Below, in pieces: positions 1-64,000 of a DNA stretch of 64,000 bases. The notes beneath the pieces were generated by a model, which searched no databases, had not been told where the DNA came from, and was given only the letters and a program-made list of their open reading frames with translations. Every line of letters starts with the position of its first letter. Within the stretch, counting starts at the first letter, position 1. Both the position numbers and the translations under genes were made by a program. The stretch spans positions 115,568,001-115,632,000 of the forward strand of contig NC_043001.1 of assembly GCF_006345805.1 (NCBI RefSeq), given 5' to 3'. Source of the stretch: Octopus sinensis. Taxonomy: Eukaryota.

Positions 1-221
1 CATCCAGATCTCTGAAAACCTTTTTTTTTTCTAACATATATATATATTTGATTTGAAAACCCCACTGGAATGGGAGAAAGCGCTAATAATCTGAATGATA
101 TGATCTGAATGATATGATATATATATGTAAAAAATGTAATATATAAATAAATATCTATAAATATGAACCATCCTATCTTCTGATTACCTCATTTCTTCTA
201 ATATATATATATATACATATA

Positions 222-262
<41 letters not shown>

Positions 263-924
263 TATCATTGTCATTTAACTTACGTTTTCCTTGCGGTAGG
301 TTGAACAGTTTGACATGGAACTTGCCAACTGGCCAAACTCGAGTCGTTTGTTATGGCTTGGTTTGTACAAGTGAATGTCTTTCCTAATGCCAACCACTTA
401 ACAGAATGTGTTGGTTGCTTACTATGTGTCATTTGCACCTGGAAGAACAAGACTATGTATGGAAGACGGCAATTTTAATTTGTATGACACTAAAATTTAA
501 AAAATGCCGAATATTTTCTCAATTACAATCATTGCCTACTTAAAATAGTTACAACAGTTAACATGTCCGAAGGGCTTTTGTCCTATTCTAATTTAAGACT
601 ATATTAAGACAGAGAATGATGTAAAGGAAATTTGGCTTCTATTTCATGCAGGTTGAGCCACTGTTTAAAGGCTCCCAAATAGCTTTATGTATAATTCATG
701 TGTAGTTTTTGTTTTATTTAATTGTTGCCAAATACTCAAAGCTTATTTTTATAGTTTCTCTTGTAAAATTTACTTCAGGAAGCCTTTTGTGCAGAGACTA
801 TTGATAGTCCCTACCAGCAATAGATATGTCACATGAAGAGAGGTTGGTCAACACAAAGAAATTCTCTATCAAAAAGATAATATATCAAAGATAAATGCAT
901 CATATTCTGATTATAATTGTGAGA

Positions 925-2560
925 ATGAATATCATCATCATCTTCATTGTCATTTAACATCCGTTTTCCATGCTGGCATGAGTTGGAAAGTTTGACTGGA
1001 TCTAGCAAGCCAGAAGCTGGCACCAGGCATCACTGTCTGTTTTGGCATGGCTTTACAGCTGGATGCCTTTCCAAACACCAACCACCTTACAAAGTGGACA
1101 CTGCATTTTGCAGGACACCAGCACCAGCAAGGTCTGTTTTGGCATGGTTTTTACAGCTGGATGCTCTTCCTAACACCAACCACCTTACAAAGTGGACAGT
1201 GCATTTTGCAGGACACCAGCACCAGCAAGGTCTGTTTTGGCATGGTTTTTACAGCTGGATGCTCTTCCTAACACCAACCACCTTACAAAGTGGACAGTGC
1301 ATTTGCAGGACACCAGCACCAGCAAGGTCTGTTTTGGCATGGTTTTTACAGCTGGATGCTCTTCCTAACACCAACCACCTTACAAAGTGGACAGTGCATT
1401 TTGCAGGACACCAGCACCAGCAAGGTCTGTTTTGGCATGACTTTTACAGCTGGATGCTCTTCCTAACACCAACCACCTTACAAAGTGGACAGTGCATTTT
1501 GCGGGACACCAGCACCAGCAAGGTCTGTTTTGGCATGGTTTTACAGCTGGATGCTCTTCCTAACACCAACCACCTTACAAAGTGGACAGTGCATTTTGCA
1601 GGACACCAGCACCAGCAAGGTCTGTTTTGGCATGGTTTTTACAGCTGGATGCTCTTCCTAAACCAACCACCTTACAAGTGGAACAGTGGCATTTTGCAGG
1701 ACACCAGCACCAGCAAGGTCTGTTTTGGCATGGTTTTACAGCTGGATGCTCTTCCTAACACCAACCACCTTACAAAGTGGACAGTGCATTTTGCAGGACA
1801 CCAGCACCAGCAAGGTCTGTTTTGGCATGGTTTTACAGCTGGATGCTCTTCCTAACACCAACCACCTTACAAAGTGGACAGTGCATTTTGCAGGGACACC
1901 AGCACCAGCAAGGTCTGTTTTGGCATGACTTTTACAGCTGGATGCTCTTCCTAACAACAACCACCTTACAAAGTGGACCAGTGCATTTTGCGGGACAACC
2001 AGCACCAGCAAGGTAGGTTTTGGCATGGTTTTTACAGCTGGATGCCTTTCAAACACCAACCACTTTATACAAACGTGAACTGGATGCTTTTTATTTGGCA
2101 CCAGATCTGCTTGAGTCATTCATTAATTCACTACACAAAGATCATTCTGAGGGGGAGGGGTGTATTGGAGGAGGTGGGTTTGTGTCAGGTGATGAGAGGT
2201 TATATGTTGGTGTAGAGGAGATACATGGTTATCCAGTCAGAGGGAGAGACCAAGAGAGAGAAGAGAGATGAAAGATCAAGAATGAGAGAGAGACTGGAAG
2301 AGAGTGAGAGTGTGAGAGAACATGAGAGAAACATGCATACCTCCAGGTACCGGGATCAAAATACAAATGGGATGGTAGAATATTTCCAAGGGTGCATGAG
2401 CAGGAAGGATTGACTTGACTTGAATGCTGAGAGCAGGGGAAGGGGATATGGTGACTGGTGAACTTGGGTATATAGAGGAGGTGAGGGACAACAGGATGGC
2501 ATTGTTACAAGGGGCAGGGTAGTGAGGACAGGATTGGGGTGTGAAAGATAAGAATATATT
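925..2560 (-). mobile_element. Non-autonomous RTE-tailed element containing an internal tandem expansion
   Basis: (CAT)n tail plus RTE 3'-end sequence (catttaacatccgttttccatgctggcatg) and a purine-rich body shared with 16115-17105. Confidence 0.6.
1037..2075. repeat. Minisatellite, 97-98 bp unit x ~10.5
   Basis: Unit starts (ctgttttggcatgg) at 1037, 1134, 1232, 1329, 1427, 1525, 1622, 1720, 1817, 1915, ~2015. Confidence 0.95.
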
Positions 2561-3128
2561 CTTGTTTATTTGCACTAGTAGATAATAACTACTGAAAAAT
2601 TTTGGTGATCAAAGACAGAAGATATAAGGGAGTGATGTGAAAGATATCTCTTGACAAATTAAACATAATTTATATTAATACATCGTTAGTACCCCAGACA
2701 AAATGCTTAGCAGTATTTCATTGTCTTTACATCAAATTCAATTCTGCAAAGGTTGACTTAGTCTTTCATCCTTTCAAGTGATGAACTTAGACACCATTCA
2801 TTCGAGGATAGAATAAATACCAGTTCAACATTGAGGTTAATGTAATCCAGTAGCTACCCCCCCCCAAATTTCAGGCTTTGCACCTATAGTAGAAAGTATT
2901 ATATTTATTACATTTTTTCCGGTTGAATTTGCTTTATTTTTTCAGTGTTTTTGTGATTTTCATGTAGATGGCTGGTATTGTGTGGCACACCTGACAGAAT
3001 GTTAGGATTCAAAGAATTAAACAAATTTCATAATAATTTATAGCAAAGTGTTTCAGGATGTTTCTTCAAAATTTTTCAGTGTGTGATATTTAAAAATTTC
3101 ATTAATTTTTTTTTTTTTAATTTTATAG

Positions 3129-3377
3129 ATCCACCTGATATTACTGCACCAGATAATGTGACATTATTGAGAATCAAGCATCCATTATAGACTGTAATGC
3201 AAAAGGAAACCCTACCCCAGAAGTGTGGTTGGAGAATGAAAATCGAAATTCCTTTCAAATTCAATATTAACTTTTAATATCGTAAAAATATCAGTCGTGT
3301 TTTCTGCTCTGCCATTGCAAAGAGTGAAAAGAATGGAAATTTCCGAGATAGAAAGGAAATTAATATCCTGTTGAAAT
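3129..3377 (+). CDS. Ig-domain exon (frameshifted in this sequence)
   Basis: Acceptor ttttttaattttatag|AT, donor AAAT|gtatgt. With three +1 corrections in T/A runs it reads PPDITAPDNVT(F)IENQASIIDCNAKGNPTPEVWLENE(K)SKFLSNSILTFNIV(K)NISRVFCSAIAKSEKNGNFRDRKEINILLK, an Ig C-x-A-x-GNP-x-P-x-V-W...C pattern. Confidence 0.75.
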
Positions 3378-3419
3378 GTATGTTAAATATAAATATTTGT
3401 TCCTCCTCCTCCTCCCCTC

Positions 3420-3457
<38 letters not shown>

Positions 3458-6400
3458 GTACTACTACTACTATCACTACATCCTCACCATCATCAAATGT
3501 CTTTTACTTCTTTGTATAAATTCTCAGATTGAGTGGCATATTGTGTCCTTGGGCAAAGCACATCACTTCACATTGCTCTAGTCTACTCAGCTGAAAATGA
3601 CTACCAGCTAAGTGCTGGTGCAGCCTCTCTCTCTTCAAGCAACACCTCCTTGATGATCTACTGGGTCAAGAGTGGGTACACTGAGAGGGCATTTATGTCT
3701 CCTTGTGATTGCATAAGTGTCTAAAATCATCTTCACTTGTGGGTCATCTTCACTTGTGAGCGACACGCATGTAAAAAACACCACTTGAGCATGGTCATTG
3801 CCAGTGGCACATAAAAAGCACCATTTGAGGTGATCGATACCAGTATCGCCTGACTGGCCCTCATACTGGTGGCACATAAAAGCACCCACTACACTATCAG
3901 AGTGGTTGGCATTAGGAAAGGCATCCAGCTGTAGACCCATGCCAGATCAGATTGGAACCTGGTGCAGCCTTCTGGCTTGCCACTCCTCAGTCGAACCGTC
4001 CAATGCATGCCAGCATGGAAAGTGGACGTTAAACTATGATGATGATCATCATCATTATCATCATTGTCTTATGCCTATTTTTCCATGCTGGCATGAGTTA
4101 GAAGGATTTGTTCCACCTCAGCCCTTGCCACTTGTCATAGTCCATCATCATCTGATATTCCTTACATCATCTCTCTCTGGTGTATATGATTTTTTTATGC
4201 TAGGGGGTTGTGATAGGCTTTTCAGCTGAATGCCCTTCCTATCACCAATCATTCTGCAATGGAGTTCAGTCTTTTTGATCAGTAAAGTGGTTAATTATTT
4301 AAGGAAGGAGTGTAGTCATGAAATCAATACTACTTCATCAGTTAAAAGTAAGGAAAAATAAAGTCAGCCTGTGTGGAACTGAAGAGGACAAAACTGATTA
4401 ATATTAAGGTCATAGTCACTATAAAAGGTAGGTTTCACAATTTCTGGTAATATATCCTGAAAACCCACATAACCTAACTGAAACAGTATCCTAAAGACTA
4501 CCTTTTCGCTTCAGAAGTAGAAAATATTTCAGCTTTTGAGCAATTACTGATTTTCTATAAAATTCAAGTAAGATCCACAAGAATTACTGCTCCTACACCC
4601 AGGACAGATTTGCTCAGTGAAAGCCCCACTAATTGATAATGACTCAGTAACACATACCATCTTTCGCTCGTACATGTGCTTCTCTTCTCTCTCTCTGCTT
4701 CTCTATTATTATTACTCTGATCACTGCTCCTAGCTTTAAACAACCTCCATCCAAGTTCACCCAATACATCTATCTCTCTCCATTCTTCTCGTCAATACTG
4801 TATTTCATTGACCACTATGCATAATCAAACCTTCTTAGAGTTGAACAATGTGAAATTCCCTTCTCACCTATGACTTGCCTGTAGATATTGATGTGTACAA
4901 CTGAACATAAGCTGTATCAGTCTTACCACTCTTAGAGAGTTTGTGAAAGATAATGTCTGCAAATAATTTTTGTTGACTGATCTCTAAAAAAAATCATTAT
5001 TCTAACACTGACCCTGCTGTATTCACTCTATTTACTTTAAGAATTATGTTAATAACATCCATTCTGTGCAATATTGTTGTTGAGCTTCAAAAGAACTCCC
5101 TCAGATTAAGAGCATGACCTGTAAATATGAACAAAAGAACTGAAAGATAATTTGGGCTTCTTGATCCTTGATTTTACTAAGGGATTTATTGTGACCAAAC
5201 ATCACATCAGTTTCTCCAGTTTAAATGAATATGGGTGTTTGTAATTTTTCTGGTCTCTAAAGTCCATATTTTGCTCTCTACAACCACCCTACTTCAAATG
5301 GTGTATTCTGTAAACACCTACAACTGCCCAATTTCTAAATATTGATATCCTTTTTACTAGGGTTTTAAGTGGGCACATTTAATTTCTCCTGTAATATTTC
5401 AGTATCCTTATGCACTATTAATGGATAGACAGGTGTCAAATTTATGCTTTACAGAGACCTGTTTAATTGAAATATCTCTCCCTAGGATAGAAACTTTTTT
5501 ATGAGTGTTACAGCAAAATTTATTTCCCTTCTTACTGATTGAAGTGTCCCATTTTGCATGGGTGCTGTACATTTCAATGAATAATAAAGAGTTTGTTTTT
5601 TTTAGTTCATTGTAGCAGCACCCATGAAAAATGGGACATATTGATCTAGTTTTCAAGTCATCAACTTTAATGTGATTTGCTTGCTCACAATAATTGGTGG
5701 TGGTGGTGGGGGGGGGGCTCTTCTTTTGGTGAAGCTCTACTTTTGGAAACAAACTAGATCAATATTTTGAATAGTTATTGCAAAATATGTCACTAGTTAA
5801 TATAAATTATAAAAATGCCTATACAAGACTATTGAACTTCTAAATAAAATGTGAGATACACTTTATATTGCAAGTAATTAAGCAATTTAAATATCTATAT
5901 TTCTGAAAATGTAGCAATAAAATGTGCATTTTGGCTCAGCTATGTTTTGGGGAAACTCCAGTTCTGAGTGGCCAGGGAGAGGTATTTACAGTAGGAAAAT
6001 AAACATCATCCACTGGACACTACTGCAGTTTTGAGTCTCACTACTCTTATAGTGATAAGAAAAAATATTTACAATACACTCTGTTAAGGTGTTGGTAAAT
6101 AAGCAGAGAAAGCATAGAGTCAGGAGATCCCTTCAGTTCTCTCTTGCTGAGGACATAACCTCGTCTTAATGCTGGTTCCACAATAAAGTGCACCCAATAC
6201 ACTCTGTAAAGTAGCTGGTAAATGAACAGAGAGAAAGCATAGAGTCAAGAGGTGTATTTGGTCTTCTCTAGCCAAAGATATGACAACTTCTCTCGTGGTG
6301 GTACTACACTAAAATACATTTAGTACGCTGTGTACAGGTTGGTCATAGGAAGCACATCTATCTATTGAAACATAGCCAAAACCTAGCCAAATGTGGCATA

Positions 6401-7862
6401 GTTTTCCAACTTGTCTATGAAAACAGTGGTCTCAGTAAGGTCCCATATGTGACTACCCTTCCTTGCCATCATGGAGAGTGGATATGAAGAAGGAGAAGGA
6501 AAAGGAGGTGATTTAAAACATCAAGAAAATGTGTCTATCCTATTGAAGTATTTTTTCAAATATAAGCAGTCATTCGGAGACCATATTTTTCTGCAATAAA
6601 TAACCTGTATTCTTCTATATGTATGCAATGAAATCCCCAATCACTGGTAGCTCCACTTTACAACAAACAGTTGCCTAGAAACATACAAAGATTCTGTATT
6701 AGTTATACATTCAAATCAATACAACAAATTTCAAAGATGTCACATTCAGACTTCAAGTTTGGATAAATCAAAGAGTTTATAATGCATTTATCAAATTTTG
6801 CAGTGTGGAAATGAAAAAACCATAAATATCATTACAGAAGAGATGGAGAAACTTTGATTAGGGATGACAAGACAAAAGCATAATGTCTGATGTACAATTG
6901 AAAATCATAAGCATCTATGGATAAGGGCATCAAAAGTAAAGGTTCCATTCAAATCTAACCAAAAGATATACAACTGTTTATTTGGTTTAAAACCCATAAC
7001 TTTCGATAGAGGGCTCTAATTAAAAATGATAGGAAGACAAGAAAAGCAAAGCTAACTGTTAAATTTAAACTGTTCATTTAAAAAGTTCATCTCAGTACTA
7101 CATACGTATTTACTTCAATAATTATTTTATTCAATTTATTTATATTTTGTTCTCAGAATGAAAACTACATCAACTTTAACAACATAAAAACTTAATATTT
7201 GAATCTTTTGTCTTAGTATTTTCAGTTACTTTGGTTTCATTTGTCTGGCATCATACCACTTTCTTCCTATCATGCTATTACCATAAGTGGGTTACATTTA
7301 ACACTACATTGATATTGTGATGAAGAACGGATATATCCTTTTTCCCATGATCTACTGAAGAACGCTTCTAATTCCTCTTATTGAGAGGCATTTTTTTGTA
7401 TGCTTGTGAAGAAATTTCATGTGAAATGATTTTAATTTCTTATATCTGTATGGTTTGACAATTTTTATGAATATTATTAGTAGAAATTTCATGAATTGTT
7501 TGTTTACTCTACAACTCAGTAAACTATCTTCCTGGTGAATACAGTTATTTCTCAATGGACAATCTACCCATCCAGATACAAGTACTGCATGGAAGTACAT
7601 ATCACTGTTGCAACCTCCTGTAAATCTTGAAAACCTTATAACGATTTCATTAGCCACAGGGCCAAGCTCAAATTCTCCCAAGATTGTGGTGGTTTAGATT
7701 GCTTACTGTATTTTACTTTGATATCCTGTATGAGAAACATGTTCAACGACAATCATAGAATCTGAATTTAAAATGTGTGTGAAACTGAAATTTTTAATTT
7801 TAATCCTATTTTCTAAATTGAAACTCTTCCTTGATTATTTTATTTTATTTTATTTTTTTAAG

Positions 7863-8111
7863 ATCCTCCTCAAGTAAACATTCATATTTCAAATGGGACA
7901 AATAAAATAATAATTAGTTGCACTGCATCTGGTGGAAATCCAGCAAATCATAAATATGAACTGAAGCAAAAATGGGGAAACACCATTAAGAATACTTATG
8001 ATATAAAAGTATTATCTATAAATCCTTCCTTCAGTAATACTGGTACATGGGAGTGTCATGTAAGCAATGATGATTTTCTTGTGATTAAGTCATCAAACTA
8101 CAAAATTCCAG
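7863..8111 (+). CDS. Ig-domain exon, intact, GC-AG donor
   Basis: Acceptor tattttttaag|AT. Open 249 nt: (Y)PPQVNIHISNGTNKIIISCTASGGNPANHKYELKQKWGNTIKNTYDIKVLSINPSFSNTGTWECHVSNDDFLVIKSSNYKIP, with both Ig cysteines. Donor CCAG|gcaagt. Confidence 0.9.
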
Positions 8112-8150
8112 GCAAGTATTTTACAAAGCCACAGTTATTTTTAAAACATA

Positions 8151-9436
8151 CAAGGGACGTTCAAAAGTAATGCCCTGACCCACTTGCAGTGTTTGATCTA
8201 GCTGAAATTTTGCATGTGCAATTATTTATATCTCTATAGATTAAGTGGCAAATTACAGCTCTGAACTAATTGTGGTTTCCTATTTACAGGTGTTTGAACT
8301 GAGTCAAGTGTGAAATGGAGCCTGTTGCGTGTCGAGCAGTGATCACGTTTTTGTATTTGAAAGGACGCACACCACGGGAGACTTTTGATGAAATGAAAGT
8401 AACTTATGGTGATGATGCCCCATCATATGACCTTGTAAAACGCTGGTATCGTGAATTCAAACATGGTCGGAACTCTGTGGAAACAGCTCCCAGATCTGTT
8501 CCCCCCTTCTGCCATTGATGAGGCATTTGTCCATCAAGTTGAGGCTGCCATTTTGGAAGATCGACGCATAACTATTTCCCAAATAGCCCATGAGGTCAAG
8601 ATTAGTACCGGGTCTGTGAAAACTATCATTCATGATCATTTGCATATGCAAAAGGTGTCTGCCAGATGGATTCCCAGGTTGCTCACGCCTTTCCAGAAGC
8701 AAGAACGCGTGATTGCTCGAGGATGAATTTGGAGATGTGCCAAGAAGATGAGTCAAAATTTTTCACAAAGACTGATTACACAGGATGAAACTGGGTTCAT
8801 CACTATGATCCAGAGACCAAAGCCCAGTCAATGCGTGGAATCACCGTTACTCACCTCCTCCAAAGAAGGCAAGGGTGCAGCCCTCCGCTAGCAAAGTCAT
8901 ACTCACAAACCTTCTGGGACCAGGACGGAGTAGTGATGCCAGATTTCCTGGAAAATGGTACCACAATTACAGGAGCCTATTATGCTCACTTTTGAGGAAA
9001 TTAAGAGAAGCTATCAAAATCAAGAGGCGGGGCAAGATCAGCAAAGGTATCCTCCTTCTGCAGGACAACGCTCTGGTCCACAACTCGTGTGTCGCCAGAT
9101 CAGAAGCACAGGCATGCGGCTATGAACTCCTCCCTAATCCCCCTACTCTCCTGACCTTGCACCCTCTGATTTTCACCTCTCCCAGCCATGAAGTTATTTT
9201 TGAAAGGAAAGCGTTTCCCAGATGATGCACCTTGATTTCTGAAGTCATGTCCGTGGTTGGAGACCAGCCCTGGGGAGTCTACTACAATAACGGTCTCCAG
9301 AGCTGCATCAAACAATGGGAGAAATGCATAACTCTGGGTGGTTCCTATGTAGAAAAAGACTAATAACTGTGCCAAGTTTCGTTGCTCTACTGCTATGGGA
9401 AGTGGGTCAGGGGCATTACTTATTGAACGCCCCTCG
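8151..9436 (+). mobile_element. Full-length mariner transposon (1286 bp), transposase frameshifted
   Basis: ~35-bp TIRs (caagggacgttcaaaagtaatgccctgaccc / gggtcaggggcattacttattgaacgcccctcg) flanked by TA. Motifs WIPRLL, QDET, LQDNA, YSPDLAPSDF across frames from ATG 8315. Confidence 0.92.
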
Positions 9437-9609
9437 TATTTACAATTCAATTTTTATTTTTGGAATGGTAAAATTGTTCAGGTATTTTATTAATTTTATC
9501 CCATTAGAAGATTGTTGGACTTTGTTTCTTTTTATGTGTATCAATAAAAGTGATAATTTTAATTATAATTTTCAGGAATTGTTTGAGATATAAATACTGA
9601 AGAATTGTA

Positions 9610-10853
9610 TTGGGTTGGCAACTAAGTTCCTACGGTTTTTTTAAATTAAAATTTTTTAACAGGTTTAATGAAAAATAACAACTAATTAATCAATAATGCA
9701 TTCACCCTTGTTATTTATTACTTCTTCCCAATGTTCAACAAGATTTTCAATACCTCGTTGGTAGAAATCACCCGATTTCGGCTCAAAAAATTGATTCAAG
9801 CTCTCAATTCTGCATCATTATTGAACGAAAATCCACACATAGCACTTGAAAGAGATAGAAAGAGGTGGAAATCCATTGGTGCCAAATTAGGAGAGTATGG
9901 TGGGTGTAGCAGCACTTCTCAGCCATGCGTTTGAATGACTTCCTTGGCCATTTTGGCGATATGAGGGTGGGTGTGTTGTCATGCAGCAGAAGAGCTTTAT
10001 GCAGCCGATTAGGTCTTTTCTCTTGAATAGCCATGTTGAGTTGTTCCCTCTGTTGAACATAGAGTTCAACATTGACCGTTTGGTTCTGTTCAAGCAATTC
10101 GTAATGGATAATTCCTTCCCAGTCCCACCATACGCACAACATCGTTTTACGCTGATGAAGATCTGTTTTTACACGCAGTGTCCCTTATTTACCGGGGCTA
10201 AGCCATTCCTTACGCTGTTCATATTGATGTACAGGCACCATTTTTCATCACCAGTAACAATTCAGTAAGAAATCGTTGCTTGTGTCTTTGAGTTGAGTGG
10301 TGATGAGCAAGGAAACCAGTGGAGATTGTGGCTTGTTAATTTTTGTTGTTGTCACTTAGAACATGGAAAACCCATGCCCCATACTTCTGAACCTTTCCCA
10401 TTGAGTGAAGATGCTTTTCTATGGCAGTGTGGGAGCATTCCATTTTCTCTGCCAGTTCCCTTGTCATTTGATGAGAAATTTTGTGCAAAAGTTGGTTTAA
10501 TTGCTCTTCATTGAACTCAACTGGACGACCAGAACAAGGTGCGTCCTCGAGGTCAAATTTCCATTTTGAACTCCACATACCTATCACGAGTGGCTTTTTC
10601 AGCTATGGTACCCTCTCCATACACAGCACAAATGTCACGAGCAGCTTTTTCGGCCTTAGAACCTTGATTAAAAGCAAAATGAAGGCGGTATCGGAAATGC
10701 TCGTTTCTCTTAACTTGACATTCCATTTTAATGATCTGAAAATAAACAAAAATTAACTAAGATTAACTAGAAACAAAAAATAGATTCCAAAATTTAAAAA
10801 TGCAATAAATTCCAAAATTTAAAAAACGGCAGAAACTTAGTTGTCAACTCAGT
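9610..10853 (-). mobile_element. Near full-length mariner (mellifera-like TIR), degenerate transposase
   Basis: TIR ttgggttggcaactaagtt / aacttagttgtcaactcag. Minus-strand fragments MECQVKRNEHF (start 10726), GAWVFHVLS, LCVWWDWEGIIHYELL, LLHDN. Confidence 0.88.
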
Positions 10854-10977
10854 TGTTTTAATAAAGTGATTGTCATCAATATTTCCAGAAAAGAACTGAA
10901 AGTGTTTTTCACATTAATTGGAAGCATATGAATTAAATTATAGACCAAGAGCATAAAATATTGTTGTTAGGGGTAGA

Positions 10978-13642
10978 AGACAGCTGGACGTTCTAAGGGA
11001 CAACCTGCTGAGAGCCACTGACCAGATCTGTGGCTGGTGCAAAGTCCCCTCTCGACCTAGAATAATGTGGTGGTGGAACAATATTGTAGACAGGGCTATT
11101 AGAGAAAAGAGACAGGCTTGGAAGGTCTGGAAAAATGGGGGTAGCAGGGAATTGTATCAGACTGCCAAAAGAGAAGCTAGGAGACAGGTTTATTTAGCCA
11201 GAGGGGAAGCAGATAAGAAAAAATTTGCCAATGTTCTGCGCCGTGAGGACCAAAGACTGGAGGTGTTTCGTGTTGCAAGACAGTGTGTGAGAGAGAATCG
11301 TGATGTGGTAGGAGAGAAGTGTGTTCGCATGGAAGATGGTTCACTTGCGCTAAATGAGGATGCAAAGAGAGAGGTTTGGAGATGCCACTATGAAAGGTTG
11401 CTGAATGAAGAAAATGAATGGGATAAAGAGAGTCTGCCGAATGTTGACCCAACAGAGGGACCAGCTATACGAGTTAATAGTTCCGTGGTAGCTAAGGCAA
11501 TTAGAAGCATGAAGACAGGGAAAGCCCAGGCCCATCAGGAATCACTGCAGAGATGCTCAAAATGTCTGGTAGTGTCGGCTATAGCCTAGTCACCCTATAG
11601 TTAATCAGGTGATACACAACGGGGTCATACCCAATGACTGGTGTAGCAGTATAATAGTCAACTGCTACAAAAGTAAAGGTGATGCCCTAGATACAAATAA
11701 CTACAGAGGTATCAAGCTGTTGGACCAGGTGATGAAGGTTACGGAGAGGGTCATAGCCCAACTAATTAGAGAGAGAGTTAGTTTAGATGAGATGCAGAGT
11801 TTGGGTTTGTGCCAGGGAAAAGTACTACTGATGCTATATTCCTGGTAAGGCAGCTGCAGGAGAAATACCTAGCCAAAGATTAGCCCCTGTACCTGGCTTT
11901 TGTTGACATGGAGAAAGCCTTCGACAGGGTCCCCCGATCCCTTATCTGGTGGGCAATGAGGAAACTAGGGATAGATGAATGGTTAGTGAGAGCTGTGCGG
12001 GCCATGTATAGGGACGCCGCTAGTAGGGTGAGGGTTGGAAATGAGTACAGTGAAGAATTCCGGGTAGAGGTAGGAGTCTACCAAGGCTCAGTACTCAGCC
12101 CCCTCCTATTTATCATAGTCCTCCATCCAGGCAATAACGGAGGAATTCAAGACAGGATGCCCTTGGGAGCTCCTCTATGCTGATGACCTTGCTCTAATTG
12201 CTGAGTCGCTATCAGAACTGGAGGAGAAGTTTCAGGTGTGGAAACAAGGATTAGAATCGAAGGGCCTCAGAGTCATCTAGCTAAAACCAAAGTCGTAATC
12301 AGTAGGAAGGTAGACAAATCACAAACACCTTCAGGTAGATGGCCCTGCTCGATCTGTAGAAAAGGTGTAGGTAGAAACTCTATAAGATGCACCAAGTGTA
12401 AGCTATGGACACATAAGAGATGCAGCAATGTCAAAGGAAGGCTAACTAGGAAGATGGTTTTTGTATGTGGCAGATGCTCAGGAATAATAAACACTGAAAA
12501 TGCTCTGAGACCAACTTCCGTCACTTTCCAGGGAGAAAAACTAGAAATAGTTGATAGTTTCCGTTACCTAGGTGACCAAGTCAGCAGCGGGGGTGGGTGT
12601 GCTGAAAGTGTAACTGCTAGAGTAAGAATAGCTTGGGCAAAGTTCAGAGAGCTCTTACCTCTGCTGGTGACAAAAGGCCTCTCGCACAGAGTGAAAGGCA
12701 GACTGTATGATGCGTGTGTACGAACAGCCATGCTACATGGCAGTGAAACATGGGCCGTGACTGCTGAGGATATGCGTAAGCTCGCTAGAAATGAAGCCAG
12801 TATGCTCCGATGGATGTGTAATGCCGGTACTCACACTCGGCAGAGTGTAAGTACCTTGCGAGAAAAGCTGGACCTAAGAAGCATCAGTTGTGGTGTGCAG
12901 AGAGACGTTTGCGCTGGTATGGTCATGTGGCGAGAATGGATGAAGATAGTTGTGTGAAAAAGTGCCACACCCTAGCGGTTGAGGGAACCTGTGGAAGAGG
13001 CAGACCCAGGAAAACCTGGGACGAGGTGGTGAAGCACGACCTTCGAACTTTAGGTCTCACTGAGGAAATGACTAGAGACCGAGACCTCTGGAAGTGTGCT
13101 GTGCGTGAGAAGACCCGCAGGACAAGTGAGTCCATAACCCGTGGCCTTCTACATGGGATGGAGCCAGCCTACGTATGCATACCTTCCCTTCTTGGGACAC
13201 AAAACTCTACTTGTGAAGACGTGTTGAGGCAAGTGAGGATCAGAATCGAAATCGATCAATGGAAATCGATCAATGGAAATTGCAGATGTGTTACCAGTGC
13301 CGGTGGCATGTAAGAGAACTTTCCGTTTCGCGACCGTTACCAGCACCGCCCCGTTTCGTGTCCATTGCCAGCCTTGCCTGGCCCTCGTGCCGGTGGCACA
13401 TAAAAAGCACCATCCGTTCGTGGCCGTTTGCCAGCTCTGTCTGGCACCTGTGCAGGTGGCACGTAAAAAGCACCCACTACACTCACGGAGTGGTTGGCGT
13501 TAGGAAGGGCATCCAGCCGTAGAAACACTGCCAGATTTGACTGGGCCTGATGAAGCCTTCTGGCTTCACAGACCCCAGTAGAACCGTCCAACCCATGCTA
13601 GCATGGAAAACGGACGCTAAACGATGATGATGATGATGATGA
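10978..13642 (+). mobile_element. 5'-truncated RTE-clade LINE (RT + PHD-type finger + 3' UTR + (GAT)n tail)
   Basis: ORF pieces with NYRGIKLL, MEKAFDRV, GVYQGSVLSP, LLYADD, YLGD, GRGRPRKTW; few stops/frameshifts; tail at 13623-13642. Confidence 0.95.
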
Positions 13643-14759
13643 TACATATGGTGTTAGTTTCCTTTTTGGCAAAAAATATTTATTTTTCTAAGATCTTCCT
13701 AAAACTTTTAGTAACAGAGTTTTCATTTAAATTCTATATCATATTATATTTGTTAGCTTTAGAAAGAAGAGAAATGTTTGTATCCTGTTTAGAACTTCAT
13801 GAAAACCACTTTGTAACATAAAGGTAATGGTTTCTAGGAGACCTAGTTTTATATTTCTTCAGATGTCTTGAGATCAAAGTTAAAGTAGGAGGTGATGAAT
13901 CATCATAATCTTAGAAATATTGGCTGTGAAATCAATAGGCTGTTTCTGAGTAGAATTGTAGAGATTGTCTTTATTAGAGATGATGCAGATAATTGCATAT
14001 TTCTTCATTTTTGATTAAGTGATCTTTGAGCACAAATTTCAAACTTTGTAAAGGATTAGTCACTTGGAAATAATAATCTCAAGGTGATATCTGAGACAAT
14101 ATCACATAGTGATAATCCCATTCTAAGTTACCCAAATCTCAAAATTTCTGAATTGATATCTTGTACAGATTATATCAATTTGAATCCTTTGAAAAACCTT
14201 CCTCTTTATTTTACACAGTAGTGTCTTGTCTTTGGCCACATCTATAAAAATAATCAGGAGACCAAGTTATCCACTTCTATACATCACTTGAAGTTGCTCA
14301 CTTGACTTGTAGTTTTAAATTAGAAGCTATAATAGTGACATCTTAGATAATGAATAGAGTTGAAAAAAAGGAACTGATTGAATGTTTTGTTGTGTGTAGA
14401 AGGTTGAACTGGATTCACTGTGGATAGCAAATACAACATATGTTCATGGTACTGGGTTTGTTAAAAAGTGATGGAAAAGAATTTTTGACAAAGTTGCTGG
14501 ATGTCTAATTAGCAAGTGTCTGTTTAATTGCAATCAAGGAGCTAAAAACTTATATGCAGACATTGATTTCTTTTTGGGCAGTAAAGCAGCTCTGTGGGTG
14601 TTTCAGCCCTTTCCATCATGGCACTAGAACTGTCCAGGGCCACCTACTGGTGTAAACAACAACATAAGCATGCAACAGCCCAAGCTTTGGTGATCAGATG
14701 TTGCAACTCTGGATCAGTTATTTCTACCATCCTCATTGCTAATTCTTGCTTCGTCACTC

Positions 14760-15090
14760 ATGCTCTCTCCTCAGGAAGATATAATAAGTTGCTTTCTTGA
14801 CAACTTCTGGCAATTTTCTTGTAACATCTTTTGTGTCATTTGCACCTAGTCCAAAACTCCCGAGCATCAAGTGAACCCTGATTCCAACAAATCCTCTGAC
14901 ACTTGTCTCTACAGGAAGGTATATTACCTCTCTTCCATTGTTTTCCCAAAGTTTAAACACCTTATCATATTTTCTTTCCTGAGGAGAGCATCTTCGATGT
15001 TTCCTTCTTAGGGAACTGTCAGCTTTACCACCTTTTTTTCTTAGCACCGTATGACAAGCTCAGGTCTCTTGATGGTAAAAAGTGACAAGT
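14760..15090 (-). mobile_element. Fragment of RLE-type non-LTR retrotransposon C-terminus (HERO-like)
   Basis: Minus strand RPELVI..KVVKLTVP..ERKY..LPVETSVRGFVG..KLPEVVKKAT..IFLRR resembles the PD..ELTVPWE..ERK.KY..PVEVG.RGF restriction-like endonuclease end. Confidence 0.65.
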
Positions 15091-15577
15091 GATATTTACC
15101 ATCAGAATCAACAGAAAACTCCTACTTCCCCATTTTCGATCATTCTTCTTCCTTACAGTGGCTGGCTTGCAACCTTTATCTTCCCATGCCCCACTACTTG
15201 TGGCCTTTTGCCATTGCTAATTCACATTACCCTCTCCTATACTGCACCAATCAGTACTCTAAATGCTTGGTTATACTGCCATATGCATCATAGTCTGAGT
15301 TCAAATTCCGCCAAGGCCTGCTTTGCCTTTCATTCTTTTGGAATTGATAAAATAAGTACCTGTTAAGCACTGGGGTTGATATAATTGACTAGCCCCTTCC
15401 TCAAAATTCCAGGCTTTTTTGCCTATAGTAGAAAGCATTATTTCATCATATTTATACCAAAAACTTACAATAATCTTCAATTGATAATTTAGAATATTTA
15501 TTGTTAGTTTCAGAAAATATTTAATTTCTAGTACACGTGTATTTTCTCTTTTATTATTTTCTTATTTTTTCCACCAG

Positions 15578-15886
15578 TGAGACCTATGTTCAGTTCAGGA
15601 TCAAATTGTCCAAAAAAGAGAAATGTTTCCAATGGAGAAACTGTAATTTTGAAACAGTGTTTTTATTCGCATCCAAAATCTGATGTAAAATGGCAGAAAA
15701 ATGAGGAATCAATTGACTCAAACAAATATTTAATAACTGATTATTTACAAGATGAGTTTCCTTTCAAAGGAAGCTGTACTAGTTTGAAGATAGAAGACAC
15801 CAAAGATGATGTTATAGATACTTATACCTTAACAGTGGAAAACTCCGAAGGAAAAGAAACTGTTGTTTTTATTTTGAGATATAAGA
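15578..15886 (+). CDS. Membrane-proximal Ig (I-set-like) domain exon
   Basis: Acceptor cttattttttccaccag|TG, donor AAGA|gtaagt. (V)RPMFSSGSNCPKKRNVSNGETVILKQCFYSHPKSDVKWQKNEESI...DTYTLTVENSEGKETVVFILRYK. Matches ORF track 15577-15918. Confidence 0.92.
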
Positions 15887-16114
15887 GTAAGTTGTTACAT
15901 GCTTCTTTAATCATTTAGAATGTTATTTTATGTTATACAGAATTGTTTGTAATTTATTAATATATTCATAAAGTACTTAAAGTTCTACTTTCAGTTTAAG
16001 TGTTATAGTCAGCTCTGGGTTTTAATGTCAGAGTGTCTAGTTTAGCTTTGTTTCTTGCTCAGTATTACATTTGTAAGTACAAATAATTTTCCTTTCAGAA
16101 ATCATCATTATCAC

Positions 16115-17105
16115 CATCATCATCATCATTTAACATCTGCTTTCCATGTTGGCATGGGTTGGACATTTTGACTAGAGGTCACTAAGCGGAAGACTGCACC
16201 ATGCTATGCTTTCTGTTTTGACATGATTTTGAATGGACTGAATGCTTATGTGACACCAGCACAACTGAGATCAGTTTTGGCATGTTTTTTTTTAACAGTT
16301 GGATGCTCTTCCAAACGCCAACCACTATACAGTGTGGAATGGATGCTTTTTATGTGGCACCAACACTAACAGAGTCACCAAATAACTTGTAAGATAAAGA
16401 TCCTTTGAGAGACGATGTGGCATTGGAGGTGATCTTGTGCCAGATGATGAAAGGTTAGTGTATGACAGAGAAACAAATAGATGTGTTGCTGCAGAGGAGA
16501 TACATGATTACCCAGTCAGAAGGAGAGAGAAGGAGTGATCGCGATTGAGGCCAGTAATGGGTGTGTTGCTGTAGAAGTGATACATAGTTAACCAGTCTAA
16601 GGAATAGAGAAAGGGAGTGAAAGAGAGCAAAAGAAAGAGGGAGATTGTCAGAGAGCAGGAGAAAGAGGGAGAGTGCAAGAGAGCAGGAGAAAGAGAAAGA
16701 GAGTGCAAGAGAGCAGGAGAGAGATGGTGGTAAAGCACCAGAGCATGCTCACAAGGAATGGGGATCAGAATATAAATGGGATGGTAGAGAAGAGCCAGGA
16801 GGAGATAAGTGGTAGCAAAGTGGAAGAGTATGCTCTAAAGACATGGGGTCAGAATATAAAAGGGTGGGAGTTGCCAAGGTACATGTATAGAGAGTGAATG
16901 CAAGGTGTGTGGGGGTGGGGTATGCAGTGACTGTTAAAACCTGGGCATATAGAGTGGGTAGGGGACAACAGGATAGTAATGATACTGTGAGCAGTGCAGT
17001 GTGGACAGGACTGGGGAGCAAGAGATAAGCATAGTGCATTAAAAGGGGAAATGTGAGTAAGAGGAGAGATGTAGTTTGGTTTGTTGGAGTAGGGTGTGAA
17101 GATGG
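16115..17105 (-). mobile_element. Non-autonomous RTE-tailed element (same family as 925-2560)
   Basis: (CAT)n tail, RTE 3'-end, shared purine-rich body (gaggagatacatgattacccagtcag...aatataaatgggatggtaga...ggacaacaggat). Confidence 0.6.
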
Positions 17106-19639
17106 CAAAACTTATATTGGGAAACTACTCCCTCAGTTTTAGTGAAGTTTTCAGGTTGATTAACTATTTTTAGTGTGTTTATTTAAATATTTTCTATGTA
17201 GTTTAAGTGGAGTTTTTTAAATGTAGTAAGGCATTTTTGCTGAAATAGGGAAACAGTGAATGAATGCATACAAATACTGAAATATTACCTTTTTTGGCCA
17301 AATTGGTTTCTCTTAAGTTATTTTGGATTCCTATAAATGTTTGGATTTTATAATCTCTCAGTTGGACACTTGGCACTAGGAAGGAGATCCAGTTGTAAAA
17401 ACCATGCGAAAACAGACAATAAAGCTTGATGTGGCTCCCAGACTTACCAGCTCCTGTCAAACAGTTCACCATGCCAGTATAGATAACAGATGTGAAATGA
17501 CAGCAGCAATGTTCTTTTTTTTTTTTTGTCATAGAACAGAATATTTGGAATTAATGCAGTTATTGCAAGTTAAATGATGTCAAGTTACTACAAAGCAGCA
17601 CTAAGTAGAAAAATTCAGAACCTGTCTGAGACAGGATAACATTGGCCTCACCAAGTTAGAAACAGTTCCATGCATGTAGATTGCTTGAAGATGATGGTTC
17701 ATCTGTGGTTTTCATTAATCAATGACCAATGGCCTAAAAAAGAGTTGGGGGAACTGTTCAGTATGAAAAGTAAATTGAAAGGTGTATAAGAATTTCTGAG
17801 GTACATTTTTACTGAGAAAATTAATGAATCTTTCAAATTCATAGGTATGCTATGTATATAACATTACTATTTAAATTTTTTCATATGGATCTTTATAGAT
17901 TTTCTCATTGAGTAATTTCAAATTTAAAATCAGGTGATGAGCTCCTCACTCCTAGTGTAGACCATATTTATAAAGTATTCTGGGATAGTTACAAACAATT
18001 TATATCACTATATGAAATGGCAGGAATTTAATTTATTATCCAATTTAACAAACTGCAAATGCTATATTGACCATAGTCTCCTTATTTTTTTCCTGATTTA
18101 TAGCTTTTGACAGATTCTGCAATAAGAACTTTTCTTATGAACAATAGTTCTGAAATCGTATGTTAAAATTCAAGAATTATAATGCTTAGATGAGGCTGAT
18201 TAGGGGACCTTAGCCAGCAGTTACATGTGCACACAATTCCAGCATGCACTTTCCCCAGAAAAGATTGCCACATCATTGTGTGGGTTTGAAATCATTAGTG
18301 TAACCCGACGGACATATTGTTTTTACTGTGCTGTCACTGTGTAAAATGCTGAACTATTCAACACTACATTACATAACTACAGTTATGTCTGTGCAATCAC
18401 AGAGAAGAATGATTAGAAAAGAATCATCCAAACATCATAATGCATAGTAATGTCTGAAACATTTCTAATGCATTATCAGAATGAACACATCCTTATTACA
18501 TGGATATAAATTGCCCTCATCATCATTTTGATGTCTGTCTTTGATGTTGGCATGGGTTGGATGGTTTCATAAAAGCTGGCAAGCCAGAGAGCTGCACCAG
18601 GCCCAATTGTTTGATTTGCCATGGTTTCTATGGCTGATTGCTCTTCCTAATGCCTGCCACCTTACAGAGTGTACTGGGTGCTTTTAATGCAACACCAGCA
18701 CTGATGACTTTTTTTATATGGCACCAACTGGCACTCCATTGGTAATGGTGATGAGTGTTCCAGTTGATTGGGTCATTGGAACAGCCTGCTCATGAAATTA
18801 CCATACAAGTGACTAAGCACTCCACAGAGAGATTCAGTGTGACAATGAATGTGGCAAGGCTGGCCCTTTGAATTACAGGTACAATTAATTTTTGTCAACC
18901 CAGTGATTGGAGCAACATGATATTGAAGCATCTTGCTCAAGGATGCAATGTACTGTTGGGAGTCAAACTAACAGTTTTATTATCATGAGCCAAATACACT
19001 AACCACTAAGCCATGCACCTTCACATGTGGCACCAGCACCAGTGGGGTTGCCAAATAACTTGTAAGACCTCTCAGTTGGGAGAGGAAGTGGAACTGAGGG
19101 AAGTAGCTTAGTGCCAAGTGAGAGATTAGAATATGATAGGGGAATAGAGATAAATGTCATACTACGGAAGAGATACTTGGCTACTCCAGAAGGAAAAAAA
19201 GAAGAGAGAGAAAGTTAAAAGAAAGATAGAGACATTCAAAGCAAGAGAAAGAGAGAGAGAGAAATAGATGGTGTTGAAGTTGCATCGGAATCTGGTGGGG
19301 AGTAGTAGTAGTCCGAAGAGAATAGAAAGTGGATGTTCTACAAAAGTGTGAGGGGAAATGTTTAGAGATGAGGATGAGGTGACTTTAGGAGGTAATGGTG
19401 AGAGAAATTTAAACTGGAATGGTTGGGAGGTAGTGTGATTGATATGTGAGGGCATGTAGTGTGTGCAGTTAGGTATTTGAGATAGAGTGGATGTGACTAC
19501 AGCAAATGGGGATTATGGTTGTTGGAATGAAGGGGAGGTATTTGGAAGATGGGTAGTGGGGGAATTTTGACAAAGGACAGATTACATTGGTGAGTGTGAG
19601 AGGAAGGCACGGCCATAAAGGACATGCCTGTATGTATGG

Positions 19640-20810
19640 ACGGCCACAATTTTACTTAGTTTGACATATCTTCTCAAGCACAACAAATCACCAGAAGTCT
19701 CGGTCCTTTGTCATCTCCTGTGTGAGGCTCAACATCTGAAGATCATTTCTCACCACTTTGTCTCGTATCTTCCTCAGTTTACCTCATTTAAAAGTTTACA
19801 GATCAGCACTTCTTTATGCAGCTATCCTCAGCCTTATGCATCACATGACAGTACTAGCACAGTCTTCTCTCTTGCACACTGCATCTGATGCCACTTATAC
19901 CCAATTTTTTTCTCAAAATTCTTACACTCTATTGTACATGCACACTGACATTGCACATTTCTTTCAAGCCTTCAATTACCCTCTGCAGTCATAGCCCATG
20001 TTTCACTGTCACTATCCATACATAGGCATCATCCGTTCTACCTTTCACTCTGAGAGAGAGGCCTTTTGTTACCTGCAACATTGCCCAGCACATTCTTATT
20101 CTAGCAACTACATTTTCAGAGCATTCTCCTCCACTGTTAACTTGGTCATCAAGGTAATGGAAGCTATCTACACTTGTAAAGAACTGCCCACCTACTTCAT
20201 ACATTCTTAGTTTTTATTGTACCTGCTTACCTGTGACACACAAAGACTAGTTTTTCTGTTAAACTTCCTATGATACTGCAGTATTTCTTGTGTGCTACAC
20301 TGAGTACAATTTATGGAATTTCTACCTCTACCTTTTCTGCATATCAAGAACAGCTGTCTCCCTGAAGAGATTAATAACTTGTCTGCTTTCCTACTTACTA
20401 GGACTTTGGTCTTTGCTTAATTAATTCTGAGGCCCTTTTATTCCAGACCTTGTCTCCACACCTGAAATTTCTTTTACAATTCTAGTAGAGATTCAGCTAT
20501 AAGAACAAACTCATCAGCATAGAGGAGCTCCCAAAGGCAATCAGTCTTAAATTCTTCTGTTATGGCCTGGAGGACTATGATAAAGAAGAGGAAGCTAAGA
20601 ACTGATCCTTGATGAATACCTAACTGTACACAAAATCCATTACTCTTCTCATTGCCAACTTTCACCTTACTGACAGCGTCCCTGTACATGGCTTGTATGG
20701 CTCTCACCAAGCACTCATCTATCACTAGCTTCTACATTGGCTACCAGATTAAGGAGCAGGGGATCTTGTCAAAGGCTTTCTCCATTTCTAGTGACTCTAT
20801 AACAACTTTG
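19640..20810 (-). mobile_element. Degenerate RTE LINE fragment
   Basis: Minus ORFs: VDSFHYLDDQVNSGGECSENVVARIR; GIHQGSVLS...LLYADEF. Confidence 0.85.
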
Positions 20811-21084
20811 GTTGCAATTGAATACAAAAAATTCAAAAATTTGCAGCTTTATTTAAAAGGCATATTGCATGGTATTTTTGTGTGGATTTGAACGTTGCAT
20901 GGAAACATGATATGAGCGCTGGTAGGCATTAGATTAATACCTTTTGTTGGATGTGCAATACTAATGTGAGCTGAGAAATCTATTGCTTTTAGTGGATTAT
21001 AATGGAAAGACATTTTTGTTGAATTAAATGTGTGGTGAAAAGGAAAACAGAAGTGTAATAAAATGAAACACTATAAAAATTGAT

Positions 21085-23310
21085 AGAACCCTGGTAGATA
21101 AAGCAATTAAGGATATGAAAACAGAAGCACCTGTCTCATAAGTAATCACTGCTGAGATGCTTAAAATATCAGGTGGTGTGGATTATGGTCTTGTCATCCA
21201 CATCGTAAATCAGGTAGTTTCAGATTATTGGATCAGGTGATGAAAGTTACGGAGAGGGTCACAGCCCAACTAATTATGGAAAGAGTTAGCCTAGATAAGA
21301 TGCAGTTTGGTTTTGTGCCAAGCAGAAGCACCACTGATGCTATATTTTTGGTAAGGTAACTGCAGGAGAAATATCTGGCCAAATATAAACCTCTGTACTT
21401 GGCTTTTGTTGACTTGGAGAAAGCTTATCTGATGGCCAATGTGAAAACTGAGGATGGACAAGTGGTTGATAAGAGCTGTACAGAGATACAGTCAGTAAGA
21501 TGACAGTTGGCAACGAGTATAGTGGATAATTCCAGGTAGAAGTATAGGTTCACCAGGGATCAGTCCTCAGTCCCCTCTTATTCATTATAGTCCTCCAGGC
21601 AATAACAGAGGAAGCCCCTCTATGCTGATGACCATGTTCTAATAGCCAAGTCACTGCCAGAACCAGAGAGAGAGTTTAGGGTGTAGAAGCAAGGTCTAGA
21701 ATTGAAGAGCCTTAGGGTTAACATAGCAAAAACCAAAGTTTTAGTAAGTAGGGAGGATGAAAATCACAAACACCTTCAGGTAGATGGCCCTGCTCAATCT
21801 TTAGAAAAGGCATAGGTAGAAACTCCATATGATGTCCCGGTGTAATCAATGGACACATAAAAGGTGCAGCAATATCAAAGGAAGGTTAACTGGGAAGAAT
21901 TAAACACTGAAGATGTACAGAAATCATATTCCATCACATGCAAGGAGGGAATACTAGAAGTAGTTGATATCTTCCACTAACTAGGCAACCAATTCTGTAG
22001 TGGGGTGGTTGCTCTGATATTGTCATGGCTAGAATAAGAATAGCGTGGGCAAAGTTCAGAGAGCTCCTATTTTTGCTGGCAACTAAGGGCCTTTCACTCA
22101 GGGTGAAAGGTAGACTGTATGATGCACATGTGCGAACTGCCATGCTATACAGCAGTGAAACATGGGCTATGAATGTAGAGGACATGTGTAGGCTTGAATG
22201 AAATTAAGCTAGTATGGTCCACTGGATGTGTAATGCTAGTGTGCATACATGACAGCGTGTAAGTGTCCCGAGAGAAAAGTTGGACATAAGATGCATCAAA
22301 TGTGGTGTGCAAGAGAGACGACACCGCTGATATGGTCATGTGATACATAAGGATGAGCACAGTTGTGAGGAAGTGTTACATAAGGATGAGCACAGTTGTA
22401 TGAGGAAGTGCCTGCCACACCCTAACTGTGGAAAGAACCTGTGATAGAGGTAGACCCAGGAAGACATATGATGAGGTGGTGAAGCATGACCTTTGAACAC
22501 TGGGCCTCATAGTGGCAATGACAGGAGACTGAGACCTTTGGAGATATGCTGTGATTGAGAAAACCTGGCAACTGAAGTGAGATCACTACCATGGCCGATG
22601 CCGGTGTTGCATGTCCAGTCCATTTAAGAGTACCCTTGATGCGTTGGGTGATATGCTATGCTTGAGAAGTCCTGTTGAGTCAAGTAAAACCAAAATTGTA
22701 GCTGTGGCCTGTGCCTCCTGGCTGGCTCCTGTTCTCGTGGCACATAAAATGCACCATCTGAACATGGTCTACGCCAGTGTCCCCTGACTAGCTCTTATGC
22801 TGGTGACATGTAAAAAACACCATCTGAATGTTGTCGATGCCAGGTTCGTCTGACTGGCTCCCATACCAGCGGAACGTAAAAAGCACCATCCAAACGAGAT
22901 CGATGCTAGTACCCCCTGACTGGCTCCCATGCCAGTGGCACATAGAAAGCAGTATCCAAATGTGATTGAGGCCAGGATCGCATGACTGGCTCCTATGCTG
23001 GTGGCACGTAAAAATCACCATCCAAATGTGGCCGATGCCAGAAACCCCTGACTGGCTCCTGTGCTGGTGGCACGTAAAAAGTACTATCTGAACATGATCA
23101 ATGCCAGGCCCACCTAACTGGCACCTGTGCTGATGGCCCCCACTACACTCTCGGAGAGGTTAGCATTAGGAAGGGCATCCTGCTGTAGAAACAATGGCAG
23201 ATCAGATTGGAGCCTGGTGCAGCTACTGACTCTCCAGACCTCACTCAAACCATCCCACCCATGCCAGAATGGAAAATGGATGTTAAACGATAATGATGAT
23301 AATGATGATG
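21085..23310 (+). mobile_element. Degenerate RTE LINE 3' part with ~66-bp tandem repeat in 3' UTR
   Basis: Homologous to 11480-13640 (aagttacggagagggtc, gatggccctgctc, gggcaaagttcagagagc); (GAT)n tail; six ~66-bp units at 22737-23132. Confidence 0.88.
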
Positions 23311-23419
23311 AGTTGTGTACCCCAATAAAATGAGACACATGAGTAATGAAAAATTCTTCATTATACTTACTATATATATTGATGTAATAATTCATGGTCT
23401 TTTTAATATATCTTTTCAG

Positions 23420-23521
23420 AAAAGCAAGAAATACCTATGGAAATAATTATTGGTTGCACTGTCGGAATTGTATTATTATTAATAATAATGGGTCTTACTT
23501 ATATATTCTACAAAAGAGGAG
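23420..23521 (+). CDS. Transmembrane exon
   Basis: Acceptor atcttttcag|AA. (K)KQEIPMEIIIGCTVGIVLLLIIMGLTYIFYKRG is a ~23 aa hydrophobic stretch followed by a basic KR stop-transfer. Phase-1 donor GGAG|gtttgt (alternative TT|gtatgt 4 nt downstream is phase 2). Confidence 0.9.
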
Positions 23522-23949
23522 GTTTGTATGTTTTTCATATTATAAAGCTTTATTTATCACAACAATGTGTGTATGTGTGTGTGTGTGTGTGTGCACGTGT
23601 ATACATGTGTGTATATATATATATATTTAGAGGGAAAGTAAGAAGAAAAATAAGCAAAAATGCACATTAGAAATCAAAAAAAGTAAAGGCTTTTTATGGA
23701 AAGTAACGATAGATATATACAATCAGATGAACTGAGGTAGGAATAAAAGTAATAAAAGCCATTATTGTGAATTGTTAAAGAGATTCAAAAGCATATGGGT
23801 TTTGTGAATTTACTAATCATTGCTTTGAATGCAAATCAATTAATGAACGGTGTCAGGTCTATTAGTCACTGAGTAAAACGGTTATGTGTATGGGAGGTAA
23901 GTAGTTCTAGATTTGGTGCAATTAGGGTAGATATAGAGCTGAAATGTAA

Positions 23950-24240
23950 ATGGTGTATGGGATGTATGGGGGTTAGTGGTATTAATTGAAAGGTTAGTAG
24001 TGTTCTGTATTACGTTAGCTGTTCATATTGAGGTGTGGAAGATATTTATTGATGAAAGTTGCCTCTTCATGCATTCTTTGTTGTACTGAGGTGTTCTGTG
24101 AACATTGAGGGAAGGGGAAAATTAGGAAATTGGGATTAAGATTCCTAGCACACCTTTCTATATGTTCACCAACCTGTATCTGTGTGTATTGTGGGTGGCG
24201 GATAATGAATAAGGAGAATTTTACTCCATATATGGTATGT
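23950..24240 (-). mobile_element. Penelope-like element GIY-YIG C-terminal fragment
   Basis: Minus frame HIERCARNLNPNFLIFPFPQC...RMHEEATFINKYLPHLN resembles the PLE endonuclease C-terminus. Confidence 0.5.
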
Positions 24241-25150
24241 TGAATGATTCATTTGAACAACATTCTTACCATATATGCTAGATTCATCGAATTCGACAAA
24301 ATCATAACTATTGGCATAAACCCACTAAGAAATTCAATATAAATAAACAGGCAATAAAAAACTCTTCAGGAAAATGGGAAACCATATGGTTTATCCTGCC
24401 CTTCTCTCTTCAAATTAGAAACTTCCCCAGCTTATTTTTTAAAATCTTAGCAAAAACCTTTCCACAAAACCATAAGTATTATTCTATATTTAATAAATCT
24501 TGTATAAAGATATTGTACTCCACTACACCAAATCTAGGGTCAGTTATAGCAGCTAATAATAGATATAAGCTTAGAAACCATTCATTAGGTAAAATTTCTC
24601 TATGGGAAACCTCTGATCTGGAGCCCAACAATAATATTTTACTTAATGATAATACAAGAAGAAATATAATTGGTGAATCACAACAACAAGGGGCTATAAA
24701 TCCTACCCAGTCAAGTCAAATGGATGTGATTAATGAACTAAACACAGCTTCTCAGTAATTTGGAATCTAACCAAATCAATGCAAATTATTTGGGACAATG
24801 ATTTAAAACCCAAATGAGGCAAAAAGCATGCGACTTCTGCAAGCCTGAATACTGCCCCTTATTTAACAAAAGAACCTAGTCTATAAATGCCAAGTACTAA
24901 CATCTAACCCTAACCAATCTAAAACATATATCGGGAGCACAACCGATTTTAAAACTAGATACTGAGTGCACATGAGTTCATTTATTAACCCTAAAACTAA
25001 ATTTTCCTCATCACTAGTAACATATGTTAACCTTCTAAAAAGGCAAAATATTAACTATAAATTAATATGATCAGTAGTTACTGGAACCTCTCCTTATAAT
25101 TCCTGTACACTAACTTGTAGGTTATGTACAAAAGAATCAATCAATATACT
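24240..25150 (+). mobile_element. Degenerate Penelope-like element (RT thumb + GIY-YIG)
   Basis: IWFILPFSLQIR..FPQNHKYYSIFN..STTPNL and VYKCQV..TYIGST..TRY align with the 50532-52292 element. Confidence 0.75.
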
Positions 25151-26375
25151 ATGTCTAAATAAGAAGATAATGCTAAGCAAATTCTCCAATCTTATCACTT
25201 CATGTAGACATAAATACCTCTCCACATATAAATAACAAATAATTGTTAAATAACAAAAAATCCATAAAGAGTTTCTCATCAATAAAATAGTTATGGAATA
25301 ATGATCATCTTATGCACATTTAAATTCTTTCATTAAGTAACAATAAATCTCTAATGAATAAAAAACAAAAAAAATGAAAAGAGAGAAAAATCATTTCACT
25401 TCTAGAATAATTTCCGGGAAACTTATATATTTAATTTTACCTCCACCATATATTTTAAATTCATCTTAATTATTTTATTTCTATTAAACTCATTTTTCAT
25501 CCAATCGATTTTATATAAAATACAAACTGGTATAGTGTAATTGAACTTTGACATTTATGAACAAAAATAGCAGATGTGATCCATACAAGATATAGATATC
25601 CCTGATGAAGGAAATATGGATACTGGAATGGATTTTAAATCGATATCTACTCTTATCACTATGTTCCTGAAACAGCCATGGGATGTATATGTTAATTTTC
25701 ACATTTGGATTTTAATTTGGACTTCTTCCTTCGAACTTTCCATATATTCTTGGAGCTTTAATATTAGCGTCTCTGATGCAACAAACCAATCCTGTATGTA
25801 CAAATTTACGTGATTTAAATATCGCTGAATATGTATTGCCTCAATGTGTATATTTGCCTTTCATATAAAAATATCTATTTTACATATATTTTTTTATGAA
25901 GCATTTAATGGATTGAAATTTTACTTTTCATATATGGACTGATAACCCAGAACTTTGTATCAAATCCAAAATCTTCCATAGTATATTAGGTCAAGGAAAA
26001 AGTTTGTGCACTGTATTAAATATATACACATTTTAAAATATATTTTTGTGGTGTGTGTGTTCATTCAGTTCATTATTTTAACATGGCGCACAGACTTTTT
26101 CTTCAACCTAGTGTGTATGTATATACATACATACAGACAGTTAGACATGCAGACAGACAGATAAGAATAAAATGGGATTAAAAAGTCCTGGCAGGTATCA
26201 AGTAAGCACTCAGTATAAAAGAATAAGGTTAAATTTCCAACAATCAGATACCAGTAAATGTAAATAGAATATAAATCCCAGTTAAATCCTCATGCATGAC
26301 AGGTAAATCCAACAATCCTTTTGTAATAAGAAGTAAAGGTGTGATCTAAAATAAAGATAGGACTTTCTTCATATA

Positions 26376-26409
<34 letters not shown>

Positions 26410-26419
<10 letters not shown>

Positions 26420-26800
26420 TGAGAATGTGTATCTGTCTGTCTGTCTGTGTGAATCCCTGAAACTTGAGAACTACACAATAAATTTCATTCAAATTTTACA
26501 CATGCCTTACTTGGGGTCCAGGGAGTGTCATGGGCAAAAAATGTCTAACTTCTTGCCTAGGGCGAACCCACAGCAATATCATATCTTCTCCACTATTTCA
26601 GTATTACATGTTAAAAGTGAAACAAAAACATCTCTCTATTATAATGTCAGATACTTTCACTTTAATACTGAAACTATTAAAGTCAAACTATTATATAAGA
26701 GGGATGAACCATTAACAGTGGACATCCATTTTGCTAGAAGAAGATCTGCTATGGTCTTATATGCAACACCACTGGTTTTCAATTCATATTAATCAGATTA
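26410..26800 (+). mobile_element. Non-autonomous (Helitron/HINE-like) element; second copy inverted at ~47960-48163
   Basis: actgagaatgtg(t)ctgtctg..aaacttgagaactacac..tttcattcaaatt..catgccttactt..catatcttctccactatttcagtatta occurs reverse-complemented at 47960-48163. Family assignment is inference. Confidence 0.55.
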
Positions 26801-27097
26801 ATATTCAATTTCTCACCCTTATTATTTTTAATTTAAATTTAAACCCAGGCCTAGGTGTTTTGGAATGAAGTTTGTTACCACACAGCCACACCTGCACCTA
26901 TGTATGTGTGTGTATGTGTGTATAGCTGTATATGTATACATTTATTTCTATATATATGTATACATGTATATGTGTAGATGTATATATATATATATAGATG
27001 TACATGTAATATGTACACATATATATTCACATACATACATGCATACATATATACACTCATACACACATACACACACACACACACACATACATAGGTG

Positions 27098-27410
27098 CAG
27101 GTGTGGCTGTGTGGTAACAAACTTCGTTCCAAAGCACATGGTCCAGAGTTCAGTCCCACTGTGTGGTGACTTGGCATGTGTCTTCTGCTATAGCCTCAGA
27201 CCAAACAAAGCTTTGTCAGTGGATTTTGTAGACAGAAACTGAAAGAAATCAATCGTATATATATGTATGTATATATTTAAGTGTATGTGTGTGACTTTGT
27301 TTCTGTGTTTTACCCTCATCACTGCCTCACAACTGGTGTTCGTTTATTTACATCCCCATAACTTATTGGTTTCACAAGAAGAAACTGATAGAATAAGTAC
27401 CAGGCTTATC
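27098..27410 (+). mobile_element. tRNA-derived SINE
   Basis: A-box-like gtggctgtgtggtaa and B-box-like gagttcagtccc; body shared with the minus copy at 56163-56525. Confidence 0.7.
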
Positions 27411-27513
27411 AAAATAAAAAAAACCTACTAGGCAGTATCTCATATTTTGGTTTGCCCACACAATTTATCTTTGTGTGTGTGCGTGTATATATATACATAC
27501 ATACATATATATA

Positions 27514-27539
<26 letters not shown>

Positions 27540-27546
<7 letters not shown>

Positions 27547-27920
27547 AAGGGCTTAGTAAAATAAATTACTTTGCCACATACTGAACTCATTAGAAATAGT
27601 AGCTAAAAAAACTTTCTTAAACTATTTCTAATACTTAAAGAAAATCTCTCTCATATAGTTTTTGCTCAATTCAACTCACGAAAGTATGGATGAAAATGTC
27701 GAGTTTGACTAATCTTGAAACGTACGTTCTCAAATAACCTTTGCATTTGATTTTTAATGTCTTTACCCCCATACTTTCGTGAGTTGAATTGAGCAAACAC
27801 TATATGAGAGAGATTTTCTTTAAGTATTAGAAATAGTTTAAAAAGAAATTTTTTTAGCTACTATTTCTAATGAGTTCAGTATGTGGCAAAGTAATTTATT
27901 TTACTACGCCCTTTTATATA
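27540..27920. mobile_element. Foldback/MITE with ~150-bp inverted arms
   Basis: 27540-27690 is the near-perfect reverse complement of 27769-27920, with a ~78-bp spacer; sits in (TA)n. Confidence 0.85.
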
Positions 27921-28043
27921 ATGTAATAATTTGGAATTTGCCTTAAATGGTCCCTTTACATACTGAACACTTGGTGAAATTGATTAATAATTAATTAATT
28001 AATTTTACCCTCAATTGTTGAAATTATAATATATATATAATAT

Positions 28044-30405
28044 ACTCTTTTCTCTTTTACTCTTTTACTTGTTTCAGCCATCCGGCTGAGGCCATGCTGG
28101 GGCACCGCCCTTGTTGCTACCCTCTCTAAGTCCAGTTTGCCGTGGCTGGCCACTGATCTAGGAGAGAGTTTGTAGCTGCTGCCCTTAGGTTACCTTCGTA
28201 CCTTGCAGTGGGTTCATCTGGGATCCCGGAAAGCAGCTTGTCTAGATGTTTTTTGAAAATGTCCACATCCCATCATGTAGATTCGTTCCATGACCTTACT
28301 TATGTGTGACGTCAGGGAGACTGGCCTGTAGTTTTTGGCCTCTGCTCTACTCCCTCCTTTGGGATAGGGCATATGGTGCCTTCTTTTAGCGCCCTGGGCA
28401 GTTTACCGTTAGCCAAGGAACCACTGAAGAGCTTCTTCAGTGGTCCCGCTAGGGCATGCCTGCATGTTTGTAGGAGGACTGCTGGGAATCCATCTGGTCC
28501 AGCAGCTGAGTTTATTCTCATTTCTTCTATGGCAGATATTACATCCCTCTCTGTTATTTCTATGTGGTCGATGGTTGTTTGTTGGTTTTGGAGTGTTGTG
28601 GCATCAAAGAAAACTTCTGGGTTTGTGATTTGCATGTGCCCCAGAGGGGATGTGAACACACTTTTATACTGTTCCTTTAGTATTTCACTTATCCCTTGGG
28701 GGTCCTCAGTTAGAGAGCCCTTTTTATCAAAGAGTGGGCCATCTTGCAGTGTACCGAGGTGCTTTCTTTCGCAAATTTAAAGAAGGCTTTAGGGTTTGTT
28801 TTAATATTCTCTATGGCCCTGGCTTCTCTCTCTGCCCTCTCCTTCTCATAGGAAAGTTTGAGTGCAGTTTCCGTTTCAAAAAAGTTTCAGGTGGAGACCC
28901 TCATTGTTTCTCTGCCGTGCATTCAGTTGCTTCGAGTAGCAAACTTATGGCATATGTTCTGTATTGTTGTCATGAAATGTTGGAAATGTGTGTTGGTGTC
29001 TTGTGTGGTGATGAAGTCACTCCAGTCATGTTTCGGATCTCTTCGTTTATCTTCTTCCAGTTTGCCTTATGGAAGTTTAGACTGGATAGACCTGTGGTAT
29101 TTTCTAATGGCTGCGTCTCAACTAACTCTCTCATACCATATATCATTACCTCTACTAAGTTGTGATCTGAGAGAATTGTTGGTGTTACCATTATGTTGTG
29201 GATGAGCATCAGGTTGCTTGTGAAACAGAGGTCCAAGACATTCTCACCTCTTGTTGGCCGAAGCACTGCTTGTTCCATGAAAAACTTGCGTGTGAGAGCC
29301 AACAAGGACTCTGTCTGTCTCTGTTCAAGTGATGTCATTCCAGGGAGAAGATGGCCATCTGGCCATTTGACTTTCGGAAGGTTAAAATCTCCCAGCAGTA
29401 GAATGGTGTTACCTTGGTCCAGTTTGTCCAGGACTTCTTCTATTCTTCTGAGGCTATCTTCAAACACTCCTTCATGACTAGGGGTGTCTGGTGGCCGATA
29501 TGTGACACATATTACTATTTTCGGTTGTTTCATGTGTACTATCAGTGTGTCACAGACTGAGTTTGAGTGTGTCAACAGTACTATGGGTGTGACTCTTCAC
29601 GGACGTACAGGGCAACCCCACCATGAGTTCTTTCCTTCCTGTCTGACCGAAAAACAGTATACTTTGGTACGTGTATTTCTGCATCTGCTATACTGCTTGA
29701 CAGGTGCGTTTCAGTCAGCGCTATGCATATTGCATGGTTGCTTGTGCTTAAGTCCCTAAGGTAAGGAATTTTACTCATATTAGTGGGTTTCACCAGACCT
29801 CTGACATTCAGCAGAAGCACTGGTGAGATATTTGGGGTGTCAATAAAGGCTGACGGTGTGGCACCTGGGCTGGTGTCAGCGGTGGCCACCCTGGGTCCCT
29901 TGATTGTGGTGGTCTTGAGTGCTGTTGTGAGTGCCCCTGGCTCTGAAGACGATGTATCCAGGCCAGTTGTCCCACAATTTTCTCTGCTATTTCCACAAAA
30001 TTTCTTTGTTCTGCTGCTGCCGTCTGCATTTCCTCTGCAAATGTGCGCCTCTCCTTGTTGGGGCATTACGCACTATGTCTGCATATTTCTGGGGCAGCTT
30101 GTATTTGTTTTGGTTTTGGTTTCGGTCTTGGTTTTGGTTAAGGCATTTTGGTCGAATGGGTTTGATGCAATTTCCATAGGGCCTGGGATGAGCGAACCTG
30201 CATCCTTCTCCTGTTTCTCCATGCCAGCAGGTTCCATTCCGGAAGAATTTGCATGTTATCTGGGTTTTCTTGTCCCCAGTTCCTCTCTGTTTTCTCTTCC
30301 TCCGTTGGACGGTTGTCCACTGGTTCCTTCTGCATATATATATTTTATATGTATATGGATTTCGTAGAGCACTACTCTGTGTCTCATATTTTGTTTTGCC
30401 CACTC
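28044..30405 (-). mobile_element. CR1/L2-group LINE with N-terminal CCCH finger + APE endonuclease, RT internally deleted
   Basis: CKFFRNGTCWHGETGEGCRFAH; LNVRGL, LTETHL, GGVALY, YRPP, LGDFN, LDLCF, SDHN; AAGPDG, NYRPVSLTSHISKVMERI then jumps to the C-terminal DIFKKHLDKLLSGIPDEP...RAAATNSLLDQ. Confidence 0.88.
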
Positions 30406-30428
30406 AGTTTGTATCTATCATATTTGTG

Positions 30429-30463
<35 letters not shown>

Positions 30464-30799
30464 CACACACACACTTACATATATATATAATACATTATGT
30501 ATATGTGTACATTCATATTTATATATCAAAGACTGAAAGGAAATCTGCAATCAAATAACTTTACTCACACTTTTGCAACTGAATCAGTGGAGGCAAAGAT
30601 GCTCTCATTTTCTTGACAATTTTATTCAGCCACATTGCAGAAATCACAATCTAAGTGTATGTCAAAGTAAACTCTTACACTGTTGTACCACTGAATTACA
30701 AATCATGCTCATCTATGCTCGGATAATCACACAGCTTCCAAGAGTACAACTATTCGTCTTTGCTTAGATAAAATGACAAAATTGTGGGTGTTAAGTCCC

Positions 30800-31080
30800 C
30801 ATGAAGGGGTCTTTCTAACTCTGGTGAGGATGTAGTCAATTTGGCTAGTGTGTCTGCCAGAACGGTAGTGACTGGCAGTTTTCCTGAAGTTAGTATTGAA
30901 AACCATAAGATCATTTGCATCGCAGAACTCCAGCATCCTGGTTCCTTCCTCATTGTTGGAACCAAAACTGTAGCCTCCATGTAAGTCATGGAGGTCCCCC
31001 TGTATGTTGTCCACATGTCCATTGAAGTCACCTGCCACAAATAGAAGGTCCCTATCATTTGTCAACGAGGTAATCTGCAA
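30800..31080 (-). mobile_element. RTE LINE APE-endonuclease fragment
   Basis: FVAGDFNGHV...EEGTRMLEFCDANDLMVFNTNF...QIDYIL. Confidence 0.8.
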
Positions 31081-31156
31081 GAGGGAGTCATAGATCGGTC
31101 TTTCTGTCCATCGGGTAGCCTTGGCTGAGCGGCATAGGCCGAGATAATGGTTGCTA

Positions 31157-31245
<89 letters not shown>

Positions 31246-32294
31246 ATATATACATATATATATACTTTAATGAAAAGCAGCAGAAATTTAACAAAAGCTG
31301 TTACCAGAGTTTCATGTTCCCATTCGATGGACAGTTTTGTTAAATAGAACAGAAATAACGATATGATCAAAAACTACTTAAAGGATGCCCCTTTAAAAAT
31401 AGACTTGTTTCATTGGTCCTTTCAGTTACAGTCTTTAAGCAAGCAATGAACAAAATAAATAAAGTAATGAATTCAATATAATTCATCCAATTATAAAAAC
31501 CGAAGAAAACCTCAAATCAAAGAGTGGATTCAAAGACTATATAGATGATTATATACAAAATATAATTCAACTAGTTTAACGTGACCCGCTCTAACGCATG
31601 GGTGAGGGTGTGGTTGTTATTTTCTGTTGCTTCCTTTCTGTTTCTTTCGCCCCATTCCCAGCTTTGTTTCTCTCCCTTTCCTCTCTCACTTTCCCACTCT
31701 CTTACTCTTCCTTTCTCTTCGGACTCTCCTCTCTTTCTCTTACTCTTTATCTTTCTCTATCTTTCTCTCTCCCCCATTTATAAAAAAATAAATTTCCACA
31801 CTTAAATTACAAATCCGCTTCCCCACTTTATCATGTTGAAAATTTGATTGAAATCAGGCAAAAGATGTCCAATCTAGACCCCCAAGTGTCCACAAAATCA
31901 TTAAAATCTCCGTTTTCAAACCAAAGCAACTACTGTTGTGCCCCAAAACGTCTCCCCATCAATTTCTCACCTCAAGTTATTCTCTCCTGTAATTTTAATC
32001 CCCTCCAGCCCCATTTAGACCCCATTTTACATAAAATCAATTTGTATCAACGTTTGCCTTCTTCATTTTATAGATTACGCAGATATACCCAGCCTTGCTC
32101 AGGATTAAAATAGTTTTATTATTGTTTTACTTGTTTTGGTATTATAACCCACATTTCATTTGGGTCTACGTGGCCACATTTTAAAAGATGATGAATTTTT
32201 TGCCTAGAGGCCATGCTTTTCAATTGAGCAAACTCACTAGCACTTTTAACATAGGTGTGCATATTTTCGCTCATCCGACCACATATGTACACAT

Positions 32295-32309
<15 letters not shown>

Positions 32310-32325
<16 letters not shown>

Positions 32326-32850
32326 TATACATATGCATTAAATATGTAATATATATGCATTATATATACATGTCTACACACACACATATATATATTCACA
32401 TATATATATATACACTTTATACATGTACACATATATATATATATCATCATCATCATTATCGTTTAATGTCCGCTTTCCATGCTAGCATGGGTTGGACGAT
32501 TGACTGAGGTCTGGCGAACCAGATGGCTGCACAGGGTCCAGTCTGATCTGGCAGAGTTTCTACTGCTGGATGCCCTTCCTAACTATTATATATATACATA
32601 TGCATTAAATATGTACTATATATGCATTATATATACATGTCTACACACACACATATATATAATATTCACATATAATATATAACATTATACATGTACACAT
32701 ATATATATATATCATCATCATCATTATCGTTTAATGTTCCGCTTTCCATGCTAGCATGGGTTGGACGATTTGACTGAGGTCTGGCGAACCAGATGGTGCA
32801 CAGGGTCCAGTCTGATCTGGCAGAGTTTCTACTGCTGGATGCCCTTCCTA
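32310..32850. repeat. Direct tandem duplication, ~270 bp x2 (TA-rich + RTE tail)
   Basis: ~32310-32583 repeated at ~32585-32850; differences are mostly single-base indels. Confidence 0.85.
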
Positions 32851-33079
32851 ACGCCAACCACTCCAAGAGTGTAGTGGGTGCTTTATGGCTTTTATTATTG
32901 TCTTACGTGTTTCGTATTAAAACCCTATTTCATTCGGGTCTACGTTGGGCCACATTTTAAAGATGAGGAATTTTGCCAAATACTTTTTCTTATGGCTGTC
33001 TCACTTCGAAGATGACATCTGTGGAATTCTTTCCAGGTACAACACCAAACTGCATCTCATCTAGTTTCATTCTATTTCT

Positions 33080-34790
33080 ATCATTGAGCCATAACTCTCT
33101 CTAACATTCTGACTTGGTCTAGCAATTTAATACTTCTGTAATCGTTTCTATCTAAGGCATCACTTTTATAACCCTTGTAACTATTATACTACTACACTTG
33201 TCATTGAGGATGGTGCTTTCCTGAATAACCTGATAACTATGCAGGTGACTAGCTGTATCCTACACCACCGGAATTCTATCATCTCGGTAATGACTCTTGA
33301 TGGCTTAGGGGCTTTCATGTCCTGAATTGCCTTATCTATTTTACTTCTATCAACTCTGAGGCTAGTCCCTCAATTGGTTCGATATTTGGTAAACTCTCCT
33401 CCCATTCATATTCCACATTTAATAACATTTCATTGTGACACTGCTATACATCTTACTTCTATGATTTGCTAAGTGCAAGCATACCATTATCCATTTGCAA
33501 ACATTTCTCACGCACCAAATCTCTATTCTCTTCTGATACACTGCTTTGCAATCCGAACATCTCATACTGTAGAACATTTCTAATCTCTTACCTTCAGCTA
33601 CTCCTTTGCTATGCATACCTGACGCCTAGCTGCCCTTTTGGCTACCTGATATAATTCTCTGCTTCCTCTGGTTTTTCCAGTTTTTTTCCAGGCCTGGTCT
33701 TTTTGATTTTATAGCACTGTCAACTTCCTTGCTCCACACCATGTCACCCTTGATCTAGCTGGGACTCTGCACCAACCACAAGTTCATCTGTAGCCCTCAG
33801 TAATTGTCTCACAAGAACTTCCAATTGTCCTCTAAGCTATGTGTCCCCAACTCTTCCTCTCTTTCTTCAGAAGCTTCCATTAGTAAATCTCTAAATTTTT
33901 GTCTGTTTGCTGGGTCTTTGAGCTCCTAATACTGTAGGAAACATATATATGTTATATATATAATGCTCACAAGGGCTGCAATCACCCAAAACAATGGATC
34001 ATTCCTGAGCCTCTGAGAGCACATATGTATACATTTATGTGTTCTCTTTATAGCATTAGGAACATTTTAGCTCTTATTTCTAATATCCATTTTCCATGCT
34101 GGCCTGAGTTTGACAATTTAACTGCAAATGGTAAGCTGGAGAGCTACACAAGAGGCTCCAGTATATTTTGTTTGGTTTTTATGGCTGGATACCCTTCCTA
34201 GCACCAACTGCTCCAGTGGTGTACTCGATGCCTTTTATGTGTCACTAGCACAGGTCCATCTTACATGTCACTGGTACAAGTGCCATTCACACATCACCAG
34301 CACTAGGCCGAATCAAGGTTCCACTTAGCCTGATGCCTCTTCCCAAGCACACCAATTTGCCGAAGTCCTGGTCACTTGTCACTGTCTCCCATGAGACTCA
34401 ACATCCAAAGATCACATTTCACCTCACCACCTCAACCCACATCTTATCTTCCTGGGTCGAACCTCTTCCACAGTTTCCTTCCACATAAGAGATCAGCACC
34501 TCTTTATGCAGCTGTCCCCATCCATATGCATCATTTTGACCATACAGCAGTCCTCTCTTCTGCACACTGTATCTGATGCCTCTTATGCCCCAATTTTTCT
34601 CTAAAGACGCACTTTGTTGTATGTGCAATTGACAAAAACAGCACAACCAGTGGAGCATACCAGCTTCATTTCTTCAAGTCTTCACATGTCCTCTGCAGTC
34701 ACAGCCCTGTTTCACTGCCATGTAACATTGACTGTTCACACATAGGCATCATACAATCTGCTATTTACACTGAGGTAGAGGTCCTTTTGT
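33080..34790 (-). mobile_element. Degenerate RTE LINE fragments (linker/RT start and 3' end)
   Basis: Reverse complements of RTE segments (ctaaggcatcacttt..actattatactactacac; aagatcacatttcacctcacc; gtttcactgccatgtaac). Confidence 0.7.
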
Positions 34791-36246
34791 TACTAATATT
34801 ATCCTCTCTCTTCCAGAAGTGACAGGAATACATTCTTTTCAAAACTTGGTCTGAATTCATCACCCTCCCCTAACTTACATTGCCTTCCTTCCTTCTTGTT
34901 CCAGAATTACACACCCCTAAGCCTTATGTTTCCTTCTCTCTCCTACTTCTTTCTTTTCTCCTCTTACTTCCACTTGCCATTTCTGCTTGACTACTACACA
35001 ATCTTCTTTAGTTTGTCAACAGCCACACCCTCAGATGCTGCTTTTCCGGCTCCTTCTTTTCCCTTGCATCAAATCTTCTCTTTATCATTCCATTCTGTTA
35101 TTTCTCTTCTCACCTCTGTTTGCCATTTTATTTCTTTTTGTGCATTAGCATCTGGCTTTTCATCATCTTAATGTATATTGTTTCATCTTCTTGAATTGGA
35201 TGATTTCCTGGAAACTTTTTACCTTCCTTCATTTCTCTGGGACTTTTTACCAATATCTTTGTTTTAACAACACTGAATTTAAATATTTCTACCACATTTT
35301 AAATTTTTAGTTTAAACTGTCTCTCATTGTTTTCCCATCTGCTTTCCTTTGAATGCTTTCCCAACCTCTATATATGCTTTTGTGAAAACTTGCTCACACA
35401 TCAATAATATCTTCCACTTGTACTTATTGTCCAATCTGTTTCACATCAATTTTTTCATATGTTATACACACTCTCATCTCCTCACATACAGGCTTTTACA
35501 CAACCTACCATAAAATTACACGCATACACTACTATACTTGCGTATCTATACACATAGACATCACATTAACACACACACACATACACACTCGGGTAGGACA
35601 GAGAGAAATATAGATATATGTACCCAAGCCCCATTGCTGCTTTGACCATGTTTTCTATGGTTGGGGCCCTTCAAAATGCCAACCACTTTACAGAGTGTAC
35701 TGAGTGCCTTTTACTACCTGGCACTAACATCAGTGAAGTCACCAAGTAACTAGAAAGACAAGACACTCTCAATAAGTAGGAATAGAATGGAGAAGGTGGC
35801 TTTTGTGCCAGGTGATGAGAGTTAGAGTATGGATGGAGGTACAGAATTGGTGTCTTGCAGTAGATGAGATACAATTTGGGTAACCAGTTGGAGTGAGAGA
35901 GGAAGAGAGATGTTGAAGAATGTATGGAAGGTGACACTCAAGATATCATGAGTGACAGGAACCAAAGATTGGATCAGGGCAAGTGGCTAGTAATTTCATG
36001 AGATGGTAGCAGGAGAGTGGGAGATGGAAGAAGGACTATTTTAACGAGGGTGTGAAGGAGAGTGGAAGAGGTTTGTAAATCTTACATCTTAACACCATGG
36101 AAAATCTGAGATAAAATTGTTTCAAAATTTTACTGCTGTAACTAATGGTAGTCTTATTTGATATAGAAAATTACTTGTACTACTCTCACAAGAAATGTTT
36201 AATATTGAATAACATTCCTATATGCATCACTTTTTATTTTTTTTAG

Positions 36247-36264
36247 GTTTTAATGCAATAAAGA
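36247..36264 (+). CDS. 18-nt cytoplasmic microexon (G)FNAIK
   Basis: tttttattttttttag|GTTTTAATGCAATAAAGA|gtaagt; phase 1-1, in frame with flanking exons. Confidence 0.7.
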
Positions 36265-36691
36265 GTAAGTATATAACATTCTTATTTGTTGTTTATATTC
36301 AAAGTAGATAGAAAATTTCTATCAGTTGAACTCAAGTTGTAGGAAGGTAATACAAATCATATATAGTTCACATGTTAGTTTGCTCTTCTATCTGCCTTTT
36401 CCAATTAGTATAATAGAATCTTTTGTAAGTGACAGTAAATCAAAACCTTATACGTGTAAACTTTTGCAGTGAATCTTTATGCAAATAAAATACTATTGAA
36501 TTGTGAGGAAATGAAATTTAAAAGTATAATTGTTTGATTATTTACTTAATGCAACTGTATATACTAACGATTTATATACTATAGATTAAATGATTATATT
36601 ATAACTAACATTCCAAAAGACTGGGAGAATATCTAATTAATCTAGCTAATGGCCTTCCTTTTTGTAAGGAAATATTTTGTGAGTGTGTATA

Positions 36692-36722
<31 letters not shown>

Positions 36723-37169
36723 TCAGTAATGAATTAAAGCAACTCTAATGTTGTAAAACATATTGGTTGCACATATTCCATGTATGTATTTGTTTGCCAG
36801 AGTCACTGCAGCATAGCACTTAGGCATGACTCCCTCATCATAGCACTGGTTGCTAGACAACCTAAAGGTCATACACTGAGTCTTCTTCCATCTTGATTTT
36901 GGCCTGTAGCCTCCCCAGATTAAGAGTCTGTCATCAGTAGTGAATATGATCTTGATGCTGGTTTTTTCATCATCATTGCAGAAGCATCCAACAGCATGGC
37001 TGAGTACGTCATGCTGATAGCATAGGTGCTAGTACACAGCCCTTCTTGACTTCATGAGTGACTGGGAATGTGTCAGAGGAAGAATCTCCTTGATCCAGTA
37101 CTTGAGAAAGCATGTTGTTGTGAAACTGACACACCATACTGGTGAATTTGTCCAGGCAGCGCCGAATCA

Positions 37170-37600
37170 CTGTAGTTGAAGGAGAGTATTAGGCTGGTCA
37201 CCAAGGTAAAGGTGTATGAAAGCAGCTTTACTGCCTATGTTATTGTATGCCTGTGAGATTTGTATGGTTTAGATATGTCCACAAACACCAACCACCGAAA
37301 AGCTAAATTGCTTTGATATCACTGCCCCCCAAAAATTGTTGGAAATCACCTAGTTAGACAAGTCAAAAGTTGAGACCCATCTTGTTCAAATGCCTGACAT
37401 GCAACTCCCTCAGAGATTGGTTTACAGTGAACTGATGGAAGGCAAGTGCATGCAAGGTGAACAGAAAAAGTGCTTCAAGGATACCTCTAAGCCTCACTGA
37501 AGAGCTTTCAGATCAACACTGGTACCTGGGAAATACAAGCTCAAGACTGGCCCTGCCTGACTACACCAAGAGAAGTACTAACCTCCTACAAACAACAGGA
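37170..37600 (+). mobile_element. RTE/BovB-like LINE C-terminal fragment
   Basis: IRLVTKVKVY..LLYACE..HLVQMPDMQLPQRLVYSELMEGK..KKCFKD pattern across frames. Confidence 0.7.
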
Positions 37601-37929
37601 TTGTGAGGACATGGTGAAAATGCATACAATGCAGAGCCAACTCTTTACTTTTTCAGCCCCAGCAGACTACCATGCCCAATTTGTGGAAGAGCCTTCTGAG
37701 CATGCATCAGACTGAATGGCCACAACCAAACACTGTGATCCATCTTCTAGTCTCACGAGATACCCTTGGTCATTGTCAACAATGGTGGATTAGTTGTATA
37801 TGTATATCATCATCATCATCATCACCATCTCAGTTGTGGTTGAAGATTGGACATCTGGTCATTGGTGTCTGACATTAAAAGAAAAGACAATTTCATTCAC
37901 AATCCTCAGAGGTGTAAATAATCGTATTT

Positions 37930-38260
37930 TGCAAATTAGAAGGCCTGATTTAGTAGTATAGATAAAGAGATATAAAGTGCTAGATAATTGACTTTACGTT
38001 CCAAATGATGAAAAAATCAATATGAGAAGTATAGAAAACAGCAAATTATTAGAACCTAGCCATTGAATTACAGAGACTATGGAAAGTGCTGGTAAATGTA
38101 TTCCAGTACTTATAGGTGCATTAGGAAATAATCTCTAAATATTTGAAAAGATGAATAGAGGAAATAGGTATAAACCCAGTTTAGTACAGTTGCAGAAAAC
38201 AGTATTATTAGGGACAGCTAGGATACTTAGAAGGGTTTCTTGGCATCTAAGGTTACGTGT
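37930..38260 (+). mobile_element. R4/Dong-like RLE endonuclease fragment
   Basis: IRRPDLVV...IPVLIGALG...LQKTVLLGTARILRRV. Confidence 0.75.
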
Positions 38261-38531
38261 TTGTAGCCCAATGTTAGGATTTTTTCTTTTCCAACAGTCT
38301 AATGTGTTGTGTGTATATGAATAATGATAATGGTGATAATGAAGTATTCAAAGTGTGGGGCATGAAGGTAAAATATACTAATAATAACTGGAGCATTGGG
38401 CATGATAAAAAACATATGAACAAAAAGCGAGAAGCTATACCTGGATCCTCAACACTACACACTTTTTATTTTATTTTAGTTTATTTTTATTTTTATTTAT
38501 CTATTTTATAATTATTCTTGGAATTTAATAG

Positions 38532-38549
38532 GACTTACATCAGCAAAAG
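38532..38549 (+). CDS. 18-nt cytoplasmic microexon (R)LTSAK
   Basis: Long T-rich tract then aatag|GACTTACATCAGCAAAAG|gtaagt; phase 1-1, in frame. Confidence 0.7.
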
Positions 38550-40639
38550 GTAAGTTTTGTTTTTTAAGATTTTGCATGAGGAAAAGATGAAATTTAGTTT
38601 TAGACATACAAATTATTAAAGACCATGTTGCAAAAAAGTAAGATATTAAGTGGTCAACCATCAAGAACAATTCGTTCTACATAAATGCAGCCATAGGTAC
38701 TCATAATCAGTTCAGGTAAAGGTTTTGGAGAAAATTTCCTAACATAAAAGCAGAGCCTAGAATGAAAGGCCTAAAGGTTTACTTTGGCAAATAAAAATGA
38801 AATTTTTAGCTTGCAGAAAATAAAAAAAAACACTATTCCAAACTGGATGTAGCCACACTCATTATGTAGAAAGGGAGCCAGTAAACACTCTATACTATAT
38901 AACCAATGTAAACAATAAGTACACAAAAAGTACAAGACAGGCTTATAGAGAAAGGGATTTCATTCATAAAAGGCACTCCCAAGAAATAAAGGAAATTTCT
39001 CAAGTTTGATAATAGTTGGTATCTTTCCATAACTTAACTGTCTTAATCAGCATTAGAAATGAGTGTGTTGAAAGCATAATAGGTGGAGTAAGGATAGGTT
39101 ATAAAAGTCCAGGGAGCAACTGCCTTTGTTGACAACAGAGAGGTTCTCTCTGTGGATGCTAAATGTCCGGAAAGAAATTGCAATCAGGTTATTCCAGTTG
39201 TATAGACAACATGCATAACATCATATATCGTTGTCGTTTAACATCACTTTCCATGCTGGCAAGGGTAGGACAGTTTGATAGGAGCTGGCGAGGCAGAATC
39301 CTGCACCAGACTTCTTTTACTTTGGGCAGGATTTTTACAGCTGGATGCCCTTCCTAACACCAACCCACTCACCAGAGTGGGCTTAGTGATTTTTACATGG
39401 CACAAGCACAGGCAAGGTCAGTTTTGGAAAGGTTTGGATGCCCTTAGAAATGCTAACCATTTTTCGGTGTAGACTGGATGCCTTTTTAAGTGGCCAAGAG
39501 GACAGGATTTGGAAGTGGAAGGTCAGCATAGTGTATGAAGTGGAAATGCAAGGAAGAGACATAAGTTATACATAAGTTATTGTACAATAACTTATGTATA
39601 ACATAAAACTCGCTTTAAAGTGTACCTTCCTTCTGGATTTCATAAACAACATATTGACAGAACTCCATCAATATAACAAAGTTTAATATTAATTCTATTC
39701 AATCTCTTGTAACATAAAGAAAAAGCCCATCAAAACACTAAGATATACTTTGACCTAATTTAATATATATATATATAAAAAACTCCCAATTTCCTCCTGG
39801 AACTGATGTTAATTAGCCGGCAGCCTAAAGATAAACTTTATAGCCATATCAGATTTCAACATATCCCTCATCACTTCCCTTTATATCTTAAACAGGAAAG
39901 AATAAGGAAATAAACTTGCCATGAAAAAATAAATAAACTCAGTTTGCTTCAAACTACACTTGTTGAAAGACCCTGAATGAAGGTGCACAGCAGATTATGC
40001 TGGGTTGCATGTGCATTTGTACATATTCTGTGGAGCAGAAACCTGTTGGTCATTTTAACCAACTAATTATGTATGACCAACTGTAAAATGAAAAGAAAAA
40101 TTTGATGATGTACCAGTCTCTGTATTTCTTGTAATTGTTTGAAATTTACACTCCTAATAATATTCATGATCCAGAGGAATGAATCCAGAGTCACCCATCA
40201 AAAGAATCAAAGCAAGATTGCTCATACTAAGTGAGCATTGATGCTTATTACTACTTTATTCAATTAGCCATAACCTGAAATATACCTGGGAGCTATTACA
40301 GTACCCACCTGGATAATTTATCCCTTACACACTTTCTGTCACACACACACACACACACGCACACAAATGTCTATAGAAAACAGATGTTAAATGATGGTGA
40401 TGATGATGTTTCTTTATCATCATCATCATCATCATTTAGCATTTGTTTTCCATATGTATGTATGTCATGATTCAGTTTTATTTCAAGATTTCTTGCCAGT
40501 AGAGAGAGAGCTGATTTCTAACCTAGATCATTATATTAGGTTTGTTGTGCTTACGTTTTATTGAGATTTTCACTGGAACATTCCACCAGTACTCTTTTTT
40601 TTATTATGAGTGGCTATGACTTCTACCATACAGTGGGTT

Positions 40640-40950
40640 TTATTTCTTTGTCCTGGGGTTATCCTTCTGACAGGTTACCTATTAGAGAATATCCTAGCTA
40701 CAACATCATATCTTATCGGAAGATAATACTGAGATAATTTTTTGGACAACTGCTTATGATGTGGGTGATGTCTTTGGTGTCAACTCACAAGGTCTGCATG
40801 GTTTGTCACATTTCACTGCTTTTCCCACATCTCTATCCATTTTGTGCATCAGGTACTTCGTTGATGTTTCCTGTTCCAGGATTGCAAACGCATCCCCTTC
40901 AAGGTGGAAGGTCATAACCCGGCTGTTGGTCAATGATAGACTGCTTTGAT
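40640..40950 (-). mobile_element. R4/Dong-like CCHC zinc-knuckle region fragment
   Basis: Minus: AILEQETSTKYL..CDKPCRPC..DITHIISSCPK..YYLPIRYDVVA (with frameshifts). Confidence 0.6.
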
Positions 40951-42545
40951 GATCAATGTTACTATCATCTCAGAGCTTTCTACTAACATATACATGCATA
41001 GTTTTCTGCTCATATATGCTCATCTTTGCATGTATGTACGTACACATGTATGTATGTATATGTGGTATAGTATATATGTGTTATTATGAAATTGAATGAA
41101 AGTATTTTAGAAAGCCAACACTGATCTAGCTTGTTATAAAAGAGTGTAAACAAAAGCAAACTCAAAACACTTCAGCTTTTGCCTTATATTTCAATATTTC
41201 AGTCTTAAAAAGCCTTTGTCGAAGTATTTGTAAAGACCAAAGCTAAACTCAGTCAATTTCTCTTTATAAAGCTTAACTATTGAAATACAAGGTAATTCTT
41301 AGTGGAAATATAAGGAAGATGCTTAATGTTTGAGGATCTATTCCTTATTTTACTACATATATTGTTTTTACATATTTCATTGCATACATAGGCAGCCTTG
41401 GCACTGATTGGTAGGGCTGATTCATAAATAGATAAATTCCTGCAGGTAGCTTTCTCATGAAAGAAAGAATTAATGCACCATTCTTCCTATGACTTCAAAT
41501 CAGAAATAGATGGAGCTACACACACACACACACATTTATATAAAGAAAGAAGAGAGAGTGGGGAGAGCTGGTATTATCAGGATGTTTCATTTCAAAGTCT
41601 GTATTTCTTTATACAGTTGAACAAGATATATGTTTTCCTTTGCATGAGAAGTCAGCATGAGTTATCTACAAATCTGGCTAAGAAAGTTCAAGAGTGACTG
41701 GAGCTAAGTGCTCTCACACTTTCTTATATGTAATGGTTAGGATTTTACATTGTATTTATGATTAACATAATTTTGGTATGGTTTTTAAGGAGTTCATTCC
41801 TTTCAAATCACTAACTACTTTGTATCATAGTGTATACTATCATGTCAGTGACACTAGAAAGCTGGTCTTTCTGGTTTCTCTACACTGTAACACTTTTACT
41901 GCTCTCCTAGTAAAGTTGTTGTCGTTCCAGCTTGCAAATTTCTTGCCTCTTACATGTCTAGTCTATAAATCTTTCATTAAATGTTAGGTTTGTTTCCCAC
42001 TTTGTAGATGGATCTCCTTACTGCAGCTTGTGAAATCACATCCTTCTATGCATCGTTATCATAGTATTTATTTATCTAGCTTATGTGCCACACTATGAGA
42101 CTGAACCCAGACCATGTAGTTGAGAAGCAATCTTCTCAGCCACACAGCCATCACTGTGTTATCATATATGATATATATATATAATTATTTTAAATTAATC
42201 ATAAATTATTTCTCTTTTCTATAACATATTTAATTATAGATACCACTTTCTTATTGTTAATAACATTAAAGAATAATCCAAAAACTAAATGTATGTGTGG
42301 ATACTGTTTCTTCTTTGGTTGGGGTGTAGCATTGATAGGTGCATGGCAGTAGTGATCAGTCATGTCTATGATGATGTGTTTGATTGACAGTATTCAAAGA
42401 GGAATCAGATAAAAAATTTAAAGAAAACAAAATGATTGTATGAAAATCATATATTCTATTGGTTAAAATAATTACAGTAATTTAGTGTTACGGACATGCT
42501 CTTCTTGTAACTCTAATCTGTTACCATGACCATTTCTGCAGCCGA

Positions 42546-42661
42546 AACCACCACCATTACTACTACCATTGCTACTCCTCTTCTTACTACTACTACTTCT
42601 ACCATCAATACTACTACTACCAGTACCTCCACTACCTCTATTACTACTACTGCTGCTGCTG

Positions 42662-42709
<48 letters not shown>

Positions 42710-42710
42710 A
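42546..42710. repeat. (CTA)n/(CCA)n microsatellite
   Basis: Direct inspection. Confidence 0.95.
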
Positions 42711-42734
42711 CAATAAAAAAGAACATTAGTAATT

Positions 42735-43510
42735 TTCAAATTTTGGCACAAGGCCAGCATTTTTAAGGGGAGGAGAAAAAGTAAATTACATTCACCCCTA
42801 TAATTGGTACTTAATCAAACTTAAAGCAATGAAAATCAAAGTTGATTCAGGCAAGATTTGAACTCAGAACATAAAGTATGAACAGAAGTATCACTGATCG
42901 ATCATTTTTTCCATGTTCTTATAATCCTGCTCTTAATGATAATAGTTTCAACTTTTAGTACTTTTAGTGGGCAGGGCAAGTTGATTACATTATCCCACTA
43001 CTAAATTAGTATTTTATATTATTGACCCCAAAAAGATGAAAGGCAAAGCTGAGTTCAGTGGTATTTGAATTCAGAATGTAGAGCCAGAAGAAATACCACA
43101 AAGCTTCTTGTCCAACACAGCAATGATCCTGCCAGCTCATGCCCTTATAATAATAAGGTTAAATGTCTCAAATTTAAACATAAGGCCAGCAATATTTAGG
43201 GGTGAGGATAAATCAATTATATCGACCCCAGGGTTCAACTAATACTTATTTTATCAAGCCTTCTCCCCTCCCTCTAAGGATCAAAGGCAGTCAATCTTCA
43301 CAGAATTTTAAAACAACATAAAGATGAAAAAATGCTGCGAAGCATTTTGTCTAGCATACTAATGATTTTGTCACCTCACTACCTTAATAATAATTATAAT
43401 TATTATTATTATTGTTGTTGTTATAATGTCTATCAAATTTTGCACAAGGGCAACAATTTTTGGATTGAGGGGATGAGTCAAGTTGACTTCAGTGGGATTA
43501 GAACTCAGAA
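42735..43510 (-). repeat. Head-to-tail array of ~3-4 degenerate SINE copies (~210-270 bp)
   Basis: caaattt.gcacaaggcc/ggc.ca recurs at ~42737, ~43170, ~43435 and tttgaactcaga/tttgaattcaga at ~42857, ~43064, ~43500. Same SINE in + orientation at 2695-2900 and 15290-15440. Confidence 0.65.
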
Positions 43511-44989
43511 TATAAAGAATTGGAAGCAATACCAAAAAGAATTTAGTTGTATAGTTTCTTTTTTGTTTATGAAACATGTGTAAGCTGGTACGAATTAAAT
43601 ATTTTATACACAAACTTTCTTGTTTTGTCATGTGTATATATTCTGTGACATACCCAACTGTGGATTCCTAACAATGCATGGTTAATAATGTAACTTCTTG
43701 TGGTCTCCCATTAGATACACACATGGCACAAAACTACCTCCCTCAATACTACTCCCTCCTCTGTTGGGGGCTTTTGTCTTGTAAATTACTTTGTGATCTC
43801 ACCAGTGCTGCTGTCACATAAAAGGCACCTAGTACAGTGTGTAAAGTGGTGAGCATTAAGAAAAGCATCCAGCTGTAGAAGCCATGCCAAAACAGACAGT
43901 TGAACTTGGCACAGTCTTCTAGCTTACCAGCTTCTAACAAAGCATGTAAGCATTGAAAACAGACTTTAAATGATGAAGTGATGACATAACTATATATCCA
44001 TGCATACATACATACATATATATATTTAGAAAGAGAGAGAGAGAGAGAGAGAGGGAGTTGAGTGAAGGAGAAAAGGAGTAGATCCAACTTACGCAGAGTG
44101 CAAATGACAGAGAAAATTAAAGGGGAGGATATAAGTCTAACAGCTGTTTCTGGGAGATAAGAGATCTGTCATAATATTGGTAGATGTATTCATCACAGTA
44201 CGTAGGCCATAATGGAAGGCAATCAGAATTGGATAAATTGAGCTGCCATCAAGTTCAAAGGTGGACAGATTAAATGTGGAGAGCAAGCACTATTAGAGGA
44301 AGGAGGTAGGAAGGGGTTATGGCGAGTGTTAAGACAGAATGGTGAGAGGAAATAAATAAACTAGTTCAGAAAGAGAGTGGGGGGGGGCGCCTTAAGAATG
44401 GGAGTATTAAGGAAGTGGTAGTCGATGTGGAGTGTTTAGAGATGAGTGGGAGGGATGCAATGGGTAGTAATTGAAGGGTAGTCAATTATTGGGTTTGTGT
44501 ATAGTGTTGAGATAGTGAGAAAAGGGATGACAATTATTTGAGGGAGGGAAAGACTCTAATTAGGCAGTAGAGGGAGATTACTAAAGTATGAACAGAGATA
44601 TGAGATAAGATAAATGGAGGTGCATAGAGTGGGGAGTTAGTTGGTGATCAGAGTAGCTGTGGTTAGTACTATAATGAAGGTGGATTGGTGGTGGAGGGGG
44701 AGTACTGAGGTTTGCAAAGGTGTATGAAATTGGGTAGAGGGGTGGATGTTGATTGTTTAGTAGCTAATTGATTGTGGTAGTTGCAAGTGCTCTTGGTTGA
44801 AGATGAGAAATGAGATAATGGGGAAAGAATACAATTTGTGAGGGAGGTGGTATGTTGTGGGTAAGAAGAATTTTCAAAGGTAATCATGAGAAGGATGGTA
44901 TTACTGGAGAAGATGCGTTGCTTCGCTAACCTTGTTGTACCCCAAGGTTAATTATAATTAATGATAATCATTGTTATGAGATTACATAG

Positions 44990-45860
44990 ATTTAATAAAA
45001 TGAGTAAATGATGAGTAGAACCTGTGTTTACAAGAGAGTATTACATCTGAGAATCTATTAAGTAATCAGGGATTGTGGTTGCAAAGGATGATTAGTGATC
45101 CCTTACAAATACCAAGGTTTGAGCTGAACGAGGGAGCCTCCTTATGATGGATCGGGATAGAGTAGTTTTGGAATTTGTGGTTATGTATTTAAGTTGCTAA
45201 GGTGGTAGAATATTTAGAATTTGGATTGGAGAAAGAGTCCATTTGTGCTCAGTAGCAGTGCTTGAAATCGACATTCTGTCGTTATAGACCCTTACTTGAT
45301 GGGAGCATAGTATTATTACTCTGCACTTGTAGACTACAATTTTGCATTGACAGAAACCTCCAAGAGGGCTGAATTGAAACACCTAATAATTGCAAGTTTT
45401 CCTACTTGCTCTGTGGTTTTCCTACCTACTCTGTGGTCTTCCTACCTGCTCTAGGAAAGAAATGTGCAATTTTTGCCTTAAGTTTAGTGTTGGAGATATA
45501 AGAGTTCTTTTTACAGAAACCACTTATCTGCTGAGCTTGGTTATAGTGTGGGGCATGATTATTAAAAATATCTTTGTTAGTAGATAAGCTGGAGATTCTG
45601 ATAAAAATGTCTGTGACTATTCTATTAGGAGTAAGTTTAGGGTAATTTGATAGGATGTAGATATATTGTAATGATTGATAGGGTTTCTAGAAAGGTGATA
45701 TAGATTTAAGATGTTTCCAGTGTGTGTCATTTTCGAATGAGATACCTAGGTTATGATTTTTAAAAATCCTGTGGAATTGATTCCCTGTAAAGATATCCGA
45801 GTCTAGGTTTGGATCATTTGAGCACTACTGAGTGTCTTCTACACTGAAAATCTCTGGACC
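44990..45860 (-). mobile_element. Degenerate Penelope-like element
   Basis: Minus: KPYQSLQYIYILSNYPK, YNQAQQISGF, PLGGFCQCKIVVYKCRV. Confidence 0.7.
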
Positions 45861-45904
45861 TCATCTTCTGGCTATATAATATATATATATATCGTGTAAA
45901 CATA

Positions 45905-47161
45905 CAGGGGTTGGACAAAATAATGGAAAGACCTTAAAATTTCAAACAAATTTATTTTAATATGGGGTAGGACTGCCTGTAGCAGTAATTACAGCTTGAA
46001 TTCTACAAGGTATGAACTTGTACAAAGTTTGAGTTGTTTCCAAAAGAATTTTTGTCCATTCTTCAGCTAAAAGAGTCCCCAATTCTTGCAGTGATGATGG
46101 TGGAGGATATTGACTCCTTTTCCTGTTTTCCTAAAATGCACCACAAATGTTCAATAATATTGAGATCTGGAGGCTGTGGTGGCAAGATAAGATGTTCAAC
46201 TTCTCTAGAATGTTTCTCATGCCATTCAGTAACAACTTTAGCTGCTCTATGAATTGGTGCATTATCATCCTGAAAGATTGCATTTCCCTTCAGAAACAGT
46301 TCTGCAATCATAGGATGAATTTGATCAGATAAAATGCTTAAATAGTCTGCCATGAAGGGAAATCATTGGGCTGGCAGATTTCCAAGATATAGCCCTCACC
46401 TCCCAGATCATCATAGATCCTCCTCCATGTTTAACAGTTGGAAGAAGGTAGTCTGGGTCAAATGCTTGTTTTGGATGTCTCCACATGTATACTCGGCCAC
46501 TGGTCAGAAATATGGTAAAAGATGACTTGTCCAAGAAAATGATATTCTTCCACTGCTCTAGGGATCAGTTTTGTAGGTTTTACCCCACTCTAAATGCTTT
46601 GCAAAGTTGGTTTTGAAAGTAGTGGTTTTCTGATTGCAGCCCTCCCATGAAATCCAGCTTTGTGAAACTCCCAGCAATCAGTTTTATGGAAACTGGGTTC
46701 TTGAGATGGTTATTAAGCTCTACAGTTATTTTGGGAGCTGTACTTTTGTGATCCTTTCTAACAATTTGCGTAAGAGTCCAACAGTCCTTATCTGAAGGTT
46801 TTGGTTTTCTTCCAGAGTTTTGTTTTGACTAGAAGGTTTTTCCCACTTCCTCAAAGGCTGTTATTACTTTTGAGACAGGACTTCATGATGCACCAAACAC
46901 TTCGGCTGTTTTCATTACGCTAGCGCCTGCTATACGCATACCACAATTTGACCTCTTTGAAAGTCCAATAGATGTGTCATTTTAATGAATTTCAATTAAC
47001 TTTTTCTGTTGATATCTGAAAAGAAACAGCAATTTTAGCAAAACATATTAAGCAACACTAATAATAAATCAAAAAACATAAACATAAACAATCTTTTGAC
47101 GGTTTTATAGATATTTGAAAATTATGATGCTACGTGTTTCCATTCTTTTGTCCAACCCCTC
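45905..47161 (-). mobile_element. Tc1-like DNA transposon (1257 bp), degenerate transposase
   Basis: TIRs caggggttggacaaaa.aatggaaa / tttccattcttttgtccaacccctc flanked by TA. Motifs PTVKHGGGSMMIW, IFQDDNAPIH, PDLNIIEHLW. Confidence 0.9.
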
Positions 47162-47234
47162 TAGATCTTCAGATAGCTGTTCCTGAACAATGGGTGCCCA
47201 GAAAAAGGACTAGTATATAAGACCAATAACATGG

Positions 47235-47563
47235 GTTTGAACAGTAACAAATACATATATTGGAATGATAGGGAACACCTTCAAATAAAGATATAAATTG
47301 CACTGGCTTTGTTCAGAGCCAAAAACAAAAAACACACAATAATCCTAGCCAATATAGTATAGAGACTGAAAAAGAGAGGTGTGAGCAACATCCAGATAAC
47401 CTGGAGTATTATTGCTGAGGCCAACAAGTACAGAGGACGAGGCAGGAAATGCAAGCTTTACATCACTGAAAAATTAAATATTATCACAGCAAAAGTGAAT
47501 ATTTTAAATATTAGGGATGAAACCTTCTTCCCTTGCATGTATAAGCTGCATTTCACACTCTGA
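47235..47563 (+). mobile_element. Penelope-like GIY-YIG 3' fragment
   Basis: TYIGMIGNTFK..ITWSII...RKCKLYITEKLNII...LNIRDE. Confidence 0.7.
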
Positions 47564-48173
47564 AATTTCAAGCAGATATCCCCACCTACTCTGCCTCCCG
47601 TGCAACCTGGATAGATTTTCATTCCAAACATCAGTTATATGCATTATATGAACTTCATGCATAAAAAAACACATGACCTCATAAACTTATGCTGTGCTCC
47701 TCTCACAGATATATATGGGTCTCACACATATCCATGACATTACAAGTTATATACAAACTTATGAACCCATAACACCATAAGTATCACATGAATTATGTGA
47801 AAGATATGTGAAACCTCACAATAATGAGTACACACCCAAACAGACATACTACAGATCCAGAGTTCGCACCCGCTGACAGCTGCAGCGAAATTCATTTTTG
47901 GACTTTCTTCTATCGAAGGCATTCTAACAAAAATGCTTCCGTATAAATGGTGAAATTATTGTCAGTTTTTGTTTCACTTTTAACACGTAATACTGAAATA
48001 GTGGAGAAGATATGATATTGCTATGGGCTCGCCTTAAACAAGAAGTCGAACGTTTTTTTGATCATGAAAGTACATGGACTCTAAGTAAGGCATGTGTGAA
48101 ATTTGAATGAAATTGGTTGTGTAGTTCTCAAGTTTTAGGGAAACACACAGACAGACACATTCTTTTCTTAAAG

Positions 48174-48215
48174 GTACTGAAGATAATTATGTGACTATTT
48201 CAGATGAAGCTCTCA
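48174..48215 (+). CDS. 42-nt tyrosine-motif exon A1 (G)TEDNYVTISDEAL
   Basis: tcttttcttaaag|GTACTGAAG...GCTCTCA|gtaagt; paralog of 49933-49974. Confidence 0.8.
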
Positions 48216-48375
48216 GTAAGTATAATTAACACCAAATAACAAATAATTTTGTATTGGTTTCAATGTTTGGCACAAGGCCAGCAATTTTTTGGGAGGGAGA
48301 AATCAATTTCATCAACCCCATTGCTCAATTTGTACTTACTTTTTGTGTGTGTGTGTGTGTGTATATATGTATATG

Positions 48376-48405
<30 letters not shown>

Positions 48406-48406
<1 letters not shown>

Positions 48407-49238
48407 CATCATCATCATCATGGCACCAGGCCCAGTCTGATCTGGCAATGTTTCTAAAGCTGGATGCCCTTCCTAACGCCTACCACTCCATGAGTGTAGT
48501 GGGTGATTTTTACGTGCCACCAGCACAGGTGCCAGACGAGGCTGGCAAACGGCCACAAGTGGATGGTGCTTTTTACGTGCCACCGGCATGGAAGCCAGTC
48601 AGGGTGACGCTGGGAACGGCCACGTTCGGATGGTTCTCTTATGTGCCACTGGCACTGGTATCACAGCTACAATTTCCATTGATGTTGATCGATTTTGATT
48701 TTTGATTTTGATTTTGATTTTGATTTTCACTTGCCTCTACAGGTCTTCACGAGTAAAGTTTTGTGTCCCAAGAAGGAAAGGTATGCATAAGTGGACTGAG
48801 GCCATGGGTTATGGTCTCACTTGTCCTGCCGGGTCTTCTCACGCACCGCATACTTCCAGAGGTCTCGGTCTCTAGTCATTTCCTCAGTGAGACCTAAAAT
48901 TCGAAGGTCATGCTTCACCACCTCATCCCAGGTTTTCCTGGGTCTACCTCTTCCACAGGTTCCCTCAACAGCTAGGGTGTGGCACTTTTTCACACAACTA
49001 TCTTCATCCATTCTCACCTCATAACCATACCAGCGCAAACGTCTCTCTTGCACACCACAACTGATGCTTCTTAGGTCCAACTTTTCTCTCAAGGTACTTA
49101 CACTCTGTTGGGTATAAACACTGACATTACACATCCATCGGAGCATACTGGCTTCATTTCTTGCGAGCTTACGCATATCCTCAGCAGTCACGGCCCATGT
49201 TTCACTGCCATGTAGCATGGCTGTTCGTACACATGCAT

Positions 49239-49243
<5 letters not shown>
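48406..49243 (-). mobile_element. Young 5'-truncated RTE LINE inserted in (TA)n
   Basis: Open minus ORF YDACVRTAMLHGSETW...GRGRPRKTWDE, close to 12700-13640; (CAT)n tail. Confidence 0.93.
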
Positions 49244-49283
<40 letters not shown>

Positions 49284-49287
<4 letters not shown>

Positions 49288-49630
49288 GAGGTGCAATAGC
49301 CCAGTGGTTAGGGCAGCATACTTGCAGTCATGGGATTGCAGTTTCAATTCCCAGATCAGGCTTTATGAGTGTTTATTGAATGAAAACACCTAAAGCTCCA
49401 TTAGGCTCCAGCAGGGGGGGAGGGGCAACCCTGCTGTACTCTTTCAACACAACTTTCTCTCACTCTTACTTCCTGTTTCTGTCACACTGAATCTCCCCGA
49501 GAACTACATTAAGGGTACACATGTCTGTGGAGTGCTCAGCAGCCTCTTGCACGTTAATTTCATGAGCCAGCTGTTCCATTGATCAGATCAGCTGGAACCC
49601 TCGTTGTTGTAACTGACAGAGTACCACCAC
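49284..49630 (+). mobile_element. tRNA-derived SINE (deleted duplicate at 53307-53458)
   Basis: tagcccagtggttagggc A-box-like, gtttcaattccc B-box-like; the copy at 53307 lacks ~190 bp of the interior. Confidence 0.7.
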
Positions 49631-49802
49631 CATATATATATATACATATATATATATTATATATATACGCACACAATTTGACCAAAAGTCACCCAAAAGT
49701 AAATCAAATTTCCATAAATACTATCTGTAATTCTGTATTGGCTCAAATGGAAAAATGTGTCTCTCAAGAAGGACTTCATGTGTGTGTGTGCATGTATATG
49801 TG

Positions 49803-49863
<61 letters not shown>

Positions 49864-49932
49864 TTAATTTTAGATACCATGCACTACACACTGAAATAAT
49901 AAGTTTTGCATTTTCCATTTCTTTTCTTCAAG

Positions 49933-49974
49933 GTACTGAAGATAATTATGCAACTATTCCAGATGAAGCTCTCA
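49933..49974 (+). CDS. 42-nt tyrosine-motif exon A2 (S)TEDNYATIPDEAL
   Basis: ccatttcttttcttcaag|GTACTGAAG...GCTCTCA|gtaagt; phase 1-1. Confidence 0.85.
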
Positions 49975-50186
49975 GTAAGTATAATTAACACCAAATGACA
50001 AATAATTTTGCATTGGTTTCAATGTTTGGCACAAGGCCAGCAATTTTTTAGGAGGTAGAAATCAATTTCATCAACCCCATTGCTCAATCTGTACTTACTT
50101 TATGTGTATGTGTGTATATATGTATATATATATATATATAACCCATGCTAGCATGGAGAACGGACGTTAAACGACGATGATGATAT

Positions 50187-50221
<35 letters not shown>

Positions 50222-50271
50222 ATTGAAGAAATGGAGTTGAACGAAGATTGAACAGAAATCGTTTTATTGCA

Positions 50272-50351
50272 TTCTACACGTGTTTCGAAAGGCACAATTT
50301 ACCAAATTCCGATTGAATAATGAGACCATATTGTGTCTTTCTCTTCAGGAA
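50272..50351 (-). ncRNA. Mirror copy of the hammerhead ribozyme in the inverted arm
   Basis: Reverse complement of 52968-53047. Confidence 0.7.
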
Positions 50352-50531
50352 GAAATAGGAAATCCGTTGGAAAAAACAAAAACAGAACAGAGGCGGAGCA
50401 AAACAAATCGAACAAGGCTCCTAAGAGCCCATGGCCAAACTGTTTATCAATGTATGTTGAAAACGGGTGGTGGGTGCGTTGAAGATTTTAACGGGTCAGG
50501 CAGCGGTCATTCCGGTGGGTGAGGGCACGGG

Positions 50532-52292
50532 GTGCCTATGGGTAGTTCGGATAGTGCACAGATAGCCGATTTGGTCGGAATATATATTCTCTACGAATTG
50601 TCCGACCAATTCCCGGAGATCGCGGGCGGCCTGTATCGTGACGATTGTCTGTTTTACCTGCAAAACACCACGAACAGAATAGTGCAGAAAACTAAGAGCA
50701 GGTTAGCTAGGTTTTTTAATAGAATGGGCATGAATATAGTTTTTGATAATGAACTCACCAAGGCTAATTTCCTAGACGTTACACTTAACCTTAATAGCGA
50801 CTCATACTGCCCTTACCATAAGCCTTCCACTAATTTGAAGTATGTCAGTGTCTTCTCCAATCATGCCAAAACCGTAACAGACAATTTGGTTAAAAACATC
50901 TCTCTAAGATTGTCTGGCTTGTCCGCTAGTGCCGATATTTTTATGCAGAAAGCGGAATTTTATAACGCCGCACTATCCAAGGCCGGTTATAGGCAGAAGG
51001 TAATTTATATTGATCCGGCCCTTCCGATGCCATCATTCGGTCATCAGGATAGGGCCGTCTATAATAACATAAACAATTTAAGTAGTGACGGGAGCGCGGC
51101 GGGTGCTGGGGCAGTCGCTCTCGCATTTAATTTAGCGAACAAGGATAATTATCGGTCCGGGGGATCTCACACTAACCCAAAACCCGTTATTCATCCGAGA
51201 ATCACCCACCCGAATGCGAGAGCTGGCGTCCCGACCCACCACATAAATAGGAATAAGCATATATGGTTTGTAATTCCCTTTGGTAAGCAGATTAGAACTA
51301 ACCTCCCCCTCATGTTTCGACAAGCCATCGCCAATAACTTCCCCAGAAATTCCAAATATTACTCCACGGTTAACTCGCATAAAGTTAGGATAGCTTTCTC
51401 CAACACTAAAAACCTCGCCTAGATAATCGCCTCCCATAATAATAGGCTGCTTACTAAGACCCTATCACCTTTTTCCGGAGGCACAGCTTCTTCCGCTCCC
51501 GGTTTAATGCTCAGTAGGAATAATAATAGTAGCAATAATGATATGAGAGCCAGTACAGTGACTCATAATCTCAGCTCCAACCAGGGATTATATGCTAGGG
51601 GTATAGTTATAAATAAGGGTGTTGTCATTGACGGTAGCAATGGCAGTAGTGAGGTGAGCGCAGCTCGGCTCGTTAGGGTAGAGAGTCCCAATAGCAACTC
51701 CAGCATCGTTTCCGGCAATAGCAGCACCACGGGCACTAGCAATGACAGCACTCTGATTGATAGTGTAGAATCAGGGGTTATTCCGTTAGTTAATAGTGAC
51801 GTAGTGGAAAATAAAGTAGTAAGCGGCTGCAGTTCTCGCAACAAATATAGTGACAGTAACACAGTTCTAATTTCAGAAACTAATCCTAACAGAATAAGGT
51901 TCACGTCGGTGAACTCCAAGATCAGAAACGCCGTCTACCAATGCAAGGTTTACACGGACTCAGATGTCTACGCTTATGTCGGGGCCTCATCGTCAAGATT
52001 GGCCTTACGAATCTCCAACCATTACGCAACTTTTCGAGACGTGAATAAACGCCAGACCACGGGACTTAGCAAGCTAATATGGCGATTGAAGAATACGAAC
52101 TCAAGCTACAGGCTGGAATGGTCAATTTTGTCGGTGGCCCTCCCATTTGACAGGGGCAGAAGGAAGTGCAACCTTTGTGTCTCCGAACTCTTCCATATAT
52201 TGTTCGCCAGAGACCGGATGGTAAACGGACTTTTACAGTCGGCTTTTCGATGCCCCCATTGGCGGCGTTATACTTATCTTGCTTATAAATAA
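50532..52292 (+). pseudogene. Penelope-like RT (from PMGS motif) + GIY-YIG endonuclease, one in-frame stop at 51420-51422
   Basis: PMGSSDS, GLYRDDC, FLDV, YHKP, SNHAK; then AVYQCKV..YVGAS..RISNH..LSKLIWRLK..WSIL..CNLC..E. ORFs 50532-51422 and 51507-52292 share a frame. Confidence 0.9.
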
Positions 52293-52967
52293 CGCTTATA
52301 AATAATACCTGCACCCGGTTACACTACTTATATGAAAATAGCCCTTGGTAATAAAGTCTGAAAAAGCTTTTAAGAGAAATATGATTAACCATTGCAAGGG
52401 GAATTACTCCTGGGAGACGAATGGTGTTTTGTTTTTGACGACGGGGGGTTTCTTTGACAAGGCATGATTAGACGAACACACGCACACATAAAATATTTTT
52501 CTGCCGCCCGACGGATTTTACAGCAGTGACCATTGTGTAGAGCTGTTTACCAACTGACGGCCGCGCGATCAAACGCACACACGTACACATAAAATATTTT
52601 CTACCCCCTGACGGATTTCTCCGCAGTGACCAGAGTGTAGCGCTTCTTACCAACTTGCGGCCGCACATATATAGAACAGTACACACACACATGTTTCTAA
52701 GTAGATTTTGTCTCGCCCCATATAATACACCTAATATTCTTTAAATAGTCAGAACTTTAGTCTCGGTCACAAAGAACATCTACGCACCCCGTGCCCTCAC
52801 CCACCGGAATGACCGCTGCCTGACCCGTTAAAATCTTCAACGCACCCACCACCCGTTTTCAACATACATTGATAAACAGTTTGGCCATGGGCTCTTAGGA
52901 GCCTTGTTCGATTTGTTTTGCTCCGCCTCTGTTCTGTTTTTGTTTTTTCCAACGGATTTCCTATTTC

Positions 52968-53047
52968 TTCCTGAAGAGAAAGACACAATATGGTCTCATT
53001 ATTCAATCGGAATTTGGTAAATTGTGCCTTTCGAAACACGTGTAGAA
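52968..53047 (+). ncRNA. Minimal type I hammerhead ribozyme in PLE pseudo-LTR
   Basis: Stem I TTC/GAA; core CTGAAGA (52971-52977); stem II GAAAGACACAAT/ATTGTGCCTTTC (11 of 12 pairs); GAAA (53033-53036); stem III AC-ACGT-GT with palindromic loop; cleavage triplet GTA (53042-53044). Confidence 0.75.
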
Positions 53048-53258
53048 TGCAATAAAACGATTTCTGTTCAATCTTCGTTCAACTCCATTTCTTCAATTCA
53101 CTAATAATATTAAAATTCAATTATCCGCACCAACGCACGGTTGCAACACCATATGGTTGTACCTCCAACCGTGCTGTCTTCTGCTGTGATTTTTGCTACC
53201 AAGGTATCGGTTAAACTTTTGATTAATCTGCAACAAGATTATTCATCTTTCTATTTCA

Positions 53259-53307
<49 letters not shown>

Positions 53308-53709
53308 GTGGAGGCACAATAGCCCAGTTGTTAGGGCAGCATACTTGCAGTCACGTCTGTGGAGTGCTCAGCCACTTGCACGTTAATTTCATGAGCCAGC
53401 GGTTCCATTAATCAGATCAAATGGAACCCTCGTTGTCGTAACTGACAGAGTACTACCACCATATATATATACAGTTTGATGAAAAGTTACCCAACAGCAA
53501 ATCAAATTTCCATAAATACTCTCTGCTGTAATTCTGTATTGACTCAAATGGAAAAATGTGTCACTCAAGAAGGACTTCAGTTTGAACAATTTCCATGATG
53601 TTTTACATTTAGTTGCTTTTATTAAACCCATTCAGTTGTTAAACATAAGTAAATCTTGGAATTAAATGGTTTTGATTTGCTGTCCGGTGATTTTGGCCAG
53701 CCCTTAACG

Positions 53710-54150
53710 CATTGGGCTGAGGAATAATTCATAGGTCTTTTCTTCACATTTAACAATGTGCACGGAAATAAAATACATTGGCAAAACGTTTTATGTTATT
53801 TGAGAGAAATTTCTGCTCAACAAGATGAATTTTGATTTTTTAAATTTTATTGATTTTTGTGCATTTTCAGATCATTAAAATGCACTTTCAAGAGGAAAAA
53901 AACTTAGCATTTTCCACACCATTTGCTTTTTCATTTAATCAATTTGTTAATCCTGCCAAAGCTGCTTTTGAGATTTGTCCTGTGTATTGAGAAGGAGCAA
54001 TTTCTCAAACTACTACCCACCATTGGTTTTTGAGCTTCAAAAATGGGAATTTTGACCTCAAGGATGGATTACACAGCAGTCAACCAATTCAGTTCAATGA
54101 AGAGTGATTGAATCATCTTCATCACAAAAATTCACATAAATATGAACTTA
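53710..54150 (+). mobile_element. Mariner 5' fragment (N-terminal HTH)
   Basis: AKAAFEICPVY*EGAISQTTTHHWFLSFKNGNFDLKD...PIQFNEE, homologous to the 9610-10853 transposase. Confidence 0.7.
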
Positions 54151-54183
54151 CTGTGCTTTGAAACACATCTTATATATATATAT

Positions 54184-54236
<53 letters not shown>

Positions 54237-55744
54237 CTTTATTTAAAGCAGCAGAATATTCAACAAAATCTGTTACTCATTGGAGGCATCTACATCATTT
54301 TGACAGCCTCCAGAGAAGCATACATACACATGCGCACACACACACACACACACACACATATACATATATATATACACACACACACATTCGTGCTGTATAC
54401 TTGACCTCCACTCTCATATCTTCTTCCATTCTGTATTTATAGTGATGATACTTCAGAATCAGGGATGCTGGTGTGTAAGGTTGTAAGAGTTTGGGAGAAA
54501 AGGAGGTGAATACAAACCATGGAATGAAACAGGTCAAATGAACATAGGAGTTTTAATAAATCATGAACAGGGAAAGGATTTACGTATAGAAGGGGACACA
54601 GTAAGAAAAAGGAATAGATGCTGACTGGAAATAGTACAAAGGAAAGGAAGTGGCAACTCACAGTACAGAGATGGCAATATGTATGGTATAAATGTATGGT
54701 GTATTCTATTTTTGTCTCTTACAGCAGCAGCATAGCACTTTCGACAGGAGAATGATGGAGGGCTCATTATAGGGTCATGAGTTGTGGGGCTGGCAGTTGT
54801 GATTAGTGGGGAAATTAAGAAAGGGATACCAATTTGAAGGGTGGAGGATCATTTGTGGTAGGAACATGGAATGGATGTCTGTTGGAAGTGGCAGCAGATG
54901 TAAGATGTGGTGAGTAGTGGAAAAAGGGAAAATCAATAACAACAGTGGAGGTTAGCTCATTGATGGTAAGGATAAAGGAAAAATGTCAATAGGAGGTGAA
55001 CCATACTTAGGAGTGGTTTTTAATGGCAGGAAGAGGAAATGTGAAGAAGAGAAAGATGCAGTTTAGAAGAGCTGATTTAGTTCGGTTTCTTGGGGTAGCA
55101 TGTGTGAAAACATTGTTGCATATAAAATATACACTATCTATATAATAATTTGCTTCTTTCTTCACCTGTTATACTTTAGTTTGATAGAGAGGTGGAAATG
55201 GAATGAGTGAGAGGTTGAGTAAGAATGAGAGAAAGAGGGAGAAATGTGGGTAGAGAAGCAAGAAGAAGAGAGGAGTATAATAATACACTAAGGTCAAATG
55301 CATCACGTAGTTAGTTGAAGGGGGAGGCAAAGAGCAAGACACAAATACGATGAGAGGAAAGTGGGAGAGAGAGAGAAGTGTTAATGACATACTGTAGGGT
55401 GGAAAGAGAAAGAGGGAAATGTTAAAGACATGAAGATGGGAATTACATGGTTAAAATGTTTGTTGAAGAGGTAGAGAGAAAGAGAGAAATATAAGGTGCT
55501 TAGCAGAAGGAAATTTCAAAATCATATACTATTTTGCAACTGGAAGTGAAATCACTTAGCAAAATACAAATAACAATCATCCTTTCTTTCTTAAATAGCT
55601 TTGCTTAATCTCTTTCGTTCTGTGGAATTTCCACAGATCTCACTAGTATTTTATTTTTTTTAGTTACTTTTTGTACAATATCAAAATATTAAAACTATCC
55701 TCTCCAAACAATAAATGTGCACATCTTTCTATAATTTTTTGAAG

Positions 55745-55804
55745 CTAATGAAGAGCAATATGCTGAAGCTAGTGGGCCCAGTTATTTAGAATTGAAACCA
55801 GCAG
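55745..55804 (+). CDS. 60-nt tyrosine-motif exon B1 (T)NEEQYAEASGPSYLELKPA
   Basis: ataattttttgaag|CTAATGAAG...CCAGCAG|gtaagt; phase 1-1. Confidence 0.85.
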
Positions 55805-56024
55805 GTAAGTATAAACAATATTGTTAGTACACAGCATGATCTTAGAAATTATCTTAAACATTAACAGAAAGCTAACAGTCATGAAATGTATCATTCTCTA
55901 ACTTTTATCTATTAATATGTGTGTATGAGTGTGTTTGAGTCTGTCTCATTAGCATTTATTATTGTAGTATCAACACAATACTAACATAACGCTATTTATT
56001 GTTTTTATTTCTAATTTTTTAAAG

Positions 56025-56066
56025 ACATGAAGATTTCTTACGTTAATGTTTCAAGGAAACCTGATG
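56025..56066 (+). CDS. 42-nt tyrosine-motif exon C1 (D)MKISYVNVSRKPD
   Basis: ctaattttttaaag|ACATGAAG...CCTGATG|gtaagt; phase 1-1. ISYVNV fits the ITIM consensus. Confidence 0.85.
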
Positions 56067-56162
56067 GTAAGTATATAAGCAATCGAATAATAAAATTTCA
56101 TTCATTAGAGCAAGAGTTAGCACAATTTTGGTTCACTCTTTCTTTGAGTAGTATAGGCAGCT

Positions 56163-56525
56163 TAATGCATGTCTTTCATTTGTTCCAGTCATTGGACTGC
56201 AGCCATGCTAAGGCACCACTTTCAAGGGTTCAGTCCAACAAATCCACCCGAGTACTTATTATTTTTAAGCCTTTTACTTATTCTATTGGTTTCTTTTGCT
56301 AAACTGCTAAGTTCTGTGGATGTGAACAAACCAACACAAGTGTCAAGTGGTGATGGGATCAAACGCAAAGGCACACACACTCCCTTATATATATACCAAA
56401 TCCATTCACAAGATTTTGGTCAGCCCAGGATTATAGCAGAATACACTCGCCCAATGTGCCTCATCATATGACGAAACCCAGACCCATTTGTTTGGAAATT
56501 AAACTTCTTACCTCACAGCCACACC
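56163..56525 (-). mobile_element. tRNA-derived SINE, in copy 1 of the duplication only
   Basis: Reverse complement begins aggtgtggctgtgaggtaagaag. The 3' tail resembles the CR1/L2-group LINE tail. Confidence 0.75.
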
Positions 56526-57533
56526 TAAAAACCTTTCAAAATATTAAAATTCCATTGCATATACGATAAACTTCTTACAGATATTCCTATTTAACTCTGA
56601 TATTTTACCTTTTTATCAATCCTTACCCTTAATGATGTAGTTCATAAAAATTTATTTTGTAAGCTTAATTTGTACAAAAAAATCCAAATAATTAAGTAAT
56701 AATGAATTCAGTAGATATTTGCCAAGGCATGAGACACAATGAATGGGAATAAATTTGCAATAGTAAATGTGATTAACTGTTCTCCTCCAGTATCCAAAAT
56801 CACTCCTGTTTATTTATAACTCTAGCAAGAAATTTATCTTAGAAAAACCCTTATTGCTCTAAACATATTTGTGAATAGCTTCCCTTAATGTTAATATCAG
56901 AACCAAATATTGAATTGATGGAAATAGTACATACTGTACTAAATATTGACAATTAAATTAGTGTTAGTACATTCTGAGATTATATCCTAGAGAAGTACAC
57001 TTTGTACAATCAGCCTCTCAATAAGTTCTACTTTTACAAAATCATTAGCACACTCAGCATCCAAACTCTATCTACTAATCCCTACAGAACACTGAAGAGA
57101 TGGAGGATATTGTGGCCTCTTGGCAGAAACGGCCGTAAGGAACTGATATTTTATGTTTTACTTGTATATATTTGTGTAGCACACAGTCTTTGAATGTGTA
57201 TGTATTTTTATAATACTCCCTTTTGTTTTGGAATAGATAGACTTAATAGAATGCCTACTGGCTGATCTATGTAATTTTTGTATCCCCTCCATTTTCTTTT
57301 TGCCGGATATATATATATCATTCCCCATGATAGATCGCTAGCCACTGAACCTTTCTCTATTTTCTCTCCCTCTTTTTATATTCGTCCCTGTTTATTTCTG
57401 TGTTCCTTTCTGTCAAAGAGCGTCGGCTTGAAACATAAAAGACTTTCTCACTTCCCGAGCGTTAAACTAATACATCTGTTTGTTGTTTACACACCCATCC
57501 TCGTCTTTTGTTTTGTTTTGTTTTTGTAAATTC

Positions 57534-57586
<53 letters not shown>

Positions 57587-57719
57587 GAGTGGAAAATTTA
57601 CAGGTAAGTGTGTTAAATAATAAGGCAATAAAAGAGAATGACTCTCCCCAGACACCACAAAATATGCTTCAACACACAAACTCATATAAAGAATTTTGCA
57701 AACCAAATACAAAAATGAA

Positions 57720-58052
57720 GAATAGAAATGGCTTTTCTGATAATTTTTCCACTTCAATAATTAGATGTTTATAAGTTTACAAACAGGTAACACCTGAATT
57801 CAGTTAGTCAACTAAAGCATGGGTGAGGGCAGTTGTTGAGGCCATTGCTTCTGCTTTCCTTTTTTCTTGAAGGTCCTTCCACAGCAACAGGCCAGTAAAG
57901 AACTTTAGAAAAGGAAAGCAGAAGCGATGGCCTCAGCAACTGCCCTCACCCATGCTTTGGGTAACTATTTGAATTCAAGAGTTACCTTTTTCTAAACTTA
58001 TAAACACCTAATTATTAAAGTGGAAAATTATCAGAAAAGCCATTTCTATTCA
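57720..58052. mobile_element. Palindromic foldback/MITE (~150-bp arms, ~35-bp loop); right-truncated second copy at 59443-59725
   Basis: gaatagaaatggcttttctgataatttttccact ... agtggaaaattatcagaaaagccattttctattc; inner gcatgggtgagggcagttg / caactgccctcacccatgc. Confidence 0.85.
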
Positions 58053-58197
58053 GTTTTTCAGATATCTAATACTGTACCAAGGGCTTTCTATTTCTTTTTC
58101 TACTATCTACATATAGCTGCTACTTTCTGTGTATCATCAAAATATTTAAATCACACCCTCCAAACAATAAATATGCCTTTCATTTTATTTCTTGATG

Positions 58198-58257
58198 CTG
58201 TGGAAGAACAATGTGCTGAGGTTAGCGAGCCGAAATATTTAGAAATGGGACAACGAA
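58198..58257 (+). CDS. 60-nt exon B2 (A)VEEQCAEVSEPKYLEMGQR; paralogous acceptor mutated (possible pseudo-exon, or shifted acceptor at 58207)
   Basis: Aligns to B1 and keeps donor CGAA|gtaagt, but the acceptor reads gatg|CT instead of gaag|CT. An in-frame AG at 58205-58206 would give a 51-nt exon. Confidence 0.6.
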
Positions 58258-58492
58258 GTAAGTACAATCAATATTGCATGATCTTAGAACCTATCTTTAA
58301 AATAGACAGACAGCTAACTATTATGAAATATGTCACTCTCTAACTTTTGTGTATTTAATATGCATGTATGTATGTGTGAGTGTGTTTGAGTGTATCTCAT
58401 GAGTATTTATTATGGTAGAATCAGTACACAGCTATCTTAATTTAAATATTATTTATAGCCATGCTATTTGTTCTTTTTTTCATTTCTTAAAG

Positions 58493-58534
58493 ACACGGAT
58501 GGTACTTACGTTAAAGTTTCAAAGAAACCTGCTG
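58493..58534 (+). CDS. 42-nt tyrosine-motif exon C2 (N/D)TDGTYVKVSKKPA
   Basis: catttcttaaag|ACACGGAT...CCTGCTG|gtaagt; paralog of C1. Confidence 0.85.
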
Positions 58535-60131
58535 GTAAGTATATAAGCAATTTATTAACAAAAAATTACATTCATTAGAGTAAGATTAGCAAATATCTCA
58601 TTCTTTCTTTGAGTAGAATATGCAGCTTAATATATATGTATGATTGAAATTAAAACTTTGAAAATGTTAAAATTTCATTGCATATGCAATGAACTTCTTG
58701 CAAACATTCATATGTAACTTATATTTTACACCTTTATTTATCTTACTTTTATTAATGCAGTTCATATGCATATATTTTTAAAGTTTTATTTAAACAAATA
58801 ACCCAAATTGGTATACAATTAATATTGAATTCAGTAGATACTTGCCTAGACATGAGACACAAAAATGGAACAGATTTCAAAAGGTAAATGGGATCAGCTT
58901 TTCCCCTTCAGTATCCAAAATAACTCCTGCTTATGGATAACTCTAACAAGAATGTAATCTCAGAAAAACCCTTATTGCTCTAAACATATTTGTGAATGGC
59001 TTCTCTTAATGGTAATATCACCACCAAATATTGAAGTGAGGGAAAAAGTACAAACTGTACTAAATATTGACAGAATTAAATTTAGTGTTAGTACATTCTG
59101 AGATTATATCCCAGTGAAGTAAATTTTGTACATTCAGCCTCTCAATAAGTACTACTTTTACATAATCATTAACACTTTTCTTGTAGAATAGAATTTTGGG
59201 TGCCACTTTACTAAGGAACCCTCTTTCCAAAGTCTAATTTTGAAATGGCATATTAACCAAAATTACTCTTTGTTTACTCTTGTTCATACCAAATAGATTT
59301 ATTAGACAATACTTTTCTTTTATGCAATATGTAAATGAGAGGATGAAGAACATATTCAGTACATGGACTTCGCCTGGATTTAAATATTTTTTGTTTCTAA
59401 ATACATATATGTGTATATATATAATTATATTTGAAGAAAAAAGAATAGAAATGGCTTTTCTGATAATTTTTCCACTTCAATAATTAGATGTTTATAAGTT
59501 TACAAACAGGTAACTCCTGAATTCAGTTAGTCAAACAAGACATGGGTGAGGGCAGTTGTTGAGGCCATTGCTTCTGCCTTCCTTTTTTCTTGAAGGTCCT
59601 TCCACAGCAACAGGCCAGTAAAGAACTTTAGAAAAGGAAAGCAGAAGCGATGGCCTCAGCAACTGCCCTCACCCATGCCTTGGTTGACTATCTGAATTCA
59701 AGAGTTACCTTTTTCTAAACTTATCCACATCAGATCTTGTTTGTTTCATTCATAAAATCTGCATCTCTTAAAAGGAAGTCAAATATCTGAAAATCGGTTA
59801 TATTGATGTAGTTTTACATGCTTATTCCTGTGAAGCCATGTACTTATGGAGAAAAAATTTGATGAAAACTCGAAAAAACTGTGTATTTTTAGCCAATAGT
59901 GAGACAGAAATTTTCTGTGATGTAGCATTCTCAACTTAGTGGTGTCAACTTTAAGGTTTTACCCTGTGAAATTTATAGTTTAGCATCTGTGAAATGACCT
60001 GTTCATTGTAGGTTTCTAAATAAACAGAAATACCTAATGAAGTCAACATCTATCATCTTACTGTTTCTTTTCTCTCTTCATTGATTTCTGTATGTTTTGT
60101 ATATTTTTATTTTTATTTGTTATATTAATAT

Positions 60132-61640
60132 AAGTGAATAATTCCGGGTAGAAGTAGGGGTCCACCAAGGTTCAGCCCCCAGTCCCTTTTATTCATCATA
60201 GTCCTCCAAGCAATAACAGAGGAATTCAAGACGGGTTGCCCCTGGGAGTTCCTCTATACTGATGACCTGGCCCTCATAGCAGAATCACTACCGGAACTAG
60301 AAAAGAAATTTTGGGTGTGGAAGTTAGGTTTAGAATCAAAAGGCCTTATAGTAAATGTAGCGAAGACCAAAGTTATTTAAGTAGGAAGGTGAACTCATCA
60401 CACACACCCTTAAGTAGGTGGCCCCGCTCAATCTGTAGAAAAGGTGTAGGTAGAAACTCTTTAAGATGTACCCAATGTAAGCTATGGACGCATAAGAGGT
60501 GTAGCAACATCAGAGGAAAACTAACTGAGAAGATAGCTTTCATGTGCAGCAGATGCACAGGGGCAATAGACACCACAGATGCTCAGAAAACAGATTCCAT
60601 CACACTCCAGGGGGAGAAATTAGAAGTAGTTGATTGTTTCCACTACCTAGGTGACCAAGTTAGTAGTGTGGGTGGATGCTCAGAGAGTGTCACCACTAGA
60701 ATACGAATAGCCTGGGCAAAGTTTAGAAAGTTTCTACCCCTACTGGTGACAAAGGGTCTCTCGCTCAGAGTGAAAGGTAGATTGTATGACACATGTGTGT
60801 GAACTGCCATGCTTCAAGGTAGTGAAATATGAACTGTGACAGCAGAGGACATGTGTAGGCTTGAAAGAAATGAAGCTAGTATTATCCGCTGGATGTGTAA
60901 TGTCAGTGTGCACAGACGACAGAGTGTAAGTGCTCTGAGAGAAATGCTGGACACAAGAAGCATCAGATGTGGCATGCAAGAAAGATGTTTGCGCTGGTAT
61001 GGTCATGTACTATGGATGGATGAGGAGAGATGAGTGAAGAAGTGCCACTCCCAAACAGTTGAAGGAATCCAGGGTAGAAGTAGACCCAGGAATACATGGG
61101 ATGAGGTGGTCAAGCATGACCTTTGAACATTGGGCCTCACAGAGGCAATGACGAAATACTGAGAACTCTGGAGGTATGCTGTGACTGCGAAGACCTGACA
61201 GATAACGTGAGTTCATGGCTGTTTCCTGCACCAGCTTCACATAGCAGCCCCAACCCATCCAAAGTACCTTCGACTGCAGGACGGCCTGCTGTGCTTACCT
61301 TGGATTGTAGGGTGACCTGCTGTGCTTAAGGAGACCTACTGAGTCAAATACATCAACATCAAAATAAAAATCAAATGGAAATTGTAGTTGTGATACCTGT
61401 GCCTGTGGCACATAAAAAGCACCATCCGAACATGGCCGATGCCAGCGCCACCTTGACTGGGTTCTGTACCGGTGGCATGTAAAAAGAACCCACTACACTC
61501 ACGGAGTGGTTGGCTTTAGGAAGGGCATCCAGCTGTAGAAACACTGCCAGATCAGACTGGAGCCTGGCGTAGCCTCCTGGCTTCCCAGACCCTGGTCGAA
61601 CTGTCCAACCCCGTGCTAGCATCGTTAAATGATGATGATG
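60132..61640 (+). mobile_element. 5'-truncated RTE LINE
   Basis: GVHQGS..FLYTDD, RWPRSICRKGVGRNSLRCTQCKLWTHKRC, YLGD; RTE 3' UTR and (GAT)n tail. Confidence 0.9.
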
Positions 61641-61669
61641 TATGTATGTATGCGTTTGTTTCACATTAG

Positions 61670-61725
61670 TTGTTACAGTTGTACTTTATGAAGCCATTGA
61701 TTTCTACACACAGGAATCAATATAG
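61670..61725 (+). CDS. Probable terminal coding exon (V)VTVVLYEAIDFYTQESI*
   Basis: Acceptor gtttgtttcacattag|TT at 61670 (or in-frame gttacag|TT at 61679), phase 1, ending in TAG 61723-61725. VLYEAI fits the ITIM consensus, in keeping with the upstream Tyr exons. Confidence 0.65.
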
Positions 61726-61838
61726 GTTGCTTATTTCAGTATTATGTATACCTGTTATGTATTTGTGTACATCACCAATATATATGTGCATGTGGATGTA
61801 TGTATTCATATATAAGTTTATATGTACATTAATGCATT

Positions 61839-61885
<47 letters not shown>

Positions 61886-63084
61886 AATGGGGGTGTCTGT
61901 CTCCAAAACTCTAAGTTTGAGTAATGTTTTCATGCTTGGATTTGGAAACTACAATAAGAATAATCAATCCAATAGACTTTCTAAATTCAGCAGAGTTTAT
62001 TTCTATTCACTTATCTTTATAGACCCAAGTTCCTTCAGCATTTGTCCATATTTGGATTTCCAGATTTGGCTTCATGAATAATATAAATGATGAAAGAGCT
62101 GAATCTAAAATCTAGTTGCAAAAAGGGAAGGTCCAAGCTGTTCATGTAAACATTGTTGGGTGGAGTTCTTCTTGTGCCCTTTCAATAGTGTTCTTCCTGA
62201 GTCCTTTCAGTTTCAGACTTATCCTTCAAATAATGTTCTACATGCATCATCGAAGGATTTGAAGAATCATTTTGTTCTCATCATATCCAATTCTGAACAG
62301 GCAATATTGGCATGATCACTTTCATTATCATCTTCAGGAAAAGAAGATTCATCACAAATAATTTTTTCCCATTCTTTATGGAAGCTGGATAACAATTGTG
62401 AAATCTCTTCAAGGCTTAGCTTTTGATTCTTTGATATTTCGTGGAAGGATTACAAAGGACAAATGAATAGTTGGCAGGCTGTCAATGTTTTATACTTGTT
62501 GAATTATGATGCAATACTAATTGTTTGTTTCATAAAAATGATGCACTAAATAGTAGTATTGCATCATCTTCAGATGTCTTAGTAAATGCTGTTAGAGATC
62601 TTTGCCCCAGTATGGGATGAGGTTGTGCAAACTGATCTCAAAATGCTGAGCCTTACAGAAGAGATGACAATGGATTGGGAGGGTTGGTGCCCTGCCATGC
62701 TCAAGAAGACCTGCCCATAGCAAGCAGAACACCTACCCAAAACCTGGTCACAGTATCTCAACGTGCTGTGTGCACTGAGGATACAACTTTTTTGTAACCC
62801 CGTAGTCCTGTATCATATTCTGTCGAGTTTTTGCTAGAAGACTATGAAAATCAATGTTTTTTTTTTCTATTTGCTCAAAAAAGTTCACTCATGACTAACT
62901 TTGAAATTTTTATATTTGGTTGCATTTGGGTGGGTTTCCAAAAACTAGAACCCTGATAGAATAATAAACAATAAAGGAAAAAAAGATCCATAACTGTTAA
63001 AAGAATTATATTCTACATTCCAGACCAATAAAAAGAAGGTAAGTCATATAAAGTCAAATTAGTCAATAGTCAAGTTGCGGCAAG

Positions 63085-64000
63085 TCTAATAGAGAGAATG
63101 AAACTCAATGGCAGGTTAGCTTTGTTCTTGCATGTGGTGTGTAGTTCTTGCATGACTTTAATTGCTCACTCATAGCATTAATTGCTTCTGCTGATCTTTA
63201 ATTTTGAGGGCTCTTGTTTCCAGTGATTTGTCAAGCATATCAAAGAAGTCTTGTAGAGTAGTAAGGTTTGTGATAGCTCTGCATAATCTTCAGCTCTATA
63301 CACTTGGTCACTGAACCAGTGGTCTGCCCAGTCATATGAGATGACTAGCAGACCATCTGCAATCTCTCACATGTGACGTAAGTAAAAATATAAGAAGGGC
63401 TAGGATTGTTTGCAAATTCCATCTGGCATTACTGATGTTTGGAATTTTCTGAAACTTGATGAAAGGGATGTCTCTCTTTCCATGGAAGAACTTGAAGGCA
63501 TGGGTTAAGTGAAACAGAAACTTCATATCTCTCTCAACCAGCTTGATCTACTATGACGATTTCCATTCTGGAAGGAGCCTTGGAGTTCTTCATACCTTGT
63601 CATGAGTTCTTTGACAAGAAAATATCCGATGTTGAGTGAATTGCTTGCACTAGCTAGCTCCTCATCCATAAAATATGCAGGATTCTGTCCAAGACATGGT
63701 GTTTGTTGCTCATGAATTGTGGCTCATCATAGCATTTGTTCAAGAAATTCTCTGCAGTCTAACCACTACCCAACTCTTTCATCCGGTATTCACACTCGTC
63801 GTATCAGCAATAATCATTTAGTGAAATTCATCCAAGATGCTTTTCAATCCTTCTGCAATGCTTCTCGACCTTGTCACCACACAGCTTCAGAGCAGCCAGC
63901 TTAATTTCACTTGTTTTGTCTTGATGAATTACCACTTGATATTCATTTCCGTCAATATGTTTACCATCAAAATGCAGGTCCCATTTCTGATTGCCTAGTG
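63085..64000 (-). mobile_element. Degenerate DDE transposase (hAT-related, family uncertain), runs off window end
   Basis: Minus frames: WDLHFDGKH, IIADTTSVNTG, KHHVLDRIL, NISNARWN, RSN*CYE*AIKVMQE. Confidence 0.6.

Follow-up and report, generated by a model that had tools for sequence, protein, structure and literature searches.

A modular array of tyrosine-motif mini-exons in the tail of a probable Octopus-only Ig-type receptor

Locus and gene models

The window, a stretch of 64,000 nucleotides from Octopus sinensis chromosome C5 (115,568,001-115,632,000), probably covers the central section and the greater share of the 3′ section of an Ig-type receptor gene that belongs to a multigene family found only in Octopus. 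As shown in Table 1, Ig-like exons and a transmembrane (TM) exon are followed by eight internal tail exons, which are spread across 22.3 kb of TE-rich intron. The earlier note had read the locus as an Ig-superfamily receptor of a cephalopod-like animal and had proposed a profile search as a check. This search matched I-set, Ig_3, and Ig_2 of Pfam, and the window protein is 97-100% identical to Octopus sinensis RefSeq proteins. Thus, the assignment to a cephalopod type-I membrane protein of the Ig superfamily held. The GC donor of exon 7863-8111 was also found in LOC115212119.

RefSeq splits the gene into pieces, one of which is LOC118763568. The sole model of the window gene, XP_036359040.1 (P0018), is reproduced letter for letter by window 15578-15886, 23420-23521, 36247-36264, and 37657-37715, that is, by an Ig exon, the TM exon, the 18-nt exon a, and, directly after exon a, a TE-derived stop exon. 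In XP_036355409.1 (P0039), from a 98-99% identical scaffold, the order is TM-a-b-A0-A0′-B1-A1-B2-A2, nearly the entire chain that the earlier note had drawn. The splicing evidence consists of gene models throughout, and some of these (P0001, P0003, and P0023) are clearly chimeric or truncated.

Table 1. Features of the receptor gene in the window, with the evidence for each
Feature	Position	Strand	Evidence or remark
Ig-like exon (family residues ~494-581)	3134..3397	+	Three small indels and in-frame stops; tblastn with P0013
Ig-like exon, phase 1-1, GC donor (gcaagt)	7863..8111	+	71% identical to P0013 residues 576-661
Ig I-set exon, phase 1-1	15578..15886	+	Pfam I-set 5e-08; within XP_036359040.1
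TM exon (EIPMEIIIGCTVGIVLLLIIMGLTYIFYKRG), phase 1-1	23420..23521	+	Within XP_036359040.1; conserved in O. vulgaris
Mini-exon a (GFNAIK), juxtamembrane, 18 nt	36247..36264	+	TM-to-a junction present in XP_036359040.1
Alternative terminal exon (TPADYHAQFVEEPSEHASD*)	37657..37715	+	Used by the window's RefSeq model; inside a LINE 3′-end fragment
Mini-exon b (..LTSAK), juxtamembrane, 18 nt	38532..38549	+	TSSAK after exon a in P0014, P0017, P0021, P0039
A-type 42-nt cassette A0 (GTEDNYVTISDEAL)	48174..48215	+	Present in P0039, P0014, P0017
A-type 42-nt cassette A0′ (STEDNYATIPDEAL)	49933..49974	+	Counterpart skipped in LOC115229375 X2, X3
Tandem duplication of B+A exon unit, ~2.45 kb period	55665..59175	+	Self-comparison
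B-type 60-nt cassette B1 (TNEEQYAEASGPSYLELKPA)	55745..55804	+	Present in P0003, P0004, P0014, P0017, P0039
A-type 42-nt cassette A1 (DMKISYVNVSRKPD)	56025..56066	+	Counterpart skipped in LOC115229375 X3
B-type cassette B2* (DAVEEQCAEVSEPKYLEMGQR)	58195..58257	+	Ancestral acceptor lacks AG; 63 nt as in XP_036355409.1; earlier note: 60 nt from 58198
A-type 42-nt cassette A2 (NTDGTYVKVSKKPA)	58493..58534	+	Exon scan, copy comparison, XP_036355409.1
Terminal exon of the earlier note (VVTVVLYEAIDFYTQESI*)	61670..61725	+	Probably intronic; in no annotated model; stop window-private
Candidate alternative last coding exon (ag, then AACCCTGA, ..KPA-EP*)	62949..62956	+	Homology with XP_036355409.1 end

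Tail cassette exons

The layout of the eight internal exons was confirmed: they are 18, 18, 42, 42, 60, 42, 60, and 42 nt in length, and all have a GTAAGT donor, are phase 1-1, and are divisible by 3. Are they chance combinations of ORFs and splice-site patterns in a repeat-rich intron? The + strand has 21 GTAAGT sites, a number close to that expected from base composition by a hand estimate, and AG-N18-GTAAGT alone is expected about once per window. However, exact or near-exact RefSeq models use the mini-exons, and the same module types recur in mapped paralogs and in three Octopus species. The chance reading is therefore extremely improbable; it is refuted for the eight internal exons and is the best reading only for 61670-61725. 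On sequence comparison, the eight are real exons, because XP_036359040.1 is exact, XP_036355409.1 carries the chain, and the paralog LOC115212119 has the same exon types. This mapped RefSeq paralog has 42/60-nt phase 1-1 exons behind ttcttaaag or ttcttgaag acceptors, and its tail maps to 42/42/60x5/42/42/60/56/terminal exons over 47 kb, with every module exon in phase 1-1.

The acceptor of the seventh exon as first drawn (58198-58257) proved to be TG, not AG. The TG is common to 12 of the 14 genomic copies, and the RefSeq model of a near-identical copy uses B2* as a 63-nt exon, likewise behind TG (equivalent to 58195). AG acceptors in frame with the tail lie at 58117, which gives 141 nt and is used in an O. 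vulgaris model, and at 58207, which gives 51 nt. B1 is 100% identical to its counterparts in O. vulgaris and in the inverted copy (copy 2). A0 sits in a 220-bp local duplication.

The family counterpart of exon a is GVKRNKE/AVKCKKD in P0014, P0021, P0022, and P0039. A length census revealed that the 18+18 nt of exons a and b are private to the window, the lengths being 19+17 nt in all other copies (4/5 and 7/8 copies; O. vulgaris); the -1 and +1 indels offset each other. Thus, the two exons are not individually symmetric elsewhere. The proposal that any subset of cassettes can be skipped without a frameshift fails for this 19+17-nt pair, while skipping of whole modules is seen in sister-gene models.

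Within the tandem duplication, 55665-56166 is 74% identical to 58121-58631, and 56528-57051 is 83% identical to 58652-59175; a third B+A unit lies outside the window at window-equivalent 67680-68170. These alignments show growth of the array through duplication of a ~2.4-kb B+A unit.

The 3′ end of the gene

The earlier note closed the protein with the exon at 61670-61725. This exon is absent from every model, and where it has TAG, 7 of 8 genomic copies and O. vulgaris have TGG. All nine tyrosine motifs that had been listed do appear in the spliced translation, but YEAI and YTQE depend on this unsupported exon and are hence unsupported, as is one of the two ITIM-like sites.

The tail extends past the window: exons of the third B+A unit map to window-equivalent 67742-68077, the terminal exon typical of the family maps to 73323-73385, and last exons of the family type are found 7-9 kb past the window end. 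Three candidate 3′ ends are predicted for the window copy: TE-derived stops at 37657 and 62949, and the family end ..GYQ* (window-equivalent 73323). Exon 37657-37715 encodes, in another frame, a LINE-type zinc knuckle (CPICGRAF) recognized by eye. The candidate last exon 62949-62956 falls in a dispersed repeat.

Integrity of the window copy

A recent inverted duplication includes the locus as one of its arms, and several scaffold copies are 98-99% identical to it. It is possible, though unlikely, that the family is functional while the window copy is a duplicate in decay or without function, its tail exons inherited and not maintained. Its Ig exon 3134-3397 has a broken frame, which is intact in copy 2 and P0001 (tblastn, P0013 query), two of its B exons (B2*/B3*) lack an AG acceptor, its single RefSeq model ends in a LINE fragment past exon a, and the family penultimate exon (~71.2 kb) is degenerate. 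In addition, dN/dS is near 1. Ig2 differs from O. vulgaris by 10 nonsynonymous and 4 synonymous changes, and copy 1 from copy 2 by 8 and 0, respectively; these recent comparisons give no clear sign of purifying selection. In the TM exon, O. vulgaris has a 3-nt insertion that keeps the frame.

On the other hand, the remaining exons are all open with intact splice sites, the indels of exons a and b are compensatory, and the B exon behind TG is used in the RefSeq model of a sister copy. The damaged Ig exon is symmetric, so it can be skipped with the frame preserved. Intron alignments are also dense in single-base indels, which long-read assembly errors would be expected to leave in duplicated DNA.

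The Octopus family and its cassette use

A tail HMM was searched against 1.84 billion representatives and found 11 proteins only, all of those with a source name being from Octopus. The family has more than 12 loci, in clusters on C5 (38.5-40.0 Mb and 115.5-115.8 Mb) and on scaffolds. Its members are type-I proteins that have a signal peptide, as many as ~9 Ig-like domains, and a single TM helix. In the tail, juxtamembrane a+b (36 nt together) precedes an array of A and B phase 1-1 mini-exons. Module A (42 nt) reads x-D-x-x-Y-[VA]-N-[VI]-S-K-K-P and carries a YxN site; module B (60 nt) reads E-E-Q-[Y/C/H]-A-E-x-S-E-P-K-Y-[LV]-x-[ML] and carries YxxM, its first tyrosine being often H, C, or D instead. 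The number of tail exons, which the earlier note had proposed to compare, varies among paralogs and species, from 5 to more than 20 alternating modules, with more than 20 in P0021.

In the annotation, isoforms X1/X2/X3 of LOC115229375 differ by one or two skipped 42-nt exons. In O. bimaculoides, 15 isoforms are annotated for LOC106869178; they have a single ectodomain and TM sequence and 15 cassette combinations, and the tails vary only by entire 14-aa or 20-aa modules. The first residue of a module shifts with its upstream partner, as expected at a phase-1 junction codon. Thus, the proposed mixing and matching of cassettes is borne out in these sister genes at the level of isoform models.

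A long multi-Ig ectodomain with a tyrosine-rich tail is also characteristic of nephrin, and one O. vulgaris family fragment was automatically named 'synaptogenesis syg-2-like'. Such a nephrin/SYG-2-like molecule would serve adhesion or recognition in neurons or epithelia and connect its tail to the actin machinery, not to immune-type signalling. This is very unlikely: orthologs of nephrin/SYG-2 are pan-bilaterian, while the receptor family was found in Octopus only. Pfam searches of P0013 and P0021 gave no fibronectin-III domain, a YDxV (Nck-type) motif is absent from the tail, and a PDB search returned zero chains at E<=0.001, PECAM-1 included.

Tyrosine motifs and a possible mechanism

YxN and YxxM are enriched over shuffles in the tails of P0002, P0013, and P0021, an enrichment inflated by the modules being duplicates of one another; ITIM is not enriched. 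In sequence terms, YxN and YxxM are conserved in the family and ITIM is not.

The earlier note pointed to two sites that fit the ITIM consensus. In the inhibitory reading, phosphorylated I/V/L/S-x-Y-x-x-L/V/I would recruit a SHP-type phosphatase and inhibition would be tuned by cassette choice. ISYVNV of exon A1 (56025-56066) matches the consensus, P0021 has three ITIM matches, and many A modules have V at Y+3, which fits SHP-2-type SH2 preferences. However, VLYEAI lies in the probably unreal exon with the window-private stop, and ISYVNV is a private variant. At -2, A modules differ from one family member to another (G, N, A, D, I, V), whereas +2 stays N, and the ITIM count is 0-3 per tail, not above the shuffled expectation. 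No ITSM was found. An inhibitory ITIM receptor is thus quite unlikely. The core idea of a modular tail of tyrosine-motif cassettes stands, without the last exon and the inhibitory reading.

It is known that the Grb2 SH2 domain prefers pYxN and the p85 SH2 domain pYxxM. The tail may be a disordered multivalent phosphotyrosine docking scaffold. Ligand-driven clustering would be followed by phosphorylation of tail tyrosines by a Src-type kinase; YxN sites might then bind a Grb2/Drk-type SH2 adaptor, and YxxM/L sites a PI3K-p85-type or similar SH2 protein. Where two A modules are neighbours (Y-x-x-I, ten residues, Y-x-x-I), they could form an ITAM-like pair. The number and kind of docking sites would be set by exon copy number in evolution and by cassette inclusion in each transcript. 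I infer these SH2 partners from short linear motifs alone.

Comparison with known systems

Tails with tyrosine motifs under alternative splicing have been described before, and the octopus array is an extreme form of them. The claim that it is unlike anything known was overstated, since PECAM-1 (PMC5664058) and Botryllus FcoR (PMC11507803) switch signalling motifs by splicing of cytoplasmic exons. In PECAM-1 (CD31), the cytoplasmic domain has eight short alternatively spliced exons, and when exon 14 is lost, a tyrosine motif and SHP-2 binding are lost with it (PMC5664058). Like the octopus receptor, PECAM-1 is a multi-Ig, type-I protein with one TM, and the principle of tuning output intracellularly would be common to both. 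In contrast, each of its exons is unique, where the octopus tail is a tandem array of two repeated module types; its ITIMs number two, where the octopus family has many YxN/YxxM sites; and it is a single-copy vertebrate gene with no sequence relationship to this lineage-specific multigene family.

In fester/FcoR of Botryllus schlosseri, alternative splicing of the cytoplasmic part switches tyrosine motifs between ITIM and hemITAM (PMC11507803). These are also invertebrate, lineage-restricted, multigene, type-I receptors, but they have other ectodomains, lack a repeated cassette array, and switch by intron retention, new stop codons, and alleles, whereas the octopus family would use interchangeable symmetric modules. 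The acidic E-D-x-Y-x-x-I of A0 merely resembles a hemITAM.

CD22/Siglecs, FCRL, and LILR/PIR have several Ig domains and a many-tyrosine tail, in which a motif is often on its own small exon and inhibitory sites occur together with Grb2-type (YxN) ones. They differ in having few unique exons in a fixed number, are not known to have an alternating two-module array or to have grown past 20 modules, and have no detectable homology to the octopus family. In Met (the YVHV/YVNV site), CD28 (YMNM), LAT, and nephrin, YxN/YxxM clusters recruit Grb2 and PI3K p85, and valency controls signal strength. Their tails are not known to be assembled from duplicated cassette exons or to vary in site number through splicing; they are a lead for the mechanism only. 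Arthropod Dscam1 is an IgSF receptor with alternative exons, two cytoplasmic ones among them. Its recognition diversity comes from mutually exclusive ectodomain exon clusters, whereas in octopus LOC106869178 the ectodomain is constant in 15/15 isoforms and only the tail cassettes vary.

Small exons of the cytoplasmic tail

An earlier note on this sequence had placed, behind the transmembrane (TM) exon of an Ig-superfamily receptor gene, eight internal mini-exons and a terminal exon (61670-61725) that together encode a tail with nine tyrosine motifs. It was found that this observation is largely right: eight of the nine exons stand, the exception being the terminal one. All nine motifs were recovered at the implied places in the plus-strand translation, and each internal exon is followed by GTAAGT, is of phase 1-1 and has a length divisible by three. 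The suggested origin from a cephalopod-like animal was borne out, the exons of the window being 97-100% identical to Octopus sinensis RefSeq proteins. The window spans C5:115,568,001-115,632,000 (plus strand) in a genome assembly of 2.72 Gb and 13,516 contigs.

Transmembrane exon and internal tail exons in the window, with borders as the earlier note had drawn them (a and b, juxtamembrane pair; A-type, 42 nt; B-type, 60 nt)
Exon	Position	Strand
TM	23420-23521	+
a	36247-36264	+
b	38532-38549	+
A0	48174-48215	+
A0'	49933-49974	+
B1	55745-55804	+
A1	56025-56066	+
B2*	58198-58257	+
A2	58493-58534	+

The RefSeq model of the window's own gene, XP_036359040.1 (LOC118763568), sits on the same 135.9-Mb contig and consists of the exact letters of 15578-15886, the TM exon, exon a and 37657-37715. 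Since it matches letter for letter, the TM exon and exon a are fixed. A near-identical copy, XP_036355409.1 (LOC115230134), comes from scaffold C9742, whose DNA is 98-99% identical to the window. This model runs in the order Ig2 (the membrane-proximal Ig exon), TM, GVKRNKE, TSSAK, GTEDNYVTISDEAL, STENNYATIPDEAL, TNEEQYAEASGPSYLELKPA, DMKISYVNVSRKPD, DAVEEQCAEVSEPKYLEMGQR, NTDGTYVNVSKKPA and EP followed by a stop. It carries the internal chain of the earlier note, and the eight internal mini-exons are real.

The tail of the window follows a family pattern of phase 1-1 exons of two types, A (42 nt, YxN-S-K-K-P) and B (60 nt, E-P-K-Y-x-x-M/L). In an older paralog, LOC115212119 (XP_036359229.1), the tail was mapped to C5:39.88-39.94 Mb, where exons of 42, 42, 60, 60, 60, 60, 60, 42, 42, 60 and 56 nt and a terminal exon are spread over 47 kb. 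Its module exons are all of phase 1-1, with ttcttaaag or ttcttgaag acceptors and gtaagt or gtgagt donors. In the window, A0 and A0' lie within a 220-bp local duplication (92% identity), and the pairs of 60-nt and 42-nt exons form a tandem duplication with a period of about 2.45 kb (74-83% identity). The exon NAARANAISSKPN of the sister gene LOC115229375 was found in neither the window nor its flanks. Over 13.6-64 kb, the window aligns collinearly, at 93-98% identity, with the O. vulgaris chromosome OX597841.1. There, some 700 bp of pure (TA)n (37310-38024 of the collinear stretch L001) stand in place of window 48163-54394 (6.2 kb), so the assembly of the ortholog lacks both A0 exons (GTEDNY). 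This may be a deletion or an assembly collapse, and the two sister species may differ in their number of cassettes. Exons of 17-60 nt, scattered over tens of kb of repeats, prove recoverable from raw sequence in this case.

Exons a and b

Exons a and b measure 19 and 17 nt, respectively, in O. vulgaris, in the inverted copy of the gene and in all other genomic copies; 18 plus 18 nt is found only in the window. The two exons add up to 36 nt in all copies and encode the juxtamembrane peptide of the family, GVKRNKETSSAK (AVKCKKDISSAK in the 1220-aa P0021). Because of the 19 and 17 nt, a and b must be used together outside the window. Among five to eight genomic copies, three changes are private to the window: the loss of one nucleotide in exon a and the gain of one in exon b, which restore each other's frame, and TGG to TAG at 61721-61723. 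The window's GFNAIKRLTSAK is a compensated frameshift (-1/+1) or the product of two assembly errors.

The 18-nt exons were also considered as a chance occurrence: about one AG-N18-GTAAGT is expected per window, the lengths are 19 and 17 nt elsewhere, and three copies have a TT donor. This reading was dropped because RefSeq models use the exons and full-length relatives carry the same juxtamembrane peptide.

Exon B2* and its TG acceptor

It was revealed that exon B2* is preceded by TG, not AG, a detail that had been missed. Of 14 exons of this type located in the genome by pattern search, 12 read CTTGATG/CT at the junction, while two keep CTTGAAG/TT, one of them being the copy used in LOC115229375. 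XP_036355409.1 takes the TG version as a 63-nt exon (window 58193-58197; C9742:87035-87057), an O. vulgaris model enters through an upstream in-frame AG (window-equivalent 58117; 141 nt), and another in-frame AG lies at 58207; all three exon versions are symmetric. The idea that B2* is a dead exon was softened, as the exon is part of XP_036355409.1 and of two O. vulgaris models. If reads support the TG splice, a non-canonical 3′ splice site would have spread to most copies of the exon.

The 3′ end of the gene

The proposed terminal exon is in no model, and its TAG is TGG in seven of eight copies, in the inverted copy and in O. vulgaris. This stretch, which adjoins a SINE-like repeat, is in my view intronic, and it shows that a plausible-looking exon can be wrong. 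Past the end of the window, a third B*+A unit lies at window-equivalent 67742-67801 / 68036-68077, and the 56-nt penultimate exon of the family follows in degenerate form at about 71.2 kb. A family-type terminal exon (..[GDS]YQ with a stop, or VTSEG..) is present at window-equivalent 73323-73385 and is a candidate end of the window's copy. A phase-1 A exon joined to it would read ...GYQ and a stop; the relatives P0017, P0021 and P0022 end in GYQ, DYQ and SYQ, respectively. Two annotated alternative ends are derived from transposable elements: the window's own XP_036359040.1 ends in 37657-37715, and XP_036355409.1 ends at the equivalent of 62949 (EP and a stop).

Repeats and transposons in the introns

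The tail intron between A0' and B1 holds a recent insertion (50207-53110) with 332-bp inverted repeats that are 99% identical (50207-50538 versus 53110-52781) and two long ORFs (50523-51419 and 51423-52289). The ORFs at 50.5-52.3 kb have no Pfam match, and the insertion is an uncharacterised transposon. Other introns contain a mariner HTH_48 (8303-8515, plus strand), a LINE endonuclease (28970-29596, minus strand), RT-type ORFs with a PHD-like finger (10957-13313, plus strand) and a LINE 3′ end (37618-37872, plus strand), which supplies the stop exon of XP_036359040.1. A SINE-like unit of about 100 bp forms a tandem array at 929-2100 and occurs as single copies by several exons (13357-13649, 48423-48689, 61395-61622).

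The receptor family and its ectodomain

The family is represented in full length by P0013 (992 aa, O. bimaculoides), P0010 (887 aa, O. vulgaris) and P0021 (1220 aa, O. sinensis LOC115212116). In these proteins, a start resembling a signal peptide is combined with many Ig-like domains, a single TM segment and a modular tail. By inspection, the TM exon of the window encodes IIIGCTVGIVLLLIIMGLTYIFY-KRG, one hydrophobic segment with a basic stop-transfer after it and then the cytoplasmic tail. An Ig fold is present in the window model (Pfam I-set, 5.4e-08, above the curated cut-off), the Ig_3 and Ig_2 matches falling slightly under theirs; P0013 and P0021 give stronger Ig matches. The N-terminus lies beyond the window, and these two relatives begin with the signal-peptide-like MEFKLLYWKHFLTVQCLCVCLQ. 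Since family exons were found upstream of the window at -61, -47.6, -22.8 and -18.7 kb, the gene spans at least 134 kb. The membrane-proximal Ig exons are 66-78% identical to paralogs and 97-100% identical to the Octopus family protein P0001 and the two RefSeq models (P0018 and P0039). The donor behind the Ig exon 7863-8111 belongs to a GC-AG intron (CAG/gcaagt, 8112-8117) and is kept in the inverted copy and in LOC115212119. On another chromosome, C7:88897256-88897894 (plus strand) encodes family residues 1-216, the signal peptide and first domains, in a single unbroken open frame at 48% identity; it is a possible retrocopy or a relative poor in introns.

The family has no name, and its loci LOC115212119, LOC115212116, LOC115229375, LOC115230134, LOC106869178 and LOC106880794 bear no annotation beyond 'uncharacterized' or 'Ig-like domain-containing' proteins; literature searches found no paper on them. 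A tail profile run against 1.84 billion representative proteins gave 11 matches, and all those with a source name are from Octopus. No Pfam model matches the tail. A tail-only database search returned NCBI/UniRef gene models alone, with no contig-derived protein among the matches, and thus gives no independent transcript support; no contig was found to encode the family protein P0002.

In the genome, at least 42 B+A units and more than 12 loci were found; on one chromosome the loci cluster at 38.5-40.0 Mb and at 115.5-115.8 Mb, and others lie on unplaced scaffolds. By a regular-expression census, which undercounts, members have 2 to 12 A-type and 2 to 10 B-type modules; P0021 has more than 20 modules by eye. 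The gene in the window belongs to an inverted segmental duplication, of which it is one arm. Its mirror copy, at window-equivalent ~108,000-217,000 on the minus strand (C5:115.676-115.785 Mb), is complete, with Ig exons, TM, a, b, A0, A0', three B+A units and a terminal exon, and lies tail to tail with it at 92-100% identity. Further copies or haplotigs, at 98-99% identity, are located on seven unplaced scaffolds.

Is the window's copy still functional? Its Ig exon at 3134-3397 (plus strand) has three small indels (-1, -1, +2) and in-frame stops compared with the intact mirror copy and the XP_036656702-type P0001, it has TG acceptors, its RefSeq model is truncated, and dN/dS is not clearly below 1; these are signs of decay or of assembly error. 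Decay is opposed by its other exons, which are all open, by the compensating indels in exons a and b, and by the flanking introns, which are equally dense in single-base indels. A non-functional copy seems rather unlikely. The TM exon of the mirror copy has +4/+1 indels, and these and the Ig-exon indels of the window may reflect reciprocal decay or, alternatively, errors of long-read assembly in duplicated DNA.

Tyrosine motifs and signalling

The conserved core of the family is Y-[VA]-N-[VI]-S-K-K-P in A modules and E-P-K-Y-[LV]-x-M/L in B modules. Grb2/Drk-type SH2 domains prefer pYxN, and p85-type SH2 domains prefer pYxxM. In P0002, P0013 and P0021, YxN and YxxM occur far more often than in shuffled sequences, with the caveat that the duplicated modules are not independent of one another. 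In the family tails, ITIMs (0-3 per tail) are not above shuffles, and ITSM is absent. The earlier note had assigned ITIMs to ISYVNV and VLYEAI. The pattern [ILVS]-x-Y-x-x-[ILV] has one match in a supported exon, ISYVNV in A1, as a pattern match only; VLYEAI lies in an unsupported exon. The ITIM reading did not hold: the motif is not conserved in orthologs or paralogs, and the residue at -2, on which the fit of ISYVNV hangs, varies. From the YxN/YxxM enrichment, the ITIM counts at shuffle level and this varying residue, I favour a putative multivalent docking scaffold for Grb2/Drk-type (pYxN) and p85-type (pYxxM) SH2 proteins over an inhibitory receptor.

An ITAM-like pair, YVTI-x10-YATI, was found once against 0.02-0.03 expected in shuffles, with a spacing beyond the canonical 6-8. 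It needs both A0 and A0', it is removed in isoform X2 of LOC115229375, and it is absent from P0002, P0017, P0021 and P0022. As a lead rather than a finding, adjacent A modules might provide an extended ITAM-like spacing, YxxI-x10-YxxI (cf. Draper-like YxxI/L-x6-12-YxxL/I).

Annotated combinatorial use of the cassettes

Symmetric phase alone is no evidence of skipping, because surviving tandem exon duplications must be symmetric. Annotated isoforms were found in sister genes. In LOC115229375, isoform X2 lacks the second 42-nt exon that X1 has, and X3 lacks this exon and the DMKISYVNVSRKPD exon. For O. bimaculoides LOC106869178, two RefSeq releases and UniProt together list 15 distinct proteins, in which ectodomain and TM are identical and the 15 tails vary solely by whole 14-aa or 20-aa modules. 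The first residue of a module (V/I) shifts with its upstream neighbour, as predicted from the phase-1 junction codon. NCBI Gnomon is not known to issue additional isoforms without transcript or RNA-seq support. Thus, cassette mixing has strong support at the annotation level for sister genes, as distinct from the window's own copy and from read-level proof. The earlier interpretation, in which skippable cassettes could tune signalling in combination, was partly right: whole cassettes differ between sister-gene isoforms, and the ITIM reading was not supported.

It is tentatively proposed that these Octopus-restricted receptors possess a phosphotyrosine docking scaffold of programmable valency and composition, which would amount to intracellular diversification on a scale undescribed for any receptor. 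Tandem exon duplication would set the repertoire (5 to more than 20 YxN / YxxM modules per gene), and combinatorial cassette splicing would pick, per cell, the number of Grb2-type, PI3K-type and ITAM-like sites on a constant ectodomain. Discussions of receptor diversity through splicing mostly concern the side that binds the ligand (Dscam, neurexins, protocadherin promoters); in this family, the variable part is the signalling side, built of interchangeable symmetric exons. Little is known about the immune receptors of cephalopods. Provided that transcripts bear out the annotated isoforms, these genes would be candidates for a lineage-specific role in immune or neural recognition in this group, and a natural system in which to study the effect of SH2 docking-site number and order on signal strength.

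Comparison with known systems

The PDB contains PECAM-1 ectodomain entries, and a phmmer search with P0013 against all PDB chain sequences found no PECAM-1 homology, with nothing at E<=0.001. Nephrin and SYG-2 combine Ig repeats with a membrane-proximal fibronectin-III domain and a YDxV tail, whereas P0013 and P0021 have no fn3 Pfam match and no YDxV in their tails. In PECAM-1, it is established that signalling is tuned by alternative splicing of small cytoplasmic exons with tyrosine motifs: the protein has six Ig domains, its cytoplasmic part is encoded by eight exons, and without exon 14 SHP-2 is no longer bound (PMC5664058). Splice variants of the Botryllus FcoR receptors have been reported to switch ITIM and hemITAM, another case of signalling tuned by splicing of cytoplasmic tyrosine motifs (PMC11507803). 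New here, in a family found in Octopus alone, are a tail in which two interchangeable module types recur in tandem, its amplification to lengths that vary widely among paralogs and species, and the many cassette combinations on a constant ectodomain.

What the first reader, a model, noticed from the sequence alone, without database searches (positions are those of the whole stretch)
55745..58534. Duplicated exon pair assembles ITAM-like motifs across a splice junction, with SH2 specificity switched between copies
Seen: B1+C1 gives YLEL-KPADMKIS-YVNV and B2+C2 gives YLEM-GQRNTDGT-YVKV. Both are Yxx(L/M)-x8-YxxV, the spacing of an ITAM (YxxL/I-x6-8-YxxL/I). The substitutions hit motif positions: L to M creates YxxM (PI3K type), N to K removes the Grb2 +2 Asn, and the first Tyr becomes Cys (TAT to TGT, YAEA to CAEV). 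Inference: functional diversification of duplicated signalling modules.
Basis: partly seen in the sequence, partly recalled or inferred. Interest (0 to 1): 0.7.

Follow-up and report, generated by a model that had tools for sequence, protein, structure and literature searches.

The report
Octopus receptor tail built from duplicated mini-exons
The flagged region is the tail-coding end of an uncharacterised, octopus-only immunoglobulin-type surface receptor gene, where tandemly duplicated mini-exons each add one tyrosine docking motif; the "ITAM-like" spacing is real but follows from fixed exon sizes, and the motifs are not canonical ITAMs.

Summary
The window is Octopus sinensis chromosome CM016863.1. 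An NCBI model on this same sequence (LOC115212247) contains KYLEMGQRNTDGTYVKVSKKPA. One caveat: B2 is preceded by TG, not AG.

The exons belong to an IgSF type-I receptor (Ig exons, TM exon, then phase-1 mini-exons A, B, C), split by NCBI into two loci. The family was found only in Octopus. Paralogues carry 2 to about 20 B/C modules, one module per exon.

Across the family:
- B consensus is Y-L-x-M (M 17, L 7 of 27).
- C consensus is D-x-x-Y-V-N-V (Asn 28 of 32), a Grb2-type motif.
- 0 of 20 B+C junctions fit the canonical ITAM.
- Module order also includes B-B and C-C.
- One isoform skips C1, and O. bimaculoides lacks C1.

"Specificity switching" is weakly supported. M is the family norm. N to K is one base, private to this copy. 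Y to C sits at a poorly conserved position shared with unit 3. The exons are no more conserved than the introns.

Verdict: a new member of a known kind, a multi-site phosphotyrosine docking tail evolving by exon duplication and gene conversion. Interest is modest.

The parts
3129..3377 (+). Ig-domain exon remnant with at least three frameshifts (pseudo-exon, or skipped)
   Evidence: tblastn with paralogues P0002, P0010 and P0021 hits two or three frames; three-frame translation
7863..8111 (+). Intact Ig-domain exon (249 nt, phase 1-1; GC donor)
   Evidence: 72% identical to P0010 residues 577-662; boundaries read
15578..15886 (+). Membrane-proximal I-set Ig exon (309 nt, phase 1-1)
   Evidence: Identical to O. 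sinensis LOC118763568 (P0001); Pfam I-set
23420..23521 (+). Transmembrane exon (KQEIPMEIIIGCTVGIVLLLIIMGLTYIFYKRG)
   Evidence: tblastn with P0001 and P0019; AG/GT boundaries
36247..36264 (+). Juxtamembrane mini-exon 1 (18 nt; 1 nt shorter than on the sister scaffold)
37659..37715 (+). Alternative terminal exon used by NCBI model LOC118763568 (short-tail form)
   Evidence: tblastn with P0001, stop codon read
38532..38549 (+). Mini-exon 2 (18 nt; 1 nt longer than on the sister scaffold, which restores the frame)
48174..48215 (+). A1 mini-exon (42 nt): TEDNYVTISDEAL
49933..49974 (+). A2 mini-exon (42 nt): TEDNYATIPDEAL; with A1 it gives YVTI-x10-YATI
55665..57052 (+). Duplication unit 1 (contains B1 and C1, plus a repeat insertion at about 56170-56530)
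   Evidence: self-BLAST and the repeat finder
55745..55804 (+). B1 exon (60 nt): NEEQYAEASGPSYLELKPA
   Evidence: 59-60 of 60 nt identical in O. vulgaris and O. bimaculoides
56025..56066 (+). C1 exon (42 nt): DMKISYVNVSRKPD; skipped in isoform X3; absent from O. bimaculoides
57711..58051 (.). MITE-like hairpin element just upstream of unit 2
   Evidence: inverted arms 57745-57863 / 57909-58027, 89% complementary; second copy at 59434-59731
58104..59175 (+). Duplication unit 2 (contains B2 and C2)
58115..58116 (+). Strong upstream AG acceptor; using it would give an in-frame B2 extended by 27 aa
   Evidence: sequence and translation; the same extension appears in O. vulgaris models P0012 and P0014
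58198..58257 (+). B2 exon (60 nt): VEEQCAEVSEPKYLEMGQR; preceded by TG, not AG; the NCBI model starts it at 58195; an in-frame AG lies 9 nt inside
58493..58534 (+). C2 exon (42 nt): NTDGTYVKVSKKPA; Lys codon AAA where the sister scaffold has AAC (Asn)
59434..59731 (.). Second copy of the MITE-like hairpin (95-96% identical to the first)

Best explanation
55745-58534 is part of the 3' end of one gene, an Octopus-restricted single-pass immunoglobulin-superfamily receptor. NCBI has split this gene into LOC118763568 (Ig, TM) and LOC115212247 (tail).

Its cytoplasmic tail is encoded by symmetrical phase-1 mini-exons of three types, used in series:
- A (42 nt): acidic, YxxI.
- B (60 nt): EEQ-Y/x-AE..P.-Y-L-x-M/L.
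- C (42 nt): D-x-x-Y-V-N-V-S-K-K-P.

Each exon contributes one short linear phosphotyrosine motif. The tail therefore most likely works as a multivalent docking scaffold after phosphorylation by a Src-type kinase. On this reading, C modules would recruit a Grb2/Drk-type adaptor (pYxN). B modules would recruit a p85-type or other SH2 protein (pYxxM/L). The A pair may bind a Syk/Shark-type tandem SH2.

The 2.4-kb B-C units multiply and homogenise by tandem duplication, unequal exchange and gene conversion, so module number differs between paralogues (2 to about 20).

The x8 spacing across the B|C junction is a by-product of fixed exon lengths, not an ITAM signature. The differences between copy 1 and copy 2 have three sources:
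- family-wide module variation (L/M);
- conversion from unit 3 (Y to C, and the TG acceptor);
- one private base change (N to K).

Shown here: the anatomy, the family, the motif statistics, the splice-site states and the divergence figures. Inferred: phosphorylation, the SH2 partners and the scaffold role.
For: **Identity of the sequence**
- The window is 100% identical to O. sinensis CM016863.1.

**One gene**
- The Ig, TM, mini-exon, A1, A2, B1, C1, B2 and C2 exons splice conceptually into one open frame.
- Models in paralogues and orthologues join Ig, TM and B/C modules in single proteins: P0019, P0010, P0011, P0015.

**Family distribution**
- HMMER against 1.84 billion representative proteins finds the tail only in Octopus proteins, all unnamed.

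**One module per exon**
- In paralogue LOC115212119 the B modules are 60-nt exons and the C modules 42-nt exons with the same splice contexts.

**Motif statistics**
- B second Tyr: 24 of 27. Its +3 residue is M in 17 and L in 7.
- C Tyr: 29 of 32. +2 Asn: 28 of 32. -3 Asp: 28 of 32.
- The linker is 0 of 8 identical between copies, while the motif cores are kept.

**Serial use with cassette skipping**
- Isoforms X1-X3 and P0022.

**Concerted evolution**
- The B2 exon is 100% identical to the unit-3 B exon of the sister scaffold, and the TG|CT acceptor variant is shared with unit-3 copies.
- Unit 2 against unit 3 on this chromosome is 94.6% identical. Unit 3 against its counterpart on the sister scaffold is 91%.

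**Established knowledge**
- pYxN binds Grb2-type SH2 domains, with pYVNV of Shc as a classic site. pYxxM binds p85 SH2 domains.
Against: - No transcript reads could be inspected, so splicing rests on automated NCBI models.
- No spliced transcript-derived protein for these exons turned up in the 5.8-billion-protein collection.
- B2 lacks an AG acceptor here. The equivalent exon has a dead donor in O. vulgaris.
- Exons of unit 2 are no better conserved than the introns.
- One upstream Ig exon is frameshifted. This particular gene copy, or its copy-2 modules, could therefore be decaying.
- SH2 partners are inferred from vertebrate and fly specificity rules. They have not been tested in any cephalopod.
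Confidence: 0.72

Rival explanations
1. Each B+C pair is a functional ITAM-like unit: two tyrosines read together by a tandem-SH2 kinase of the Syk/Shark type. The copies have been functionally diversified to recruit different SH2 proteins.
For: - The spacer is exactly 8 in all 21 B-to-C junctions seen in the family.
- Both tyrosines are highly conserved.
- No indel was seen in any of 11 B copies, and only one (a 1-nt deletion in L001 C3) among 12 C copies.
- Paralogue dN/dS is 1.1-1.5, compatible with diversification.
- Non-canonical invertebrate ITAMs exist: Draper, read by Shark (PMC8092387).
Against: - 0 of 20 junction peptides have L/I at both +3 positions.
- C carries the Grb2-type +2 Asn, and B is mostly YxxM.
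- The same x8 arises for B-B.
- Modules are shuffled (B-B 8, C-C 11).
- C1 is skipped in isoform X3 and is missing in O. bimaculoides.
- N to K is private to this copy, and M is the family norm.
- B2 splice sites are damaged in two of three close genomes or haplotypes.
Confidence: 0.08
2. Copy 2 (B2, and perhaps C2) in this chromosome copy is a decaying pseudo-exon pair with little or no function. Its differences from copy 1 are neutral drift plus gene conversion.
For: - The AG acceptor is lost in the window.
- The same TG|CT state is found in unit-3 B exons, which the LOC115229375 models skip.
- The donor is lost in O. vulgaris B2, and the O. vulgaris model skips it.
- Exon divergence is equal to or greater than intron divergence.
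- YVKV is unique among 32 C modules.
- A frameshifted Ig exon lies upstream.
Against: - NCBI model P0022 on this sequence includes B2, C2 and B3.
- The reading frames of all copies are open.
- Orthologue dN/dS is 0.23-0.41.
- Tyr and Asn are conserved.
- A compensating -1/+1 indel pair keeps the tail in frame with the TM exon in this copy.
- In-frame rescue acceptors exist: an AG 9 nt inside B2, and a strong AG 81 nt upstream.
Confidence: 0.17
3. The two copies are mutually exclusive alternative exon pairs, so that one or the other signalling module is chosen per transcript.
For: The exons are symmetrical (phase 1-1) and homologous, which is the usual precondition.
Against: Every available model uses them in series (B1-C1-B2-C2-...). 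Paralogues string up to about 20 modules in one protein.
Confidence: 0.03

Closest known systems
Canonical ITAM (CD3 zeta, FcR gamma, Ig alpha/beta, DAP12; Draper in Drosophila)
   Same: Two tyrosine motifs in a receptor tail with a fixed short spacer (8). The motif pair is split by an intron. Acidic residues lie upstream.
   Different: The +3 residues are M or V rather than L/I. The second motif is a YxN site. The pairing is not obligatory (B-B and C-C orders, exon skipping). No evidence of tandem-SH2 binding.
Multi-site Grb2 docking scaffolds (LAT-type transmembrane adaptors; the Shc pYVNV site)
   Same: Repeated Y-V-N-V motifs with a conserved +2 Asn in a disordered tail. Several copies per protein.
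   Different: Here the scaffold is the tail of a multi-Ig receptor, not a short-ectodomain adaptor. There is no sequence homology. Binding is untested.
pYxxM PI3K-p85 docking sites (CD19, CD28 YMNM, Gab/IRS/DOS scaffolds)
   Same: The B-module consensus is Y-L-x-M, repeated many times.
   Different: There is no homology beyond the four-residue motif, and a minority of modules have L.
Vertebrate multi-Ig immunoregulatory receptors with tails encoded by several short exons (FCRL family; PECAM-1)
   Same: A variable number of Ig domains. A cytoplasmic region encoded by one to five or more small exons carrying ITIM/ITSM/ITAM-like tyrosines (PMC2413239). A clustered, rapidly diversifying gene family with alternative splicing of tail exons.
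   Different: No detectable sequence relationship. The octopus tails are built from tandem repeats of just two or three exon types, up to about 20 modules, far more repetitive than FCRL or PECAM tails.
TG-AG tandem 3' splice sites (Szafranski et al. 2007, PMC2374985)
   Same: The annotated acceptors of B2 and B3 on this chromosome are TG, with an AG a few bases away.
   Different: In humans, TG sites were only ever alternatives to a nearby AG, never the sole site. Whether TG is really used here is unverified.

Membership tests
ITAM | Two YxxL/I motifs (L or I at both +3 positions) | tested here: not met
   B1C1 is YLEL...YVNV and B2C2 is YLEM...YVKV. 0 of 20 distinct family B+C junctions match.
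ITAM | Spacer of 6-8 residues between the two motifs | tested here: met
   Exactly 8 in both pairs and in all 21 B-to-C junctions. It is fixed by the exon lengths of 60 and 42 nt.
ITAM | Located in the cytoplasmic tail of a transmembrane receptor or adaptor | tested here: met
   Open conceptual splice from the TM exon through C2. Paralogue models join Ig, TM and modules.
ITAM | Both phosphotyrosines bound together by a Syk-family tandem SH2 | not testable with these tools
   Needs binding assays with octopus Syk/Shark.
ITAM | The two half-motifs always occur together | tested here: not met
   Module orders are BC 21, CB 15, CC 11, BB 8. Isoform X3 skips C1. O. bimaculoides has B1 without C1.
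Grb2-type SH2 site (pYxN) | Asn at +2 after the tyrosine | tested here: met
   28 of 32 family C modules, including C1 (YVNV). NOT met by this window's C2 (YVKV), the only Lys seen.
PI3K p85 SH2 site (pYxxM) | Met at +3 after the tyrosine | tested here: met
   B2 is YLEM. 17 of 27 family B modules have M. B1 (YLEL) does not.
ITIM | (S/I/V/L)-x-Y-x-x-(I/V/L) | tested here: inconclusive
   C1 (ISYVNV) fits. C2 (GTYVKV) and most family C modules do not: the -2 residue is G in 16 and D in 8 of 32.
Immunoglobulin superfamily receptor | Ig-fold ectodomain detected by profile | tested here: met
   Pfam I-set, Ig_3 and Ig_2 hit the window's exons and P0001, P0002 and P0010.
Tandem exon duplication | Homology extends through the flanking introns; exons are symmetrical and of equal length | tested here: met
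   Units align over about 1.1 kb at 73-91% identity. B is 60 nt and C 42 nt, all phase 1-1.

The most novel reading that the evidence does not exclude
Octopus has evolved a lineage-specific, clustered family of multi-Ig receptors. Their signalling valency would be tuned by adding, deleting, converting and alternatively splicing interchangeable mini-exons, each encoding one phosphotyrosine docking motif (YxN, YxxM/L, acidic YxxI). Tails run from 2 to about 20 modules, and some modules are entered through non-canonical TG acceptors. This would be an independent invention of immunoreceptor-style combinatorial tyrosine signalling in a cephalopod, with haplotype-level variation in module content.
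Probability: 0.3. Interest if true: 0.55.

Novelty: new member of a known kind. Interest (0 to 1): 0.3.

Why it matters
Cephalopod immune and cell-recognition receptors are almost unstudied. This gene belongs to an unnamed, Octopus-only cluster of IgSF receptors whose tails look like purpose-built tyrosine-docking arrays.

If the modules are phosphorylated and read by SH2 adaptors, the family would show how immunoreceptor-type signalling tails can be assembled and resized by exon duplication outside vertebrates. It would also give candidate receptors for octopus haemocyte or neural recognition.

For the specific claim made, an ITAM with switched SH2 specificity, the evidence is weak, so the practical value is mainly correct annotation:
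- two NCBI loci should be merged into one gene;
- B2 and B3 have unusual TG acceptors;
- the more ITAM-like pair lies in the A exons upstream.

Tried and rejected
1. **More copies in the window.** tblastn of the B and C peptides against the whole window found no copies beyond the two pairs.
2. **Known domain in the tail.** Pfam found nothing on the tail proteins.
3. **Transcript-derived spliced proteins.** Two searches of the 5.8-billion-protein collection returned only automated genome models, so there is no independent evidence of expression.
4. **Locus of the 1220-aa paralogue P0010.** The gene range was too long and no DNA was returned. I used LOC115212119 instead.
5. **Unit 2 in O. vulgaris.** My first reading of the megablast result was that O. 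vulgaris lacks unit 2. This was wrong: pattern searches found B2 (dead donor) and C2 there.
6. **The B2 acceptor.** My first inference was that loss of the B2 AG means B2 is unspliced in this allele. I softened this after finding NCBI model P0022, which includes B2 via a TG acceptor, and two in-frame rescue AGs.
7. **Mutually exclusive splicing.** Rejected, because all models use the pairs in series.
8. **Literature.** A search for octopus ITAM or IgSF receptor work found nothing relevant.
9. **dN/dS.** Counts are tiny (33 codons) and give mixed signals: 1.1-1.5 between paralogues and 0.23-0.41 between orthologues, with dS oddly above the intron divergence. I treat them as weak evidence.
10. 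**Transposon-like ORFs at 50532-52292.** Pfam found no family.
Full report
**What is in the sequence.** The window is eukaryotic. It is 100% identical over 42 kb to Octopus sinensis chromosome CM016863.1 (assembly GCA_006345805.1), so it starts at about 115,568,001.
- B1, 55745-55804 (60 nt).
- C1, 56025-56066 (42 nt).
- B2, 58198-58257 (60 nt).
- C2, 58493-58534 (42 nt).

All four are phase 1-1. Joined, they read NEEQYAEASGPSYLELKPA|DMKISYVNVSRKPD and VEEQCAEVSEPKYLEMGQR|NTDGTYVKVSKKPA. The motif strings, the 8-residue spacers and the three substitutions are therefore correct.

The exons sit in a genuine tandem duplication. 55665-57052 matches 58104-59175 with E-values of 1e-84 to 1e-144, and the copies are interrupted by repeat insertions. 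No further copies lie in the window. A third unit follows just outside it, at window-equivalent 67742.

**One correction to the observation.** B1, C1 and C2 have AG...GTAAGT boundaries. B2 is preceded by TG (cttgatg|CT).
- The 96%-identical sister scaffold VCDQ01000858.1 (L001) has cttgaag|TT at the same place. So do both B2-type exons of O. bimaculoides and the B2 of O. vulgaris.
- The TG|CT variant is otherwise found in unit-3 B exons: L001, O. vulgaris, and this chromosome's own B3.
- NCBI's model on this very sequence, LOC115212247 (P0022), reads MKISYVNVSRKPD-DAVEEQCAEVSEPKYLEMGQR-NTDGTYVKVSKKPA-AVEEQ...-STDGTYVNASNKPA-GYQ. It enters B2 at 58195 and B3 at the ancestral position, both after TG.
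- In humans, TG acceptors are documented only as alternatives to a nearby AG (PMC2374985).
- Here an in-frame AG lies 9 nt inside B2. A strong AG with a long pyrimidine tract lies 81 nt upstream (58115-58116) and would add 27 in-frame residues.
- I could not see the evidence behind the NCBI model, so the 5' edge of B2 is unverified. Its donor and the B2|C2 junction are canonical.

**The gene.** Homology searches identify the following on the + strand:
- a frameshifted Ig exon remnant (about 3129-3377);
- an intact Ig exon (7863-8111);
- an I-set Ig exon (15578-15886);
- a transmembrane exon (23420-23521);
- two 18-nt mini-exons (36247-36264 and 38532-38549);
- two 42-nt A exons, 48174-48215 (TEDNYVTISDEAL) and 49933-49974 (TEDNYATIPDEAL);
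- then B1, C1, B2 and C2.

Spliced conceptually, everything from the intact Ig exon through C2 is one open frame. NCBI has split the gene in two. LOC118763568 covers Ig, TM, mini-exon 1 and an alternative terminal exon at 37659-37715. LOC115212247 covers the tail from a Met inside C1. On the sister scaffold the tail is LOC115229375, with isoforms X1-X3. Models in paralogues and orthologues (P0019, P0010, P0011, P0015) join Ig, TM and B/C modules in single proteins. Relative to the sister scaffold, mini-exon 1 is one base shorter and mini-exon 2 one base longer. This compensating pair keeps the tail in frame.

**The family.** An exhaustive HMMER search of 1.84 billion representative proteins with the tail found convincing relatives only in O. 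sinensis, O. vulgaris and O. bimaculoides. All are 'uncharacterized', and several lie on the same chromosome.
- The longest, LOC115212116 (P0010, 1220 aa), has an N-terminal hydrophobic leader (read from the sequence, no signal-peptide predictor run), a long ectodomain with several Pfam Ig-family matches, a TM segment and about 20 alternating B and C modules.
- In paralogue LOC115212119, B modules are again 60-nt exons and C modules 42-nt exons with the same splice contexts. 'One module, one exon' is a family rule.
- Pfam recognises only the Ig domains. The tail matches no known family.

**Is it an ITAM?** I collected 27 distinct B and 30-32 distinct C modules.
- **B modules.** The second tyrosine is kept in 24 of 27. 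Its +3 residue is M in 17 and L in 7. The first tyrosine (QYAEA) is Y in only 16 of 27 (otherwise D, H, C, N or S).
- **C modules.** Tyr is kept in 29 of 32, +2 Asn in 28 of 32, and -3 Asp in 28 of 32. The +3 residue is V in 18, I in 7 and L in 1.
- **What the motifs are.** C is thus a D-x-x-Y-V-N-V module. YxN is the Grb2-type SH2 consensus, and pYVNV of Shc is a classic Grb2 site (established knowledge). B is a Y-L-x-M/L module, and YxxM is the p85 SH2 consensus.
- **Spacer.** It is 8 in all 21 B-to-C junctions, because the exon lengths never vary. B followed by B gives the same x8 (YLEL-KPAVVGEQ-YAEA in O. bimaculoides).
- **Module order.** It is not fixed: BC 21, CB 15, CC 11, BB 8. Isoform X3 skips C1. 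O. bimaculoides has no C1 behind B1.

The spacing is real and conserved, but it follows from the exon architecture. The residues argue for independent SH2 docking sites rather than a bipartite ITAM.

**Were specificities 'switched'?**
- **L/M.** M is the family consensus, so B1's YLEL is the variant state. YLEM is present in every B2/B3 copy of all three species.
- **N to K.** This is AAC to AAA, in this chromosome copy only. The sister scaffold, O. vulgaris and O. bimaculoides have Asn. Lys is unique among 32 C modules.
- **Y to C.** O. bimaculoides B2 and O. vulgaris B2 keep Tyr, while B3 has Cys in all three species. The O. sinensis B2 exon is identical to B3 (60 of 60 nt against L001 B3). 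Cys therefore most likely reached B2 by gene conversion from unit 3. In the window's copy the tract also carried the TG|CT acceptor.
- **Concerted evolution.** Unit 2 against unit 3 on this chromosome is 94.6% identical. Unit 3 against its counterpart on L001 is 91%. L001 unit 3 against O. vulgaris unit 3 is 98.7%.

**Selection.**
- Between copies 1 and 2, the B exon is 68% identical and the C exon 79%. The flanking and intervening non-coding sequence is 76-85% identical.
- Pooled, exon differences are 27.5% against 20.4% non-coding (Fisher p = 0.14; B alone p = 0.06).
- Against O. bimaculoides, unit-2 exons differ at 10-12% and non-coding sequence at 7-9% (not significant).
- Nei-Gojobori counts give dN/dS of 1.1-1.5 between paralogues and 0.23-0.41 between orthologues. 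They rest on 33 codons and are probably disturbed by conversion.
- B1 is nearly invariant: 59-60 of 60 nt across three species.
- B2's splice competence varies: intact on L001, TG acceptor in the window, dead donor (ATAAGT) in O. vulgaris, whose model skips it.
- What is conserved is the motif cores. The linker is 0 of 8 identical between copies. This is the usual pattern for short linear motifs in a disordered tail.

**Best explanation.** The region encodes part of a modular phosphotyrosine docking tail of an Octopus-specific IgSF receptor. Modules are added, lost and homogenised by tandem duplication, unequal exchange and gene conversion, and are used in series with some cassette skipping.
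- The likely mechanism is inferred, not shown. Receptor engagement would lead to Src-type phosphorylation. C modules would then recruit a Grb2/Drk-type adaptor and B modules a p85-type or other SH2 protein, with valency set by module number.
- The closest analogies are LAT-like multi-YxN scaffolds and vertebrate FCRL/PECAM-type receptors, whose tails are encoded by several small exons bearing ITIM/ITAM-like tyrosines (PMC2413239).
- Draper/Shark shows that invertebrates do use ITAM-type signalling (PMC8092387), so a Syk-type reader cannot be excluded.
- The better candidate for a Syk-type reader is the A1+A2 pair upstream. It gives YVTI-x10-YATI with acidic residues before each Tyr. On the sister scaffold the sequence is YATISDEALSAENNYATI, and it is present in isoform X1 but halved in X2.

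**Verdict.** The ITAM and 'switched specificity' interpretation is only partly supported. This is a new, unnamed member of a known kind of system, of modest interest, with some unusual details worth a transcript-level check.

Noticed in passing
window 48174-48215 and 49933-49974: The duplicated A mini-exons give YVTI-x10-YATI, with acidic residues before each Tyr. This has canonical ITAM residues (YxxI twice) but a 10-residue spacer. On the sister scaffold, isoform X1 has both A exons and X2 only one, so splicing could toggle a double or a single motif.
   Followed up: partly
window 36247-36264 and 38532-38549: Relative to the sister scaffold (L001), mini-exon 1 has lost one base and mini-exon 2 has gained one. 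The 11 residues between them differ (FNAIKRLTSAK against VKRNKETSSAK) but the downstream tail stays in frame. This is a compensated frameshift.
   Followed up: partly
window 15578-37715 and 56027-64000 (continuing beyond the window): NCBI annotates two separate loci, LOC118763568 (Ig, TM, short tail) and LOC115212247 (tail from a Met inside C1). These are almost certainly one gene. The A1, A2 and B1 exons are in neither model.
   Followed up: yes
window 3129-3377: An Ig-domain exon homologous to paralogues' exons carries at least three frameshifts, so it is a pseudo-exon. This receptor copy has lost at least one Ig domain or is partly decaying.
   Followed up: partly
window 7863-8111: This intact Ig exon ends with a GC donor (CCAG|gcaagt) rather than GT.
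   Followed up: no
window 54145-54272, against L001 31188-62701: The sister scaffold carries about 31 kb that is absent from the window. It includes a tail mini-exon encoding AARANAISSKPN that the window lacks. This is a large structural difference between the two copies (allelic haplotig or recent paralogue, undecided).
   Followed up: partly
window 57711-58051 and 59434-59731: Two copies (95-96% identical) of a roughly 300-340-bp hairpin element with about 119-nt inverted arms, MITE-like. One sits directly upstream of the B2 unit.
   Followed up: partly
window 56170-56530 and 27269-27420 (- strand): A repeat insertion inside duplication unit 1, downstream of C1, is absent from unit 2 and has a related copy elsewhere in the window. 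It is probably a SINE-like element.
   Followed up: no
window 50209-53110: A 2.9-kb element bounded by 330-nt inverted repeats that are 99% complementary. It holds two ORFs (296 and 261 aa) with no Pfam match. It looks like a recent mobile-element insertion in the intron between A2 and B1.
   Followed up: partly
L001 76319-76365 (unit-3 C exon of the sister scaffold): A 1-nt deletion in C3 shifts the frame, so the terminal exon reads ...NLLVTNEGLCSTDEQKEPRSFQN instead of the ancestral ...KKPxGYQ*. The alternative frame is 85-90% conserved in O. bimaculoides and on the chromosome.
   Followed up: partly
L004 11950-12009 (O. vulgaris B2): The O. vulgaris B2 exon keeps the first Tyr (QYAEV), but its donor is ATAAGT and its 3' end reads KQP(H), as in other paralogues. 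This suggests conversion from another family member plus loss of the exon.
   Followed up: partly
window 8451-13313, 28312-31080, 46063-46353, 48817-49347, 60311-60802: Numerous fragments of reverse-transcriptase and transposase ORFs (LINE-like and mariner-like) fill the introns. There are also long TA and CA microsatellites, for example at 57535-57583 and 54180-54390.
   Followed up: no
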